Shown: piece after piece, positions 1 to 64,000 of the stretch
Layout: each line of letters starts with the position of its first letter
How positions within the stretch are numbered: the first letter of the stretch is position 1
Origin: an uncultured Acidobacteriota bacterium
Lineage (GTDB): Bacteria; Acidobacteriota; Thermoanaerobaculia; Multivoradales; UBA5704
Assembly (NCBI GenBank): GCA_963770895.1
Contig: CAVYRF010000002.1
Location: 3,040,001-3,104,000 of the forward strand
Direction of reading: 5' to 3'
Length of the DNA: 64,000 nucleotides
Made by a program: the position numbers and the translations under genes
Notes under the pieces: generated by a model
Seen by the model: the letters and a program-made list of their open reading frames with translations, nothing else
What the model was told of the DNA's origin: nothing
Databases searched by the model: none

Positions 1-345
1 CTGCACTTCCACCGCGACGGTGGCGCGCTGCGCGTATTTGGCTTCCAGCAGGAGCTTGAGCTTTTCGCCGACTTCCGTTTCGGTGAGGCCGGCGACCGCC
101 AGGTCGGGCAGCGGCGCCATGCTGATCGAGCCGTCTTCGGAAACCCTGCGGGTGCCGTTGAGCTCGGGCATTTCGAACACCTTGATGTCAAGCAGGTCGC
201 GCGGACCGACGCGATAGCCCGGCCGGCTTGGTTCGCCGGGCGCGGACGTTCCCGCCGCAGGTTGAGGGGGCACCTGCGCTCCGGCCAACCCTCCCAGGGA
301 AAGCAGCCCGGCAAACGCCCATAAGAATAAGTCTATCTTCTTCAC
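1..345 (-). CDS. Polysaccharide biosynthesis/export protein (Wza/Poly_export family), 5' part; runs off the window edge
   Basis: Manual translation from GTG at 345: MKKIDLFLWAFAGLLSLGGLAGAQ...GYRVGPRDLLDIKVFEMPELNGTRRVSEDGSISMAPLPDLAVAGLT, which has a signal peptide and the typical Y.lG.gD.l.I.V...pel...V..dG.I..P....l.vaGlT motif. Not in the ORF track. Confidence 0.85.
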   Translation of the reverse strand, partial: MKKIDLFLWAFAGLLSLGGLAGAQVPPQPAAGTSAPGEPSRPGYRVGPRDLLDIKVFEMPELNGTRRVSEDGSISMAPLPDLAVAGLTETEVGEKLKLLLEAKYAQRATVAVEVQ

Positions 346-498
346 GCCATTAACGTTACCGGAAGTATTCTAGCAGCAATGGCGGCGCCGGTCCAGGGGC
401 GCCGCAGTGCTGCGGTGCTGCCGGCGCCGCCGTCGTTCTGCAACGGATACGTGGCGCCGCGGATTCCCGATGAGTCGCGCCGGGGAGCCGGCGGGCGC

Positions 499-1809
499 CT
501 ACGGCTCCACTGCGTTGGGCGGCCGGCCGGCGGCGAGGTTGAGGTTGAGGCCCAGGGTGTTGATCGAGCGTGCCAGGCCCGGCAGGTTGGAGGTAAAGCG
601 CGTGCTCGAACCGACCAGGCTGACCACGGCGCCGCGCGCCACGTCGAAGGACAGCGCGCCGCCGAACGACACCAGGTCGTCGTGCCGCTCCGGCGTGCCG
701 GTGGCGCCGGCGATTTGGGTATAGCCCAGGCTGCCGGTCTCACCGAAGCCGCTGACCTTGGCGCGGGCGCCCAGCTTGACGTGCAGCGCCACGCCGTGGC
801 GCAGGTCGTCGAAGTAGGAATAGTCGGGCAGCAGCGAATAGACCAGGTTGCGGTTGGCGTAGACGAAGACTTCGGTCGCCGGAGTGATCTCGTAGGAGAC
901 CGTGATGTGGCCGGTGGTCTTGTCGTAATGGGCGAACGACGACCCCTGCGTCGCCGACAGCGACCGCTGGGCCAGGTCGACCTCGAAGAACAGGCGCCCG
1001 TGCTCGCGCGACAGCTCCAGCACCGGCGCCGTGCCGGAGTTGGAGCGGTTGGGGACGCCGGGCAGGTGGTCGTCAAAGGTGACGTCGGAATGCTCGGCGC
1101 CGGCGCCCACCAGCCAGCCGGGGGCCGGCCGCCAGCGCAGCCCGGCGCGCTCGACGCGCTCCTCGTGGTTGAGCTCGTCGAGCTCTACGGCGGTGGGGTC
1201 GTCGGCGCTGGCGAGGTTGGTCTGGCGGGTGATCTCGCCGCTGACGAAGGGCGACAGGGTGGACGTCGCCGCCACCTCGACGGTGGCCGCGACGTGGTCG
1301 ATGCGGGCGCTGGTCAGGGTGGGCAGCTCGGCGGTGAGGATCTGCTGCTGCGTGTCGCTGCCGGCCGTGAGCCGCAGCGTCAGGCGGTTGAAAAAGCCGT
1401 CGAAGCCGGCGCCGTACAGGCCGTCGAAGCGCCGCCGGTCGCTCTCTTTCTGCCACCAGACGTACTCGGGCAGAGCGTAGGCGGTCCACATCGCCTTGCT
1501 GCCGGCGGGCAGGTAGAAGCGCGCGCCGCCGGCGACGGTGGCGGTGAAGTCGGTGGGGTTCGCGTCGCCCGCCGAGCCCAGCAGGTTCTTGACGTAATCG
1601 ACGTCCTTGAGCTCGAACGCCGGCGCGATCTTGAGCGCGCCCAGGCTGAAGCGGGCGCTCTGGGCTTCCTTTTCCAGCTCGCCCTTGCGATCGATCGGGC
1701 GCCCCTCGGGGCCGCCGGGGGTCGTATACTCGGTGAATTGAGCCCAGGCGGAGCTGGCGACGAACAGCGACAGGAGGGTTGCACTGCAAGACCGGGTGAG
1801 CCGCCGCAT
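499..1809 (-). CDS. Outer-membrane beta-barrel protein associated with polysaccharide export
   Basis: Signal peptide (MRRLTRS...SSAWAQ), alternating amphipathic beta-strand pattern, position directly upstream of the Wza-like gene. Confidence 0.65.
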   Translation of the reverse strand: MRRLTRSCSATLLSLFVASSAWAQFTEYTTPGGPEGRPIDRKGELEKEAQSARFSLGALKIAPAFELKDVDYVKNLLGSAGDANPTDFTATVAGGARFYLPAGSKAMWTAYALPEYVWWQKESDRRRFDGLYGAGFDGFFNRLTLRLTAGSDTQQQILTAELPTLTSARIDHVAATVEVAATSTLSPFVSGEITRQTNLASADDPTAVELDELNHEERVERAGLRWRPAPGWLVGAGAEHSDVTFDDHLPGVPNRSNSGTAPVLELSREHGRLFFEVDLAQRSLSATQGSSFAHYDKTTGHITVSYEITPATEVFVYANRNLVYSLLPDYSYFDDLRHGVALHVKLGARAKVSGFGETGSLGYTQIAGATGTPERHDDLVSFGGALSFDVARGAVVSLVGSSTRFTSNLPGLARSINTLGLNLNLAAGRPPNAVEP

Positions 1810-1865
1810 AGTCTCTCCGTGCAGCAGAGCGTTGGATTGATGCCGGACCAAGGGAAAGCGGCGCC

Positions 1866-3413
1866 ATGATACGCCATTCCGGCGCGGCTTTGACCGCCCT
1901 GCTGGTCGCCCTGGTGATCTGGGCGCCGCTGCCCTTTGGCGGCGTCACCACCTGGGCCGAGGCGAGCCTGCAGACGCTGGCCTTCCTGGCCCTCGCCCTG
2001 GCGATGGTGGTGGTCGAGCGCGCCTCCGATCTGCGCCCGGTGGCGCTGCCGGCGCTGGCGCTGGGCGGCGTGGCGCTCGTCGGGGTGCTGCAGGCGCTGC
2101 CCTGGCCGGCGGCGCTGGTCGGGGTGCTGTCGCCGGGTGCGGCGCGGCTCTACGGGCAGGCGGGGGCGCTGGCCGGCGCCGCCGCGGCGACCCACTTCAG
2201 CCTGGCGCCCGCCGCCACCTGGGCCGCGGCGCTCAGCTGGGCCGCGACCGCCGCCTGCCTGCTGGCCGGCGCTGCCGCGGGGCGCCGGCGCTATCGACGG
2301 CGTTGGGTGGGCGGAGCGTTGCTGGTCAGCGCCGTGGCCCAGATCTTCGTCGGCGCGCGCGCCGCCAACGCCGGCGACCGCACGCTGTGGGGAGTCGAGG
2401 TGCCGATCATAACCAGCCGGCTGCACGGCACCTTCTTCAACTCCAATCACCTGGCGCTCTACCTGGAGATGGCGCTGGCGGTGTGCTTCGCCTGGGGCTG
2501 GTGGGCGGTGCGCAGCTCGCGTGGGGACGGCGCCCTGGAAAAGCGCATCCTGGCGCTGGCGCCGCCGGCGCTGGTGTGGTTGACGCTCTTTGCCGGGCTG
2601 TCGTTCACCGCCTCGCGCGGCGGCCTGCTGGCGGCCTTGGCCGGCATCCTGGTCCAGGGCGCGCTGCTGGCCACGCTGCGGCGGCGGTGGGCGCCGGCGG
2701 CCCTGGGCGCGGCGGTGGCCGGTGTGGGGATCGCCACGGTGCTCGCCCTGGGATTGCAGTCCGGACCGGCGCGGATGCTGGCGACGCTGCCTTTCGACGT
2801 CAGCCTGGGGGCGCGGCGTCAGGCATGGGCGGCGACGTTCGCGCTGTGGCGGCGCTTTCCGCTGGCCGGCACCGGGCTGGGCACCTTTCGCGACGCCTTC
2901 ACGCTGACGCAGCCGGCGGACCTGGACGGCACCTGGTGGCATGCGCACAGCGGGCCGCTGGAGCTGCTGGCGACCGCGGGTCCGGTGGGGCCTCTGCTGA
3001 TCGCCGCCGGCCTGGTGGCGCTGGTGATGCGCCTGCTGGTCGTGCTGCGGCGCGGGCGGCGCTCCGAAGACCGGGCGGCGGGCCTGGCGGCGCTGGGTGC
3101 GCTGGCCATGGCGGTGGCGCACGAAGGGCTCGATTTTGGGCTGACGATGCCCGCCAATGCGCTCACCCTGGCGGTGCTGGCCGGTGCCGCCGCGACCGCC
3201 CGGCTGGCCGCGCCCGAGCCGTCGCCGTCACTCGGTGGCGGTGGCGGTGCCCGTGCCGCTGCCGGCGCCCGAGCCGGCGGCCAGCCGCACGCGGCCGGGA
3301 CGCACCGCGCCGCCGGCGACGCTTTCGATCTCCAGCAGGTGCAGCCCCGGCCCCAGGGCGGCAGGCAGGGTAAGGGTGGCGCCCGGAGCCACCGGGAAAG
3401 CGCCGACCACTGA
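1866..3413 (+). CDS. O-antigen ligase/Wzy_C family membrane protein (copy 1)
   Basis: Many TM segments; motifs PLPFGG, RLHGTFFNSNH, TASRGG, PLAGTGLGTF, HAHS..LELLA. Confidence 0.85.
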   Translation: MIRHSGAALTALLVALVIWAPLPFGGVTTWAEASLQTLAFLALALAMVVVERASDLRPVALPALALGGVALVGVLQALPWPAALVGVLSPGAARLYGQAGALAGAAAATHFSLAPAATWAAALSWAATAACLLAGAAAGRRRYRRRWVGGALLVSAVAQIFVGARAANAGDRTLWGVEVPIITSRLHGTFFNSNHLALYLEMALAVCFAWGWWAVRSSRGDGALEKRILALAPPALVWLTLFAGLSFTASRGGLLAALAGILVQGALLATLRRRWAPAALGAAVAGVGIATVLALGLQSGPARMLATLPFDVSLGARRQAWAATFALWRRFPLAGTGLGTFRDAFTLTQPADLDGTWWHAHSGPLELLATAGPVGPLLIAAGLVALVMRLLVVLRRGRRSEDRAAGLAALGALAMAVAHEGLDFGLTMPANALTLAVLAGAAATARLAAPEPSPSLGGGGGARAAAGARAGGQPHAAGTHRAAGDAFDLQQVQPRPQGGRQGKGGARSHRESADH

Positions 3414-4994
3414 GTCGTCCAGGCGCACCTCGACGGCGGCGCCCAGCAGCGGCGCGGCGTCGACCGCGATGATGAACGCCGGCGCCTCGCCGGCGGCCAG
3501 CAGCTCCAGGCGGGAGGTCGCGCCCTGCACGTCCCAGGCGGCGGCGGGCCACTCGCGGGCCGCCAGGCGCGTCAGGGCCTGCGCCGCCGCCGTCTCGCCC
3601 GCGGCGTCGCCGGCGGCGTGGGCGATCGCCGCCTTGACCTGCCAGGTGTTGGGGCGGTCCAGCCAGCTGTGCGGCAGCTCGACCAGCGCATCCTGGGCGT
3701 CGGCCGCGGCGTGGCCCTTGGCCAGCAGCATCTTGGCCTTCAGCAGCCGGTAGGGCGCCCACTCCTCGCTCCAGGCCGTGGCGTAGGTGCGCTCCAGCAC
3801 CTCGGCGCGCGGCAGATCGCCGGTGACCACCGCCGCCATGGCGTCCAGGCGGGGATCCAGGTCGCGGCAGAAACCGGCCAGGCGGGCGAGCGGCCGCTGC
3901 GGCAGGGGGCACTCGAAGAGGCGGCAGCGGTCCAGGTTCCAGGCCAGCTGCCGGGCCAGGCGCTCCGCCGTGCGGTGGTCGACCGAGCCGGGCGGGCAGC
4001 TTTCCAGCGCGCGGGTGAGCAGCGAAAGGTAGCTGCGGCCGGGCCGCGCTTCGGCGGCGATGGCCAGGAAGCGCTCGCGCGCGTCGGGCGCCCCCGGCCG
4101 CTCCGCCGTCGCGGCCAGGCGGTACGCCAGGCTTTCGCGCAGGACCTGGTTCCAGCGATCGCGGGCGGCGCAATAGCCCGTCCAATCGGCGTGCTGGGAG
4201 TAGAACTGCTGCACCGTGTCCCACGCTTCCGGGTCGTGGGGGATGACCGCAAAGGCTTCGGCGCGGCTCGCCGCCGTGGTCAGCCAGGGCGCCAGCAGGC
4301 CGGCGAGCACCTGCGGATCGGCAAAGACGCTGGTCAGCAGCTGCTTTTCGCGCTCGCGCTTGGCGGCCGAGAGCTGCGGCCACAGCTCCAGGTAGGCGGC
4401 GGCCAGCAGGCGGGCGGCGTCGGTGCGCCCGGGGGCCAGCGCCATCGCCGCTTCCAGGGGCCGCTCCCAGGTCGGCGCCTGGGTGAACAGCCGCGTGTCG
4501 TGCGCCTGCGACCACGAGAGATAGGTCGCGGCGCCCAGCACCATCGCCGCCTCCCAGGCCGCCGGGCGCGCCGTCAGGCCGGCCCCCGCCAGCCCCGCCG
4601 TCTCCGCCAGGCGCGACGCCGCGGTGCCCTGCCGGCCGTCGTCGCCGGCGGCCGGCAGGTCGGCGCGACGGGTGGGATCGAGCTCGGCGGCGAGCGCGGC
4701 GCGCGCCGCCCGCAGGTCGACGCGGCCCGGATCGGGCTCGTACTCCAGCTCGCGCGGCACCGTGGCGCCGCCGGCCACCAGCCACGCCGCCATCTGTTCC
4801 TGGCGTGCCGCCAGCGCGTGCTGCTGCGCCATCGCCACCGCCGCCAGCGCCAGCCCCGCCAGCGCGCCGCCGGCACGCCACGCCAGCCCGCCGCGATGCA
4901 GCCACGCCCCTGGCGTGCCGGCCTGCCCGGAGCCGCCGCCGCGATCGCCGGCGGGCTCCGAGCCGGGCACCGAACCCGGCCGTTGCATGTTCAT
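3228..4994 (-). CDS. Membrane-anchored helical (TPR-like) hypothetical protein with a C-terminal beta domain
   Basis: Long ORF with an N-terminal hydrophobic segment and coding-like composition. Extended -10 (TGGTATCAT) lies 6 nt before ATG 4994. Confidence 0.55.
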   Translation of the reverse strand: MNMQRPGSVPGSEPAGDRGGGSGQAGTPGAWLHRGGLAWRAGGALAGLALAAVAMAQQHALAARQEQMAAWLVAGGATVPRELEYEPDPGRVDLRAARAALAAELDPTRRADLPAAGDDGRQGTAASRLAETAGLAGAGLTARPAAWEAAMVLGAATYLSWSQAHDTRLFTQAPTWERPLEAAMALAPGRTDAARLLAAAYLELWPQLSAAKREREKQLLTSVFADPQVLAGLLAPWLTTAASRAEAFAVIPHDPEAWDTVQQFYSQHADWTGYCAARDRWNQVLRESLAYRLAATAERPGAPDARERFLAIAAEARPGRSYLSLLTRALESCPPGSVDHRTAERLARQLAWNLDRCRLFECPLPQRPLARLAGFCRDLDPRLDAMAAVVTGDLPRAEVLERTYATAWSEEWAPYRLLKAKMLLAKGHAAADAQDALVELPHSWLDRPNTWQVKAAIAHAAGDAAGETAAAQALTRLAAREWPAAAWDVQGATSRLELLAAGEAPAFIIAVDAAPLLGAAVEVRLDDSVVGAFPVAPGATLTLPAALGPGLHLLEIESVAGGAVRPGRVRLAAGSGAGSGTGTATATE

Positions 4995-5116
4995 GGCCCG
5001 ATGATACCAAGGCCCTCTACGAGGCGCGCCGCCGGCGGCGTCAGGCACCCCCGATCGACCTGGCGCAGAGGCGGGGCTGCGGGGGGAGCCGTCGCCGCTG
5101 ATCTATGCTCATGGCG

Positions 5117-6451
5117 ATGTCCGGCCGCGGAGTGCGCTTCGATCCTCCCGCGCTGCCGCTGACGCCGGCGGTGCGCTGGATGCTGCTGCGCGCCTTCGGG
5201 CCGCCGGGCGCCGCCCTGGGTGCGGTGGGAGCGGTTGGGGCAGCGGGCGCGGCAGGTGCAGCGGGTGGGGCGGCGCCGCCGGCGGTGGCGCCCGCGGCGG
5301 CGCTGGCGCTCAGCCGGCGCTTCGACCTTGCGGCGCGCATCGCGGCGCGCCAGGGGCGGGCGCGGCTGGCGGCGGAGCTGGGCGAAACCGCGGTGGTGGA
5401 AGGCTTCGTGCACGACCGCGCGGCGGCGGCCGCGGCAACGCTGCGCGCCATGGCGCTGGTCGAGCAGGTGGCGGCGGCGGCGGCGGCGCGGCAGATTCCG
5501 GTGGTGTTCCTCAAGCTGGCGGCCCTGGAGCTGCTGGGCGTGCTGGCGCCGGGCAGCCGGGCGGGTTGCGACCTGGACGTGCTGGCGCCGGCGGAGCGGG
5601 CCGGCGAGCTGCTGCAGGCGCTGGTCGAGCGCGGCTTTCGCGCCTCGCCGCTGCCCGAGCAGGAGCACCAGCTGGCCGCCCTGGAGGGGCCGGACGGAGT
5701 TGTCGAGGTGCACCGGATGCTGCTCGGCGTGCGCCTCGATGGCCGGCCCGACCAGCCTGACCAGCGCCCCGGGCAAACCCGGCAACCCCGGCGACGCGCG
5801 CGATCAGCGCGGTGGGCCGACTTGCAGCGAGCGGGCCTGCTGACCGCGCTGCCGCGGCTGCCGGGCGCCGCGGCGGTGCCGGTGCCGGCGGTGGCCGCGG
5901 CGCATGCGCTGGTGCACGGCATCGCCCAGCACGGCTGGGCGCCGGGCTCGTATTCGCTGCTCAGGATGGTCGGCGACCTGATCGACCTGGGCTTTGCCGA
6001 GTCCCGTCCGCTCGCCGCGAGCGTCGCCGCATGGGTCGCCGGCGACGTGACGCCGGTGGAGGTGGAGGCGGCGCGGCGCTTGGCGGCGGAGCTGGCGGCG
6101 GGTGCGTGGGAGGATTCGCGGGCGCCCGAGGCGGTGCTGCTGCGGCACGCCCTGGCCGGCCGTCTGGACCCGGAATACCAGCGCTCGCTGCGCCTGGCGC
6201 TGTTCCGCCGGCAGCCGAGCGACCTGCCGCAGGCGCTGCGGCTGGCGCGGGCGGTCGCCGGCACCGTGTGGCTCAGCCGCGCGCGGGTGGACGCGATCTA
6301 CGGGCCGCCGCGCCACCGCCTGGGCTACCTGGGCCGCCGGCTGCTGCGACCGCTCGACCTGCTGGCCCGGCTCGCCAGCTCCGCCCGCCAGGCCTGGCGC
6401 GTCCGCCGCCGCCCGGCCGGGAACGCGGGCGGCGGCGGCACGGCGCCGTAG
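5117..6451 (+). CDS. Nucleotidyltransferase family protein (NTP_transf_5-like)
   Basis: Motifs IPVVFLK.AAL, R..CDLDVL, VEVH..L, HALVH...H. Start may be 5105, 5111 or 5117. Confidence 0.75.
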   Translation: MSGRGVRFDPPALPLTPAVRWMLLRAFGPPGAALGAVGAVGAAGAAGAAGGAAPPAVAPAAALALSRRFDLAARIAARQGRARLAAELGETAVVEGFVHDRAAAAAATLRAMALVEQVAAAAAARQIPVVFLKLAALELLGVLAPGSRAGCDLDVLAPAERAGELLQALVERGFRASPLPEQEHQLAALEGPDGVVEVHRMLLGVRLDGRPDQPDQRPGQTRQPRRRARSARWADLQRAGLLTALPRLPGAAAVPVPAVAAAHALVHGIAQHGWAPGSYSLLRMVGDLIDLGFAESRPLAASVAAWVAGDVTPVEVEAARRLAAELAAGAWEDSRAPEAVLLRHALAGRLDPEYQRSLRLALFRRQPSDLPQALRLARAVAGTVWLSRARVDAIYGPPRHRLGYLGRRLLRPLDLLARLASSARQAWRVRRRPAGNAGGGGTAP

Positions 6452-6471
6452 CGGTCAGGCCGCTGGTCTGT

Positions 6472-6621
6472 CTAGTTGGTGCACACCGTGGGGCAATAGG
6501 TTTCGAAGTAGGTGACGCACTCGCTGCGCGGGCCGGTCATGGCGGCGACCCGGGGGAGCTGGCCGTGGCTGAGCTGCTGCAGGGTTTCGCGGCTCAGCTT
6601 CATCGACTTTTTGGTCTTCAT
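6472..6621 (-). CDS. Candidate RiPP precursor, lanthipeptide-like (49 aa)
   Basis: MKTKKSMKLSRETLQQLSHGQLPRVAAMTGPRSECVTYFETYCPTVCTN; AGGAG RBS 8 nt upstream; KL.RETL leader and a Cys/Thr-rich core. Confidence 0.7.
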   Translation of the reverse strand: MKTKKSMKLSRETLQQLSHGQLPRVAAMTGPRSECVTYFETYCPTVCTN

Positions 6622-6769
6622 CAACGTTTCTCCTGGGGCTGCGAAGCGTTCGAGCGGACGCGCCCGAGCGCGCGCGGCGCTCCTACTTCGCAGGGTGCCT
6701 GGCGGCGGGTGAAGCGGTCCCCGCCGGGCTCGCCGCCGCCGGCGCAGGCGGACATATACTCCTCCCGCC

Positions 6770-8275
6770 GTGAGCAAGCCCCGATCCAACCGCGGCCGGC
6801 GCCCCCCCGCCGCCGCCGGTCCCGCCGCCTCGGCGTCGAGGCGCCGCCAGACGGTGGCCGGCGCCGTCGCCGCGATGCCCGCGGTGCCCTGGAAGGCGCT
6901 GGCGCCGACCGGAAAGGCGGCGGTGGCGCTGCTCTGGCTGCTGGTGCTGGTGCCCGCCTGGTGGTATTCGCCGGCGGCCAAGGATGCGTTCCGGTTGCCC
7001 AAGCTGATGCTGGCCGAGTGGCTGGGCCTTGCGTCGCTTTTGCCGCTGGCCTGGCAGCTGTCGCGCGTGCCGCGGATCGGGTGGCGCGACCTGTGGCGAT
7101 GGCCGGCGGTGCGCGCCGTGGTGCCGCTCCTGGCGATCGCGACCCTGGGGCTGGCGACCAGCGCCCACGCCCTGCACGTGCGGCAGGGGCTGATCGACCT
7201 TTGGATCGGCGCGGCGTGCCTGGTGGGGTGGAGCGTGGCGCTGCCGGCCGGCCGGCTGGGACGCCTGCTCGGCCTGCTGCTGGTGCCCGCGATCGCCCTG
7301 GCCGTGCTGGGCATCCTGCAGTTCCACGGCGTGCTGCACGCGCCGGTCGGCGGCATGCACGGGACGGCGCCGCGCTTCAGCGTGATCTCGCGGGCAGGCA
7401 ATCCTGGCGACCTGGGCGCTTTCCTGGTGCTCCCCTGCCTGGTCGCGCAGTGGCTGCTGGCGCGGGCGCCGCGGCGGCGGGGGTGGCTGCTGGCGGCGCT
7501 GGCGATCTGTGCCTACGGCGTGGCGATCACCCAGACGGTCGCCGCGCTGTCGGCGCTGCTGGTCGGCAGCCTGGTGCTGTGGGGCGCCGCCCTGGGACGC
7601 GGCGTCGCCGCCGGCCAGCGCGCCAGGATCGCCGGGGCCGTGGTGGCGCTCGGCCTGGTCGCCGCCCTGGCCGCCGCCGCGGTGCCGGCGCTGCGCCAGC
7701 GCGTGGCGGACAAGCTGGCCGCGGCGCGGCACGGAGACTGGAACGACGTGCTGACCGGGCGGGTGGACGGTTGGCGGGCGGCCCTGTGGATGCTCGGCCA
7801 GCACCCCTGGAGCGGGGTCGGCCAGGGCGCTTTCCGCGCCGAGTTCGCGCCCGCCAAGCTGGCCCTGCTGGACCGCGGCGCCAGGCCGTTCTACTCGGGC
7901 CAGCAGCAGAGCTTCGTCAACGCCCACGACGAGGCGCTGGAGGTTGGCGCCGACCTGGGCTGGCCGGGCCTGGTCGCGCTCGCCTGGGCGCTCTGGGTCC
8001 TGGCGGCGGCGGTGCGTGCCGGCGATGCCCGCGATGCCAGCAATGGGGGCGATGGCGGTGTCGAGCGGTCCGACCCCACGGCTGGCCAGGCGCCCGGCGA
8101 GCGGGCGGCGCGGGCGGATGCCGCCCTGGCCATGGCGGGGACGGCGGCGCTCGGCGTGCTGGCGCTGGTCGACTTCCCGTTCCGCATCGCGCTGGTGGCG
8201 TTCCCGGCCCTGCTGCTCCTCGCCTGGGTGCTGGCGCGGGCCGGCGCCGCCGTCGCGGCGGAGGGTGGCGCGTGA
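6770..8275 (+). CDS. O-antigen ligase/Wzy_C family membrane protein (copy 2)
   Basis: Polytopic membrane protein; F.LPK, GNP..LG, R...W..AL.M...HPWSGVG.G.F, NAHDE.LE motifs. Confidence 0.85.
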   Translation: MSKPRSNRGRRPPAAAGPAASASRRRQTVAGAVAAMPAVPWKALAPTGKAAVALLWLLVLVPAWWYSPAAKDAFRLPKLMLAEWLGLASLLPLAWQLSRVPRIGWRDLWRWPAVRAVVPLLAIATLGLATSAHALHVRQGLIDLWIGAACLVGWSVALPAGRLGRLLGLLLVPAIALAVLGILQFHGVLHAPVGGMHGTAPRFSVISRAGNPGDLGAFLVLPCLVAQWLLARAPRRRGWLLAALAICAYGVAITQTVAALSALLVGSLVLWGAALGRGVAAGQRARIAGAVVALGLVAALAAAAVPALRQRVADKLAAARHGDWNDVLTGRVDGWRAALWMLGQHPWSGVGQGAFRAEFAPAKLALLDRGARPFYSGQQQSFVNAHDEALEVGADLGWPGLVALAWALWVLAAAVRAGDARDASNGGDGGVERSDPTAGQAPGERAARADAALAMAGTAALGVLALVDFPFRIALVAFPALLLLAWVLARAGAAVAAEGGA

Positions 8276-8724
8276 AGGGGCGGCCGCTGGCGGTGGCGTT
8301 GATCGTCGTGCTGGCGGTGGCGCTCGGCGCCCAGAGCGTGCGCTGGCGCGACCGGCTGCTGGCCAGCGAGCTGGTCAACGAGGTGGAGGTGATCTCGGTC
8401 AGCGCCGCCACCCGCGGCTCGGCGACGCTCGAGCGGGTGCTGCCCGGCGTGCTGGCGGCGTTGCGGCGCGCCGGCGACGCCGATCCGCTGGACGTGGAGG
8501 TGCCGCTGGCGCGCGGCTCGCTGTACTACCTGCTGCGGCGTCCCGACGAGGCGATCGCCAGCTACCAGAGCGCCGCGGAGCTGGAACCGCACGCCGAGAT
8601 CCTGCTGCACCTGGGCGACGCCCTGCTCGCCGCCGGGCGCCAGGACGAAGCCCGCCGCAGCTATCGCGACGCGCTTCGCCTGGCCCCCTGGCTGTGGCCG
8701 CTGGTGCCTGCCGGGGAGCGGTAG
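8272..8724 (+). CDS. Membrane-anchored tetratricopeptide repeat protein (150 aa)
   Basis: GTG overlaps the ligase stop (GTGA); N-terminal TM segment; TPR motifs (LARGSLYYLLRRPDEAIASYQSA; LHLGDALLAAGRQDEARRSYRDALRLAP). Confidence 0.8.
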   Translation: MKGRPLAVALIVVLAVALGAQSVRWRDRLLASELVNEVEVISVSAATRGSATLERVLPGVLAALRRAGDADPLDVEVPLARGSLYYLLRRPDEAIASYQSAAELEPHAEILLHLGDALLAAGRQDEARRSYRDALRLAPWLWPLVPAGER

Positions 8725-8758
8725 CGTCCCGCTCGCCGCCCCCCGGCAAGCGACCTGG

Positions 8759-8947
8759 CTACCAGGGCGACGGCTCAGGGTCCGACAGGTGCCATGGCAC
8801 CGGGGGCGGATTGGAGGTCTTCCAGGGCGAGGGTTCGGGATTGAGCCGGATCGGCCCGATCGGCAGCCACGGCGACGGCTGAGGGCCGCTGCCGCGGACG
8901 GCGCGCAGCGCCTGGCCGGGCGCTGTCGAACGGTGAATCTTCTTCAT
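8759..8947 (-). CDS. Small repetitive peptide with four P-x-P-x-P-W motifs (62 aa), candidate multi-core RiPP precursor
   Basis: MKKIHRSTAPGQALRAVRGSGPQPSPWLPIGPIRLNPEPSPWKTSNPPPVPWHLSDPEPSPW; strong AAAAGGAG RBS before ATG 8947. Confidence 0.65.
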   Translation of the reverse strand: MKKIHRSTAPGQALRAVRGSGPQPSPWLPIGPIRLNPEPSPWKTSNPPPVPWHLSDPEPSPW

Positions 8948-9087
8948 TGCGTCTCCTTTTCCTGAAGTACGGCACACAAGATAGAAGCATGTGCATTTGA
9001 GCGCGCAATGCGTGACCGCGCTCCCGCGAGACGTCCCCCCTGCTTCTGGTAGCATGGCGGCGGCAGCCATGCCTGCCTGGCCGGGCC

Positions 9088-9525
9088 ATGACCCCTTCCT
9101 CCAACCAAACCGCCGCGGATGACCCCGGCACGCGCGTCGCGGCGGCGTTGCGCGACATGGCGCGCCAGCAGCCGATCGTGCTGGCCGTCAGCGGCGACTG
9201 CATGGCGCCGGTGCTGCGCCACGGCGACCGCGTGCAGGTGGCGCCGGCGCGCCGCTACTGGCCGGGCGACATCGTGGCGCTGCCGACGGCGCAGGGGCGG
9301 GTGGCGGTGCACCGGTTGCTCGGCTACCGGCTGGCCGCGGGGCGCTGGCTGTGCGTGACGCGCGGCGACCTGTGCGCCAGCCCCGACGCGCCGCTGCCGG
9401 CGCGGCTGCTGCTGGGGCGGGCCAGCGTGCGCCCGTCGCTCGCCGCGCGGGTCCGGGCCGTCGCGGCGTTCGCCGCTCTCGCGTTTGCCGCCGCCCGGCG
9501 CCGGGCGGCGGGTCGCCCGGCGTGA
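9088..9525 (+). CDS. S24/S26 peptidase-like protein
   Basis: V.GDCM.P.L..GD.V, GDIV, VHRL, TRGD motifs. Confidence 0.75.
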   Translation: MTPSSNQTAADDPGTRVAAALRDMARQQPIVLAVSGDCMAPVLRHGDRVQVAPARRYWPGDIVALPTAQGRVAVHRLLGYRLAAGRWLCVTRGDLCASPDAPLPARLLLGRASVRPSLAARVRAVAAFAALAFAAARRRAAGRPA

Positions 9526-10445
9526 GCTTCGGCGCCAAATACCTGCGGCGTCCCGATCGCTTCCCGCACGTCGAGGACAGCGAGCCGTGGGGCGAATGCC
9601 AGGTGGCGCTCGACCTGCCGGGCGGTCCCTACCACTTCACCGGTCTTTCGGCGGCGCAGCTGGATGGCGTGCGGGCGGCGTTCCCCGGCGCCGTCGCGGC
9701 GGGTGCTGCCGCCGGCGCGACGGCCCCCTGCCGGCTGCTGCGTGCCGCCGCCGGCGACTTCCTGCCGGTCGACACGCGCGGCTGGGAGTACGCCATGGAT
9801 GCCGACTGGCAGCCCCAGGCGGTGCGGTTCGCGGGGCTGGGGCTGCTGGCGCGGCTGGATTGGAAGCCGGGCTTGACGGGCGGCGCGCTGTGGACCTGCG
9901 AGGACGGCGGCGCGCGCTTTCCGGGCGTGTTCGAAAACTTCCTGCGCATCCTGGTCGCCTACCGCCTGGTGGAGATCGGCGGTGTCGTGCTGCACAGCGC
10001 GGGGGTGGTCAAGAACGGCGCGGCGTTCCTGTTTCTGGGGCGCTCCGGCGCCGGCAAGACCACCATTTCGCGGCTCAGCCTGGCGCGCGGCGGCGAGGTG
10101 CTGAGCGACGACCTCAACGCCCTGTTCCCCGCCCCCGGCGGCTGCGAGGTGCGCCAGCTGCCCTTCACCGGCGACCTGGGGGAGCGCGGCGCGGTGCGGC
10201 GGGCGGTGCCCCTGGGCGCGCTGGTGCGGCTCGAGCAGGACACCCTGGACGCGGTGTCGCCGCTGCCGCGGGCGCGCGCGCTGGCCTGCCTGCTGGCCTG
10301 CTCGCCGTTCGTCAACGTCGATCCCTACCGGCGCGATCGCCTGGAGGGAGCCCTGCTCGCCCTGCTCGCCGCCGCCCGCCGCCCGGCGCTCGCGCTGCGC
10401 TTCTCGTTGGGCGGTGGCTTCTGGTCTATAATCGACGCAAAATGA
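9522..10445 (+). CDS. HPr kinase-related P-loop protein
   Basis: GTG overlaps the previous stop; LHSAGV...FLGRSGAGKTT...LSDD is the HprK-like signature. Confidence 0.8.
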   Translation: MSFGAKYLRRPDRFPHVEDSEPWGECQVALDLPGGPYHFTGLSAAQLDGVRAAFPGAVAAGAAAGATAPCRLLRAAAGDFLPVDTRGWEYAMDADWQPQAVRFAGLGLLARLDWKPGLTGGALWTCEDGGARFPGVFENFLRILVAYRLVEIGGVVLHSAGVVKNGAAFLFLGRSGAGKTTISRLSLARGGEVLSDDLNALFPAPGGCEVRQLPFTGDLGERGAVRRAVPLGALVRLEQDTLDAVSPLPRARALACLLACSPFVNVDPYRRDRLEGALLALLAAARRPALALRFSLGGGFWSIIDAK

Positions 10446-10819
10446 AGCAGATCGAAGGTTTAGGCTTGCAACCCGACAGCGTTCTCCAGCGCTCGGGCGA
10501 TGTGCGCTTTCGCGTCGTCGACGACGAAGGGGTGGTGGTGCGCCAGGCGGCGGGCGAAGTGCTGGTGCTCAACGCCATGGCAACCCGCATCCTGGCCCTT
10601 GCCGACGGCGTCGCGCCGGTCGACGCGTGGGTCCAGGCCCTGCTCGCCGAGTACGACGTGGACCGTCAGGTGCTGCAACGGGACGTGCTCGCCTTTGCCG
10701 CGGAGCTGCTGGAGGAGGGCATGCTGGAACCCGCCGCCGCCCCCGCCAGCCCGCCGCCTGCGACAATGGCGACGGCGCCCGGTGCCGGGGCAGGCCCGAC
10801 GCATAAGGACGGCGCATGA
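10442..10819 (+). CDS. PqqD family / RiPP recognition element protein
   Basis: ATG overlaps the previous stop; FRVVDDEGVVV...LN..ATRIL.L.DG...L.AEYDV....L.RDV..F...L...G.L. Confidence 0.88.
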   Translation: MKQIEGLGLQPDSVLQRSGDVRFRVVDDEGVVVRQAAGEVLVLNAMATRILALADGVAPVDAWVQALLAEYDVDRQVLQRDVLAFAAELLEEGMLEPAAAPASPPPATMATAPGAGAGPTHKDGA

Positions 10820-11949
10820 GCTTTCAAGACGTGCTGCAGCGCACCTGGACCGGCAACCACCTGTTTTCGGTTCTGGTGGAGCTGACCTATCGCTGCAACC
10901 TCGACTGCTTCTTCTGCTACAACGACCTGGCACAGCGCGGCAAGCCGCTGTCGGCGGCACAATATTGCTCATTCTTCGCCGACCTGCGCGATCTGCAGGT
11001 GCTCAACCTCACCCTCACCGGCGGTGAGCCGCTGGCGCATCCGGACTTTCTACAGCTGGGCGCCAAGGCGCGCGAGCTGGGCTTCGTGGTGCGCATCAAG
11101 TCGAACGGTCATTCGCTGCGCGGCGCCATGGCGCGCCGCATCCGCGACCAGGTCGATCCCTTTCTGATCGAAGTCAGCCTGCATGGCGCGACGGCGGCGA
11201 CGCACGACCGCCAGACGCGGGTGCCGGGGAGCTTCGATCGATTGCTGGCCAACCTGCGCGCGGCGCGGCGCCTGGGGCTGCGCCTCAAGATCAACTCCAC
11301 GATGACGGCGTGGAACGAGCACGAAGTCGAAGGCATGCTGGCGCTGGCCGACGATCTGGGGCTGCCGCTGCAAATAGATCCCGAGGTGACGCAGCGCGAC
11401 GACGGCGGCCGCGAGCCGCTGGCGATCACCGCGTCCCACGCCGGCGTGCAGCGCCTGTTCGAGCTGCTGGCGGCCAGGGCCGAGGGCGCCGCGGTCCAGG
11501 ACGCCTCCGGCGCAACGTCCCCCGCGCCCAGGCCGGCGGGCGCTCCGGTCGAGCTCATGCGCCAGGCCGACGACGGGTTGCCGACGGGCGGGGTCGACAA
11601 GCACTGCGGCGCCGGTTCCTCGGGCATCGCCGTCGATCCGTTCGGCAACGTCTACCCCTGCGTGCAGTGGCGGCGGCCGGTCGGCAATCTCCATGAGCGC
11701 TCGATCCGCGACATCTGGGCCAGCTCAGCCGGCCTGGACCAGGTGCGCGCCTTGACGGTTGCCGCCAAGCAGCGGGTCGACGAATTTGGCGAGGGGGGGG
11801 CGCTGCTGGCGTTCTGTCCGGGCAACGCCGCGGCGTTGACCGGCGATCCGCTGCAAATCTATCCGGGGGCGCTGCGCCGGATGGAGATCGCCTCCGCGGC
11901 GCAACAGGCGATCAAAGCCAGACGGGCGCTGCTGCCGATCCTGCGCTGA
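10816..11949 (+). CDS. Radical SAM protein with a SPASM/Twitch-type C-terminal domain (putative peptide maturase)
   Basis: ELTYRCNLDCFFCY (CxxxCxxC), TGGEP, CGAG...VDP.GNVYPC...GNL. Confidence 0.92.
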   Translation: MSFQDVLQRTWTGNHLFSVLVELTYRCNLDCFFCYNDLAQRGKPLSAAQYCSFFADLRDLQVLNLTLTGGEPLAHPDFLQLGAKARELGFVVRIKSNGHSLRGAMARRIRDQVDPFLIEVSLHGATAATHDRQTRVPGSFDRLLANLRAARRLGLRLKINSTMTAWNEHEVEGMLALADDLGLPLQIDPEVTQRDDGGREPLAITASHAGVQRLFELLAARAEGAAVQDASGATSPAPRPAGAPVELMRQADDGLPTGGVDKHCGAGSSGIAVDPFGNVYPCVQWRRPVGNLHERSIRDIWASSAGLDQVRALTVAAKQRVDEFGEGGALLAFCPGNAAALTGDPLQIYPGALRRMEIASAAQQAIKARRALLPILR

Positions 11950-11981
11950 CCGGCGGCGCAGCAGCAGGGTCTGGCTGCACT

Positions 11982-12158
11982 TCAGGACGAAATAGGGCCG
12001 GTGGGGCAGTGGCCGCGGTCCGCCTTGGCCGGCGGCGACGGGCTGCAGATGGACGCCATGGCCTCCAACGGCTCGCGAAACAGGATGCGCGGCGGAGCAT
12101 AGGGACGGCGCGCGCTGGTCCCGTCGGTCTCCGCTGCCGGGTGCTGTCTGGAGATCAT
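11982..12158 (-). CDS. Candidate RiPP precursor with a YxxP RRE-binding leader (58 aa)
   Basis: MISRQHPAAETDGTSARRPYAPPRILFREPLEAMASICSPSPPAKADRGHCPTGPISS; convergent with the rSAM gene; purine-rich RBS; TATAAT on the minus strand at 12247-12252. Confidence 0.72.
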   Translation of the reverse strand: MISRQHPAAETDGTSARRPYAPPRILFREPLEAMASICSPSPPAKADRGHCPTGPISS

Positions 12159-12433
12159 CTGTTGCTTCCCCTTCGCTCGCTCTCGGGCGATGTCAATAGC
12201 GCGCCACCTTGACGAAACTGGTTTGGTCCCGGAGCCTGCGCGGACCATTATATGTCATATGTGCCGTCCATGCAGCCACTTTCAGGTCCATGGCCGATGC
12301 ATGCAAAAATGCAATATTAACGATCTTTTGTGTCGCCGCGCCGGCGCGCGGTCACCACCAGTACGCGGCAGCGCCGCGCCGCGGATGGCGCCCGGGCGGG
12401 AGCTTGACCGCTGCGCTGCGATCACGCCGCACC

Positions 12434-13846
12434 TCAGACGCCGCGCGACGACAGGACGATCCGCACCGTGCGCAGCAAGATCGAAAGGTCGAGCCATAGC
12501 GTCCAATTGGCGGCGTACGCCAGGTCGTAGCGCAGCTTGTTCTGCGGGCTTGAGTGGTATTCGCCGTTGACCTGCGCCAGACCGGTGAGCCCCGGCGCGA
12601 GCGAAAAGCGCTCGGCGTAGCCGGGGATCTCCTTGACATAGCGCTGCACGAACCCGGGCCGCTCGGGGCGCGGCCCCACCAGGCTCATGCTGCCCGCCAG
12701 GACGTTCCACAGCTGCGGGATCTCGTCCAGGCGGAAGCGCCGCAACAAGGCGCCGCAGGGGGTGAGCCGCGGATCGCCGGGTTGCGCCAGCACCTCGCCG
12801 GAGTCGGCTTCGGCGTCGATGCGCATCGTCCGCAGCTTGAGCAGGGTGAAGGGGCGCTGGCCGCGGCCGACACGCACCTGGGCGTACACCACCGGCCCCG
12901 GCGAGGTGAGCCGCACCGCCAGCGCACAGGCGGCCAGCACGGGGACGGCGGCGGCCAGCAGCAACCCCCCCGCCGTCAGGTCGAGCAGGCGCTTGAGCGG
13001 CCAGTTGATCCGCCACTCCGATTCGCGCACCACCTCGATCAGCGGCAGGTCGTGCACCCAGCGGTAGCGCATGCGGCCGATGAGGCTTTCGAAGGGCCCC
13101 GGCAGCAGCAATACGTTGGTGTGATCGGGCCGCGTTCCGGCCAGGGCGTCGATCAGCCGCGTCTGCCACGAGTCGCCGCTGTCGGCAAGGATGATGTCTT
13201 CGACGATGCCCGCGGCCAGCAGGTTGGGCAGGTCGTCCGCCGTTCCCAAAAGCGGTCCCAGGGCAGGCTCGACGGGATCGACAGCGGCGCGAGCGGCCGC
13301 CGGCGGCTGGCCCGGCAGCGGCACGAAGCCGGCGACGGTGAGCCCGTGCCAGCGGTACTTGGCCAGGGTGCGGGCGATCTCGCCGGCCGCCTGCCCGTCG
13401 CCGACGATCGCGACCCGCCGTTCGCGCAGCTGGCTGCTGCGGTCGATGACGCTGCGCCAGAGCAACAGCGCCGCCAGGTCGAACAGCACGTACAGCAGCA
13501 GCACCGAGCGCGGGAAGCTGCGGAAGGTAAAAAAGAAGTAGCCGGTGAGCGCGGCGCCCTGGATCGCCGCGGCGCCGGCGAGCAGGCGCAGCGCCTCGGT
13601 GCGTGAGCGCGGGTGCGGCCTGTCGTAGAAACCGAAAAAGTAGAGGCTGGCGAACTGCGCCAGCAGCGCGACCCCCCAGTCGCGGCGCAGGAACAGCAAC
13701 CGGTCGCCGGGCAGCAGCCCGGCGGTGAACGGCAGCGGCAGGTGGATGCGGACCCAGAACGCGGCGCCAAACGCCGCGGCCGTGGCCGCCGCGTCGCCGA
13801 TCGCGCGCAGGACCTGCTTGCCGCGGCTTTCTCGCCGCAGGCTCAT
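12434..13846 (-). CDS. Exopolysaccharide priming polyprenyl glycosylphosphotransferase (sugar transferase)
   Basis: N-terminal TMs, CoA-binding-like middle region, KRLLD, KLRTM, LDEIPQLWNVL.GSMSLVGPRPERP, PGLTGLAQV, YD. Confidence 0.95.
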   Translation of the reverse strand: MSLRRESRGKQVLRAIGDAAATAAAFGAAFWVRIHLPLPFTAGLLPGDRLLFLRRDWGVALLAQFASLYFFGFYDRPHPRSRTEALRLLAGAAAIQGAALTGYFFFTFRSFPRSVLLLYVLFDLAALLLWRSVIDRSSQLRERRVAIVGDGQAAGEIARTLAKYRWHGLTVAGFVPLPGQPPAAARAAVDPVEPALGPLLGTADDLPNLLAAGIVEDIILADSGDSWQTRLIDALAGTRPDHTNVLLLPGPFESLIGRMRYRWVHDLPLIEVVRESEWRINWPLKRLLDLTAGGLLLAAAVPVLAACALAVRLTSPGPVVYAQVRVGRGQRPFTLLKLRTMRIDAEADSGEVLAQPGDPRLTPCGALLRRFRLDEIPQLWNVLAGSMSLVGPRPERPGFVQRYVKEIPGYAERFSLAPGLTGLAQVNGEYHSSPQNKLRYDLAYAANWTLWLDLSILLRTVRIVLSSRGV

Positions 13847-13975
13847 CGGCGCCGACCTTTGCCCATTGGCACAACTCTATCCGATCTCGCCGCTTGACCC
13901 TGGCGGCGGTGCGCAGTAGTCTGCCCCCGCAACCGCCTGTCTGGCCGTGCCGCCTGCCTTCCAGCACTTCGAACG

Positions 13976-14926
13976 ATGAAAGTCATCGACCACCTGGCGC
14001 GATCGCAGCGCCCGCTGATCAGCTTCGAGATCATCCCGCCGCTGCGCGGCGGCAACGTGCGGCCGCTGCTGGCCCTGGTCGACGACCTGGTGAAGTACCG
14101 GCCGCCGTTCATCGACATCACCAGCCATGCGGCGGAGGTGATCTACGAAGAAACGCCCAAGGGTATCCAGCGCCGGGTCAAGCGCAAGCGGCCGGGCACC
14201 CTGGGGGTGTGCGCGCTGCTGCAGAACAAATACCAGATCGACGCCGTGCCGCACATCCTCTGCCAGGGGTTTTCCCGCGAGGAGACCGAGGACTTTCTGA
14301 TCGAGCTCAAGTACCTGGGCATCGACAACGTCCTGGCGGTGCGCGGCGACGACAGCGGCTACGAGAAGCCGCTGCATCACGGCCGCAGCGCCAACCATTT
14401 TGCCTGCGACCTGGTGGCGCAGATCGCGGCGATGAATCAGGGCCGCTACCTGGAAGAGGACCTGATGGACGCCGAGCCTTCCGACTTCTGCGTCGGCGTC
14501 GGCGGCTATCCCGAAAAGCACTTCGAAGCGCCCAACCTGCGCCTGGACGCGCGGCGGGTCAAGGAGAAGCTGGACGCCGGCGGCCACTACGTGGTCACCC
14601 AGATGTTTTTCGACAATCAGTATTTCTTTCGCTTCGTCGAGCTCTGCCGCGAGCTCGGCGTGACGGCGCCGATCATCCCCGGCCTCAAGGTGCTCAGCGC
14701 GCACAAACAGCTGTCCACCCTGCCGAGCAACTTCCACGTCGAGATCCCCGCCGCCCTGTCGGACGAAGTGATGGCGGCGCCGCCCGAACGCACCCTGGAC
14801 ATCGGCGTCGAATGGGCGCGCCGGCAGGTCGAGGAGCTGCTGTCGCGCGGCGTGCCCTCGGTGCACTTCTACGTCATGCAGAGCGCCACCGCGATCAAGC
14901 GGCTGCTGGACAAGATCGACCTGTGA
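13976..14926 (+). CDS. metF: 5,10-methylenetetrahydrofolate reductase
   Basis: SFEIIPP, LAVRGD, GGYPEKH, K.DAG...VTQMFFDN, HFY. Confidence 0.93.
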   Translation: MKVIDHLARSQRPLISFEIIPPLRGGNVRPLLALVDDLVKYRPPFIDITSHAAEVIYEETPKGIQRRVKRKRPGTLGVCALLQNKYQIDAVPHILCQGFSREETEDFLIELKYLGIDNVLAVRGDDSGYEKPLHHGRSANHFACDLVAQIAAMNQGRYLEEDLMDAEPSDFCVGVGGYPEKHFEAPNLRLDARRVKEKLDAGGHYVVTQMFFDNQYFFRFVELCRELGVTAPIIPGLKVLSAHKQLSTLPSNFHVEIPAALSDEVMAAPPERTLDIGVEWARRQVEELLSRGVPSVHFYVMQSATAIKRLLDKIDL

Positions 14927-14969
14927 TCGGCGGGCGCCCGCGCGCTCGCTCGTCCGCTGACAGGATTCG

Positions 14970-15641
14970 CTAGCGGTACAGGCGCGCGCCGCGCTGCAGC
15001 TCCTCCACCCAGACCAGCTCGCAGGCCCCCGGCCCGGTGTCCTCGCGGGTCAGCGACGTGGCCCAGCGGAAGCCGCGGTCGCTTTCGACGTCCACCAGCA
15101 GGCCGCGCACGTGCACGCTGTCGCCGGAGCCGACGTGCGCCAGGGCGCGCGCCAGGTTGCGCGTGGCCGGGATCATGTGCATGTTGGCCGAATGGGTGGC
15201 GATGTAGTGCAGGTCGAGGCTGCCGTCGTGGGTGCGCCAGAAATAGAAGCGCGCCATCTGGGAGTACGAAACCTTGCCGCGGTAGGGTTCCAGCGGCAGC
15301 TGGCCCCAGGTCATCACCAGGTCCACCGGCACCAGGAAGGCGCCCGCGTCCAGGCTGTAGGGTTCGGCCGCGGCAACCACCGCGGCGATGTCGAACGCCG
15401 CGCGGGGGCGCACCGTCACTTCGCCGCTGCCGGTCGGCACGACGAAGGCCACGCGTTCGGTGTCCGTTTGCAGCGGCTCGCGCTGCCACTCGATCGGCGC
15501 ATCGGTCGGCACCGATCCGGCGGGCAGGGCGAACCCGCAGCCGCCGGCAGCCAGCCCGGCAAGAGCGGTCAGCCCCAGCAGCAGCAGGGCGCCAGCTGAG
15601 CGGGACCGCCGATGGAGCGGGCGGCGGGCGTGGCTGGTCAT
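14970..15641 (-). CDS. Exported hypothetical protein (possible lipoprotein)
   Basis: Hydrophobic stretch followed by AAGGC; conserved-looking PVDL..TWG, HSANMH.IPA, WATSLTREDTG.GACE. Confidence 0.65.
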   Translation of the reverse strand: MTSHARRPLHRRSRSAGALLLLGLTALAGLAAGGCGFALPAGSVPTDAPIEWQREPLQTDTERVAFVVPTGSGEVTVRPRAAFDIAAVVAAAEPYSLDAGAFLVPVDLVMTWGQLPLEPYRGKVSYSQMARFYFWRTHDGSLDLHYIATHSANMHMIPATRNLARALAHVGSGDSVHVRGLLVDVESDRGFRWATSLTREDTGPGACELVWVEELQRGARLYR

Positions 15642-15649
15642 CGGTGAGG

Positions 15650-16087
15650 CTAACGCAGGCGGGCGAGGATTTCGCCCAGGTCCGAGCCGATGCGCTGCAG
15701 CTGGTCGCGGTGGGTGGCGGCGAGCGGCTCGAGCAGCTCGGCGCCGCGCGGCGTGAGGCTGATGAAGACCTGGCGGCGGTCGTCGGCGCCGGGCTGGCGC
15801 ACCAGCAGGCCCTGGGACACCAGGCGATCGATCAGGCCGACGGCGCTGTGGTGGCGGATCTGCAGGCACTCGGCCAGCTCGCTCACCGTCAGGCGGTCGG
15901 CGCCGCCGAAGCCGCGCACGGCCAGCAGCGCCAGGTACTTTTGCGGCGTCACCCCGGCCCGTCGCGCCGCCTCTTCGCTGAAGTGCAGAAACTGCCGCAA
16001 GGCGTAGCGGAAAGCCGCCAGCGTCCGGTATTCCTCGTCGCTCACCGGTCGCGGGCCGGGAGCTGGTTCGCTGCTTCGGGTGCCCAT
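15650..16087 (-). CDS. MarR family transcriptional regulator
   Basis: LA.FRY.LR.FL.FSE, wHTH VSELAE.LQIRHHSAVGLIDRL, D.RQV.ISLT.RG. Confidence 0.9.
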   Translation of the reverse strand: MGTRSSEPAPGPRPVSDEEYRTLAAFRYALRQFLHFSEEAARRAGVTPQKYLALLAVRGFGGADRLTVSELAECLQIRHHSAVGLIDRLVSQGLLVRQPGADDRRQVFISLTPRGAELLEPLAATHRDQLQRIGSDLGEILARLR

Positions 16088-16127
16088 CGTCAGCGGCGGA
16101 TTGTAGCAGTGTCCATGCCAAGATAAT

Positions 16128-16140
16128 ATCGTAATACGAT
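16128..16140. promoter_or_regulatory. Putative MarR operator palindrome ATCGTA-A-TACGAT
   Basis: Perfect 6-1-6 inverted repeat upstream of marR, beside an extended -10 (TGcTACAAT, minus strand, 16100-16108). A near-identical palindrome is at 40818-40830. Confidence 0.65.
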
Positions 16141-16312
16141 GCAAATGAGGCAAGAGGGCGGAGGCCACGGGGCCGTGCGCGCTCTGGCGCGCGCCCCTGA
16201 CGGCAAGCTGACCGTGTTGGAGGCGGGCAGCGCCGAACCGCTGGCCGCCCTGGAGCGCCGCCTCACCGAAGAAGAGGTCCGCCAGCCCGGCTGGCTGCGC
16301 CGCCGCGGCTGA
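16139..16312 (+). pseudogene. 57-codon ORF, probable remnant of a ClC-CBS channel C-terminus
   Basis: Ends ...LAALERRLTEEEVRQPGWLRRRG, resembling the tail of the intact ClC here (RARVHLYEEENLRERG); divergent from marR. Confidence 0.4.
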
Positions 16313-16330
16313 GGGCGGGAGCAGGGCGCT

Positions 16331-17370
16331 CTACGCGGTGCGGCGCAGGATCGCGCCGGAGGCGAAGCCGGCGCCAAAGGCCACGTCGATTTCGAAAGGC
16401 TTTGCCGGGTCGCTCGCGCGGGTGCCAGGGTTTCGTAATAACCGATCGGAATCGAAGCGGTCGAGGTGTTGCCATAGCGCGCGATGCCGTCGGTATAGAC
16501 CCTTTCCATCGGCACGCCCAGCTTTTTGCTGACCGCCTCGATGATGCGAAAGTTAGCCTGGTGGGGAAACAGGTAGCTCACGTCGTCCAGGCTGATCGCG
16601 GTCTGCCGCGCGTGGTTGTATTTGGCGATCACCGCCAGGATGTCGTTGACCATCGTCTTGACCGCGACCGGGAAGACCCGCGGCCCGTCCATGTGCAGGT
16701 AGGGCCGCACGCCCTGATCGCGGTGCGAGAAAGTGTGGTCGCCGTCGTGCTGGCATTCCAGCACCGGGTCGCTGTACAGCAGATCGCCGTAGCGGCCGTC
16801 GGCATGGGTGTGGATGGCCTCGATGCCGCCCGCCGGGACGGCGCCCATGACCACCGCGCCGGCGCCGTCACCGAGCACCACGCAGGTCGTGCGGTCGCTC
16901 CAGTCGGTGATGTGCGACAGGCCGTCGACGCCGACGACAAGGCACAGGAGGTCGCGGCCGTGCACCTCCCGCTCGACGTAAATCTTGTTGTAGGCCTCTT
17001 CCACGGCGTAGATGAATCCGGCGCAACCGGCGCTGACGTCGGCGGCGGCGGCGGTTTCGGCGCCGAGCTCCCGCTGCAGCTGCGTCGCCAGGCTGGGAAA
17101 CCGCATCCAGGTGTTGACCGCCACCCTGATGTCACCGATCCGGCTGGCGTCGATCCCGGCGTCGGCGATGGCCTGCCGCGCCGCCGACACCGCCATGCCG
17201 AGGATGGTTTCCTGCGGTCCCAGGACGCGCCGCTCGCGAATGCCGGTGCGGCGCTGGATCCAGGCGTCGCTGGTATTGACCAGCCGTTCGAGATCGGTGT
17301 TGGTGAGCGTTGCGCCGGGAACCCAGCGCCCATGGCCTAGGTAACCGATGTGAAACGCCGCGCGCGGCAT
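16331..17370 (-). CDS. fabH: 3-oxoacyl-ACP synthase III (FabH family), frameshifted near the 3' end
   Basis: TSDAWI..RTGIRERR, AGCAGF, GDGAGA, PHQAN, GNTSTAS. The conserved VAFGAGF tail and stop (16331) are in another frame after about 16430. Confidence 0.85.
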
Positions 17371-17786
17371 GGAATCCTCCTTGAGCCCGCTTCGCCCCTT
17401 GCCGACGGTTCGGCGCGAGACGCGTTGATCGACGTCCGCATACAGCGCTGCGCCATGAGGGTTTCTCGCATTCTATACGTGTCCGGGCCGGACGGTAGTG
17501 CTCGCCTCCTCCTCCGGTCGTGTCCTCACTCCGTGTTGGTGGCGAAGGCGCCGGGCGGCGGTGGGGGCGGAGGGCGGGACGGTGGCCGCTGCGGGAGCAG
17601 ATGCCGGGGAGGTTGGCGGCCGGTCGGCCCTGGTGCCGCCGCCGGACCGGCGCCGGCTTGAGGCGGATGCATTGTCGTGGCGCGCAGGAAGTTCCAGCCT
17701 GCGCGCCACAACTGGATGGCCGGCGTCCACGGTACCGCGCCCGGCTGGCGCGATTTGCGGCTTGATCTGAGTGCGGCTGGCGCGCT

Positions 17787-18005
17787 TCAGTCCAGGCAGC
17801 CGTCGAGGCAGTCCGTATAGTGGGTGCCGCAGTTCTGCTCGCAGGTCGGATTGCCGTTGCAGCCCTGCAGGCAGAGCGTCTGCTGGCGCCCGCAGTCCTG
17901 GACGCAGATGCAGGAGTAGCACGGTACGGCGCTGGCTGGCTGGAGGGCCACCAAGCCGAGCAGGGCGACCATCAATCCGAACAGCAGGACGCGAGTGCGC
18001 TTCAT
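17787..18005 (-). CDS. Small secreted cysteine-rich peptide (10 Cys)
   Basis: AAAAGGAG RBS, signal peptide ending ASA, repeated CX3C motifs. Confidence 0.75.
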   Translation of the reverse strand: MKRTRVLLFGLMVALLGLVALQPASAVPCYSCICVQDCGRQQTLCLQGCNGNPTCEQNCGTHYTDCLDGCLD

Positions 18006-18233
18006 CTTTGCATCTCCTTTTGGGGACCTGGGGTGAGCGCCTCATGCGATCATCCCCATAAATGCAAAGTGAAGTCCGCTCGCAATCCGTGACATTCCGC
18101 AACCGCCCGCCGTCCGCCAGTCCGCGCCCCATGCCTGCTTCTCCAAAATGCGATCAATTCGATCTTAATAGTCGTTAAAGCGGAGCGTGAGATGGCCCGC
18201 GAACAGAAGGGCGCGGGCCAGCGGCCAGCTCAG

Positions 18234-19547
18234 TCAGTGCGCGTTCGGCCCGCGGACGATGACGCCTCCCTTCATCACGAAATCCAGGTGCTCCAGGGCG
18301 CGCACGTCTGTCAGGGGATTGCCCGGGGCTGCGACGAGGTCGGCGAGCTGGCCCGGCGCGATGGTGCCGCGATCGGTGACGCCGAGGAGGTCGGCGGCGG
18401 CCAGCGTGGCGGAGCGGATGGCATCCAGCGGCGACAGGCCGGCGTCGACCAGGAGCGCGAACTGGCGGGCGTTCTCGCCGTGGGGGTAGACGCCGGCGTC
18501 GGTGCCGTAGGCGATCTTGACGCCGGCGCGAATGGCCCTGCGCAGGCTCTCCGCGGCGCGGCGGCTCTCCTCCCGGCCCTTGACGGCCATCTCGTCGGGG
18601 AGGTCGACGGCCGCCCCATGCGCGACGCCGACGTATGGCGTCGGCACCAGGTAGGTGCCCTTCTCCTTCATCAGGCGGATGGCTTCGTCGTCGAGCTGCG
18701 AGCCGTGCTCGATCGAGTCGACGCCGGCATGGAGGGCGGCGAGGGTTCCGGCCAAGGCCTCGGCGTGCGCCAGAACTTTAAGGCCGTTGCGCTTCGCTTC
18801 CTCGACGACGGTGCGCATCTCCTCCTCCGAGAACTGCTGCACGTCGAGCGTCCGTTCGAAGCTGGCGACCCCGCCGGTGACCATGAGCTTGATCACCCGC
18901 GCGCCGTGCTTGATCTGATAGCGCACGGCGTGCAGCAGCTGCTGCGGGCCGTCGGCGATCCCCTGCTCCGGCCCGTGCTCGAAAACGCCGGGCGGGAATC
19001 CGGTGTCGTCGCCGTGGCCGCCGGTCATACTGATCTGATAGCCCGCGGGCGTGATCCGCGGCCCGCTGGCGAATCCTTCCGCGATGGCCTTGGCGAGCGC
19101 CACGTCGATGAAGTCGTTGTCTCCCGCCGAGCGAACGCTGGTGAAGCCCGCCGCCAAGGTGGCGCGGGCGTTGTCCGCCGCCCGCAGAGCCGAGTCGACC
19201 GCGCTGTCGAAGAGATATTGCGCGAACCTCCCGGGCCGCGCGCTGCCCACCGACAGGTGGACGTGCATATCGAACAGCCCCGGCAGCAGGGTGCGGTCGC
19301 CGAGCGCCACCACCCGCGCTCCCGCCGGCAGCGCCACCGCGGTGCGGGCTCCGGCGGCTTGGATGCGCTCGCCTTCGACGACCACCACGGCGTCGTCCAC
19401 GACCCTCCCGCTGCGCACGTCGATCATGCGGTTCGCGGTGATCGCCAACACCTCCGCACCTGTCGCGGCAGGATTCGACGCTCCTGCCAGGAGCACCGCG
19501 ATCGCCACGGCGCCGCCGGCGCGCCCGATTGCCTGGTGCCTGCGCAT
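18234..19547 (-). CDS. Amidohydrolase family protein (Xaa-Pro dipeptidase-like)
   Basis: LLPGLFDMHVH, GGHGD, AHA, SIEHG, YGTDAG, G.LADLVA; N-terminal signal-like segment. Confidence 0.9.
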   Translation of the reverse strand: MRRHQAIGRAGGAVAIAVLLAGASNPAATGAEVLAITANRMIDVRSGRVVDDAVVVVEGERIQAAGARTAVALPAGARVVALGDRTLLPGLFDMHVHLSVGSARPGRFAQYLFDSAVDSALRAADNARATLAAGFTSVRSAGDNDFIDVALAKAIAEGFASGPRITPAGYQISMTGGHGDDTGFPPGVFEHGPEQGIADGPQQLLHAVRYQIKHGARVIKLMVTGGVASFERTLDVQQFSEEEMRTVVEEAKRNGLKVLAHAEALAGTLAALHAGVDSIEHGSQLDDEAIRLMKEKGTYLVPTPYVGVAHGAAVDLPDEMAVKGREESRRAAESLRRAIRAGVKIAYGTDAGVYPHGENARQFALLVDAGLSPLDAIRSATLAAADLLGVTDRGTIAPGQLADLVAAPGNPLTDVRALEHLDFVMKGGVIVRGPNAH

Positions 19548-19581
19548 ACGCTGCCACCTGCCTTTCATTGTCCCCGCCTGG

Positions 19582-20658
19582 TCAGGTGCCGGGGCTGATG
19601 CGCCGGGCGTAGATCGTGGTGGCCGGCTCGGTGGCCCAGACGGCGACCGCGGTGGTGCCGCTGGCGGCCAGGGCGGGGCTGTGCTGCGCGCCGGCGGTGG
19701 TGGTGTTGACGGGGAAGTCGAAACCGGTGGGGATGCCGGCGGGGGCGATGAGGCGCCCGAAGATGCTGCTGGCGTCGCCGTCGCGGCCGGATTCGTCCTC
19801 CCAGATGGCGACGAAGCCCTGGTGGTTGGCGAAGGCGGCGAGTTGGGGAGTGACGAGGGTGTCGGCCGGGTGGCGGCTGATGGCGGCCGGACCATCGCGG
19901 AGGGCGGTCCCGATGGCGACGAAGAAGCGGCCGGAGATGCCGTTTGCGGGGATGGGGGAAAGGGGCAGGTCGCCCAGACTCGCGGGCCGGGCGCTGTCCC
20001 AGAGGGCGCCGATGATGCCATCGTTGCCGACCGCGACGGCGGCATCGTAGCTGGGATCGATGCAGCAACGGGAGTCGAGCTGGTCGATGGGCTGAAACGT
20101 CCCGTCGGGAGAGAGGCGGTAGAGCACGACCTCGACGCTGTCGCCCCAATCGGTGACCATGGTCAGCAGCGACCCGTCGGGGGCGAAGGCGGCGCGGGCG
20201 TGCACCGCCACCTGGTTGGTGACCGGCGCGCCACCGCGATCGAAGAGCTGCATCATCACGCGGCTGAACGGCGAGGTGCCCGCCTGCGGCACGATCTGGT
20301 CCCACAGCACCACGAACTGGTGGTCGCCCACCACCCCCACCCCATCCACCAACGCGCTGCCCGAAAGCGGCCGCACGACCAGGAACTCTCCCGACGAGGG
20401 CGCTCCCGACTTGAGGAACAGCCGCGCATGGATCACCGTCGGCGTCTGCGGGCCGGCGTTCCCACGCGCGTTCCACACCACGACGAAACCCCCGTCGGGA
20501 AAGACCGCCACCTTGGGCGCCGACTGCACATCCGCCGTGCTCACGCTGACCCGGATCTCCGGGCCCAGGACCACCGACGCCCCAGCCGGCGCCGCCAAGG
20601 CCGCCAGCCCGCAGGTGGCGAAAAACATCGCCGCGCGCAGGTTCCACAGATCTTTCAT
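19582..20658 (-). CDS. Secreted hypothetical protein with beta-rich repeats
   Basis: Signal peptide; repeats of the type (E/D)F.V.....G.Q..P.(V/L)A.....F/AVVW. Confidence 0.65.
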   Translation of the reverse strand: MKDLWNLRAAMFFATCGLAALAAPAGASVVLGPEIRVSVSTADVQSAPKVAVFPDGGFVVVWNARGNAGPQTPTVIHARLFLKSGAPSSGEFLVVRPLSGSALVDGVGVVGDHQFVVLWDQIVPQAGTSPFSRVMMQLFDRGGAPVTNQVAVHARAAFAPDGSLLTMVTDWGDSVEVVLYRLSPDGTFQPIDQLDSRCCIDPSYDAAVAVGNDGIIGALWDSARPASLGDLPLSPIPANGISGRFFVAIGTALRDGPAAISRHPADTLVTPQLAAFANHQGFVAIWEDESGRDGDASSIFGRLIAPAGIPTGFDFPVNTTTAGAQHSPALAASGTTAVAVWATEPATTIYARRISPGT

Positions 20659-20805
20659 CTCTTTCCCCCTGAGGAGCGCAACCGCCCCTATCTGATCTGC
20701 TCCGATACTGCCAGGTTGCTTTCAGGCGTGCAAATGTCAGTGCACGACGATCGGTTCGTCGAGGCCGGGTAGCGGGAGCGAAACGGCCGAAAACGGCCAG
20801 GTCGC

Positions 20806-20834
20806 TTGCCGGTGCGCCGCGAGCGTGGTACAGT
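20806..20834 (+). promoter_or_regulatory. Sigma70-type promoter of the riboswitch-metH transcript
   Basis: TTGCCG-17 nt-TACAGT with a TG extension, 7 nt before the aptamer. Confidence 0.6.
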
Positions 20835-20841
20835 GGCCGCG

Positions 20842-20949
20842 GCATTACGAGCGGTCCGGCACAGCCGGGCTCGGCAACCTGGGGCGGACACCCAAGGTGC
20901 CCTCTCGCGCAAGCGAGGATGCGGTCGCGGCGGCGACAACCAAGTGTCC
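20842..20949 (+). ncRNA. SAM-I/IV riboswitch aptamer
   Basis: GCATTACGAG...GGCAACCTGGGGCGGACACCCAAGGTGC...GATGC core, a 3' hairpin, and a pseudoknot GGACAC/GTGTCC; directly upstream of metH. Confidence 0.88.
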
Positions 20950-20970
20950 TGCAGTCGGCGTTGACCAGCT

Positions 20971-21008
20971 AAACCCGCTCTCGTGATGCTCGACGAGGCG
21001 GGTTTTTT
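20971..21008 (+). terminator. Intrinsic terminator (riboswitch expression platform)
   Basis: AAACCCGC-TCTCGT...ACGAG-GCGGG followed by TTTTTT. Confidence 0.8.
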
Positions 21009-21042
21009 GTCGTTTCCCCCCGCCCATGGACTGGAGGCTTTG

Positions 21043-24591
<3,549 letters not shown>

Positions 24592-24776
24592 GCGGCCGCA
24601 GGCCGGCGCCGCGGTGGTGATCCGCGCCGGCAGCCGCCTGGTGACGCCCGCCATGGCGGCGCCCGCAGCGGCGGCCCCCCGCGGAATCTGCGCCGCGGGG
24701 TGTAACTCCGCAGCGGATAGAATCGTCTCCGGGGCAGGGGGTCGGTAGATCGGGCAGGGAGCAGGAAGATCCAATC

Positions 24777-26396
24777 ATGCGTGCAACTCCTGCAAAGCCG
24801 CTGTTCGGCCGTGCCGCCGCCTTGGCCTCGCTGATGGCGCTGCTGCCGTTCCTGCTGCCGGTGGCAGCTCTGGCGGCGTCTCCTGCGTCGCCGGCGACGC
24901 CGACATTGCCGGCACCGCCTCTGTCGTCAGCCTCGCCGGCGGTGCGGTCGTCCGCTGCGCCGCCGCCGGTGGCGGGCGGTGCCGCGGTCCTGTCGTCGGC
25001 CGCGATCGGTGCGGCGCGGGCGCTGGTGGCGACCGCTTTCGATCAGCTGGAGACGGCGGCTAAAGCATGGCGGCAGACGGCGCCGGCGGCCTGGCAACCG
25101 GTCCTGGAGGATGACGCCGCGGCCCTGGGCGACAGCCTGGGTGCGCTCGACGCGGCGCTCGCCGCTGCAAATCCGGGGTACCTGGCGATCCTGGGAGACG
25201 CCGATCGCGGCCTGGTGGCGCTGCAACTGGCCTGGCGCCGGGCGCAGGGGGCGGCGGCGCCCGGTTCTGCGCGGCGGTCCGAGCCGGTGGTGCGCGCGCT
25301 CGACAGCCTTGCGGAAGCGATGTCGCAACTGGTCGGCACCTACGGTGCGGCCGCCCGGCGCGCCGCCCGTGGCCCCATGTCGGTGGGTGAATCCAGCAGC
25401 TTCATCCGTCTCAACCAGGCCGCTGCAAGCTTGCAGGCGCGTCTCCCCGCCCTGGCTGCGGCGGCGCGGGGCCAGGGGGATGCGGCCCTGGCAGCAACCC
25501 TGGCGAGCCTGCAGGAAACCTTGCAGCAGATCGCCGCCGCACCGCCGACTCTTGCCGGCTACCTGGTCGCCCTCCAGGCAAGCAGCGACGCAGTAGCCCT
25601 GTGGAACGGCAGCGCCCCGTTCCTCTCCGCGGCCGAGCAGGCAGCCTCGCAGCAAGCCGAAAGCGCCGCCGGCGATCTGACCACGGCCGCCGAAACCGGC
25701 TTTGTCTTCACCACCGACTTTGCCAGCGGCGCCACCTCCTCCTTTGTGGCCGCAGCGCCTGCCGACAACGCGCCGGGCGGCGGTCCTGCCGGCGGCGGGG
25801 CCGGAATGGGGCCTGCCGACGACGACGACCTAGACGGCGGCTGGGGCGCGTCCGCTGCCGATCCCATGTCGCGGGGAGCCTTCCCGGCGGCCGCGGCCCC
25901 TGTCGACGCAGCAGAGGCCGCCGACGCCGCCGCCGGCGGTGGCAGCGTCGGCATTCGCCCCGGCGCCGCACTTGCCGATGCCATCCCAGCGGATCCAGCC
26001 GCGAGCACCGGAGGCTTCGCGAGCCTGGGTGGCGCCGCCGCGGCACCAGCCCTGCCGCCGGGCGCCAACCCGCCGGCCGGCAGCGCCGACCCAGGCCGGA
26101 TCGTCATTCACGGCGGAGCCGCCGGCATCGCCGAAGCGGCCGCCGCCGGCATCGACATCAGCGGCGACGGCGCCCCGGCGTTCTCCTTCGAGCTGGGAGA
26201 CCTGTCCGGCGAAGCCATGGCCGCGGCCCTCGCCGCCAGTCCTGAAGACGAAGCGCCCTCCACCTTCGATCCAGACGCGGACGCCGGTATCGATGAGCCC
26301 CCTGGTCCCCTGGCCTGGGAACCGCTCTGCCGCCCCTGGCAGCCGCCGCCTGGAGGCCACGACCTCTGCCTTGCCCCGTCCGCGGCGCGCCACTAG
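24777..26396 (+). CDS. Exported Ala-rich hypothetical protein
   Basis: Signal-like N-terminus, helical Ala-rich core, low-complexity acidic tail; AGGA RBS. Confidence 0.5.
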   Translation: MRATPAKPLFGRAAALASLMALLPFLLPVAALAASPASPATPTLPAPPLSSASPAVRSSAAPPPVAGGAAVLSSAAIGAARALVATAFDQLETAAKAWRQTAPAAWQPVLEDDAAALGDSLGALDAALAAANPGYLAILGDADRGLVALQLAWRRAQGAAAPGSARRSEPVVRALDSLAEAMSQLVGTYGAAARRAARGPMSVGESSSFIRLNQAAASLQARLPALAAAARGQGDAALAATLASLQETLQQIAAAPPTLAGYLVALQASSDAVALWNGSAPFLSAAEQAASQQAESAAGDLTTAAETGFVFTTDFASGATSSFVAAAPADNAPGGGPAGGGAGMGPADDDDLDGGWGASAADPMSRGAFPAAAAPVDAAEAADAAAGGGSVGIRPGAALADAIPADPAASTGGFASLGGAAAAPALPPGANPPAGSADPGRIVIHGGAAGIAEAAAAGIDISGDGAPAFSFELGDLSGEAMAAALAASPEDEAPSTFDPDADAGIDEPPGPLAWEPLCRPWQPPPGGHDLCLAPSAARH

Positions 26397-26422
26397 ACCC
26401 GCCGTTGCCTGCGTGAGGCCGG

Positions 26423-28363
<1,941 letters not shown>

Positions 28364-28431
28364 CCGCGCATGCTATCCCGCGCCGCCTGAGGCCCGCCGT
28401 CTTCGCGCAATCTGAGGTAGGCTGGCTGCCT

Positions 28432-29673
28432 ATGTCCGACCGCGTACCTGCTACCGCCGGGGCCGCCGCCGATCCGGCGGCCGCCGCCGGCGCCGTGACG
28501 TTGGGGGCGGCGCGCTTCTGGGACGGGCAGGTTGCCAGCCCCGACGCGCAGAGCCGCCACTGGCTGGAGTCGCCGCAGGCCGCCAGGCTGGTCAATCGGC
28601 GCGTCACCGGCAGGGAGGACGTGTACCCCCTGGTGGCGTTGGCCGAGCAGCTGCGCGGGCACCTGCCGATCCGGCACGCTCTGTCGATTGGCTGCGGCAC
28701 CGGCAGCCTGGAGCGCGAGGCGGTGCTGGCCGGCATGGTGGAGCGCATCGACGGCATCGACGTGAGCGCCGCGGCGCTCGACTGCGCGCGCGACGCGGCG
28801 CGCGCCGACGCCGGCCTGGCCCGCCGCATCGCCTACACCCAGGTGGACGCCGCCACCTGGCTGGCGGCCACGGAGCCGGGGCGCTATCAGTTGATCGTCT
28901 TCCACGGCAGCCTGCATCACATCGCCGAGCTGGAGGTGGTGCTGGCGCACTGCGCCACGGTGCTGCGCGGCGCGCCGGCGGGCCAGGGCTGGCTCTACCT
29001 GGACGAATACGTGGGGCCGTCGCGCGATCAGTGGTGCGACGCCGACCTGGCGCCGGCGCGCGAGCTGTTCGCGCAGGTGCCCGCGCAGCTGCGCCGCACG
29101 CCACGCCTGGATCAGCCGATGGACCAGGACGACCCCAGCGAAATGGTGCGCTCGGCCGACATCGAGCCGGTGCTGCGCAGCTGGTTCGAGGTGGAGAGCT
29201 ACCGCCCCTACCACGGCAACCTGCTCTATCCCTTGCTGTCGGCGGTGCGCGCCGATGCGTACGCCCACCCCGCGGTCGAGCGCCTGGTGGCGGCCGCCGC
29301 GGCGCGCGAAGATGCGCTGGCCGCCGGCGGCAGCTTGCGGCCGTTGTTCGCCTGCTACCTGGCCCGGCCGCGCCCGGCTGCCGAGGCCGCCGAGCGGGCC
29401 GCCGTCTGGTTCGCCAGGCAGGGTGCGGCGCTGGAGGCGGCGGGCGCCGACCAGGCGTGGCTCGACGGCGGGCCGCTGCCCAGCTACGAAACCGAGCTCG
29501 GCTTGCGCCGCCTGCTCGCCCAGCGCACCGCCGAGCAGCGCGACCTGTACCGCGAGATCGGCAGGCTGGGGCAGCTCATCAAATCCATGGAATCGGCGCG
29601 GGCTTGGCGCCTTCACGCCTGGCTGGAGCGCCACGTCCGCGTCCCGCTGCGGCGCCTCGGACGGCGCGGATAG
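28432..29673 (+). CDS. Class I SAM-dependent methyltransferase with a C-terminal coiled coil
   Basis: LSIGCGTG, GIDVS, SLHH, EYVGP. Confidence 0.8.
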   Translation: MSDRVPATAGAAADPAAAAGAVTLGAARFWDGQVASPDAQSRHWLESPQAARLVNRRVTGREDVYPLVALAEQLRGHLPIRHALSIGCGTGSLEREAVLAGMVERIDGIDVSAAALDCARDAARADAGLARRIAYTQVDAATWLAATEPGRYQLIVFHGSLHHIAELEVVLAHCATVLRGAPAGQGWLYLDEYVGPSRDQWCDADLAPARELFAQVPAQLRRTPRLDQPMDQDDPSEMVRSADIEPVLRSWFEVESYRPYHGNLLYPLLSAVRADAYAHPAVERLVAAAAAREDALAAGGSLRPLFACYLARPRPAAEAAERAAVWFARQGAALEAAGADQAWLDGGPLPSYETELGLRRLLAQRTAEQRDLYREIGRLGQLIKSMESARAWRLHAWLERHVRVPLRRLGRRG

Positions 29674-29729
29674 CGGCGGCTGGCGGAGCGACAAAGGACG
29701 GCCTGCGGGCTCAGGGGAGGGTTGCGGCG

Positions 29730-30209
29730 ATGACCAGTTCGATGGTGATCTACGGTGTGGCGTTGGGCCTGGGTATCGTTGCCGGGTTGCGCACGTTCAC
29801 GGCGCCGGCGGCGACCTGCTGGGGGGCGTCGTGGGGTTGGTTGCACCTGCAGGGGTCGCGCCTGGGGTGGATGGCCTCGCCGGTCGCGGTCTGGCTGTTC
29901 ACGCTGGCGGCGCTGGGCGAGCTGGTCCTGGACAAGCTGCCGGGCACCGGCAGCCGCACTGCGGCCGGCCCGCTCACCGGCAGGGTGATCAGCGGCGGGT
30001 TGTGCGGCGCCGCGGCGGGCATCGCCGGCGGCCAGGGGGTGATCGTCTGCGTGCTGCTGGGCGCCGTCGGCGCCCTGATCGGCACCTTCGGCGGCCACCA
30101 GGCTCGCACCGGGCTGGTGCGGGCGCTGGGCGTGCCGGACTTCGTCATCGCCCTGCTGGAGGACGCCGTGGCGATCGCCGGCGGCTTCTGGCTCGCCTCG
30201 CGCCTGTAG
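29730..30209 (+). CDS. Membrane protein (DUF4126-like)
   Basis: G..AGLR..T.PA, GELV.DKLP, ALLED; GGAGG RBS. Confidence 0.75.
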   Translation: MTSSMVIYGVALGLGIVAGLRTFTAPAATCWGASWGWLHLQGSRLGWMASPVAVWLFTLAALGELVLDKLPGTGSRTAAGPLTGRVISGGLCGAAAGIAGGQGVIVCVLLGAVGALIGTFGGHQARTGLVRALGVPDFVIALLEDAVAIAGGFWLASRL

Positions 30210-30236
30210 CCTCTCGCGCCTGCAGCTCCCCGCCTG

Positions 30237-31361
30237 CTAGGGCTGCGCGGGGCGCGCAGGCCACAGCACCGAGCGGTCGATGGCGGCGATGGTGGTGGTG
30301 CCGCAGAGCGCCATCGTCGTCTCCAGCTCGGCGACCAGGATCTTGAGCAGGCGCTCGACCCCGGCGGCGCCGCCCGCCGCCAGCGCCCACAGGTGGGGGC
30401 GGCCGATGAAGACGGCACGGGCGCCCAGGGCCAGCGCCTTGACCACGTCGGTGCCGCGCCGCACGCCGCCGTCGAGCAGGACGGGGATGCGGCCCGCAAC
30501 CGCCTGCACGACGCCGGGGAGCGCCTCGATCGTCGCCGGCGTGGTGTCCAGGTTGCGGGCGCCGTGGTTGGACACGATGATGCCGGCGGCGCCGTGTTCC
30601 ACCGCCAGCGCCGCGTCCTCGGGCGACAGCACCCCCTTGAGCAGGATGGGGATCCTGGCGAAGCCGGCAATCCAGTCGATGCCATCCCAGGTGAGGGTGG
30701 GATCGAAGATCGTGCCGTAGACGCCGCTTTCGTCGAAGTGGCTGGCCTGGGCGCCCTTGCAGCCGCGCAGGTTGGCGCGCTCCAGCCCGGCGGACAGGGC
30801 GAAGCGGTCGCGCGTCTCGCGGTTGCGGGTGCCTGGCACCGGCGTGTCGACGGTGATGCAGAGCGCCTTGCAGCCGGCGGCCTCCGCCCGCGCCACCAGG
30901 TCGCGGGTGAACTCGCGGTCGGATTGCACGTACAGCTGGAACCACAGCGGCGCCGTGGCCGCGGCCGCGATCTCCTCGACGGCGGTGGTGGCGAACGAGC
31001 TGACCACCATGGTCATGCCGGCGGCGCCGGCGGCGCGCGCCGTGCCCAGCTCGCCGTCGGGGTGGACCATGCGGTGGTACGCGGTCGGGGCGAGCAGGAT
31101 GGGAACGAGCTGCGGCTGGCCGAGCAGGTGGGTCGCGGTGTCCAACCGGCTGACGTCGCGCAGGATGCGCGGCTTGAGCAGGATGTCGTCAAAACAGCTG
31201 CAGTTGCGGCGCAGCGAAATCTCGTCGCCGGCGCCGCCGACGATGTAGCTGTAGACCGTCTGCGGCAGGCGCTGCCGGGCGATCGCCTCGAAGTCGGCGC
31301 AGTTGACCGGGTTGGCGGCGGCGAGGGCCGCGGCTTCGGCGGCGACGTCCGGTTCGCTCAT
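30237..31361 (-). CDS. FMN-dependent alpha-hydroxy acid oxidase
   Basis: LAPTA, WFQLY, TVD, LKG, SNHGARNLD, DGGVRRG.D. Confidence 0.93.
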   Translation of the reverse strand: MSEPDVAAEAAALAAANPVNCADFEAIARQRLPQTVYSYIVGGAGDEISLRRNCSCFDDILLKPRILRDVSRLDTATHLLGQPQLVPILLAPTAYHRMVHPDGELGTARAAGAAGMTMVVSSFATTAVEEIAAAATAPLWFQLYVQSDREFTRDLVARAEAAGCKALCITVDTPVPGTRNRETRDRFALSAGLERANLRGCKGAQASHFDESGVYGTIFDPTLTWDGIDWIAGFARIPILLKGVLSPEDAALAVEHGAAGIIVSNHGARNLDTTPATIEALPGVVQAVAGRIPVLLDGGVRRGTDVVKALALGARAVFIGRPHLWALAAGGAAGVERLLKILVAELETTMALCGTTTIAAIDRSVLWPARPAQP

Positions 31362-31382
31362 GGCGTCTGTGCAGACCCGGGG

Positions 31383-33131
31383 TCAGATCCCTTGCGCTGC
31401 CTTCGCCGGTTTGGCTTCGCGGGCCTTGGCGTCCTTGGCTTCCTTGACCATGCGCCGCACGTCGGCGAGCAGCTGCTTGGCATCGTAGACGATGCCGTCC
31501 TTGATGGTGTACCGGACGCCGCCGGCCCGCACCACCTCGTTCTTGTCGTTGAGCTTGGTCACGCCGGTGCCGTACAGGCTCGCCAGGTTGGCCAGCGGGT
31601 TTTCGTCGACCACCACCAGGTCGGCCAGCTTGCCCGGTTCGACCGAGCCGATCTGGCTGGCCATGCCCAGCGCCTCGGCGCCCTTGAGGGTGGCGGCGCG
31701 GATCACCTCCAGCGGGTGAAAGCCCGCCTCGCGCAGCAGCTCCAGCTCGCGCACGTAGTCGAAGCCGTAGAGCTTGTAGAGGAAGCCGCTGTCGGTGCCC
31801 ACCGTGACCCTGCCGCCGCGGTTCTTGTATTCGTTGACGAACGCCATCCACAGGCGGTAGTTGTTTTTCCACTCCACTTCGTCCTCGGTGGTCCAGTGGA
31901 ACCAGAAGGAGCCGTGATTCTGGCGGCTCGGCTGGTAGAACTCCCACAGCGAGGGCAGCGTGTATTCGTCGTGCCATTCCGCCCGCCGCACCCGCATCAG
32001 GTCGCGCGTCGCCTCGTAGATGGTGAAGGTCGGGTCGATGGTGAAGTCGAGCGCGATCAGCTCGTTCATCACCTGGTTCCAGCGCTCCGAGCCCGGCGGC
32101 GCCGCCTGGCGCCACAGCCGCCCGGCCTGGCCGAAGCGGTCGGCTTCGTTGGCGTAGTTGTAGTCGAGCGGGTAGTCCTGCACGGTGCGGCCGGCGAACA
32201 GCGCCTCGGGCAGGCCGTACCAGTGCTCCATGCTGGTCAGCCCCCAGCGCGCCGAGTCCAGCACGTTGACCCGCGCCACGTCCATCTGCGCATGGTGGCA
32301 GGCGCTGCGCATGCCGCGCCGCTTCGCCTCTTCGATGGCCGCCTTCATGATGTCGGGGCGGTAGCCGAAGAACTTCAGGCCGTCGGCCCCCTTGGCCGCC
32401 ATCTGCGCCACCCAGGCGCGCGCCTGCTCGGGCGTGGTGAACGGATCGTCGCGCCCCTGGCCGAAGACGACGTAGGCGAAGATCCGCGGCGCCGTGATCA
32501 GGTTGGCCGCGCTCTGCGCCTTCTCCTTGAGCGTCCAGTCGATGCCGTTCATGCTGCCGGGGTCGCGGATGGTGGTGATGCCGTGCCCCATCCACAGCTT
32601 GAACACGTATTCGGCGGGCGTTCCCTGGTCCTGGCCGCCGATGTGGGCGTGCATGTCGACAAAGCCGGGCATCACCCAGGAGCCGGTGAGGTCGATCTCC
32701 TTGTCGCCCTTGGCCGCCTTGGGGCGCCTTTCGGGGTCGATGACGGAGCCCGGCTGGCCGACGCTCTCCACCTGCGTGATGCGGTTCTTTTCGATCACGA
32801 TATCGACCGGACCGATCGGCGGCGCGCCGGTGCCGTCGATGACCGTGGCGCCGCGCAGGATGAGGCGCGGGAACGGCCCCTCGCCCTCGGCGCGCGGCGG
32901 CGCCGGCGGGATCGTCTTGTCCTTGGGGTCGCGCTTGGCCGGCTTCGGCTTGGCGCCCGCCGCCGCCCCCGGCGCCGCCGCGGGTGCCGTTGCCGAAGCC
33001 GCTGATGAAGCTGGTGCCGGAGCTGGTGCGGAAGCCGGGGCCGTCGCCGGCGTGGGCGGTGCTGCCGCTGCGGGTGCCAGACCGATCAGGGCCGCCAGGC
33101 CCAGGGCATGGCACCACGGTGAGGTTCTCAT
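31383..33131 (-). CDS. Secreted amidohydrolase family protein
   Basis: Signal peptide; MPGFVDMHAH, GTDSG, GKLADLVV. Confidence 0.88.
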   Translation of the reverse strand: MRTSPWCHALGLAALIGLAPAAAAPPTPATAPASAPAPAPASSAASATAPAAAPGAAAGAKPKPAKRDPKDKTIPPAPPRAEGEGPFPRLILRGATVIDGTGAPPIGPVDIVIEKNRITQVESVGQPGSVIDPERRPKAAKGDKEIDLTGSWVMPGFVDMHAHIGGQDQGTPAEYVFKLWMGHGITTIRDPGSMNGIDWTLKEKAQSAANLITAPRIFAYVVFGQGRDDPFTTPEQARAWVAQMAAKGADGLKFFGYRPDIMKAAIEEAKRRGMRSACHHAQMDVARVNVLDSARWGLTSMEHWYGLPEALFAGRTVQDYPLDYNYANEADRFGQAGRLWRQAAPPGSERWNQVMNELIALDFTIDPTFTIYEATRDLMRVRRAEWHDEYTLPSLWEFYQPSRQNHGSFWFHWTTEDEVEWKNNYRLWMAFVNEYKNRGGRVTVGTDSGFLYKLYGFDYVRELELLREAGFHPLEVIRAATLKGAEALGMASQIGSVEPGKLADLVVVDENPLANLASLYGTGVTKLNDKNEVVRAGGVRYTIKDGIVYDAKQLLADVRRMVKEAKDAKAREAKPAKAAQGI

Positions 33132-33330
33132 CGCCGCCCGCTCCTTTCTGCTCCGTTGGTCGTGCGCGACTTGCGCACCTAGGGTAGCGCACCAGCGGCC
33201 GGCGGAGAACCCGTTCGTTGTAGGAGAACCACCTACAGGACCTGGGCAGCCTTCCTACTTTCTTTGTCGCGCTTTTCCGATTGTTCTGCTTCCTGTGGTT
33301 CGACATGCTTTCCGCCGGGAGGAAAGCCTG

Positions 33331-36300
33331 ATGCGACCCACTTTGGCGTTGGCCTGGATGCTGATCCTGGTCGGTGCGCAATGCGCCGGCGCGGCGACGC
33401 TGGAGGAGCGCTACTTCCACCGCAACTGGCGGCCCGCCGAGGGGCTCCCCGGCAACAGCGTCTATGCCGTCGCGCAGTCGTCCGACCGCTACATCTGGAT
33501 CGGCACCGAAGGCGGTCTGGCGCGCTTTGACGGCCGCCGCTTTATCGCCTTCGGCAATCGCGAGAACGGCAGGTTGCCTGGCGTCTTCGTCACCGCCCTG
33601 TTGGCCGCCCAGGATGACACTCTGTGGGTAGGCACCGAACGCGGCCTGCTGCGGCTGCGGCCAGCCGACCTGGTCGGCGGCCGCGCCGGCAGCCGGCCGT
33701 GGTCGATGGTGGAGGAGGCGCCGGTCAGCGCCCTGGCCCAGGATGCGCGCGGCGGCCTGTGGATCGGCACCCGCTCGGGCCTGCTCAGCCGCTCCGCGGA
33801 GGTCTCCGCCGCGGCCGGGGTGCCGGTGCTGCAGAAGGTCGGATTGGCCGGCATCCGCGTGACGCAGCTGCTGGCAGGCGCGCCGGGCGAGCTGTGGATC
33901 GGCACCGAAGCGCACGGCCTGTGGTATCTGCGCGACGGTAAGCTGGCGGCGGTGGGTGGTCCGCGCCAGGCGCGCGACACGGTGACCGTCCTGGTGCGCG
34001 ACGACGGCGGGACCGACGACGTGTCTCCCGCCCTGGCGTCGCCTTCGGACGCTGCCGCTGCCGAGGCCGGCGCCGCGGTCCTGGCGTTTACCGCTGACGG
34101 CTGCCGGCGGTACGTCGCCGGGCGCCCGGCGGGTGGCACGATCGCCGCCGGGGTGCGACACGTGGTCGCCGCCGGCGGTGCTCCGGGGGGTGGCCTGTGG
34201 CTGGCGACGACGGATCACGGACTCATCCTGTTCAAGGACGGCCGGCGCTACGGCACGAGCGTCGATCACCCTCTGATCGACGCCGTGATCTCCAACGTCT
34301 TTGTCGCCGCCGACCACACCGTGTGGCTGGGCTCGGGCGGCGACGGTCTGCACCAGCTGATCGAAAAGAGCTGCCTCGCCTACACCAGCCACGACGGGCT
34401 TGCCAGTACGCGCGCCGAGTCGGTGCTGCTCGATCGCGACGGTGCGCTGCACGTCGGCACGCAGCAGGGCCTCACCACCCTGGCGCTGGGCGGCCGCGAC
34501 GACGTTGCCGGCTCCGGCGCCGGGCGCGCTGACGACGATGGTCACGGTCGTCGCGGCGGCAGCAGGCGAAGCGACGCCGGCGGCGCCATGCAGGCGCGTA
34601 CCGACCTGCGGGGCACGGAGGTCCTGGCGCTGCGGCGTGACCGCCGCGGCATCCTGTGGGCCGGCACGGCGCGGGGCGTTGCACGCCGGATCGACGGCCG
34701 CTGGCGTTTCCTGGCGCCATGGACGCCTCTCGGCGCGCCCACCGTCAACGTGATGCTGGAGGACACGGCGGGCAATTTCTGGATCGGCTCGACCGCGGGG
34801 CTGGCGGTCATACCTGCCACTCCGGCGAATGCGGGCGCCGACGGCGCCGGCGCCGGCCTGCCGCCGCTGGGCTCTCCCTACAAGGCCGCCGAACGCGTGC
34901 CAGGCCTTGCGGCGCACGACGGCGGGGCGGCGTCCACGACCCTCGCGTCGTCACCCACCCCGCGGATGGTCCTCGGTCTGGAAGACGCTGAGGTGATCGA
35001 TCTCAGCCAGGCCGACGACGGCGCGCTCTGGATCGGCACCCGTGGCGCGGGACTGCTGCGTCTGGCGGCGGGCAAGCTGGAGACGGTCCGCTCCGCAACC
35101 GAGCTGCCGATCGTCAACCTGGTGTGGCGCGGGCGGGCGGGCGACCTGTGGGTCGGCACCTTCGGTGGCGGCCTGCAGCATTTGCGGCAGGGCCACTGGT
35201 ACCGCTTCGACGAGGCCAACGGCCTGCCGGACGCCACCATCCGCCAGATGCTGGAAGACCGCCAGGGGGACCTGTGGCTCTGCTCCGGTGCCGGCATCTC
35301 CCGGATCTCCCGCCGCGCCATCGCCGCCGTCGAGACCGGCACGGCGCCGGGCCTTGTCGCCTTCACCTATGGCCCCGAAGACGGCGTCCCGGAGGGCACC
35401 TGCTACGGCGGTTCGCACCCCGGCGCCGCGCTGGGCGGGGATGGGCACATGTGGTTTTCGATGGCGCACGGAGTGGTCGAAATCCGTCCCGAGCGCATGG
35501 CGCAGCTGGATGTCGGTTCCAAGCCGGCGCTCGACGTGGTGGTGGTCAACGGTCGCGAGCTGGCGCCGTCGCCGGCGCACCGGATGCAGATCGCGGGCGG
35601 GTCGCGGCGCCTCGACCTGCGCTTTTCGGCGCCGCTGTTCGTGGCCCGCCGCAGGGGTCAGGTGCGCTATCGGCTGGCCGGCTTCGACCACGAATGGACT
35701 CTGGACGGCGGCGATCGAGTGGCGCGCTACACCAACCTGCCGCCGGCGAGCTACGCCTTCGAAGTCGCCATTGCCGATGGCCGCGGCGGCTGGCGAGCGC
35801 CGGTGTCGTTGACGGCGATCGAGATCCTGCCGCTCTTTTACCAGCGGCTGGGCTTTTGGGCCCTCGTCGGCCTGGGGCTGGCCGCCCTGGCGATCGCGGT
35901 GTACCGTCTGGCCGCCCGCCGGCTGCTGGCGCGCGCCGCCGCGCTGACCCACCAGGTGGAGCAGCGCACCGAAGAGCTGCGTCAGGTCAACAGCCGCCTG
36001 CAGCAGCTTGCCGCGATCGATCCGCTGACCGGGCTGGCAAACCGCCGCCGCCTGCAGGAGGCCCTGGACCTTGAATCGCGGCGCAGCGCGCGCTACCAGA
36101 GCGAGCTGTCGCTGATCCTGCTGGATGTGGACTTCTTCAAGGGGTTCAACGATTTGCTCGGTCACGTCAGCGGCGACGACTGCCTGCGCCAGGTGGCCGC
36201 GTCGCTGCAGGGCGTCGCCATGCGCTCGGGAGACGTGGTGGCCCGGTACGGCGGCGAAGAGTTCGCCGTGCTGCTGCCCGGAACGCCGGCGATGCACGCC

Positions 36301-36585
36301 TACGGCATCGCCGAAACCATCCGCCAGCGGGTCATGGAGCTGGCGATCCGCCACCCTGGATCCTCCGTGTCCTCCTGCGTGACCATCAGCGCCGGGGTGG
36401 CCAGCGTCATCCCGGCTGCCGGCTTCGACCCGGTGCTCCTGGTTGAGTCGGCGGACTCGGCGCTCTACCGCGCCAAGCGTGACGGCCGCAATCGCGTCCT
36501 GATCGGCGCGCGCGGCGTCATCGACACGGCCGCCGCCATGCGCCCGCTGCGCCTGGCGCAGCAGCAACCGCCCGCCGCCGCCTGA
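33331..36585 (+). CDS. Sensor diguanylate cyclase (periplasmic beta-propeller + Y_Y_Y + TM + GGDEF)
   Basis: Signal peptide, repeated D..G.LWIGT..GL, YTNLPP.SY.F.V, TM segment, DPLTGL.NRR, RSGD I-site, GGEEF; GGAGG RBS. Confidence 0.92.
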   Translation: MRPTLALAWMLILVGAQCAGAATLEERYFHRNWRPAEGLPGNSVYAVAQSSDRYIWIGTEGGLARFDGRRFIAFGNRENGRLPGVFVTALLAAQDDTLWVGTERGLLRLRPADLVGGRAGSRPWSMVEEAPVSALAQDARGGLWIGTRSGLLSRSAEVSAAAGVPVLQKVGLAGIRVTQLLAGAPGELWIGTEAHGLWYLRDGKLAAVGGPRQARDTVTVLVRDDGGTDDVSPALASPSDAAAAEAGAAVLAFTADGCRRYVAGRPAGGTIAAGVRHVVAAGGAPGGGLWLATTDHGLILFKDGRRYGTSVDHPLIDAVISNVFVAADHTVWLGSGGDGLHQLIEKSCLAYTSHDGLASTRAESVLLDRDGALHVGTQQGLTTLALGGRDDVAGSGAGRADDDGHGRRGGSRRSDAGGAMQARTDLRGTEVLALRRDRRGILWAGTARGVARRIDGRWRFLAPWTPLGAPTVNVMLEDTAGNFWIGSTAGLAVIPATPANAGADGAGAGLPPLGSPYKAAERVPGLAAHDGGAASTTLASSPTPRMVLGLEDAEVIDLSQADDGALWIGTRGAGLLRLAAGKLETVRSATELPIVNLVWRGRAGDLWVGTFGGGLQHLRQGHWYRFDEANGLPDATIRQMLEDRQGDLWLCSGAGISRISRRAIAAVETGTAPGLVAFTYGPEDGVPEGTCYGGSHPGAALGGDGHMWFSMAHGVVEIRPERMAQLDVGSKPALDVVVVNGRELAPSPAHRMQIAGGSRRLDLRFSAPLFVARRRGQVRYRLAGFDHEWTLDGGDRVARYTNLPPASYAFEVAIADGRGGWRAPVSLTAIEILPLFYQRLGFWALVGLGLAALAIAVYRLAARRLLARAAALTHQVEQRTEELRQVNSRLQQLAAIDPLTGLANRRRLQEALDLESRRSARYQSELSLILLDVDFFKGFNDLLGHVSGDDCLRQVAASLQGVAMRSGDVVARYGGEEFAVLLPGTPAMHAYGIAETIRQRVMELAIRHPGSSVSSCVTISAGVASVIPAAGFDPVLLVESADSALYRAKRDGRNRVLIGARGVIDTAAAMRPLRLAQQQPPAAA

Positions 36586-36780
36586 GGGCGCCGCCGCCAC
36601 ACCGACCGCAACGTCGCCGGCCCGCCGCCTCCGTAAGGCCGGGTCGGCGCGCCGGCGAGGGAGGGCGGTACTGGCAGGCGCAGCTCCATCATCGCTTTAC
36701 TGCTCACACTTCGACTGCTATCTTCTGAGAATATAGTTTTCAAAGCGATCGCATGAAGCGTTCGTCTGAAAGGAGATCCG

Positions 36781-36951
36781 ATGAGGAAGCAGAGGAAGGC
36801 GCTCAAGCTCAACCGCGACACCTTGCGACTGCTGGAACCCAGCAAGCTGGCCGGCGCCGCGGGTAACGCAGCGACTGTAACTCGTCCCTGCAGCTTCACC
36901 GCCTGCGACGGTTTCGGGAATTCCGGCTGCCCCAACACGTGCCGTTGCTGA
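36781..36951 (+). CDS. Candidate RiPP precursor, lanthipeptide-like (56 aa)
   Basis: MRKQRKALKLNRDTLRLLEPSKLAGAAGNAATVTRPCSFTACDGFGNSGCPNTCRC; AAAGGAG RBS; not in the ORF track. Confidence 0.72.
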   Translation: MRKQRKALKLNRDTLRLLEPSKLAGAAGNAATVTRPCSFTACDGFGNSGCPNTCRC

Positions 36952-37047
36952 CCCGCGCTTCCTGAGGGCCTTGGACCACCACGACGCCACGCTGTGGTGG
37001 TCCAGCGCTTGATCGGTCCCGATTGGAGAAAGCCAAAGAGGCAAAAG

Positions 37048-37572
37048 ATGCCCAGTGCATTCACACGCGAGCCCCGTCTCAGGGCTCAAGGGATGTCGTT
37101 GTCTTTATTGCTCGCCGCCGCGCTGATCCTGGGTAGCACGCAGGCCCGTGCCGAACAATCCTGCCGCTCGGTGCGGGGCTCGGCGACTCTCAAGCCGGTG
37201 CCGGCGGCGGACTGCACTTCCCCAGTGCAGATATGCGGCGAGGGAACCTTCACCGGGGGCCTTTATGGGCGTTATTCCTCCGTGCTCTTCACGCTGACTC
37301 CGACCGCCGATACCCCGGTCACGCAGGTCGTTTTCTTTACCGCCGAGACGACCGTGCCGGAGGCCCGGGTCGGACCCTGGCGGGGCCAGCTGGTGTTCAA
37401 AGAGGCCGGCTCCTTTCATGTCGCCGGCGCTGGGGAATTTGGTGAGCTCTATTCGGCGGCGGGCGGCACCGGGGATTTCGCCGAGGCCACGGGTGTGCTC
37501 AAGGCGGTGGGGACCTTCGTGGACGTTACCGGCGGGGAAATCACCTACGAGGGGCAGATCTGCGTGCCGTAA
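37048..37572 (+). CDS. Secreted hypothetical beta-barrel protein (dirigent/allene oxide cyclase-like)
   Basis: Signal peptide; GGTGDF..ATG.L motif; start 37048 or 37093. Confidence 0.6.
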   Translation: MPSAFTREPRLRAQGMSLSLLLAAALILGSTQARAEQSCRSVRGSATLKPVPAADCTSPVQICGEGTFTGGLYGRYSSVLFTLTPTADTPVTQVVFFTAETTVPEARVGPWRGQLVFKEAGSFHVAGAGEFGELYSAAGGTGDFAEATGVLKAVGTFVDVTGGEITYEGQICVP

Positions 37573-37723
37573 CCGCGCGGACCTTGGCCGGCCAGGCGCC
37601 GCGACGGATTTCCTTGGTTTTCTCCCACTCCCAAGCATTGGGTCGCACTATCCGGTGGCAAGCGGGCTTGTAAAGCCGGCTGCCCTTGGATAGCCTCGGC
37701 CTTTGCTGCGAAGGGAGAGGACG

Positions 37724-38872
37724 ATGAGCGACAAGCGGGAGAAGCTGAATCGCCGCCAGTTCATGATCGCCAGCGCGGCGGGCGCGGCCGGCGCCGGCCT
37801 GGCCGCGGCGGCGCCGCGGGAGCTGTTCGGGCAGGCGCCGGCGGTGGTGACGGCGCGGGCGGGCGGCGCGGCGCGGCCGGTGGTCATCTCGTCGGCCAAC
37901 GGCAACGTGTTCAAGAACGGCGGCGACGTGACCTGTGTGCAGAAGGCGTTCAGCATGATCGCCGGTGGCGCCGACGTGCTCGACTCGCTGATCGCCGGTG
38001 TCAACATCCTGGAGCTGGATCCCGAGGAAACCAGCGTGGGGTATGGCGGGCTGCCGAACGCCGAGGGCGTGGTGCAGCTGGACGCCTCGTGCATGCACGG
38101 CCCGTTGCGCCGCGCCGGCGGCGTGGCGGCGCTCGAAGGGGTGCGCACGCCGTCGCTCGTCGCCAGGGCGGTGATGCAGGCGACCGATCACCACCTGCTG
38201 GTCGGCAAGGGGGCGCAGGACTTTGCGCGCGCCATGGGCTTCAAGATCGAGGACGACCTGAACACCGAAAAATCGCGCCAGCTGTGGCTGGAGTGGAAGC
38301 GGCGCACCGACCCCGAGCACTACCTGGACCCCAAGGAGCGTGCCCAGGCGGGGCTTGCGGCGGCGCAGCAGATGGCGCGCGAGGGCCTGATCGATCCCGA
38401 GCACGTCTGGGGCACGATCAATTGCAACGGCGTCAACACCAAGGGTGAGGTGTGCGGCGTCACCACCACCAGCGGCCTGGCCTGGAAGATCCCCGGCCGC
38501 ACCGGCGACTCGCCGATCCTGGGCGCCGGCCTGTACGTCGACACCACGGTGGGTGCCGCGGGCTCGACCGGCCGGGGAGAGGCCAACCTGTACAACCTGT
38601 CGTCGTTCTTCATCGTCGAAGAGATGCGGCGCGGCGCGCATCCCAAGGACGCCGGCATGGAAGCGCTCAAGCGGGTGGCGGCGGCGACGGTCGAAAAGCG
38701 CCTGCTCAACCAGCGCGGCCAGCCCAACTTCGATCTCAGCTTCTACGTGCTGGGCCGCGACGGCCAATATGCCGGTGTTTCGATGTACCCCTCGCATTTC
38801 GCCGTCTGCACCGAGCACGGCGCCGCGACCCTCCCCACCGAGCCGCTCTACCAGGGCAAGGCGCTGCCCTGA
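37724..38872 (+). CDS. N4-(beta-N-acetylglucosaminyl)-L-asparaginase (Ntn hydrolase), Tat-exported
   Basis: NRRQF Tat motif, SVGYGGLPN, LDAS.M.G, GTI nucleophile, TTSGL..K.PGR.GDSP..GAG. Confidence 0.9.
   Translation: MSDKREKLNRRQFMIASAAGAAGAGLAAAAPRELFGQAPAVVTARAGGAARPVVISSANGNVFKNGGDVTCVQKAFSMIAGGADVLDSLIAGVNILELDPEETSVGYGGLPNAEGVVQLDASCMHGPLRRAGGVAALEGVRTPSLVARAVMQATDHHLLVGKGAQDFARAMGFKIEDDLNTEKSRQLWLEWKRRTDPEHYLDPKERAQAGLAAAQQMAREGLIDPEHVWGTINCNGVNTKGEVCGVTTTSGLAWKIPGRTGDSPILGAGLYVDTTVGAAGSTGRGEANLYNLSSFFIVEEMRRGAHPKDAGMEALKRVAAATVEKRLLNQRGQPNFDLSFYVLGRDGQYAGVSMYPSHFAVCTEHGAATLPTEPLYQGKALP
38469..38506 (+). repeat. 38-bp direct repeat, copy 1 (inside the asparaginase gene)
   Basis: ccagcggcctggcctggaagatccccggccgcaccggc, identical to 42783-42820. 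Confidence 0.85.
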
Positions 38873-38915
38873 TGCGGCCGATCGGCCGCTGTCGCCCCGA
38901 GCAAGGCGGCCGCCC

Positions 38916-40406
38916 TTGACGGCTTGCCGGGCGGCGCTGACAGGACTGGCGGGGTTGCTGCTGGGGCTTGTCGCCCTGACGGCTTGGGCGGTGGGCGCCG
39001 GTAGCCGCACCGGCGCCGGCGTCCAGGCGCCGGGGGCGTCGGCGGCATCGGCGCCGGGTGCCCCGGGCGCCGCCGTGCAAGCAGCTCCGGCCGCCGTCGC
39101 GGCATCGGCGTCGCGCGCCGCCATGGCCGAGCGGGTGCGCGCCGAGATGGTGCATGCCTGGCAGGGCTACCGGCAATATGCCTGGGGGCACGACGAGCTG
39201 CGGCCGGTCAGCAACACGGTGCGCGACTGGTACGCCCAACCGCTGCTGATGACGCCGGTGGATGCCCTGGACACGCTGCTGCTGATGGGGCTGCGCGAGC
39301 AGGCGGCGGAGGCGACCGATCTCATCTGCACGCGGCTTTCGTTTGACAAGGATATTTCGGTCAAGAACTTCGAGATCACCATCCGCATGTTGGGCGGCCT
39401 GCTGTCCGGCTACCAGATGACCGGCGACGCGCGCCTGCTGCGCCTGGCCGAAGACCTGGGAAAGCGGCTGCTGCCGGCGTTCCGTTCGCCGACCGGCATG
39501 CCCTACACCTTTGTCAATCTGAAAACCGGCGCCACCCGCGGTCCGCGCAGCAATCCCGCCGAGGTTGGCACGCTCATCCTGGAGCTGGGCACCCTGTCGC
39601 GCCTGACCGGCAACCCGGAGTACTTCGACAAGGCAAAGCACGCGCTGCGCGAGCTGGACCGGCGGCTGGGTCCCCTGGGCCTGCCGGGCGAAGAGATCGA
39701 CGTCGAAACTGGCGCCTGGACCGCCAACGCCAGCCACATCGGCGGCGGCATCGATTCCTACTACGAATACCTTTTCAAATGCTGGCGCCTGTTCGGCGAG
39801 GCCGACTGCGGCCGAATGTGGCGCCGCGAGATCAAGGCGCTGAACGCCCACCTGGCGGACCAGGCGCCGTCAGGGTTCTGGTACGGCCAGGTCGATCGCA
39901 TCACCGGCCGGCGCACCGCCAGCGAGTTCGGCGCCCTGCAGGCCTTCTTCCCAGCCGTGCTGGTCCTGGCCGGCGACCTGCCGCGCGCCCGGCAGCTCGA
40001 AGATTCCTGCTTCAAGATGTGGAACGTCCAGGGGATCGAGCCCGATTCGATCGACTATCGCACCCTGCGCATCCTCGACGGCGGCTACCCGCTGCGCCCC
40101 GAAATCGTCGAGTCCGCCTACTACCTGCGCCGCGCAACCGGCGATCCGCGCTACCTCGCCATGGGCAACACCATCTTTGCCGCCCTGGTCGCCCACTGCC
40201 GCACCCCCTCGGGCTACACCGTGCTCAAGGACGTCACCACCAAGCAGCAGGGCGACCTCATGCCCAGCTACTTCCTGGCCGAAACCCTCAAATATCTCTA
40301 CCTGCTCTTTGCCCCCGACTCCGCCCTGGACTTCGACCACGTCACCTTCAACACCGAAGGCCACCCCCTCCGCGCCGTCACCACCCCAGCGCCCCACACA
40401 CGCTAA
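38916..40406 (+). CDS. Glycoside hydrolase family 47 alpha-1,2-mannosidase
   Basis: HAW.GY..YAWGHDEL.P, VDALDTL, FEITIR.LGGLLS, DSYYEYL.K, YPLRPE..ES, SYFLAETLKYLYLLF, NTEGHP; start uncertain. Confidence 0.9.
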   Translation: MTACRAALTGLAGLLLGLVALTAWAVGAGSRTGAGVQAPGASAASAPGAPGAAVQAAPAAVAASASRAAMAERVRAEMVHAWQGYRQYAWGHDELRPVSNTVRDWYAQPLLMTPVDALDTLLLMGLREQAAEATDLICTRLSFDKDISVKNFEITIRMLGGLLSGYQMTGDARLLRLAEDLGKRLLPAFRSPTGMPYTFVNLKTGATRGPRSNPAEVGTLILELGTLSRLTGNPEYFDKAKHALRELDRRLGPLGLPGEEIDVETGAWTANASHIGGGIDSYYEYLFKCWRLFGEADCGRMWRREIKALNAHLADQAPSGFWYGQVDRITGRRTASEFGALQAFFPAVLVLAGDLPRARQLEDSCFKMWNVQGIEPDSIDYRTLRILDGGYPLRPEIVESAYYLRRATGDPRYLAMGNTIFAALVAHCRTPSGYTVLKDVTTKQQGDLMPSYFLAETLKYLYLLFAPDSALDFDHVTFNTEGHPLRAVTTPAPHTR

Positions 40407-40542
40407 ACCGCCGCGCCTGCGCACGCGCCGTCAGGCGCGTTGCGATCGGGGCAAAAGCTGGAACACCTGTAGGCTTCGCCGGCGCGGCGGCGCCGGTCGC
40501 TCGCTGGCGGCCGGCGGGTAGCCTGGGCGGAAGGTGCTGCGG

Positions 40543-40701
40543 TCAGAGGGTCTTGTTGCAGGTGCAGGAGTAGGTGGCGCAGAGGCCCGGCGGTGCCGGC
40601 GTGCAGGTGAACGACTTGATGCCGCCGAGGTTGGTGCACAGCTCCTGGCAGTAACTCTGATAGTAGGGGCAGGTGGGGACGCAGGCGATCCGCGGCTCCA
40701 T
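40543..40701 (-). CDS. Cys-rich small peptide (8 Cys), probably 5'-truncated
   Basis: MEPRIACVPTCPYYQSYCQELCTNLGGIKSFTCTPAPPGLCATYSCTCNKTL; the frame is open upstream to 40767 but has no signal peptide or good RBS. Confidence 0.55.
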   Translation of the reverse strand: MEPRIACVPTCPYYQSYCQELCTNLGGIKSFTCTPAPPGLCATYSCTCNKTL

Positions 40702-40817
40702 CGGCGGCGTGCCCACCCCAAACAGGGCCGCGGCCAGGCTGGTCGTGGGGGTGTCGCCGGCGCTCCTTCAACGGTTTCGCAAGCGACCCTATGGCAAGGT
40801 GGCCGCCGCCGATAATA

Positions 40818-40830
40818 ATCGCAATGCGAT
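40818..40830. promoter_or_regulatory. Putative MarR operator palindrome ATCGCA-A-TGCGAT
   Basis: Perfect 6-1-6 palindrome upstream of the ClC gene; matches 16128-16140, including a preceding GATAAT. Confidence 0.65.
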
Positions 40831-40876
40831 ACAATCGACGAGGATCGATGGAACCTACCCAGGAGATGACGCGACG

Positions 40877-42745
40877 ATGGAGGCTGATGAAGCGCTACAG
40901 CGGCCGGCGCAGCAGGATGGACAGCCGCTCCGGCACAGCCGGCACTCCCCGGAGGTCGCCGGAGAGATCTCTCATCCGCGGCCGCCTCGGCCGCATGACG
41001 AGCTGGCGGACTTCAGCACCGACCGCCGGGTCCTGGTGCTTTGCGGGCTGGCGGTGGCAATCGGCGGGGTGGCGGCGCTGGTCGCCTACGTTCTGGTCTG
41101 GCTGATCGCGGTGATCACCAACCTCGCCTACTACCAGAGCTTCTCCTCTCATTTCGTGTCACCCGCCGGCAACCACCTGGGCGTCTGGGCGGTGCTGGTC
41201 CCGGTGGTGGGCGGCCTGGTGATCGGCATCATGGCGCGCTACGGGTCCGAGAAGATCCGCGGCCACGGCATCCCGGAAGCGTTGGAGGCAATCCTCATCG
41301 GCCGCAGCCGCGTCGAGCCCAAGGTCGCCGTCCTCAAGCCGGTCTCGTCGGCAATCTCCATCGGCACCGGTGGCCCGTTCGGAGCCGAGGGGCCGATCAT
41401 CATGACCGGCGGCGCCGTGGGCTCGCTCGTCGCCCAGCTCTTCGATCTCTCCTCCGCCGAACGCAAGACGCTGCTCGTCGCCGGTGCCGCGGCGGGCATG
41501 GCAGCCATCTTCGCCACACCCATGGCGGCGGTGCTGCTGGCCGTCGAGCTGCTGCTCTTCGAGTGGAAGCCGCGCAGCTTCATCCCGGTGGCCGTCGCCT
41601 CCGTCGTTGCCGCGGTCGTACGCGTGCCGCTGCTCGGCGCCGGGCCGGTCTTCCCCGTCCTCGCGCACGCCACCCTCGGTCCCGAGACGCTGGCCTTCGC
41701 CGTGGCCGTAGGATTGGCGGCCGGTCTGGCGTCGGGGGCGCTGACCACCCTCGTCTACGCTTTCGAGGATCTCTTCACCAAGCTCCCCTTCCACTGGATG
41801 TGGTGGCCGATCCTCGGCGGCCTGGCCGTAGGCATCGGCGGCCTGCTCGATCCGCGCGTTCTGGGCGTCGGCTACGACACCATCCAAGCGCTCCTCGGCG
41901 GCCATCTCGCGGGCGGTTCGGCGGCGTCGCTGCTCTTCCTCAAGGCCGTGGTCTGGTCGGTCGCCCTCGGGTCCGGCACATCGGGAGGCGTGCTCGCGCC
42001 GCTGCTCATCATGGGCGGGGCGCTGGGAGCCCTGGAGTCATCGCTCCTGCCCGTCGGCGATACCGGGCTTTGGGCCACGGTCAGCATGGCGGCGATGATG
42101 GGTGGCACGATGCGCTCGCCGCTGACGGCAATTCTCTTCACCGTCGAGCTGACGCACGACTGGAACGTGCTGCCGGCCCTCCTGGTCGCGTCCGTGGCGG
42201 CGCACGGCGCGACCGTTCTCCTTTTGCGGCGCTCGATCCTCACCGAGAAGGTCGCCCGGCGCGGTTACCACCTGTCGCGCGAGTACACCGTCGACCCCTT
42301 CGAGATCCACCGGATCGGCGAGGTCATGGACCACGATCCCGTGACCATCCTGGAAACCATGACCGTGGGCGAGCTTTCCGCCCGTATCGCCGCCGGCGAT
42401 CCCGCGTTGACCGGCCGCCAGGGTGTGCCTATCGTCGACGCGCACGGCGAGCTGGCGGGGATCATCACCCGCAGTGACATCATGCGGGCCATGGAGGGTG
42501 AACCCGGCAGGGAGGCGAGCGTCCTCGACGCCGGCACCCGCGACCTCGTCGTCGCCTACCCCGACGAGCTCCTGCGTGACGCCGTGGCGCGCATGCTGGG
42601 GCGCGACATCGGCCGCCTCCCGATCGTCAACCGGCACCATCCCCGCCGGCTGGTCGGCTATCTCGGCCGAGCCGGCATCATGCGAGCGCGCGTGCACCTC
42701 TACGAAGAGGAAAACCTGCGCGAGCGGGGACTCGGCGCCAGCTGA
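40877..42745 (+). CDS. ClC-family chloride channel/transporter with CBS domains
   Basis: GHGIPE, GAEGP, GTSGG, C-terminal CBS pair; AGGAG upstream. Confidence 0.92.
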   Translation: MEADEALQRPAQQDGQPLRHSRHSPEVAGEISHPRPPRPHDELADFSTDRRVLVLCGLAVAIGGVAALVAYVLVWLIAVITNLAYYQSFSSHFVSPAGNHLGVWAVLVPVVGGLVIGIMARYGSEKIRGHGIPEALEAILIGRSRVEPKVAVLKPVSSAISIGTGGPFGAEGPIIMTGGAVGSLVAQLFDLSSAERKTLLVAGAAAGMAAIFATPMAAVLLAVELLLFEWKPRSFIPVAVASVVAAVVRVPLLGAGPVFPVLAHATLGPETLAFAVAVGLAAGLASGALTTLVYAFEDLFTKLPFHWMWWPILGGLAVGIGGLLDPRVLGVGYDTIQALLGGHLAGGSAASLLFLKAVVWSVALGSGTSGGVLAPLLIMGGALGALESSLLPVGDTGLWATVSMAAMMGGTMRSPLTAILFTVELTHDWNVLPALLVASVAAHGATVLLLRRSILTEKVARRGYHLSREYTVDPFEIHRIGEVMDHDPVTILETMTVGELSARIAAGDPALTGRQGVPIVDAHGELAGIITRSDIMRAMEGEPGREASVLDAGTRDLVVAYPDELLRDAVARMLGRDIGRLPIVNRHHPRRLVGYLGRAGIMRARVHLYEEENLRERGLGAS

Positions 42746-42782
42746 AACGCCGCGCGGCGCCGAGCCTGCCCTCGCACCGACC

Positions 42783-42840
42783 CCAGCGGCCTGGCCTGGA
42801 AGATCCCCGGCCGCACCGGCAGCCCCGGCCGCACCGGCAG
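42783..42840 (+). repeat. 38-bp direct repeat copy 2, followed by an 18-bp tandem duplication
   Basis: 42783-42820 equals 38469-38506; ccccggccgcaccggcag occurs twice (42805-42822, 42823-42840). Confidence 0.85.
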
Positions 42841-42853
42841 CCATGGCGGGTAC

Positions 42854-42885
42854 TTGACTCTGTACATGGGTACGGGGTTTATGCT
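42854..42885 (+). promoter_or_regulatory. MerR-type promoter/operator
   Basis: TTGACT-20 nt-TATGCT, with a CTGTAC-atgg-GTACGG dyad in the long spacer, like mer promoters. Confidence 0.8.
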
Positions 42886-42892
42886 CGTGTCG

Positions 42893-43120
42893 ATGAGATT
42901 GCCGACCTCGCTGCTGACGATAGGACAGCTTGCCAAGCAGGCAGGCGTCGGGATTGAGACCGTTCGCTTCTACGAGCGCCAGGGCTTGCTCCTGGAGCCG
43001 CTTCGTCAGGGTGCGGGCGGTTACCGGCGCTATCCCGCGGAGAGCCTGAGCCGCTTGCGTTCGTTACGCAGTTCTGGGATGCCAAGGCACTTACAGGCCG
43101 ATGGTTCATGGAAAATGTGA
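42893..43120 (+). pseudogene. Truncated MerR-family regulator (HTH only)
   Basis: LTIGQLAKQAGVGIETVRFYERQGLL..P.R...GYRRY...L.RL, then the sequence diverges; no coiled coil or metal-binding Cys. Confidence 0.75.
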
Positions 43121-43302
43121 CGCATCGGGGACGGACCGGAGAGGTGGAGTGGGACGCTTACTTCCTATACCCTGCCGAGGCCAGATGGGTTTCTGTCCCG
43201 ACGCCTTTGACCAGCTGGGGCCGAACGGTGCTCGGTAGCGGCGAGGCGCTGAGGCAAAACCTCCTATCCCTCCTGAGCCCTGGCCATGGACTGTCGCCGT
43301 GA
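43069..43302 (+). pseudogene. 3' fragment of a conserved hypothetical (thioredoxin-like) gene
   Basis: QFWD....GRWF...WDAYFLY..EARW...P.PL.SWGRTV reads like a C-terminal half; its stop overlaps the next GTG. Confidence 0.45.
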
Positions 43303-43820
43303 ACGTAGATGATTGCTGCCCAAGCTCGGGCGGCCCGGCGCCAGGGCTCCGCTGTCCCCTTTCTGGCGGCGCCGGAGAGCGGGTGCCATGGCGCACCGTC
43401 GCCGCTCTGATCGCCGGCGCCATTCCACCGAAGCAGGATTTCTGGCTTTGTCCTGATCCGATGTGCGAGGTGGTCTATTTCGGCGCCTTTGGCCAGCTCG
43501 TAACGCTCTCCGAGCTGCGCGTCCGCCCAGGTCTGAAAAATGGCGGGGAGCTGCTCTGCTATTGCCTGCAATTCCGCAAGCAAGACTTGCAGCTGGAAGC
43601 TCCTGGTGCCGCGAGCAAGGTCCTGGAACAGATTACGGCACTGGTGAAGGCCGGGGGGTGCGCTTGCGAGGTGCGCAATCCCAGCGGGAAATGCTGTCTC
43701 CGGGACGTCAGGAAATTCGCACGCGAAGCTGCCGACGCCCGAGCCCGCGGCGGCCCCGCTCCGGCCGGCAGCGCCCTCGACACGGCGGGCGTCGAGGCGT
43801 TATTTTGGCGCCAGGGCTGA
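43299..43820 (+). CDS. CopZ-like zinc-binding / BFD-like [2Fe-2S] metallochaperone
   Basis: CP.SG..G..V...TV, F.LC..P.CEVVYF, LCYC, CACEVRNPSGKCC. Confidence 0.8.
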   Translation: MNVDDCCPSSGGPAPGLRCPLSGGAGERVPWRTVAALIAGAIPPKQDFWLCPDPMCEVVYFGAFGQLVTLSELRVRPGLKNGGELLCYCLQFRKQDLQLEAPGAASKVLEQITALVKAGGCACEVRNPSGKCCLRDVRKFAREAADARARGGPAPAGSALDTAGVEALFWRQG

Positions 43821-43827
43821 CGATGAG

Positions 43828-44121
43828 CTATTGGGCGAGCTCGATGATGAGGTGATCCATCGGCACGAAGAGGTAGAGCTTGGGGGTGGGGGCGCTTTTC
43901 ACCAGGAAGGTGACCAGGTCGACACCGACGTTGGTGACGCAGGTGACGCCTTCACCGACGATGAATTCGTACATGCCTTCGTGCTTGACCATGGTGCCGC
44001 AGGCGTTGTGGAAGCCTTGCCAGAGCTGCTGCTGGCTGTTGACGACGGGCGCCTGGCCCTGGCACAGGGTGGCGGCGGACAGGGACAGCAGGACCAGCGT
44101 CCAAAGAGTTCTGCGCAGCAT
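43828..44121 (-). CDS. Small secreted hypothetical protein
   Basis: AAAGGAG RBS, signal peptide, GC3-biased codons. Confidence 0.6.
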   Translation of the reverse strand: MLRRTLWTLVLLSLSAATLCQGQAPVVNSQQQLWQGFHNACGTMVKHEGMYEFIVGEGVTCVTNVGVDLVTFLVKSAPTPKLYLFVPMDHLIIELAQ

Positions 44122-44303
44122 GGAAGCTCCTTTCGTCGCTCGACGAGCGTGCGGCACTTCCTTCACCCTGGATCAACGCCGCGAGTCCGCGCGGCGTTCC
44201 GGCCCCGGCGCAGGCTGGATCCCTGACGCCGGGATCCGGGTGTGGGGAAGGGATACGCAAGGGTGAGGGGAGAGGCTGGAACGAGACACCCGGGGATCAC
44301 TTG

Positions 44304-46550
44304 CTAACCAGGTCGGCGCCCTCGAGCGTTCTTCCGTTCAGCACGGCCCTTTGTCTTGGCCAAGGAGCGCGTCGCCGTCGCAACCAGGTCTCGGAGAGCC
44401 GGCTCCGGGTCCTTGCCGAAGCGTTGGATTACCTGCGAGTACGCCGCGGCAGCAGCCTCCGGCTGTTTTGTCGCGCCCAGGACAATTCCCTGATTGACGA
44501 GCGCCGCGGCGACTAGCTCACGCAGAGCTGGTTCCGGCGCGTCACCGAAACGCTGGACCACCTGCGAGTATGACTCGACTTCGGCATCTACCTTGCCTGC
44601 CTGGCCGAGGGCGACGCCCTGATTGAAGAGCGCATTCGCTACGTCTTCGCGGAGCGCTGGCTCGGGGCTGTCACCGAAACGCTTGAGGACTTCCGACCAC
44701 GCATGGAGCGCAGCCTTGTGCTTGCCCTCCTCGCTAAGGGCGATGCCCCTGTTGAGGAGCGCCATGGCGACCAGATGGCGGAGAGCTGGCTCGGGAGCGT
44801 CGCCGAAGCGACGCACAACCTGGGCGTACACGGCGGTCTGCGGCTTCCCTACTTCGCCGAGGGCAGCTCCCTGGTTGACGAGCGCACTTGCGACTTGCTC
44901 GCGCAGGGCTGGCTCGGGCGCATCGCCGAAGCGCCTGACGACCTGCGACCACGCTGCTAGCGCAGGCTCCGGCTTTCCCGCATCGAATTGAACGGTGCCC
45001 AGGTTGAAGAGCGCCTTGGCCACCTCCACCCGAAGAGCTGGTGCCGGGTCATCGCCGAAGCGCTGGACCACTTGCGACCAAGCCTCGATCGCGGCCTCCG
45101 GCCGGCCTAGCCGATACAGGCAATATCCCTTCCCGCCTAGAGCTCTCGCGGCGGATGCTGACCAGGCATTGCGGTCCGGGCTCCCGCTTGCGAGGGCGCT
45201 TTCGGCCAGGCGATTCCATATCTTGCAGACCCCGAGGCCAAGGTCCCCGGCCAGGTCGGCCAGGGCCAGGTAGGTCGTCCTGAGCGCTTCGTCGAGCTCC
45301 TTGCGTTGATCCTCGGCCAAAGCCGCGACCTCGATTTCCTTTGCGGCGCGAGCGGCGATCGGGTATGCCGAGCGCCGGACCGCGTCGCTCACCTGTCGCA
45401 GAGCCTCGGTCGCCTTACGCTGCGCCGCCGAGTCGCCCAGACGCCTCGACTTTTCGAGCTCCATGCCGACCCGGACGCGGTCCAAGACCTCGCCAATCAG
45501 GTAAAGGTGCCCGGAAGCGTCTTCAGGGTCGAGGTTGTTCACCAGATATTGCAGGAAGAATTCAAGCGGTTCGGCCGTGAGGTGAGGAGCTTTCAGGTCG
45601 AGCTTCTGAATAAACGCTTCGAAGACGTCACGCGCGCGCAGCGTTCGTTCGCGGGCCAATCCGCCGGCGCTCCCCCGCTCGCCGCGCAGCGCCTCGACGC
45701 CTCCTCGCCGCGGGCGCTCTGCCGGTTCGCCCCCCGTCGCGACGGCAGCCTTCGACGGTAGAACCAGCCGGACGCTCGCATGGTTGCGAAGCCACGCTGG
45801 CAGGCTCTCCGCCACGGCGCGCTGGTAGCAGAACCAATACAGGTTGAACGGCAAGGTGGGTTGCTGGAGACGACGCCGCACGGCGGTCATGAGGACATCG
45901 CCTTCCCATCCCGAGTAGCCCACCACCAAGGGTGAGCGCTCGGCCAGGACGCGTTCGAGGAGCTGTCCCATGCTGACGCTGTCGGTCAGGTCGTGGCGCG
46001 CCTGGCCTTCGATCTCACCACGCAGGTTGCAGCAGTCATAGAACCAGTGTGTGCCGTGCACGTGGACGATCTGAAGATCGGGCCGCCCGGGATCGATGCG
46101 CTGCGTAGTCTTCGGGTGGTCGCAGACGATCACCTCGTGCCCAAAGAGGCGCAAGGCTCGGGTCAACATCTCGTCGAAGTTGGGAGTAAAGACCAGCTTG
46201 GTGATAGTCCCTTCACTCAGCAGGTGAGCAAGGCGGAGGTTGGCGGCGGAGATCCGGGCCGTGTGCAGGTGCTGATGCAGGAAGGCTCGGCGGTCGTCGG
46301 CCTGTTCGAACGCCATCGCGAAGCAGCCTTCGTAGCGGTCGAGAGGAGAGCCTCCCGCAGAGGGCGGAGTGCGCCCCTGGTCCGTAATCTCCTTGCGGCA
46401 CATCTGCTCGATTCCCGTCGCAAGCGGGATAGGCGGATGCGAGACACCTGCGCCGACAATAAAGAAGAACGGAGAGGCACCATTCGCAGGCCTCCTGCGA
46501 GTTGCGCGGACGATCTGGTCGACGGCTGACGACAGGTCGAGTTCAGTCAT
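44304..46550 (-). CDS. SIR2-like domain protein with C-terminal TPR-like repeats
   Basis: FIVGAGVS, TPNFD, HVHG, VVGYSG.E.D motifs; six ~43-aa repeats (VV.RFGD.PEPALR..VA.AL.N.G). Confidence 0.85.
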   Translation of the reverse strand: MTELDLSSAVDQIVRATRRRPANGASPFFFIVGAGVSHPPIPLATGIEQMCRKEITDQGRTPPSAGGSPLDRYEGCFAMAFEQADDRRAFLHQHLHTARISAANLRLAHLLSEGTITKLVFTPNFDEMLTRALRLFGHEVIVCDHPKTTQRIDPGRPDLQIVHVHGTHWFYDCCNLRGEIEGQARHDLTDSVSMGQLLERVLAERSPLVVGYSGWEGDVLMTAVRRRLQQPTLPFNLYWFCYQRAVAESLPAWLRNHASVRLVLPSKAAVATGGEPAERPRRGGVEALRGERGSAGGLARERTLRARDVFEAFIQKLDLKAPHLTAEPLEFFLQYLVNNLDPEDASGHLYLIGEVLDRVRVGMELEKSRRLGDSAAQRKATEALRQVSDAVRRSAYPIAARAAKEIEVAALAEDQRKELDEALRTTYLALADLAGDLGLGVCKIWNRLAESALASGSPDRNAWSASAARALGGKGYCLYRLGRPEAAIEAWSQVVQRFGDDPAPALRVEVAKALFNLGTVQFDAGKPEPALAAWSQVVRRFGDAPEPALREQVASALVNQGAALGEVGKPQTAVYAQVVRRFGDAPEPALRHLVAMALLNRGIALSEEGKHKAALHAWSEVLKRFGDSPEPALREDVANALFNQGVALGQAGKVDAEVESYSQVVQRFGDAPEPALRELVAAALVNQGIVLGATKQPEAAAAAYSQVIQRFGKDPEPALRDLVATATRSLAKTKGRAERKNARGRRPG
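44370..45080 (-). repeat. Six ~129-bp (43-aa) intragenic TPR-like repeats
   Basis: Repeated RFGD(A/S/D)PEPALR units in the translation. Confidence 0.75.
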
Positions 46551-46697
46551 ACAGTTGCAGCGCAAAAGTTTATCGTAGCACGTCCATAATCGAACTCGGG
46601 CAACCGCGAACCGGTTTGCCCGGCGGGGGTGCGCCGCGATAGCCTGCGGCGAACAGGGGCGGGCGGGGGCTTGCGCGCCGCGCGTCAAGGAGGCAGG

Positions 46698-47201
46698 TTG
46701 AGCACCGAAAACCCGTCTGTAGATGTTGATCCGGCGTGGGGCTTTCTGCGGCATGCGGTGGCGACGGTCGCCTATCGCGGCGGCAAGGTGCTGCGCGGTG
46801 TCACCGCCGAGTTTGGCGAGTTCGTGCCGGCGCCCGGCGTGCGGTCGCCGCGGGCGCTGGTCGCCCATATCGGCGATCTGTTTCATTGGGCGCTGGGGCA
46901 GTTGCAGGGCAACCCGGAGTGGAAGCCGGCGGCGCCGCTGCCTTGGGATCAGGAGGTGGAGCGCTTCTTCTCCACGCTGACGGCCTTCGACCGGCGGCTT
47001 GCCGCCGGCGGCACGCCTGCCGTGCCGCTGGAGCGCCTGCTGCAGGGGCCGGTTGCGGACTCCCTGACCCATGTCGGCCAGCTGGCGATGATGCGCCGGC
47101 TGGCCGGCGTCCCGATGCGCAGCGAGAACTACGTCCGTGCCGACATCGTGCCCGGCCGGGTGGGCGCCGAGCAGACCGCGCCGTCGCGCGAGTTCGACTG
47201 A
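46698..47201 (+). CDS. DinB-like hypothetical protein
   Basis: AGGAGG RBS before TTG; LRH..AT.AYR, HIGDL, D.LTHVGQLAM.RR. Confidence 0.7.
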   Translation: MSTENPSVDVDPAWGFLRHAVATVAYRGGKVLRGVTAEFGEFVPAPGVRSPRALVAHIGDLFHWALGQLQGNPEWKPAAPLPWDQEVERFFSTLTAFDRRLAAGGTPAVPLERLLQGPVADSLTHVGQLAMMRRLAGVPMRSENYVRADIVPGRVGAEQTAPSREFD

Positions 47202-47289
47202 CCCGCGGCGCGGCGGCGCGCGGCCGCCGCTGCCACCGGCGCCCGCGGATGCGCCGGTGCGCAGCCGTTTCCCCTTTGCCCACCCACCC

Positions 47290-48480
47290 ATGAGAACCAT
47301 CAAAGCCTACGGCCCGGCCGGCCTGGGGAACCTCGCCGCGGGCTTCGACACCCTGGGTGCGGCTCTGGCACCGGTAGCTCAAGCCGGGCCGGCGGGCCGC
47401 GCTGGGGGGGCCGGCGTGGCTGGCGATGATGGCCTGGGAATCGTTGGGGTGGGCTTGGACTCTCCGGGCGTGGCGCTGCCACTGGTTGCTCAGGACGAGG
47501 CGGCGGGTCGCGCCGGGGGCACCGGCGTGCCTGGCGATCGCGGTGTGTTTGGCGATGACGGCGAGCCCCGCATTGGCGGCATCTCCGGCGATGCGGGCGT
47601 GGTTGCCGGTGGCGGCGGCTTGCTGTGGGGCGACGTGGTGGAGGTCACCGAACAGGAGGCGGGGGCGGGCATCTCGCTCACCTGCGATGGGCCGTTCGCC
47701 CACATGCTGCCGGCGGACCCGCGGGACAACCTGGCGATGGGGGCGTGTGCGGCGTTCGCGCGGCGGTGGGGGCGGGATTTGCCGGCGTGCCACGTGCGGC
47801 TGCACAAGGGGCTGCCGGTGGGGAGCGGCCTGGGGTCGAGCAGCGCCACGATCGTCGCCGTGCTGCGCGCGTTGAATGCGCTGACCGGCGAGCCGCTGGG
47901 CGATGCGCTGCTGCTGGAGGCGGCGGCGGAGGCGGAGGCGGGGCCCGCCGGCGGCCTGATCCTGGACAACGTGGCGGCGTCGCTGCTGGGCGGGCTGCAG
48001 CTGGTGGACGCTGCCGGCGGCGCGCACCGGCTGCCTTTCCCGGCGGAGCTGCGCTTCGTGTTGGCGAGCCCGGAGCTCACCCTGACGACGCGCGCGGCGC
48101 GCTCGGTGCTGCCGGCGGCGGTGCCGCTGGCGCTGGCGGTGGCCCATGCGCAGAACCTGGCGGCGCTGGTGCACGCCCTGCACGGCGGCGACCGCGCCCT
48201 GCTGCGCGCCTGCCTGGGCGACCGCCTGGCGGAGCCCAGCCGGGCGCCGCTGATTCCGGGCTTTCACCAGGTGCAGGCGGCGGCGCTTGCGGCGGGGGCC
48301 TGGGGGTGCAGCCTGTCGGGCGCCGGGCCGGCGATGTTCGCCCTGGCCGAGACGGCGGCGGCGCCGGCGATCGGCGCCGCCATGGAGCAGGCATGGGCGG
48401 CCGCGGGCGTCCCGGCGCGGATCACGGTCTGCGTGCTGGATCACGTGGGCGCGCGGGTGCTGGAGGACCGGTGCGGCTGA
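47290..48480 (+). CDS. thrB: Homoserine kinase (with an ~81-aa Gly-rich insertion)
   Basis: PA..GNL..GFD.LG.AL, KGLPVGSGLGSS, DNVA.SL.GG, LSGAGP; coupled to thrC. Confidence 0.88.
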   Translation: MRTIKAYGPAGLGNLAAGFDTLGAALAPVAQAGPAGRAGGAGVAGDDGLGIVGVGLDSPGVALPLVAQDEAAGRAGGTGVPGDRGVFGDDGEPRIGGISGDAGVVAGGGGLLWGDVVEVTEQEAGAGISLTCDGPFAHMLPADPRDNLAMGACAAFARRWGRDLPACHVRLHKGLPVGSGLGSSSATIVAVLRALNALTGEPLGDALLLEAAAEAEAGPAGGLILDNVAASLLGGLQLVDAAGGAHRLPFPAELRFVLASPELTLTTRAARSVLPAAVPLALAVAHAQNLAALVHALHGGDRALLRACLGDRLAEPSRAPLIPGFHQVQAAALAAGAWGCSLSGAGPAMFALAETAAAPAIGAAMEQAWAAAGVPARITVCVLDHVGARVLEDRCG

Positions 48481-49823
48481 CCAGCACGCGCGACGCGCGG
48501 CAGCAGGTGCCGTTCAAGCAGGCGGTGGTGCGCAACGCTCCCGCGGGGGAGAGCGCGCCGGGAGCGCCGTCCTCTTCGGGCGGCCCTGCCGCCGAGACCG
48601 CCGCCGGTGGGGGGCTGTATGCGCCGGCGGCGCTGGCTGCCTGGCCGGACGTGGAGGACCTGCTGCGGCTGCCCTGGTTGGAGCGGTCGACGGAGATCCT
48701 GGATCGGCTGCTGGGCGATGAGTATCCGCGCGCCGAGCTGGCGCGCATGGCGCGCCAGGCGTTCGATTTTCCGCTGCCCCTGGTCGAGGTGGAGACCGAC
48801 TGCTTCGCGCTCGAGCTGTTCCATGGCCCGTCCTTTGCCTTCAAGGACTTCGGCGCCCGCTTCCTGGCGGCGGTGCTGGCGGGCCTGCGGCAGGAGGGCG
48901 CCGCCGGCCGCACCGTCCTGACGGCGACGAGCGGCGACACCGGCGCCGCCGTGGCGGCGGCGTTCTGGCAGCGGGACGGGTTTCGCGTCGTAGTGCTGTA
49001 TCCCGAGGGACGGGTGTCGCCGCTGCAGGAGCGGCAGCTGGCGTGCCTGGGCGGCAACGTCGTCGCGCTCGCCGTGGCGGGCGACTTCGACGACTGCCAG
49101 CGGCTGGTGCGGGCGTGTTTTGCGGACGCCGAGCTGTGCGCCGAGCTGGGGCTGGTGGCGGCCAACTCGATCAACATCGCCCGCCTGGTGGCGCAGCTCC
49201 TGTACTACTTCGAGAGCCTGGCGCAGTTGCGGCGTCTGCGCCCCGCGGCGCCGGCACCGGTGATCGCCGTGCCCAGCGGCAACTTCGGCAACCTCTGCGC
49301 CGGCCTGTACGCGCGGGCCCTGGGCCTGCCCGCGGGCGGCTTCGTCGCCGCGACCAACGCCAACCGCGTGGTGCCGGATTTTCTGGACGGCGGTCCCTAC
49401 CGGCCGCGGCCCGGCATCGCCACCCTGAGCAATGCCATGGACGTGGGCAACCCGAGCAACTGGGAGCGCATCCTGCACCTGTACGGCGGCGACGCGGCGG
49501 CGGTGCGTCGGGTGCTGCGCTGGGGGGTGCTGGACGATGCGGCGACGGCGGCGACCCTGGGCGGGCTGGCGCGCCGCGGCTACCGCGCCGATCCCCATGC
49601 CGCCGTCGCGTACGGGGTGCTGCGGCGGGTGCTGCGCGCGGGCGAGGTCGGCATCTTCCTGGCCACCGCCCACCCCGCCAAGTTCGACACCGTGCTGGCG
49701 CCGCTGGGCTTGGCGGCTCCCCTGCCCGGCGTGCTTGCGGCGCTGCTCGACCGGCCGCTGGCGCGCGAGCGGCTGAGCGCGGGCGTTGCGCCCCTCAAGG
49801 CGCGGTTGCGCGATCTCAACTAG
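48471..49823 (+). CDS. thrC: Threonine synthase
   Basis: LELFHGPS.AFKDFGARF, ATSGDTG, ANSIN..RL, VPSGNFGN, ATAHPAKF. Confidence 0.93.
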   Translation: MRLTSTRDARQQVPFKQAVVRNAPAGESAPGAPSSSGGPAAETAAGGGLYAPAALAAWPDVEDLLRLPWLERSTEILDRLLGDEYPRAELARMARQAFDFPLPLVEVETDCFALELFHGPSFAFKDFGARFLAAVLAGLRQEGAAGRTVLTATSGDTGAAVAAAFWQRDGFRVVVLYPEGRVSPLQERQLACLGGNVVALAVAGDFDDCQRLVRACFADAELCAELGLVAANSINIARLVAQLLYYFESLAQLRRLRPAAPAPVIAVPSGNFGNLCAGLYARALGLPAGGFVAATNANRVVPDFLDGGPYRPRPGIATLSNAMDVGNPSNWERILHLYGGDAAAVRRVLRWGVLDDAATAATLGGLARRGYRADPHAAVAYGVLRRVLRAGEVGIFLATAHPAKFDTVLAPLGLAAPLPGVLAALLDRPLARERLSAGVAPLKARLRDLN

Positions 49824-49899
49824 AATCGCGTCCGCGTCGCGCCGTGCTGAGCTTGCCGGCGCGCAATGGCGACCAACGTCCACCTCACACGGAGCGTGC

Positions 49900-51060
49900 A
49901 TGAAGATCGACGAAACCATGGGCTTGAACACGCTGTGCGTCCACGCGGGAGTCACGCCCGAGCCGCAAACCGGGGCGATCATGACGCCGATCTTCCAGAC
50001 CTCGACCTACGTGCAGAAGGCTCCGGGTGAGCACCAGGGGTATGACTACTCGCGGGCCGGCAATCCCACCCGCACGGCGCTGGAGGCGTCGATGGCAGCC
50101 CTGGAAGGGGCGCGCCACTGCATCACGTTCGCTTCGGGCATGGCGGCCGAGCATGCGATCGTGCAGACCCTGGACCCGCCCGCACACGTGATCATTTCCG
50201 AAGATGCGTACGGCGGCACCGGCCGCCTGTTCCGGCGGCTGTTCGCCAAGTACGGATTCGAGCTGGAGTTCCGCGACCTGACCGACCTGGCGGGGCTGGC
50301 GGAGAGCGCCGGACCGCACACGCGATTGATCTGGGCCGAAACGCCCACCAATCCGCTGATGCAGATCGTCGATATTGCGGCCCTGGCCGAAATCGCGCGG
50401 CGCAGCGGCGCCAAGCTGGTGGTGGACAATACGTTCGCTTCGCCCATCCTGCAGAGCCCGCTGGCCCTGGGGGCTGACCTGGTGGTCCACAGCTCGACCA
50501 AGTACATCGGCGGCCACAGCGACCTGATCGGCGGCGCGGTGATGACCAACGACGACCAGCTGGCGGAACAGGTGCGCTTCGTGCAGTTCGCGGGCGGCGC
50601 GGTCAATTCTCCGTTCGAATGCTTCCTGCTGCTGCGCAGCATCAAGACGCTGGCGCTGCGGATGGAGCGCCACTGCGCCAACGCCCAGGCGTTTGCCGCG
50701 GCGCTCGAGCGCGACGGGGCCTTCCGCCGGGTGCTCTATCCGGGCCTGCCGTCCCATCCCCACCACGAGCTGGCGCGCCGCCAGATGAAAGGCGGCTTTT
50801 CGGGCATCGTGACCGTCGAGCTGGCCGGCGAAATGGAGCGGGTGTCGCGCTTCCTGTCGCACCTGCGGATCTTCGCCGTGGCCGAAAGCCTGGGCGGCGT
50901 CGAGTCGCTGGTCGATCACCCGGAGGTGATGACCCACGCCAGCGTCCCTCCCGAAGTGCGGCGCAAGTTAGGCATCAACGCCGGCCTGATCCGCTTTTCC
51001 ATCGGGATCGAGGACCCCGCCGACCTGATCGCCGACGTGCGCCAGGCGCTCGCGCGTTAG
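49900..51060 (+). CDS. Cystathionine gamma-synthase/lyase family PLP enzyme
   Basis: YDYSR.GNPTR, FASGMAA, ETPTNP, VDNTF, HSSTKYIGGHSD, AESLGGVESL. Confidence 0.93.
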   Translation: MKIDETMGLNTLCVHAGVTPEPQTGAIMTPIFQTSTYVQKAPGEHQGYDYSRAGNPTRTALEASMAALEGARHCITFASGMAAEHAIVQTLDPPAHVIISEDAYGGTGRLFRRLFAKYGFELEFRDLTDLAGLAESAGPHTRLIWAETPTNPLMQIVDIAALAEIARRSGAKLVVDNTFASPILQSPLALGADLVVHSSTKYIGGHSDLIGGAVMTNDDQLAEQVRFVQFAGGAVNSPFECFLLLRSIKTLALRMERHCANAQAFAAALERDGAFRRVLYPGLPSHPHHELARRQMKGGFSGIVTVELAGEMERVSRFLSHLRIFAVAESLGGVESLVDHPEVMTHASVPPEVRRKLGINAGLIRFSIGIEDPADLIADVRQALAR

Positions 51061-51134
51061 CGCTTCATCGCGAGGCGGTAGCCGCCGCCGACAGGTGGTC
51101 GGTCGGCGGCGGGCTTCCCCCCACGCCCCCGGTT

Positions 51135-52085
51135 CTAGTGCTTCCAGACCGGGAGGCGTACGACGAAGCGGCGCGATTGGGCGCCGGGAGCGGCGAGGTG
51201 CAGCTGGCCGCCTTTGGATTCCAGGATCGCGGCCACCACCGCCAGCTCGAAGGCCAGGGCTCCCAGGGCATTGTGAATGGCCGGCGACAGGCTTTCGTAC
51301 GCCGGGCTGGCGATGCTCACCAGCTCGATGATGACTTCGGAGCGCGGCAGCGGGTTGACCGCGTTGTCGGCGGCGAGCGCCGGCCTGGCCTGCGCATCGA
51401 ATGCGTGGTCGGAGGGAGAGAGGGAGTGGGCGCCGGAGCCGGCGTCAGAATCGGAGTCGTCCGTCGCGGAGTCTGCGAGGTGCTCCTGGTCGTCCAGGGC
51501 GTCCGGCCGCTCCGGGTGGGCGGAATGCCCGGTGTGCTCGTCGAAGGGCGATGCATCGTCGCTTTCGACAGCTTCGTGGCCGAGGTGGGCATAGATCCTG
51601 CCGGCGCTCGGCGTCAAGCTTTTGACCACCTCCACCAACGACGAGAGCGCGGTGAAGAGGATTTCGGGGTCGCCGACGGCCCCGGCTGGGACCGTGGCGG
51701 CGCCGGCGCTGATCGGGCGGTTGTGAAGCACCGCGCCGGCGTCCTTGGCCGGAGACACGGCTGCCTCTGGTTCGGCCGTGGCGTCGGCGGCCCCTGATCC
51801 GGACGGTGATCCGGCGGGAGCCGGCAACCGCGGGCGCTGCTGGACAGGGAGTTCAGGAGGCAGCCCCTGGCAGAATCCGGCGGTGGCGAGCGCCACCGCC
51901 AGCAGGGGCCGCAAGGCGCCGGCAAGTTGCCGCGAGGGCTGCGAATCGGTATCGTGCCGGGCGAAGTCCAGCACTTGACTCAATGGAATGGCAATGCGTT
52001 GGTGGGGCGGCACCGCCGGCAGAAGGGCCGACACTGGCGGCACTGTGAGAGGGAGAGGTGTGTCGGGACGCTGGCCAATATCCAT
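51135..52085 (-). CDS. Hypothetical protein with a degenerate histidine-kinase ATPase-like C-terminus
   Basis: GGAGG RBS; GDPE.L..AL..LV and ELAVVAAILESKGGQL.......F.VRLP resemble HATPase_c but lack the N and G boxes. Confidence 0.5.
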   Translation of the reverse strand: MDIGQRPDTPLPLTVPPVSALLPAVPPHQRIAIPLSQVLDFARHDTDSQPSRQLAGALRPLLAVALATAGFCQGLPPELPVQQRPRLPAPAGSPSGSGAADATAEPEAAVSPAKDAGAVLHNRPISAGAATVPAGAVGDPEILFTALSSLVEVVKSLTPSAGRIYAHLGHEAVESDDASPFDEHTGHSAHPERPDALDDQEHLADSATDDSDSDAGSGAHSLSPSDHAFDAQARPALAADNAVNPLPRSEVIIELVSIASPAYESLSPAIHNALGALAFELAVVAAILESKGGQLHLAAPGAQSRRFVVRLPVWKH

Positions 52086-52150
52086 GCGGTTCCTCCCCAG
52101 CTGTTAGACAGCTCCGCCCGGTCGGGCTGTCGACCTCACCCTACATACGA

Positions 52151-52166
52151 AGCAAGGACGGGGCCA
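52151..52166 (-). promoter_or_regulatory. Putative sigma54 (-24/-12) promoter
   Basis: TGGCCC-CGTCC-TTGCT on the minus strand with exact GG-N10-GC spacing, about 65 nt before ATG 52085. Confidence 0.55.
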
Positions 52167-52214
52167 GCTCACCGCGCCGGCCCCGAACGGCCGCCGGCGG
52201 ACCTATAATCCCGC

Positions 52215-54077
<1,863 letters not shown>

Positions 54078-54213
54078 AGCGGGCAGGCCGCCGGCTGCAC
54101 CTGGCGCCCGCGGTAAGCGATGCGCAAGAGCTGAGGGGGAGCGGTGCAGCCCAGATGCCCGATGGACATCGCTGTGCGAGGATCGATGCCCATGGCCGCG
54201 GCCCTACTCGCGG

Positions 54214-54439
54214 TCATAGAAGCTGGTTCAACCGCTGGCTGGTGAGCTCGCAGTCGCGGAGGATCGCACTCAGCAGACCCCGGCCCTATCGTCTCGCCAG
54301 CGTGCACGGGGACCACAGTCCGGCGACCGTCGGGATGTTGAAGGAAGTGGTGGCTGCCGCGCGTGCGCACGACCGCGAATCCGGCCCGCGACAAAGCGGC
54401 GACAAGCCGCTTTCCGGTGAGGGCCGGCAGGCGACTCAT
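54214..54439 (-). pseudogene. hicA: HicA family toxin with a +1 frameshift
   Basis: RGSHHFL.HPDGR.TVVPVH..E.IG.G; the tail LLSAILRDCELT..* is out of frame after a G4 run (54278-54281). Confidence 0.8.
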
Positions 54440-54654
54440 GTGTTGACTGTCACCCGTTGCACGCCAACAAAGTCCAAAGCCGCGGGTTGCTCCACCTCAA
54501 CCTCAAGGCAAAGCTCAATCGCCTCTTTGACCCGCTTCAAGAGGACGTCGAGCGACTTTGCCTGAGTGTGGCAACCACGAAGGGAGGGCACTGAAGCCAC
54601 GTAGAAACCCTCCTTGTCGCGTTCGATGATGACGTCAAATTCACGGTTCCGCAT
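54436..54654 (-). CDS. hicB: HicB family antitoxin (short form)
   Basis: VIIERD.EG.YVASVP.L.GCHTQA.S...L..RVKEAIELCLE; GGAGGAGG RBS. Confidence 0.9.
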   Translation of the reverse strand: MRNREFDVIIERDKEGFYVASVPSLRGCHTQAKSLDVLLKRVKEAIELCLEVEVEQPAALDFVGVQRVTVNT

Positions 54655-54831
54655 AGGCGCCTCCTCCGGGAGCTGCGTCATTGTAACCCTGGCTCGTTCC
54701 TCCCGGCGTCTGGTAAAGGGCAGTCCGGCTCCCGACGCCCGTCGTGATTGGCTGGGGGCGCGGAAGAGGTGGCGATCGGCGAGCGGCTGTGCGCGAGGGG
54801 GAGCGGAGCGGTGACGCGAAGGGGGACGTAG

Positions 54832-57444
54832 CTAGTCGTTGGGCAGCAGGTGTTCTTCGGCGGGGGGGCGCATGTTGTAGTGGGAGCTCATGACGCGGCC
54901 GTAGGCGCCGGTGTTGGCGATGAGGAGGATGTCGCCTTCGGCGGTGGGGGCGATCCGGCGGGCGCGGCCCAGGATGTCGCCGGTTTCGCAGATGGGGCCG
55001 ACGATGTGGGCGGTGGTGGTGGCGGGCTCGTCGAGGCGCGAGAGGTTGACGATGGGGTGGTAGGCGCCGTAGAGGGCGGGGCGGATGAGGGAGTTCATGC
55101 CGGTCTGGAGGCCGATCCAGGCGACGTCGCCCTTGTGTTTGACCTGGTTGACGCGGGCTACCAGGACGCCGGCTTCGGCGACCAGGAAGCGGCCGGGTTC
55201 GAGCCAGAGCTCGCGTCCGGGGCGGATGGCGCCGCTGTCGCGCAGGCCGTGGTCGAGGGCGGCCAGGTCCAGGGGGGTCTGGCCGGGCCTTTCGGGGACG
55301 CCCAGGCCGCCTCCCAGGTCCAGGACGGTGACGGCGGGGAAGCGCTCGGCGGCGGCGGCGAGGAAGCGCGCGACGTCGATCCAGGACTGGTGGGTGCGGA
55401 TGCCGCTGCCGATGTGGGCGTGCAGGCCGACGACCCGCGCGCCGCAGCGCACCAGGAGGCCTGGCAGCTCGTCGAGGTGTGCCGCTCCCAAGCCGAATTT
55501 GGAGTCGACGCCGGCGGTGCGGACGTGGGCGTGGTGGCCCTGGCCGCGTCCGGGGTCCAGGCGCAGGAAGATCTCGCGGCCGGCGAAGACGTCGGGCCAG
55601 GCTTGCAGGGGGTGCAGGTTGTCGACGGTGACGCGCGCTCCCAGCTGGAAGCCGCGTTCCAGCTCGTCGCGGCCGGCGAAGTTGGGAGTGAAGAGCAGGC
55701 GCTGGCGGTCGAGGTCGGGGAAGAGCCGCAGGACGTGCTCGAGCTCCGCCGCGGAGACGCATTCGAAGCCGAGGCCCTGGGCGTGGAAGAGGCGCAGGAC
55801 GCCGGCGTGGTTGTTGGCCTTGAGGGCGTAGAACACGCGATCGATCGATTCCAGCGCCGCCAGGCTGCGCGCCGAGCGCTGCAGGGTTTCGGCGTCGTAG
55901 ACGAACAGGGCGCCGTGTTGGGCGGCCAGGGCGAGCAGCGGCGCGCTGCGCTGGCGCCACCAGGCCGCGCCGTCGGCCGCGGCGGGGGCGGCGCCTTCGC
56001 TTGCCGCGGGCGCGCCGCTGAGCTCGCTCCAGGTGGGCCCCAGGAGCGGGGTTTCCGCGGTGCGGTCGAAGAGCAGTCCGTGGAGCTGGCGCACCAGCCG
56101 CTCGCTCTGCTCTTCGTCGACGTAGAAGGTGAGATTGAGATCGCTTGCGGATTGCGTCATCAGGTGGACCTTGAGCTCCGCAAAGGCTTCCAGCAGCGGC
56201 CCCAGCTCGTGCAGGATGGTGCGGATGCCGCGGCCGACCAGCGACAGCGAGGCGGTCGGCGCGATGACGCTTGGCTCGCAGTGGACCGAAAGCTCGCGCA
56301 GCAGGGCGTCGATGGCCTCGGGGCCGATGGCGTTGACCTGCGGATCGAGCGAGACGGTGACGTTGGTCTCTGAGGTGGAGATCGAGTCGACGGACAGGCC
56401 CTGGCGGGCGAAACAGTTGAAGACCTCGGCGAGAAAGCCGACCTCCTGCCACATGCCGAGCGCTTCGACCGAGATCAGGGTGATGCCGCGGCGCGCGGAG
56501 ACCGCCTTGACCTGCGGCGCGCCGTCGGGCGCGGCGCGCGAGATGACCGTTCCCGGCGCCGCGGGCCGGTCGGTCCACAGCACGTGCAGCGGAATGCCGT
56601 GGCGGCGCAGCGGCGGGATGCAGCGCGGGTGCAGGACCTTGGCGCCGGTGATGGCGATTTCCTGGGCCTCTTCGTAGCTGAGCGAGCGCAGCAGGCGGGC
56701 CGAGGGGATGAGCGAGGGGTTGGCGGTGAACAGGCCGGGCACGTCGGTCCAGATCTCGCAGCGCTCCGCCCCCAGCTTGGCGGCAAAGTAGGACGCCGAG
56801 GTGTCGGAGCCGCCGCGCCCCAGCAGCACGGTTTCGCCGCCGCGGTTGCGGGCGATGAAGCCCTGGGTGAGGATCGCCGCGGCGGGGTTCGCCGCCAGCC
56901 GCGCCGCCAGGTGCGGGTCGTGCTCGACGTCGCAGGAGGCGGCCAGGTAGAGGCGGGCCGTGTGGGACGGCTGCTCGTCGCGCGCCAGGAGCGCCGTGCG
57001 GGCGTCGAGCCAGGCGGTGGCGATGCCGCGGGCGTTGCAGTAGGCGGCGCCCAGGCGCGTCGACAGCAGCTCGCCGCAGGCCATGACCCGCGCCTTGAGG
57101 TGCGGGCCGCCTTCGTGCAGCAGCGAGGCGCCCAGCGCCAGGCGCGCCAGCTCTTCCAGCTGGTCGCCCACCGCCGCCCCGGCGTCGATTCCGAGCGCCG
57201 CGGCCAGGTCGAAATGACGGCGGCGGATCGCGGCCAGCGCCTCTTCATGCCGCCCTTCGGTCGCCAGGGTGAGCAGCGCGTCCAGCTGGTTGGAGATGCC
57301 GGCCAGCGCCGAGCAGACGACCAGCGGCCGGTAGCCCTGCTGCAGGCGCAGGGCGACCTGGTCGGCGATGGTGGCCCAGCGCTCGGCGGTCGAGACGCTG
57401 GTGCCGCCGAATTTGAGCACCACCCAGCGGGGGCCGGCGGACAT
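54832..57444 (-). CDS. lysAC: Bifunctional aspartate kinase/diaminopimelate decarboxylase
   Basis: KFGGTSV, LGRGGSD, ACT domains, then FYALKAN, SKFG, HAHIGSG, EPGRF, GPICETGD, GAYG..MSS.YN. Confidence 0.95.
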   Translation of the reverse strand: MSAGPRWVVLKFGGTSVSTAERWATIADQVALRLQQGYRPLVVCSALAGISNQLDALLTLATEGRHEEALAAIRRRHFDLAAALGIDAGAAVGDQLEELARLALGASLLHEGGPHLKARVMACGELLSTRLGAAYCNARGIATAWLDARTALLARDEQPSHTARLYLAASCDVEHDPHLAARLAANPAAAILTQGFIARNRGGETVLLGRGGSDTSASYFAAKLGAERCEIWTDVPGLFTANPSLIPSARLLRSLSYEEAQEIAITGAKVLHPRCIPPLRRHGIPLHVLWTDRPAAPGTVISRAAPDGAPQVKAVSARRGITLISVEALGMWQEVGFLAEVFNCFARQGLSVDSISTSETNVTVSLDPQVNAIGPEAIDALLRELSVHCEPSVIAPTASLSLVGRGIRTILHELGPLLEAFAELKVHLMTQSASDLNLTFYVDEEQSERLVRQLHGLLFDRTAETPLLGPTWSELSGAPAASEGAAPAAADGAAWWRQRSAPLLALAAQHGALFVYDAETLQRSARSLAALESIDRVFYALKANNHAGVLRLFHAQGLGFECVSAAELEHVLRLFPDLDRQRLLFTPNFAGRDELERGFQLGARVTVDNLHPLQAWPDVFAGREIFLRLDPGRGQGHHAHVRTAGVDSKFGLGAAHLDELPGLLVRCGARVVGLHAHIGSGIRTHQSWIDVARFLAAAAERFPAVTVLDLGGGLGVPERPGQTPLDLAALDHGLRDSGAIRPGRELWLEPGRFLVAEAGVLVARVNQVKHKGDVAWIGLQTGMNSLIRPALYGAYHPIVNLSRLDEPATTTAHIVGPICETGDILGRARRIAPTAEGDILLIANTGAYGRVMSSHYNMRPPAEEHLLPND

Positions 57445-57696
57445 CAGGCGGCGCTCGCTGTCATGGGAAGTACGCTACCATTTCGCTCATGCCGCTCCTC
57501 TCGGAGAGCCGCCGGCGCGACGGCTCGGCAGGCCCTGGCGATCGCCACTAGTGGCCGCTAGCAAACAAGTGCAAAACCGTGCTGCCACCGGGACGCCGCG
57601 GCGCGCGCGGGCGGCGGTCGCCGCGCCGCGGCACACAGCGCCGGATGACGCCGCGCCGGATGACGCCGCGCGCCGGCCGGCAGGGGAGGTTGGCGG

Positions 57697-59187
57697 ATGA
57701 CGGCGATCCTGGCGCTGGATCAGGGGACGACCAGCTCGCGGGCGCTGGTGTTCGACGAATCCGGGGCGCAGCTGGCGATGGCGCAGCGGGAGCTGCGCCA
57801 GATCTTTCCGCAGCCCGGCTGGGTGGAGCACGACCCGGTGGAGATCTGGCAATCGCAGCGCGACGTCGCCGCCCAGGCGCTGGCGGCGGCGGGGCTGGGC
57901 GCCGGCGACGTGGCGGCGATCGGCATCACCAACCAGCGCGAAACGGTGGTGGTCTGGGAGCGCGCGAGCGGGCGCCCGATCGCCAACGCCATCGTCTGGC
58001 AGGACCGCCGCACCGCGCCGCGCTGCGACGAGCTGCGCCGCGCCGGGCTGGGCCCGCTGGTTGCCGCGCGCACCGGACTGACGTTGGATCCCTACTTTTC
58101 GGCCACCAAGCTCGCCTGGTTGCTCGACCAGGTGCCGGGGGCACGCGCCGCCGCGGCAGCGGGGCGGCTGGCCTTCGGCACCATCGACGCGTGGCTGATC
58201 TGGAACCTGACGGGCGGCGGCGTGCACGCGACCGACGCCACCAACGCCTCGCGGACGATGCTCTACGACCTGGAGACGGGCACCTGGGACCCCGAGCTGC
58301 TGCGCCTGTTCGACATCCCTCCCGAGGTGCTGCCGGCGGTGCGCGCCTCGGCGGAGATCTACGGGGAAGCGTCCGCCGCCGGCCTGGGCGGCGCGATCCC
58401 GATCGCCGGCATGGCCGGCGACCAGCAGGCGGCGCTCTTCGGGCAGGCGTGCTTCGCTCCCGGCATGGCCAAGACGACCTACGGCACCGGCGCGTTCCTG
58501 CTGCTCAACACCGGCAGCCAGATCGTGCGCTCCGGCCAGGGGCTGCTCACCTCGCCGGCCTGGCGGCTGGCCGGCGGCCGCACGGAGTTCGCGCTGGAGG
58601 GCAGCGTCTTCGTCGCCGGCGCCGCCGTGCAGTGGCTGCGCGACGGGCTGGGCATCATCCGCTCCGCCGCCGAGGTCGAGGCGCTGGCGGCAAGCGTGCC
58701 GGACAGCGGCGGCGTCGTCCTGGTGCCGGCCTTCACCGGCCTGGGCGCGCCGCACTGGGCCGCCGGCGCCCGCGGGGCGCTGTTCGGCATCACCCGCGGC
58801 ACCGGCGCCGCGCACCTGGCGCGCGCCACCCTGGAAGCCATCGCCCACCAGGTGACCGACGTGCTGGAGGCCATGGCGCGCGACACCTCGCTGGGCGAGG
58901 TGCGGGTGGACGGCGGCGCCAGCGCCAACGACCTTCTGATGCAACTGCAGGCCGACCTCAGCGGCTTGCCGGTGGTGCGCCCGCGTGTGCGCGAGACGAC
59001 GGCGCTGGGCGCCGCCTACCTGGCCGGCCTGGCTGTCGGCCTGTATCGCGGCACGGAGGAGATCGCCGCCCGCTGGCAGCCGGAGCGCCGTTTCGAACCG
59101 CGCCTGGACGCCGCCCGCCGCGCCCAGGCACGCGCCGCCTGGAACTGCGCCCTGCGGGCGACCCTGGCCGCCGCCGGCGAAGGCTAG
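57697..59187 (+). CDS. glpK: Glycerol kinase
   Basis: [45 protein letters not shown]. Confidence 0.96.
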
Positions 59188-59234
59188 AACAAGAGGAAAG
59201 CGGCGCGCCCGGAGACCGGGTTCCGCGGCCTGGC

Positions 59235-60212
59235 CTACCGTCGATTGCCGCTGGGCTTGGGCGCCGGGTTTGCCGCGGCGCCGGCGCTGCCGGCCGCCTG
59301 GGCTTCGGCGGCCAGCCGGCTGCGGTAGGCGGCTTCCCCGGCGGCGACGAAGTCGCGGTAGCCCTGCGGATCGATAAAGGGATTGGGCTGGGCGCCCGCG
59401 CGCAGGCGGCGCGCCTTGTCCAGGCCGTCGTAGAACGAGGCGTGCGCTCCCAGGAAGACGTCGCACGGCAGCGCTTTGAGCACCTGGAAAGTGTGGGCGT
59501 AGTCGGCGGCGATGCCGGGATAGCTGGGACGGTCGGTCAGGCGATAGCCGGTCAGCACCGAGGTGCTGCCGTAAAACACCACGTCGTAGGTCTTGCCGGC
59601 ATCCTGCACCTGCATCGTCCAGGTGGTGCAGCCGCGGGTGTGGCCGGGGGTGAGGTGGGCGACCAGCGTCGAGCCGCCCAGCGTCACCTGCATGCCGTCG
59701 GTCACCCGGCCGTCGACCCGCACCGGCGGATAGGGCAGGGTGTCGCCGAACAGGAAATCGCCGCGGCCGCCGGCGGCGAGCAGGGGAGCGTCCAGGTCGC
59801 TGGCCAGCATCCAGGCGCCGGTCCACTGGCGCAGCTGCTCCAGGCCGCCGGCGTGGTCGAAGTGGGCGTGGCTGCACAGCAGGACCTTGACGTCGCTCAG
59901 CGCAAAGCCCAGGGTGGCGATGTTGGCGCGGATCTGCGGCGCGGTTTCCAGGTAGCCGCCATCCAGCACGATGAGCCCCGCCGGGGTGGCGATCAGAAAC
60001 GAGGTCACGTCGCTCGCCCCGACGTAATACAGGTTGCCCAGGATGCGATAGGGCGCGACCGGCTGGTTGCGCTGCCGCGATTCGGCGTCGTACTGCGCGT
60101 GCAGGAGCCGCGCGCCGCCGGTGACGACCCACGCCGCCAGCAGCGCCGCCGTTACGATCGTGGCGATCGTCGCGCGCCCACGACGGGCGAAGCGGAGCGC
60201 CGTGAACCCCAT
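59235..60212 (-). CDS. Subclass B3 metallo-beta-lactamase
   Basis: Signal peptide; P.RI.GNLYYVG, SHAHFDHAGG, TPGHT.GCTTW, CDVFLGAH. Confidence 0.88.
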   Translation of the reverse strand: MGFTALRFARRGRATIATIVTAALLAAWVVTGGARLLHAQYDAESRQRNQPVAPYRILGNLYYVGASDVTSFLIATPAGLIVLDGGYLETAPQIRANIATLGFALSDVKVLLCSHAHFDHAGGLEQLRQWTGAWMLASDLDAPLLAAGGRGDFLFGDTLPYPPVRVDGRVTDGMQVTLGGSTLVAHLTPGHTRGCTTWTMQVQDAGKTYDVVFYGSTSVLTGYRLTDRPSYPGIAADYAHTFQVLKALPCDVFLGAHASFYDGLDKARRLRAGAQPNPFIDPQGYRDFVAAGEAAYRSRLAAEAQAAGSAGAAANPAPKPSGNRR

Positions 60213-60232
60213 CGGGCGGTTTTGCCGCGTGA

Positions 60233-60778
60233 TCACAGGCCGAAGCGGGCGATGGCGCCGAGGGTGATGGTGCCGGTGTTCGCCCCCTTCAGCTCGTTGA
60301 AGGCGTTGAAGCGGTAGTTGGCGTTGATGTCCAGCTTGCAGCGCGGCAGCAGGTGCAGGTCGACGCCGACGCGGGCGGCGTAAAAGGGGCTGGAGAAGTT
60401 GTTGGAGAAGTCCTTGGAATAGGTGGTGCCGATGCCGACGCCGCCGTAGATGAAGCCGCCGATCAGCACGTACGCTTCGGGCGAGATGGCGTCGTGGAGC
60501 GAGCCGCCGAAGCCCTTGGGGTAATACTCGCCGTCCAGCTCGAACTTGAGCAGGGTGCCCGGATCGTATTGATAGGAAACCAGGTACGACACCCCGTCGC
60601 GCGCGACGCCGGAGAAGCCTTCGCTCTGCAGGTCGTCCACCGCCCGCCAGGCGTGGACCCCGACGCCGATCCACGAGTCCGCCGCCGCCGGCCTTGCCGA
60701 GGCGCCGACGCCCAGGGCCGCTGCCAGCAGCAGCACGAGGGTCGTGCGCTTCGATCGAATTGCTGCCACGGTCGCCAT
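60233..60778 (-). CDS. Small outer-membrane beta-barrel protein
   Basis: Signal peptide, about 8 amphipathic strands, terminal ARFGL. Confidence 0.7.
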   Translation of the reverse strand: MATVAAIRSKRTTLVLLLAAALGVGASARPAAADSWIGVGVHAWRAVDDLQSEGFSGVARDGVSYLVSYQYDPGTLLKFELDGEYYPKGFGGSLHDAISPEAYVLIGGFIYGGVGIGTTYSKDFSNNFSSPFYAARVGVDLHLLPRCKLDINANYRFNAFNELKGANTGTITLGAIARFGL

Positions 60779-60804
60779 GTCGGTCAACGTCCTGGTATGC
60801 CGGC

Positions 60805-61587
60805 CTACGACGGCGGGAAGCCGCCCAGGGCGCCGAGCTGCGCCGCGGCGGCAGCCCGCGTCGGGTCGAGGGAGATCACCTTCTGCTGCGCCGCCATGCG
60901 GTAGGGGGACTGCGGGTATTCGTCCATCAGGCGCTGGTAGATCTGCGCCGCTTCCTGGTCGCGGTGCAGCTGCTCCAAGGTGACGGCCAGCTCGTTGAGG
61001 ATCACGTCCTGCGGCAGGGGGGCGTTGGATTGGTCGAGCATCTGGCGCAGCTGCTGCTCGACCGCCTGGCCCTTGCCCTGGGTGCGGTCGAGGTCCATCA
61101 CGTCCAGCCGCGCCTGGGCGGCCAGCACGTGATCGCCGTGCTTCTTGACGAAGTCGCTCCACAGCTGGCGAGCGGCGTCGAGCTTGCCCTCCGCCGCGTC
61201 GATCTCCGCCAGGTAGATCGAGGCCACGTCCGCCGCGTCGGTGAAGCGATAGTCGGCGCGCACCGCGTCGAGCATCTTGCGGGCGCTCTGCTGGCGGGCG
61301 GCTTCGGTCGCGAAGCTGGGTTCCTTGGCGTCGGTCGGCTTGGCGGCGGCGGGGTCGATCGGCGCCTGGAAGACCTTGACCGCCGTGGCCAGCGCCCGGT
61401 TGGCCTGCTCGGAGCGGTGCGAGACCAGGTAGTACACGAGGCTGCCGAGCAGCACCAGCCCCAGCACCGCGGCAATGGTGATCATCAGCCCGCGGGAGTG
61501 GGACTCCGCGTACTCGACGCTGCGGCTGACGGCGCTGGCGAATTCGTCGCGCTTGATGTCTTTACGGTTCAGTCGTTGGTTCATCAC
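60805..61587 (-). CDS. Membrane-anchored TPR protein (YfgM-like)
   Basis: RK.IKRDEF N-terminus, a single TM, TPR motifs, EYPQSPY. Confidence 0.8.
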   Translation of the reverse strand: MMNQRLNRKDIKRDEFASAVSRSVEYAESHSRGLMITIAAVLGLVLLGSLVYYLVSHRSEQANRALATAVKVFQAPIDPAAAKPTDAKEPSFATEAARQQSARKMLDAVRADYRFTDAADVASIYLAEIDAAEGKLDAARQLWSDFVKKHGDHVLAAQARLDVMDLDRTQGKGQAVEQQLRQMLDQSNAPLPQDVILNELAVTLEQLHRDQEAAQIYQRLMDEYPQSPYRMAAQQKVISLDPTRAAAAAQLGALGGFPPS

Positions 61588-61720
61588 CTGCTCCCAGGGG
61601 ACTACGGCGCGGGCGGCCGACCTTCAAAGCCCGCAAGGCTATCACACGACGAGCGCGGCCAGAGCCGCGGTTGTAAGCCCCGGCGCGAGCCGCGCCGCGG
61701 CGCCCGGCCTGCGGCGGCCG

Positions 61721-64000
61721 TCAGAACGAGCGCTTGCCGAAGTTGGCGGCGAGAACGGCCAGGTCGCGGCCGTCGACGATGCCGTCGCCGTTGAAGTCGG
61801 CGTCGATGTTGTAGTTGGAATCGTACCGGTGGGCGCCGAAAGAGTAGGCGAAGATCACCAGGTCCAGACCGTCGACGATGCCGTCGTGGTTCAGATCGCC
61901 CTCCAGGAACACGGTGCCGGTGATGACGAACTGGGTGACGGTGCCGTTGAACACGTTGGGCGGGCTGGCCAGGTCCTGCGTCGCCAGGCCGACGGTGACC
62001 ACGCCGACGAGCGGCGACGGCGGCTGGTAGCGATATTCGAGCTTGGTCTTGTCGCCGCTCGGTGTGATCGCGATCGCCGTGCCGTTGACCAGCAGCTGGG
62101 TGTTGGCGACGTCGATGCCGGTGCCGAAGTCGTACAGGTCGATCTGGATCTGCGCGTTGGGCGAGACGTTTTGCGCCCCGTCGTAGGGGCTGACCAGGCC
62201 GGTGACCGGCGGGATGTCGTCGACCCCGGTCAGCACGCTGGCGAACGTCTGGGCGAGCAGCGTATAGCCCGCCGGATTGGGGTGGAGCTTGTCGATGCCG
62301 CCCGTGTAGTCGTCGGGGATGGCGTTGGGCGTCAGCACCCAGAAGACCTCGAACGGATCCACCAGCGGGCGGCTGCGCTCCCAGGCTAGCTCGCGGATCG
62401 CCCCGGCGAGCGTGCCGGTGATCAGGTTGGTGCCGTCGGTGTTGGCTGTCGGCAGGCGCGGGATGACCGTGGCGTGGTAGGCGATCATGCCGAGCGCTTC
62501 GGCGTCGCTCGCCATCACGTCCAGGTTCTGGATCGTGGTGTCGATCGACACCTTGGCGTCGACGTCGTTGGTCCCTTCCATCAGCAGCAGGCCGGTATAG
62601 CCCGCCTGCAGATCGCCACGGATCCGCGACACGCCTTCGCCGGTCGTTTCGCCGTACAGGCCGTCGTTGATCACCGTCGCCTGGCTATTCAAATCGTTGG
62701 ACAGGATGGTCTGCAGGCGTCCCGGATAGCCGCCCAGGTCGGCGGTGTCGCCGTAGCCGGCGGTGATGCTGTCGCCGAAGGCGACGTAGACCGGCGGCGC
62801 CGACGCCTTGGGCCGCGGCCTGGCGGCACGCCGGGCGGCGGCTGCGGTGGTCGCGGTGGCCGCGGTGGCCGCGTCGCCGGAGGCGGCGGCCGGGACCGGT
62901 GGCAGGACAAGGCGGGCCGCGGCCGCGGCGGGGGCCTGCCAGGCGGACCACTCCGCGGTGCGGGTGACTTCGGCGGCGTCGCTGCCGTTGCCGCCAGCCC
63001 AATGGAACGCCGCCGTGTCTCCGGCCGCGAGCGTGGGCCTGGTGGCGGCGGTCGTCGCCTGCCCCGCGCCGGTCGCCGCCGGCGCCGCAGGGAGGTCCGG
63101 CAGCGCCGCCTGGCGCAGCGGCCGGCCGGCGGCGTCCAGCTGCATCGCCGCCCAGCCGCGCGGCGCCGCAGTGCGATACAGGACGTCGACGGCGGCGCCA
63201 CCGGCGGTGCCGGCGGAGCTGACTGTGAGCTGCGGATAGAGCGAGCCGCCCGGCGCCGCCACCAGGGGGGCGCCGAAGCGCCCGTTGGCGAACCGCGCCG
63301 TCAGCAGGCGATAGCCGTCGCCGGCAAGCTGGCTGAACGCCAGGACCGCGCCGTCGCCGGCCGCCGCGACCGCGGGCGTGATGCTGGGCGTCTGGCCGGC
63401 GGTCACCGCCTGCGGTGCCGTCCAGGCGCCGCCGCCGCTGGTGGCGCGGCTCCAGACGATCTGGTCGAAATGGCCGTCGAAGGCGCTCCAAGCCAGCAAC
63501 CAGGAGCCGTCGGCCAGGCGCGCGGCGGCCAGCGCCACCTGGCTGCCGGGCCCGACCGGCGAGATCGTGCGCGGCTCCGACCACCCGGCGCCGTTCCAGG
63601 CGGCGGTGCGCACCGCGTAGGCCCGCGGGTTGTCGCCTTCCAGCCACACCAGGCCCGCCAGCTTGCCGTCTTCGACCAGCAGCAGCGGCTGGACGCGCAG
63701 CTGTCCGCTGCGCCCCGCGGGCGGCGGCACGAAGGCGGCGCGGCCGGCCGCCGCGCTGCCGGTGCTTACAACCAGCAGCAGCTGAGTGCCCTGTCCGCCC
63801 GGCGCCGGCACGGTGCCCGCGGCAAGCGAGCCGCCGGCCAGCGCCGCCCTGACATCCAGCCTGGCTCCCGCCGGCAGGGTGGCCGCCCCGTCGCCCCCGG
63901 CGTTGGCGGCATCGCCGGCGTCGCCGGCGCGTTGCGCCCATGCTGCCGCCATCGCCGGCGTCGCCGATGCCGCCCCTGCCACCTCCGCGGCCGATGTCGT
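61721..64000 (-). CDS. SGNH/GDSL hydrolase with Ig-like and dockerin-like domains (5' end outside the window)
   Basis: FGDSIT.G, G..GE, EGTND, D.LHPN; duplicated GDLNHDGIVDGLDL/ADFNGDGIVDGRDL. Confidence 0.82.
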   Translation of the reverse strand, partial: TTSAAEVAGAASATPAMAAAWAQRAGDAGDAANAGGDGAATLPAGARLDVRAALAGGSLAAGTVPAPGGQGTQLLLVVSTGSAAAGRAAFVPPPAGRSGQLRVQPLLLVEDGKLAGLVWLEGDNPRAYAVRTAAWNGAGWSEPRTISPVGPGSQVALAAARLADGSWLLAWSAFDGHFDQIVWSRATSGGGAWTAPQAVTAGQTPSITPAVAAAGDGAVLAFSQLAGDGYRLLTARFANGRFGAPLVAAPGGSLYPQLTVSSAGTAGGAAVDVLYRTAAPRGWAAMQLDAAGRPLRQAALPDLPAAPAATGAGQATTAATRPTLAAGDTAAFHWAGGNGSDAAEVTRTAEWSAWQAPAAAAARLVLPPVPAAASGDAATAATATTAAAARRAARPRPKASAPPVYVAFGDSITAGYGDTADLGGYPGRLQTILSNDLNSQATVINDGLYGETTGEGVSRIRGDLQAGYTGLLLMEGTNDVDAKVSIDTTIQNLDVMASDAEALGMIAYHATVIPRLPTANTDGTNLITGTLAGAIRELAWERSRPLVDPFEVFWVLTPNAIPDDYTGGIDKLHPNPAGYTLLAQTFASVLTGVDDIPPVTGLVSPYDGAQNVSPNAQIQIDLYDFGTGIDVANTQLLVNGTAIAITPSGDKTKLEYRYQPPSPLVGVVTVGLATQDLASPPNVFNGTVTQFVITGTVFLEGDLNHDGIVDGLDLVIFAYSFGAHRYDSNYNIDADFNGDGIVDGRDLAVLAANFGKRSF

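Follow-up and report, generated by a model that had tools for sequence, protein, structure and literature searches.

The question raised by this locus is what a RiPP-type maturation cassette does inside a set of polysaccharide genes. The window, a stretch of 64,000 nucleotides from an uncultured Acidobacteriota bacterium, carries at positions 5105–12158 what is probably a RiPP pathway akin to the LPP and phosphorylated-lasso systems, with a radical SAM step added and with a tie to surface biology. No paper on the cassette itself was found in the literature; the pathway is real and unstudied.

The core of the cassette is an overlapping plus-strand operon encoding a peptidase, a kinase, a PqqD-type protein and a radical SAM enzyme, with the successive junctions GTGA, ATGA and ATGA. 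The first-pass annotation had described this operon in the same terms, and the ORF list, Pfam and NCBIfam confirm it. The leader peptidase (9088–9525, +) is signal-peptidase-I-like, of the archaeal/SipW type (Peptidase_S24, 24.6 bits against a cut-off of 23.3; NCBIfam sigpep_I_arch, 28.9 bits, under the cut-off of 51.85). Its catalytic set is Cys38-His75-Asp94; of 100 relatives, 84 have Cys as the nucleophile and 16 have Ser, and the His and the Asp are present in all 100. The ScmC/HprK-like P-loop peptide kinase (9522–10445, +), which is single copy in the genome, has 531 relatives at E ≤ 1e-3, all with a precomputed PF27840 assignment (Atlas name ScmC). The NCBIfam models ScmC and HprK_rel_A score 35 and 20.6 bits, both far under cut-off, and the Walker-A stretch GRSGAGKTT and an SDD motif are conserved. 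The PqqD-type RiPP recognition element (RRE; 10442–10819, +; PF05402, 49.6 bits) has the lasso RRE TbiB1 as its best profile match (5v1u, 1.8e-11), followed by TfuB1, PqqD, 9x90_B and 9x8z_B. The radical SAM enzyme (10816–11949, +; Radical_SAM 64.7 bits, SPASM 34.4 bits) ends in an auxiliary-cluster (SPASM/Twitch-like) domain. Its C27/C31/C34 (CX3CX2C) and C264/C282/C334 are kept in 82/82 relatives, and its NCBIfam matches (NirJ, AhbD, ScmE, MftC and PqqE) all lie below cut-off; the best of them, NirJ, AhbD, MftC and PqqE, are enzymes of cofactor synthesis and score far under it. The nucleotidyltransferase upstream, of the PsmN/LppN type, is likewise a real gene (PF14907, NTP_transf_5; 42.3 bits against a cut-off of 31.2), although it starts at 5105 rather than at 5117 as first given (5105–6451, +). 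Residues D156 and D158 of its DxD motif are kept in at least 95% of 33 aligned relatives, those at loci L031 and L046 included.

The convergent YxxP precursor that had been proposed is also real. The best reading of this small ORF is 11982–12158 (−), encoding 58 aa from an ATG preceded by a Shine-Dalgarno-like AAGGGGA. A 35-aa leader containing Y-x-x-P-x-I-L and (A/V)-x-A is followed by a 23-aa core with a terminal Ser. The gene is single copy in the genome and its product matches no NCBIfam family. A relative is present in 38/47 genome loci, and 60/66 loci with at least 3 kb of downstream sequence have a precursor no more than 8 kb away. Substitutions fall mainly at codon position 3 (1114, 804 and 2373 at positions 1, 2 and 3, respectively). 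All 38 relatives share the C-terminal Ser of the window precursor. Invariant in 21/21 aligned precursors are Y, P, I, R, E, A(−1), C, K, C, G, P and the final S. The closing G-P-I-S-S hardly varies, and over three phyla the core as a whole is unusually invariant.

Lasso B1 proteins bind YxxPxL leaders. The predicted complex of the PqqD protein with the precursor scored 0.55 (best of three controls, 0.01), which lends slight support to such binding: the mark it passed is reached by 116/157 solved complexes and 2/215 mismatched pairs, and at scores of 0.60 or below by only 18/157 solved complexes and by both passing mismatches. The runs agreed in at least 93% of contacts, with a partner pLDDT of 56. 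The pass may reflect likeness, because similar RRE–leader complexes have already been solved.

The LPP family (Popov 2026) is the closest described system and, unlike the window cassette, has no radical SAM enzyme. The kinase, the nucleotidyltransferase and the leader logic of the LPP and phosphorylated lasso systems match those of the window. In the part of the LPP report available to us (PMC13381572), LppS, LppB and LppK cleave and polyphosphorylate LppA, the LppS triad is S29/H68/D93, the kinase targets core Ser3 and not the C terminus, and LppN is inactive in a heterologous host. The available part of a second report (PMC6993621) describes PsmK as phosphorylating a C-terminal Ser, PsmN as required for the addition of one to two hexoses to that phosphate, and the D134A/D136A form of PsmN as inactive. 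The invariant C-terminal Ser of the window precursor fits the residue that kinases of this kind are known to phosphorylate. The system is RiPP-type, not lasso. The earlier observation that there is no lasso cyclase or B2 protease holds: the nearest Asn-synthase-type gene is 26 kb from the cassette and scores 141.6 against the lasso-cyclase cut-off of 525, and no PF13471 match above cut-off, indicative of a B2 protease, occurs in the genome.

By analogy with these systems, the PqqD protein would bind the precursor through its Y-x-x-P-x-I-L leader, and the radical SAM enzyme would make one or two crosslinks involving both invariant core Cys residues. The kinase would phosphorylate the invariant C-terminal Ser, and the PF14907 nucleotidyltransferase may add to this phosphate, for which the precedent is a hexose. 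The Cys-His-Asp peptidase would then cleave after (A/V)-x-A, giving a 23-residue peptide. A crosslinked, C-terminally phosphorylated product is well supported on these parallels, which also provide the predicted crosslink type, phosphorylation site and nucleotidyltransferase product. Counting against the scheme are the core Ser3 target of the LPP kinase, the inactivity of LppN in the heterologous host and the cofactor-enzyme matches of the radical SAM protein.

The polysaccharide genes on both sides are largely as first described. Upstream lies the 5′ part, 115 codons long, of a gene for a Wza-type polysaccharide export protein (1–345, −; Pfam Poly_export and SLBB; NCBIfam pepcterm_export and EpsE matches under their cut-offs). 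This gene continues upstream of the window to a total of 293 aa, with Wzc (855 aa) next to it, and Wza is found upstream of the cassette in 14/41 loci with at least 9.5 kb of flank. The adjacent OMP450 (499–1851, −; GC3 0.90 on the minus strand; likely start, the ATG at 1809) is a predicted secreted outer-membrane β-barrel and probably the polysaccharide export pore. Its AF2 model (pLDDT 80.8) is all-β with about 18 strands, Foldseek returns porins, including AlgE (3rbh_C, TM 0.49/0.51), and the EpsL match is weak (15 bits against a cut-off of 275). OMP450 is present in 21/41 loci with long upstream flanks, as is unk606 (3228–5048, −; GC3 0.92), a membrane-anchored TPR-like protein that gave no match in Pfam or NCBIfam and lies closest, in the Atlas, to clusters of acidobacterial hypothetical and TPR proteins. 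Both O-antigen-ligase-family proteins carry Wzy_C: WzyC1 (1866–3413, +; PF04932, 51.8 bits against a cut-off of 31.7) has multiple hydrophobic segments and weak PEP_O_lig_1 and Wzy_EPS matches, and the WaaL-like WzyC2 (6770–8275, +; PF04932, 45.5 bits) lies directly upstream of the peptidase-to-radical-SAM operon. On the far side, the priming glycosyltransferase is a polyprenyl-phosphate hexose-1-phosphate transferase (12434–13846, −; Bac_transf, 204 bits, and CoA_binding_3; TIGR03025, 365.5 bits, above the cut-off of 295.55), found downstream in 30/45 loci with at least 9 kb of flank. Its gene is upstream of the precursor on the same strand; a promoter and terminator scan, which bears on their co-transcription, gave nothing above chance.

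Between the nucleotidyltransferase and the peptidase, WzyC2 is paired with a small anchored or secreted TPR protein missing from the first-pass annotation, TPR150 (8272–8724, +; GC3 0.95; Pfam TPR_2, TPR_16 and TPR_1), whose GTG overlaps the WzyC2 stop. TPR150 has relatives in 27 other loci, and the two are fused in a single reading frame in 13/59. The embedding of the cassette in an exopolysaccharide locus is conserved, with WzyC2 in front in 46/61 loci with enough upstream sequence and TPR150 accompanying it in 45 of the 46. One large acidobacterial clade retains the setting throughout. The gene order persists down to a WzyC2 identity of 36% (L036), and nearly all WzyC2-linked loci fall in one clade of the kinase tree (support 0.86). 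The proposed linkage among homologues holds in essentially that clade alone: judged by their flanks, 0/16 more distant acidobacterial cassettes and 0/7 gammaproteobacterial or myxobacterial ones, the latter with a near-identical precursor, lie in polysaccharide loci. The setting is essentially one evolutionary event, and its retention could be plain inheritance. A single insertion would have brought the pathway into a Wza/Wzc-type polysaccharide locus in this lineage, where it has remained. In the gammaproteobacterial locus L034 the order is nucleotidyltransferase, MsbA-like ABC exporter, peptidase, such that the exporter holds the place of the WzyC2–TPR150 pair. We read the position of the precursor beside the priming transferase, together with this pair in the exporter's place, as a sign that the pathway is functionally tied to the biology of the cell surface.

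Outside the polysaccharide clade, the gene met most steadily near the cassette encodes a giant protein with a C25 (gingipain/PorU-type) peptidase domain at its end. It is also the most widespread neighbour, present in 32/45 loci with at least 9 kb downstream, in 5/7 gammaproteobacterial or myxobacterial loci, in 7/16 distant acidobacterial loci and at L132; giant fn3 proteins are found in four more of the 16 (last 450 aa scanned). The precursor gene usually directly follows the giant gene on the same strand. This surface protein could be the peptide's real partner, for which the peptide serves as substrate, anchor piece, inhibitor or cofactor, with the polysaccharide neighbourhood secondary. 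We consider this somewhat unlikely. The giant gene is absent from the locus in the window and in its closest relatives (kinase identity at least 56%), and the two C25 giants of the genome lie at distances of 2.9 Mb and 1.6 Mb, with unrelated genes around them; linkage to the cassette is therefore dispensable in this genome. No precursor–giant fusion was seen among the loci read and, to our knowledge, such a partnership has no biochemical precedent.

The single-clade origin of the linkage and the MsbA-like exporter of cassettes elsewhere would also suit a free-standing secreted or signalling peptide (an antimicrobial, a signal or a metal binder) that landed in an ancestor's polysaccharide locus and was inherited along with it. 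RiPP clusters often move as units. Many gains and losses are reported for LPP and paeninodin clusters in the available part of PMC13381572. This explanation is nevertheless unlikely, since the gene order survives to such low WzyC2 identity, the exporter was lost and the WzyC2–TPR150 pair gained at the same position in this clade, the precursor shares the transcription direction of the priming transferase, and invariance of the core over three phyla is atypical for antimicrobial RiPPs.

The first-pass annotation favoured conjugation. In the form considered here, WzyC2 and its TPR partner would move an undecaprenyl-diphosphate-linked glycan onto the phosphopeptide or its phosphoserine sugar, and the peptide would cap, prime or anchor the polymer. 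The WzyC2 model (AF2; pLDDT 69, pTM 0.74) has WaaL as its sole PDB match at E ≤ 0.001 (7tpg_B, E 5.6e-4, TM 0.44/0.52), and H386, R309, R311 and R331 are invariant. The TPR domain, to which WzyC2 is translationally coupled or fused in the exporter's place, is a common peptide-binding module, and the Wzy_C protein PilO/TfpO offers a parallel, as it glycosylates the C-terminal Ser of pilin. Among the ORFs scanned, the conserved block has the priming transferase and two ligase-like proteins, while other glycosyltransferases and flippases are absent. The peptide–glycan idea is kept alive by two unusual metagenome loci, L120, in which Wzc and the start of the peptidase gene overlap, and L131, in which a second, differently arranged Wzy_C and TPR pair adjoins the cassette, and by the Bacillota LPP clusters in capsule loci, for which the authors raise modification by adjoining polysaccharide genes (PMC13381572, available part). 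As stated, however, glycosylation by, or priming or anchoring of, the polysaccharide is unsupported, because the linkage is essentially confined to one clade and the same or related cassettes do without polysaccharide genes in 7/7 and 16/16 loci elsewhere. WaaL-type ligases work in the periplasm, whereas the maturation enzymes work in the cytoplasm, and the ORFs scanned over 82 kb included no exporter for the peptide. Wzy_C is near only 6/126 LPP peptidases in the available part of Popov Supplementary Data 2. Ordinary polymerase and ligase roles would also explain two Wzy_C proteins in a Wza/Wzc locus, and we regard conjugation as quite improbable.

In a last alternative, which is scarcely credible, the peptide would be the precursor of a small cofactor, as for PQQ and mycofactocin, and the radical SAM enzyme would rework its C-terminal residues, which would be cut out. 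In favour of this, MftC and PqqE rank among the top sub-threshold hits of the radical SAM enzyme, which has a PqqD protein as its partner, and the C-terminal motif is nearly invariant. Against it, the radical SAM enzyme comes close to none of the family cut-offs, LPP and lasso logic fits the leader, the RRE and the cut of signal-peptidase type, conserved Cys, Lys and Gly residues occur all along the 23-residue core, and we know of no cofactor pathway with a kinase or nucleotidyltransferase such as those of this cassette.

The two further small peptides initially listed show no conservation across the 47 loci: at E ≤ 1e-3, the small ORFs 6512–6712, 8759–9070, 8775–9203, 8789–8965 and 8991–9122 have no relative there, and 11912–12100, which is antisense to the precursor, has one weak match. 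By GC3, the long plus-strand ORFs 379–1869 and 3618–5162 are shadows of the minus-strand genes for OMP450 and unk606, respectively.

The maturation cassette comprises four genes on the plus strand, encoding an S24/S26-like peptidase (9088–9525; Peptidase_S24 above cut-off), a P-loop kinase-like protein (9522–10445), PqqD (10442–10819) and a radical SAM/SPASM enzyme (10816–11949), with a 4-base overlap at each junction. A PF14907 nucleotidyltransferase (5105–6451, +) lies upstream, and the small precursor ORF (11982–12158, −) is convergent to the operon. The sequence examined was the window, G000:C2:3040001-3104000, and the 18 kb upstream, annotated with Pfam and NCBIfam; owing to the high G+C content (67–78% across the window's first 20 kb), reading frames were judged by third-position G+C (GC3). 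Around the cassette are Wza (1–345, −), which continues upstream of the window and is followed there by Wzc, the secreted protein OMP450 (499–1851, −), the Wzy_C protein WzyC1 (1866–3413, +), the membrane-anchored unk606 (3228–5048, −; no family, TPR-like in appearance), a second Wzy_C protein, WzyC2 (6770–8275, +), a small TPR protein of 150 residues (8272–8724, +), whose GTG start overlaps the WzyC2 stop, and a priming sugar-phosphate transferase (12434–13846, −; TIGR03025, 365 bits, above cut-off). Past 13846 come housekeeping genes, MTHFR and methionine synthase among them, and no additional polysaccharide genes were found among the ORFs scanned there. Plus-strand ORFs at 379–1869 and 3618–5162 were rejected on GC3 as shadows of minus-strand genes. 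The called 3′ ends of WzyC1 and the convergent unk606 overlap by 186 bases (3228–3413); the WzyC1 tail is of low complexity at this overlap, and the actual stop may come earlier.

The priming transferase, Wza and Wzc of a Wzx/Wzy-dependent polysaccharide locus are all present. From 18 kb upstream through the window end, no GC3-chosen ORF matched a flippase family, and the sole glycosyltransferase is a GT4 approximately 14 kb upstream of the window. OMP450 is predicted to form a β-barrel of about 18 strands (pLDDT 80.8), with porins and the alginate pore AlgE as best fold matches. Both Wzy_C proteins exceed the Pfam cut-off, a likeness to WaaL, PglL and PilO that extends to the predicted fold of WzyC2, for which the O-antigen ligase WaaL is the sole significant PDB match (moderate model, pLDDT 69). 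WzyC2 combines a multi-pass membrane fold with invariant His and Arg residues that are candidate counterparts of the WaaL catalytic residues, which places it in the O-antigen ligase family. The TPR gene, absent from the first-pass annotation, is kept in 27 other loci and is fused with WzyC2 in a single reading frame in 13 of 59. The scanned ORFs, which span the 18 kb upstream and the whole window, include no MsbA-like exporter, the ABC protein at 52215–54077 being a soluble one with two domains; the fetched loci L033 and L034 do encode an MsbA-like pump. The best sub-threshold NCBIfam matches of Wza, Wzc, the TPR protein, the priming transferase, the barrel, the GT4 and an amidotransferase are XrtA/XrtB-associated families. 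An exosortase-linked system was dropped, since the locus differs from PEP-CTERM/exosortase-type loci in having no exosortase and the genome's only PF09721 match lies 2.1 Mb away.

Further genes were noted in the sequence upstream of the window (L002). A bifunctional sulfate adenylyltransferase/APS kinase for PAPS synthesis (L002:9665-11461, −) lies near Wzc, 8.5 kb upstream of the window, and hints at a sulfated polymer or peptide; such a gene also occurs within the locus of a distant relative (L036:4948-6885). Two Ser/Thr-kinase-like proteins with weak matches to lanthionine-synthetase kinase domains, a PP2C phosphatase and a VWA protein (L002:3999-8747, −) stand between the polysaccharide genes and the GT4/asparagine-synthase pair.

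The convergent small ORF at 11982–12158 is, on comparative sequence evidence, a real gene. Its ATG at 12158 has AAGGGGA in front and an A+T-rich stretch upstream; relatives were detected by tblastn in 38 of the 47 kinase-bearing genome loci, and pairwise differences at codon positions 1, 2 and 3 number 1114, 804 and 2373. The plus-strand frame at 11950–12102 was rejected as the true small gene, having no start codon, lower identity to its relatives and a less typical codon-position pattern. An alignment of 21 sequences from Acidobacteriota, Gammaproteobacteria and one myxobacterial bin contains twelve invariant columns: the Y, P and I of Y-x-x-P-x-I, an R, an E, the A before the core, two Cys, a Lys, a G-P pair and the final Ser. 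The C-terminal residue is Ser in the window precursor and in all 38 relatives. The motif (A/V)-x-A is the classic signal-peptidase-I site, and its position ahead of the conserved core suggests a leader of 35 residues and a core of 23. Precursor and kinase each occur once in the genome. Two further small peptides proposed in the first-pass annotation found no support: of six other small gap ORFs checked against the 47 loci, five returned no relative, and the remaining one, which runs antisense to the precursor, gave a single weak match. A consensus scan of 6300–14100 returned no sigma-70 promoters; its three terminator-like sites compare with 2.4 expected. A strongly A+T-rich segment (12250–12330), set in 70% G+C sequence immediately before the precursor gene, may be a promoter or regulatory site.

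The kinase has 531 relatives (E ≤ 1e-3), all of which, among the matches listed, carry PF27840, named ScmC in the Atlas; the Walker-A and SDD motifs are conserved, and against PDB sequences the kinase profile retrieved P-loop and PEP-carboxykinase fragments only. The peptidase aligns with archaeal-type signal peptidases (sigpep_I_arch, 28.9 bits, under cut-off). The window enzyme has Cys at the nucleophile position, as do 84 of 100 relatives, the other 16 having Ser instead, and all 100 retain the His and Asp; this natural exchange of Ser and Cys argues that the putative Cys/Ser-His-Asp site is catalytic. The PqqD profile is nearest to the RREs of lasso systems (TbiB1, 1.8e-11). A predicted PqqD–precursor complex scored 0.55 against 0.01 for the best control, which lends weak support to a pairing; similar RRE–leader complexes are already solved, and the score may owe something to that likeness. 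The radical SAM enzyme keeps its CX3CX2C motif (C27/C31/C34) and C264, C282 and C334 in 82 of 82 relatives, and joins a radical SAM domain to a Cys-rich auxiliary-cluster domain, the architecture of radical SAM/SPASM maturases; it reached no NCBIfam family at cut-off. With only three conserved Cys residues, the C-terminal domain looks closer to a one-cluster (Twitch-type) domain than to a seven-Cys SPASM domain. The DxD motif of the nucleotidyltransferase falls in columns conserved across 95% or more of 33 aligned relatives. A second, higher-scoring PF14907 transferase (108.8 bits) is encoded in a 622-residue open frame on another contig of the same genome (G000:C1:747215-748060).

The cassette most resembles parts of several characterized or annotated pathways. 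Linear polyphosphorylated peptide (LPP) clusters of Bacillota are described as encoding a SipW-like peptidase LppS (S29/H68/D93), the RRE LppB, the HprK-like LppK, the NTP transferase LppN, an MsbA-like pump and a precursor with YxxPxVL (gene set LppA/B/K/S/N/D), and as frequently sitting within capsule loci (Popov et al., Nat Commun 2026, PMC13381572). In that description LppK polyphosphorylates Ser3 of the core, LppS requires LppB, and LppN was inactive in the heterologous host. Compared with it, the cassette shares a SipW-type leader peptidase with a nucleophile-His-Asp triad, a discrete PqqD-type RRE, an HprK-like kinase, a PF14907 nucleotidyltransferase, a YxxPx(V/I)L leader, placement in polysaccharide loci and, in its gammaproteobacterial relatives, the MsbA-like exporter. 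It differs in adding a radical SAM enzyme, in the Cys nucleophile of the window and 84 of 100 relatives where LppS uses Ser, and in having no exporter in the window locus. Of the published motif YxxPxVLxHQxIxFETxxS, only the YxxPxIL part is common, the remainder of the cassette's leader motif being xREPLEA(M/V)A; the core is short (23 residues), Cys-containing and nearly invariant, whereas LPP C-termini are described as variable; and the kinase here probably acts on the C-terminal Ser, not on Ser3. The paper restricts LPP to Bacillota, and the term 'radical SAM' does not occur in its main text; its Supplementary Data 1 lists, without analysis, acidobacterial peptidases of SSN cluster 3 that have a non-LPP RRE close by, and the supplement places Wzy_C near 6 of 126 cluster-1 peptidases (PMC13381572).

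Phosphorylated lasso peptides offer the precedent for the C-terminal Ser. In the published account of pseudomycoidin, PsmK phosphorylates this residue, and the PF14907-type PsmN is required for the one or two hexoses on the phosphate (Zyubko et al. 2019, PMC6993621). The paeninodin/pseudomycoidin type thus shares with the cassette, as far as that account goes, an HprK-like kinase acting on a C-terminal Ser, PF14907-type hexose transfer and a B1-type RRE on a YxxP leader; in place of the lasso cyclase and B2 protease, the cassette has a radical SAM enzyme and a signal-peptidase-like peptidase, and its core contains no acidic residue at positions 7–9 for a macrolactam. The absence of both lasso enzymes, noted initially from the sequence, was borne out: the nearest Asn-synthase gene, 26 kb away, scores 141.6 against the lasso cut-off of 525 and passes the ordinary asparagine synthase model, and the genome contains no PF13471 match above cut-off. 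A lasso system was therefore dropped.

The SynChlorMet (SCM) cassette (ScmC, ScmD, ScmE, ScmF), which is said to go back to a 2011 paper, was compared through NCBIfam families TIGR04249–04251; the literature search found no paper on it. It shares with the cassette an HprK-like ScmC-family protein (PF27840), PqqD and a radical SAM/SPASM enzyme, and differs in having two radical SAM enzymes where the cassette has one; the peptidase, nucleotidyltransferase and window precursor fall outside SCM as named in NCBIfam. The equivalog scores are far below cut-off (ScmC 35.1 versus 125, ScmE 93.9 versus 400, ScmF 65.2 versus 400), and membership of the wider Pfam ScmC family (PF27840) was found through a precomputed label. 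Sactipeptide and ranthipeptide pathways form radical SAM thioether crosslinks. In common with the cassette they have an RRE, Cys in the core and a radical SAM enzyme that carries an auxiliary-cluster domain; they differ from it in its only three conserved Cys in the C-terminal domain, with no family match above cut-off, in its kinase and nucleotidyltransferase tailoring, and in its polysaccharide context. The cassette is an LPP/ScmC-type pathway that adds a radical SAM step and is marked by an invariant core and a signal-peptidase-like protease, mostly of the Cys type; no description of a cassette of radical SAM, HprK-like and signal-peptidase-like genes was found in the literature.

On this comparison, the leader would present the precursor, Cys would be crosslinked, the invariant C-terminal Ser would receive a phosphate that is perhaps extended, and trimming would come last. 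Of the initial proposal of RiPP biosynthesis with a peptide–glycan link, the biosynthetic part stands by analogy with measured systems, and the glycan link is weaker. If the predicted chemistry holds, the cassette represents an uncharacterised RiPP class in which a radical SAM crosslink, a signal-peptidase-like Cys protease and tailoring at phosphoserine come together, and its core scarcely varies across Acidobacteriota, Gammaproteobacteria (Competibacter) and Myxococcota.

The setting was compared across 47 genome and 80 metagenome loci, onto which a panel of window proteins was mapped; the metagenome scan yielded close relatives only (44–75% identity), and thus numbers rather than diversity. 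WzyC2 precedes the cassette in 46 of the 61 loci with at least 3.5 kb upstream of the kinase, accompanied in 45 of those 46 by the TPR gene. With at least 9.5 kb upstream (n = 41), the barrel is found in 21 loci, unk606 in 21 and Wza in 14; the priming transferase is present in 30 of the 45 loci with at least 9 kb downstream. In the kinase tree the polysaccharide-linked loci fall nearly all in one clade (support 0.86), so that the embedding looks like a single ancient event, since kept. L036, the distant relative's locus, has the same gene order, yet its kinase falls next to the gammaproteobacterial group, on a long branch. Two metagenome loci outside the main clade are also linked: in L120 a Wzc-type gene overlaps the peptidase start, and in L131 a Wzy_C and TPR pair lies downstream on the opposite strand. 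The claimed embedding in an exopolysaccharide locus is thus correct for the window genes, but is restricted to essentially one clade.

Part of this clade carries a second four-gene module of a DUF3344-like protein (490–590 residues), PqqD, a P-loop protein and a second PF14907 transferase (L012:5059-9570 and L030:12991-17466; also L084, L102, L108, L110, L115 and L116). Its insertion place beside the cassette varies, and it is absent from the window. In L120 an MbnB/TglH-family RiPP enzyme and a DUF2063 partner (L120:3-1809) lie just upstream of the Wzc, peptidase and kinase genes.

Outside the clade the partners differ. None of seven gammaproteobacterial and myxobacterial cassette loci has Poly_export, Wzz, Wzy_C or Bac_transf in its flanks (up to 10 kb each side), and five of the seven carry a near-identical precursor. 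Five of the seven encode a giant protein (1247–2498 residues) with a terminal C25 peptidase domain, and the precursor usually comes after it. A kinase match (E ≤ 1e-20) occurs in 32 of 201 sampled genomes of the phylum, a count that includes the window's genome and one unpublished genome, G152. The 16 distant acidobacterial loci fetched are flanked by no polysaccharide genes; C25 giants occur in seven, and another four encode giant fn3 proteins, scanned over their last 450 residues. A C25 giant is usual within the polysaccharide-linked clade too (32 of 45 loci), placed after the priming transferase and ahead of the precursor, all three on the same strand. In the window and its nearest relatives the locus has lost this giant; two C25 giants are encoded elsewhere in the genome, far from the cassette and amid unrelated genes.

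For some functional tie of the cassette to the cell surface, the chances are roughly even. A role of the peptide centred on the C25 proteins accords with this wide partnership, but is unlikely, and the giant is missing beside the window's cassette. Covalent conjugation of the matured peptide to a glycan, which we consider less probable still, draws on an arrangement retained over a long time, on the WaaL-like/TPR pair, which occupies the position of the exporter in L034 (a relative in which a PF14907 transferase and an MsbA-like ABC exporter directly precede the peptidase), on the precursor's place behind the priming transferase, on L120 and L131, and on the independent association of LPP with capsules, as published; the authors on LPP and phosphorylated lasso peptides remark on the same attraction to capsule loci. 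Against it, the linkage has a single origin, cassettes elsewhere work without polysaccharide genes, the partnership with C25 proteins is more general, and cytoplasmic maturation would have to reach a periplasmic ligase with no exporter in the locus. A joint reading, very improbable, is a bacterial counterpart of the GPI-type anchor in which a universal adaptor peptide covalently ties proteins to the slime layer: the kinase and nucleotidyltransferase would place a phosphodiester-linked sugar on the C-terminal Ser of the 23-residue peptide, the WaaL-like/TPR pair would link this sugar-bearing end to exported polysaccharide, and the clan-CD C25 peptidase would act as a PorU-like transpeptidase, joining surface proteins to the peptide's new N-terminus or its invariant Lys. 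The locus, with the WaaL-like/TPR pair at a relative's exporter place and the precursor behind the priming transferase, is a testable arrangement in which one can ask whether such peptides help to build or decorate the cell surface.

Two further neighbourhoods were observed. MTHFR (13976–14926, +) adjoins the priming transferase here and in approximately 30 related loci, and a B12-dependent methionine synthase (20983–24591, +) lies 6 kb beyond it; this methionine/SAM supply beside a radical SAM cassette possibly reflects shared descent alone. In a sister group, a PilZ-domain (c-di-GMP-binding) protein is encoded directly upstream of the kinase (L112:8712-9302, −; L121:31-657, −), and in the related locus L029 a GGDEF protein flanks the cassette.

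Follow-up and report, generated by a model that had tools for sequence, protein, structure and literature searches.

Does a peptide built of four P-x-P-x-P-W heptads belong to the radical-SAM operon beside its gene, and what might it do if it does not? The gene (the PW gene) lies in a window, by which we mean the whole stretch of 64,000 nucleotides that was analysed, from the genome of an uncultured Acidobacteriota bacterium (G000). Divergent from it runs an operon for an S24/S26-like peptidase, an HprK-like kinase, a PqqD-family RRE and a radical SAM/SPASM (rSAM) enzyme (Table 1). The initial annotation had offered two possibilities for the product, a multi-core precursor for Trp cross-linking or a new family of signalling peptides. 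The intergenic region that it described between the PW gene and the operon is real and measures 140 nt. To share an intergenic region with a maturase operon says little about being its precursor as long as co-occurrence has not been examined. Our analysis takes apart the PW peptides and the rSAM operon, which had been linked by their proximity.

Table 1. Features of the PW gene, the neighbouring operon and smallC, in window coordinates.
Feature	Position	Strand	Remarks
PW-repeat peptide gene	8759..8947	-	62 codons plus stop at 8759-8761; from translation
Shine-Dalgarno AAGGAG	8953..8958	-	spaced 5 nt from the ATG at 8947; read from the sequence
Leader, residues 1-20 (MKKIHRSTAPGQALRAVRGS)	8888..8947	-	putative double-glycine type, G19-S20 at the predicted cut; alignment A5
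Heptad 1, GPQPSPW, residues 21-27	8867..8887	-	from translation
Heptad 2, NPEPSPW, residues 36-42	8822..8842	-	from translation
Heptad 3, NPPPVPW, residues 46-52	8792..8812	-	from translation; synonymous metagenome variants at 8804 and 8810
Heptad 4, DPEPSPW, residues 56-62, protein end	8762..8782	-	from translation
GC-rich inverted repeat	8706..8751		arms of 16 nt with 88% complementarity; separates the TPR gene from the PW gene, which converge
S24/S26-like peptidase, first operon gene	9088..9525	+	PF00717, 24.6 bits; TIGR02228, 28.9 bits, below cut-off
HprK-like/ScmC-like P-loop kinase	9522..10445	+	TIGR04249, 35 bits, and TIGR04352, 20.6 bits, both below cut-off
PqqD-family RRE	10442..10819	+	PF05402, 52.9 bits
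Radical SAM/SPASM enzyme	10816..11949	+	PF04055, 64.7 bits; PF13186, 34.4 bits; no NCBIfam equivalog
smallC, 58 aa, MISRQ...RRPYAPPRILFREPLEAMASICSPSPPAKADRGHCPTGPISS	11982..12158	-	convergent with the rSAM gene, 33 nt beyond its stop

The PW gene and its repeats

Translation of the gene gave a peptide of 62 residues, MKKIHRSTAPGQALRAVRGSG-PQPSPW-LPIGPIRL-NPEPSPW-KTS-NPPPVPW-HLS-DPEPSPW-stop, in which four P-x-P-x-P-W repeats follow a leader and the last one is the exact C-terminus, in full agreement with what had been reported. Because the DNA around the ORF is 75-78% G+C, open frames are cheap there, whereas the P.P.PW motif is not. We counted this motif in a six-frame translation of the whole 8.16-Mb genome and found 723 occurrences in 16,328,852 residues (4.4e-5 per residue); the PW ORF was the only open frame that carried four copies within 60 residues. 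It is preceded by a strong Shine-Dalgarno site, it overlaps no other credible gene, the TPR gene ending at 8724 and the S24-like gene starting at 9088, and its GC3 was 0.85 versus 0.86-0.92 in the neighbouring genes. Soil metagenome contigs from three runs, one of which may be the source sample of the genome, also carry it. The PW ORF is a genuine gene, and a very rare one.

The view that the repeats are retained at the protein level was upheld. The Pro codons differ among the four heptads (CCT/CCC/CCG/CCA), TRF detected no tandem DNA array at the heptads, and homologues retain them. In a repeat search, three of the four heptad units were found as 24-nt copies that are 75-83% alike. The metagenome variants differ by two synonymous changes in heptad 3, at P48 and N46, whereas both of their changes in the leader, S7A and I4M, replace a residue.

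A promoter scan found nothing, no mobile-element signature was found flanking the PW gene, and tblastn against plasmids gave no match. The GC-rich inverted repeat beyond its stop codon, which has no T run, is a possible two-way terminator. A role of the ORF as a cis-regulatory leader was considered and rejected, as no gene lies downstream on the same strand. AF2 predicted neither a fold nor secondary structure for the peptide when it was aligned with the 13 leader-bearing members described below (pLDDT 63.8, pTM 0.14). No Pfam or NCBIfam model matches the PW peptide, in which the initial annotation had likewise recognised no described class. In literature searches, whose coverage leaves out most subscription journals, the strings NPEPSPW and PxPxPW were not found and combined RiPP terms returned nothing relevant.

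The PW family, its leader and its export

The genome has a second PW copy, P0145, a peptide of 54 aa encoded on the minus strand at C2:5,328,957-5,329,121 of G000 (L011 9958-10122). P0145 starts with MKKI, has a leader ending in GG, carries the heptad EPEPNPW twice and has Trp as its last residue; its Shine-Dalgarno sequence, AAAGGAGA, stands in the same place as that of the PW gene in the window. What the paralogous genes have in common is only the Shine-Dalgarno sequence, the MKK start and a short upstream TCACGCAT, the last of which may be chance. The P0145 gene is flanked by one for a Pfam-less protein (L011 8655-9803) and one for an M20 peptidase, and genes for an MFS/OEP/HlyD efflux set lie at a distance of 3-7 kb. 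A search of the 40 relatives did not find P0145.

Homologues were sought on a larger scale. A word-indexed search with the PW peptide returned four other proteins from 5.8 billion clusters; HMMER, run in full against 1.84 billion representatives, returned 21 at E <= 0.001, several of them unrelated low-complexity proteins; and a profile search of 5.8 billion clusters returned 30 at E <= 0.1. With 30 matches among 5.8 billion clusters, the PW family is therefore tiny. The homologues include P0003 (81% identity), P0004 and P0016; the heptads are retained at both 81% and 57% identity, and homologues with heptads occur in other phyla. Scans with narrow back-translated patterns confirmed one of 108 pattern stretches in genome contigs (L009) and one of 336 in metagenome contigs (L010). 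The family profile (A4) found nothing beyond G000 in 400 genomes sampled from its phylum and nothing beyond G433 in 400 genomes of that genome's class; 15 candidates were scored per genome in both searches, weak members possibly being missed, and the true L009 protein itself reached only E = 1.1e-4 against this profile. A further match, in a genome of the same genus (L008, G007:C883), was rejected as a long low-complexity open frame of PPW/PPPPW outside the PW heptad family.

The same heptads stand behind different N-termini. One group consists of 13 peptides of 47-93 aa that start with MKK and whose leader ends in L..V.GG directly before heptad 1; Trp is the very last residue in 8 of them, and 11 double-glycine-type homologues come from other organisms. 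Across these leader-bearing members the heptads are kept far better than the spacers, which range from 0 to 8 residues (P0148 has three heptads without any spacer) and show no conserved cleavage site. A second group of about 14 proteins, including P0005-7, P0010, P0013, P0020, P0157 and the proteins of L009 (an Actinomycetota MAG; five heptads) and L010 (a metagenome contig), has Sec or lipoprotein signals before the heptads. A few others (P0018, P0150, P0152-6) have heptads, an extra C-terminal domain and no export signal, so the PW motif is not exclusively extracellular. Apart from the leader of P0146 (TIGR03898), no Pfam or NCBIfam family match was found in any member. Judged from these sequences, we regard the PW-repeat peptides as a new family with a double-glycine-type leader and a novel repeat core.

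The leader had been likened to a double-glycine cleavage site, and the alignment of the 13 leader-bearing members (A5) bore this out, with L14, V17 and G19-S20 standing before heptad 1. All members share M1, K2 and L14, and nearly all share K3, V17, G19 and G20; the cut column holds G-G in 10 of the 13 members and A-G in the kindred P0003. R18-G19-S20 directly precedes heptad 1 in the window's peptide, and a leader of 20 residues fits the 15-30 residues expected of PCAT substrates. Hydrophobic residues are found at -4 (V17) and -7 (L14), but positions -12 and -15 are A9 and R6, whereas the classic double-glycine pattern, with hydrophobic residues at -4/-7/-12/-15, is complete in P0014, P0017 and P0148. 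The window's peptide matches neither TIGR01847 nor any other NCBIfam model, so that no curated leader model recognises it; P0014 scored 13.0 against TIGR01847, below the cut-off of 15.7, and P0146 passed the type-2 lantibiotic leader model TIGR03898 with 34.6 bits (cut-off 23.5), its PW core being Cys-free. We take the window's leader to be a weak example of the double-glycine type.

The genome encodes three C39+ABC exporter proteins. None is in the window, from which the nearest lies at a distance of about 76 kb, and none is near the paralogue P0145 either. As separate observations, four small ORFs of 45-51 aa on the plus strand (G000:C2:2921779, 3876774, 4747628 and 5454162) have Cys-rich cores (e.g. 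...PPVCENSGNAITHCTGCC) behind leaders of the form MKK...ETL...GG or AG, and resemble further double-glycine-leader peptides. Six RHS-repeat proteins of about 1200-1600 aa (G000, L050-L055) have a weak C39-peptidase-like N-terminal region (31-34 bits).

Taken together, the leader alignment, the three exporters, the other MKK...GG peptides and the Sec and lipoprotein versions point to an exported peptide with an activity borne by its heptads. The reading that we prefer, with a probability of about one half, is that the PW gene encodes a lineage-specific peptide with a double-glycine leader that is exported by a C39-ABC protein, is extended in shape, has a role in competition or signalling outside the cell, and is not a substrate of the neighbouring operon. 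The product would be made as a pre-peptide of 62 aa, its first 20 residues or so serving as the leader, which would most likely be cut off during export by a C39 protease domain belonging to one of the three peptidase-ABC exporters. The exported part, of about 42 residues, would then be an extended, slightly acidic, Pro-rich chain of four [G/N/D]-P-x-P-x-P-W heptads with variable spacers; it holds one Arg and one Lys against two Glu and one Asp, a net charge of about -1. The heptads, rather than the leader, would be its conserved functional units. Because the same heptads follow Sec and lipoprotein signals, their activity should be independent of a leader-guided cytoplasmic enzyme, and the peptide would presumably carry no modification. 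As a reasonable guess, it would act outside the cell, in bacteriocin-like competition or in signalling.

A bolder reading treats the heptads as self-contained extracellular units of a new class of bacterial peptides, which are exported as multi-copy precursors by interchangeable signals (double-glycine, Sec or lipoprotein) and are then either freed as heptapeptide signals ending in Trp or modified by an unlinked enzyme. The copy here would have come to lie in the promoter region of a peptide-modification operon, and would perhaps be co-regulated with that operon or starting to be used by it; we think this unlikely. An unlinked enzyme is also at the centre of the proposal that the PW peptide is a RiPP precursor whose maturase is encoded elsewhere, with the double-glycine leader serving both recognition and export. 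The lanthipeptide-type leader of P0146 fits this proposal, and the way in which the heptads outlast the spacers and the proteins so often end at Trp is like that of cores shaped for an enzyme. However, no maturase was found within 10 kb of either PW copy in this genome, the adjacent operon aside, and the Sec, lipoprotein and signal-less members argue that the motif needs no leader-guided modification. The odds on this proposal seem poor to us.

Multi-copy pheromone precursors are familiar from fungi, and the PW pre-peptide could by analogy be a poly-pheromone from which proteases, after export, free four heptapeptide signals ending in Trp. Fixed heptads between spacers of changing length would suit such a precursor, as would the frequent end of the protein exactly after a heptad and the position of the L009 PW gene, which adjoins genes for secreted S8 and A4 peptidases. 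Against this, the spacers offer no conserved site for cleavage, no receptor or regulator gene is linked to the PW genes in the loci read, and the scheme is conjectural at every step, so that we rate it as quite unlikely. A plainer possibility is that the PW gene is a young orphan of little or no function, or that it encodes a small cytoplasmic protein whose leader-like N-terminus is incidental. The gene is confined to one species-level lineage among 41 genomes, its family is tiny and has no predicted structure, and some heptad-bearing proteins lack signals, all as one would expect of an orphan. On the other hand, P0145 repeats the architecture and the Shine-Dalgarno sequence in the same genome, homologues in other phyla retain the heptads, the changes seen within a heptad are synonymous only, and leader positions are conserved across 13 members; an orphan of this kind is distinctly improbable.

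The neighbouring operon and smallC

None of the operon components reaches an NCBIfam cut-off. The kinase carries the motif H...GxSGAGKT...SDD, as read from the sequence; the solved structures nearest to the rSAM/SPASM enzyme are BlsE, PqqE and SkfB, and its best NCBIfam matches (NirJ, AhbD, ScmE, MftC and PqqE) are all far below cut-off. The gene order TPR-S24-kinase-PqqD-rSAM is retained in relatives, and the kinase as a query gave strong matches (E <= 1.5e-28) in 26 of the 40, including 9 of 9 in the genus. In the S24/S26-like peptidases of the window and of loci L024-L034, the motif R-G-x-[S/C]-M-A-P has Cys as its nucleophile here and in four relatives, and Ser in four others, which we read as an interchange of the two predicted nucleophiles inside one orthologous group.

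Upstream of the operon, a block at 379-8724 contains g379, a Wzy_C gene, an unknown 606-aa gene on the minus strand, an NTP_transf_5 gene, a second Wzy_C gene and the TPR gene. This block and the operon are syntenic in several relatives (L024, L025, L026, L029 and L033), and an EPS-type sugar transferase gene lies downstream of the operon. With the Wzy_C/NTP_transf_5 block on one side and the EPS-type transferase on the other, the peptide system sits inside a locus that resembles those for surface polysaccharides.

A second small gene, smallC, accompanies this operon. Its ORF of 58 codons gives MISRQHPAAETDGTSARRPYAPPRILFREPLEAMASICSPSPPAKADRGHCPTGPISS. By tblastn, smallC was present in all 12 wider operon loci from relatives (13 copies), including the rearranged loci L031 and L035, where it still accompanies the operon genes; it lies at most 250 nt from the rSAM or PqqD gene in 10 loci and 4-5 kb away in two. 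A smallC profile matched 26 of the 41 genomes. All 26 belong to the 27 genomes in which the kinase match was strong, and the other 14 gave no match; among the relatives only, smallC was found in 25 of the 26 with the operon and in 0 of the 14 without it. In database searches it had 1373 homologues, all of them hypothetical or nameless, the few with labelled taxa being Thermoanaerobaculia or Acidobacteriota. Multiple copies also occur, with two on one contig in G033 (L032) and three matches in G030.

The precursors of the smallC type are 50-60 aa long, and their consensus reads RRPYExPRILxREPLExxAxVCxPxPPAKxNxGxCPxGPISS. Y20, P23, E29, P30, E32, A35, C38 and K45 are invariant, the second Cys is nearly so, and most copies end in GPISS. 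The two conserved Cys residues would suit an rSAM/SPASM enzyme that forms thioethers, and the C-terminal Ser would suit an HPr-kinase-like peptide kinase. A precedent for the latter is found in PMC10368454, according to which HprK-like lasso-peptide kinases phosphorylate the C-terminal Ser of the precursor, an RRE speeds the reaction, and the clusters can also encode a nucleotidyltransferase. Complex prediction for PqqD (A6) with smallC (A3) scored 0.53, against 0.45, 0.41 and 0.00 for the controls, a margin that speaks neither for nor against binding. Literature searches with GPISS and smallC strings returned nothing relevant, most subscription journals lying outside their coverage. We conclude that smallC, which the initial annotation had missed, is likely the cognate precursor of the operon. 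Given its co-occurrence, conserved Cys residues and C-terminal Ser, no PW peptide is needed to account for the operon in full.

The PW peptide followed a different course in the same genomes. Searched as a single sequence, it was present in 0 of the 40 relatives (the best non-self match, at E = 0.0012, had internal stops); the PW family profile at E <= 0.01 also found it in 0 of 40, and no PW ORF turned up when 23 of the relatives' operon loci were scanned for the motif. The gap between the TPR and S24 genes is 364 nt here, with the PW gene in it, and about 0-250 nt in relatives, without a PW ORF. The PW gene therefore looks like a lineage-specific insertion, and under the export reading it would be one between the TPR and S24 genes that the relatives do not have. 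Elsewhere, neither an rSAM or PqqD gene nor any other maturase gene was found near the PW genes of L011, L009 and L010, and homologues that are never near modifying enzymes are what the initial annotation had expected of a repeat peptide that is not a RiPP.

These results bear on the reading of the PW peptide as a multi-core precursor in which the PqqD-rSAM operon cross-links or otherwise modifies the Trp of each heptad and the S24-like peptidase removes the leader. Trp cross-links are known from rSAM/SPASM enzymes of other families, those of streptide, darobactin and the triceptides among them, and the divergent arrangement over a common intergenic region, together with repeated cores and variable spacers that resemble those of multi-core precursors, speak for the reading. 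We consider it very improbable, as the operon occurs in 26 of 40 relatives by its strong kinase matches and the PW peptide in none; smallC goes with the operon in 26 of 27 genomes, rearranged loci included; the PW leader is unlike the conserved smallC leader Y-E-x-P-R-I-L-x-R-E-P-L-E; the three other PW loci have no rSAM gene; versions with a Sec signal cannot rely on a cytoplasmic leader-guided enzyme; and the rSAM enzyme scores below every Trp-cross-linking model (WgkB, 62 bits against a cut-off of 650).

The PW peptide is thus probably not a substrate of the adjacent radical-SAM operon. The initial annotation was right about a real gene, protein-level repeats and a leader of the double-glycine kind, and the link that it drew to the rSAM operon was not supported; its alternative, a new family of signalling peptides, may yet prove right. 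The location of the PW gene in the promoter region of the operon may reflect shared regulation. Its position beside an RRE-rSAM operon, with a promoter region in common, is still a coincidence that the export reading does not explain. For its part, the operon represents a widespread unnamed system in Acidobacteriota-like bacteria, and with a likely precursor now identified in smallC, its combination of rSAM enzyme, HprK-like kinase, RRE and S24-like peptidase becomes directly testable.

Comparison with known systems

Peptides exported by C39-ABC proteins behind a double-glycine leader comprise the class II bacteriocins, the competence and bacteriocin pheromones, and peptides with class II lanthipeptide leaders. 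The PW peptide is like them in its short leader, in its hydrophobic residues at -4 and -7 and in the G-G or G-S end. It differs in its core, a Cys-free, non-cationic xPxPxPW array that matches no bacteriocin or lanthipeptide family, and in that its gene has no adjacent exporter or immunity gene.

SynChlorMet and GeoRSP are bioinformatically defined rSAM/SPASM peptide-modification cassettes of NCBIfam. The operon resembles SynChlorMet (ScmC/ScmD/ScmE-F) in combining an ScmC-like kinase, a PqqD-family protein and an ScmE-like rSAM/SPASM enzyme. However, none of its scores comes near the curated cut-off (35 vs 125, 41 vs 100 and 94 vs 400), and the operon is therefore not a member of either. It also adds an S24/S26-like peptidase, and its apparent precursor is smallC. 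Literature searches for SynChlorMet and for GeoRSP/ScmC found nothing relevant within a coverage that excludes most subscription journals.

A second likeness of the operon is to the kinase/RRE/nucleotidyltransferase module of phosphorylated lasso peptides as it appears in PMC10368454. Both have an HPr-kinase-like H...G.G.GK[ST]...DD kinase beside an RRE and an NTP_transf_5 gene in the locus, and smallC ends in Ser-Ser, which may be compared with the C-terminal Ser that is the target of those kinases (PMC10368454). Compared with that module as described there, the operon has neither a lasso cyclase nor a B2 protease, and has an rSAM/SPASM enzyme instead (PMC10368454). This likeness is one of the operon and of smallC; the last residue of the PW peptide is Trp.

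The initial idea of Trp cross-linking has its models among the rSAM RiPPs. Streptide, darobactin, the triceptides and the WGK peptides carry short Trp motifs, sometimes repeated, near an rSAM/SPASM gene, and the PW peptide shares with them Trp motifs near such a gene. Unlike them, it does not co-occur with the rSAM gene, and the enzyme next to it scores above no family cut-off. Compared with three-residue cyclophanes, the terminal Trp of the PW peptide has no +2 partner.

Proline-rich rods and peptides are known from the EP/KP repeats of TonB and from proline-rich antimicrobial peptides. The alternating Pro residues, the extended shape and the absence of a predicted fold are points of likeness. 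Proline-rich antimicrobial peptides are cationic and rich in Pro and Arg, whereas the mature PW part is neither cationic (about -1) nor Pro-Arg-rich, and the strict Trp at position seven has no counterpart among the proline-rich rods and peptides. Set beside these systems, the PW family is a rare, conserved seven-residue Pro/Trp unit behind different export signals; if the heptads are signals or toxins, they would form an unusually compact and portable peptide module of soil bacteria.
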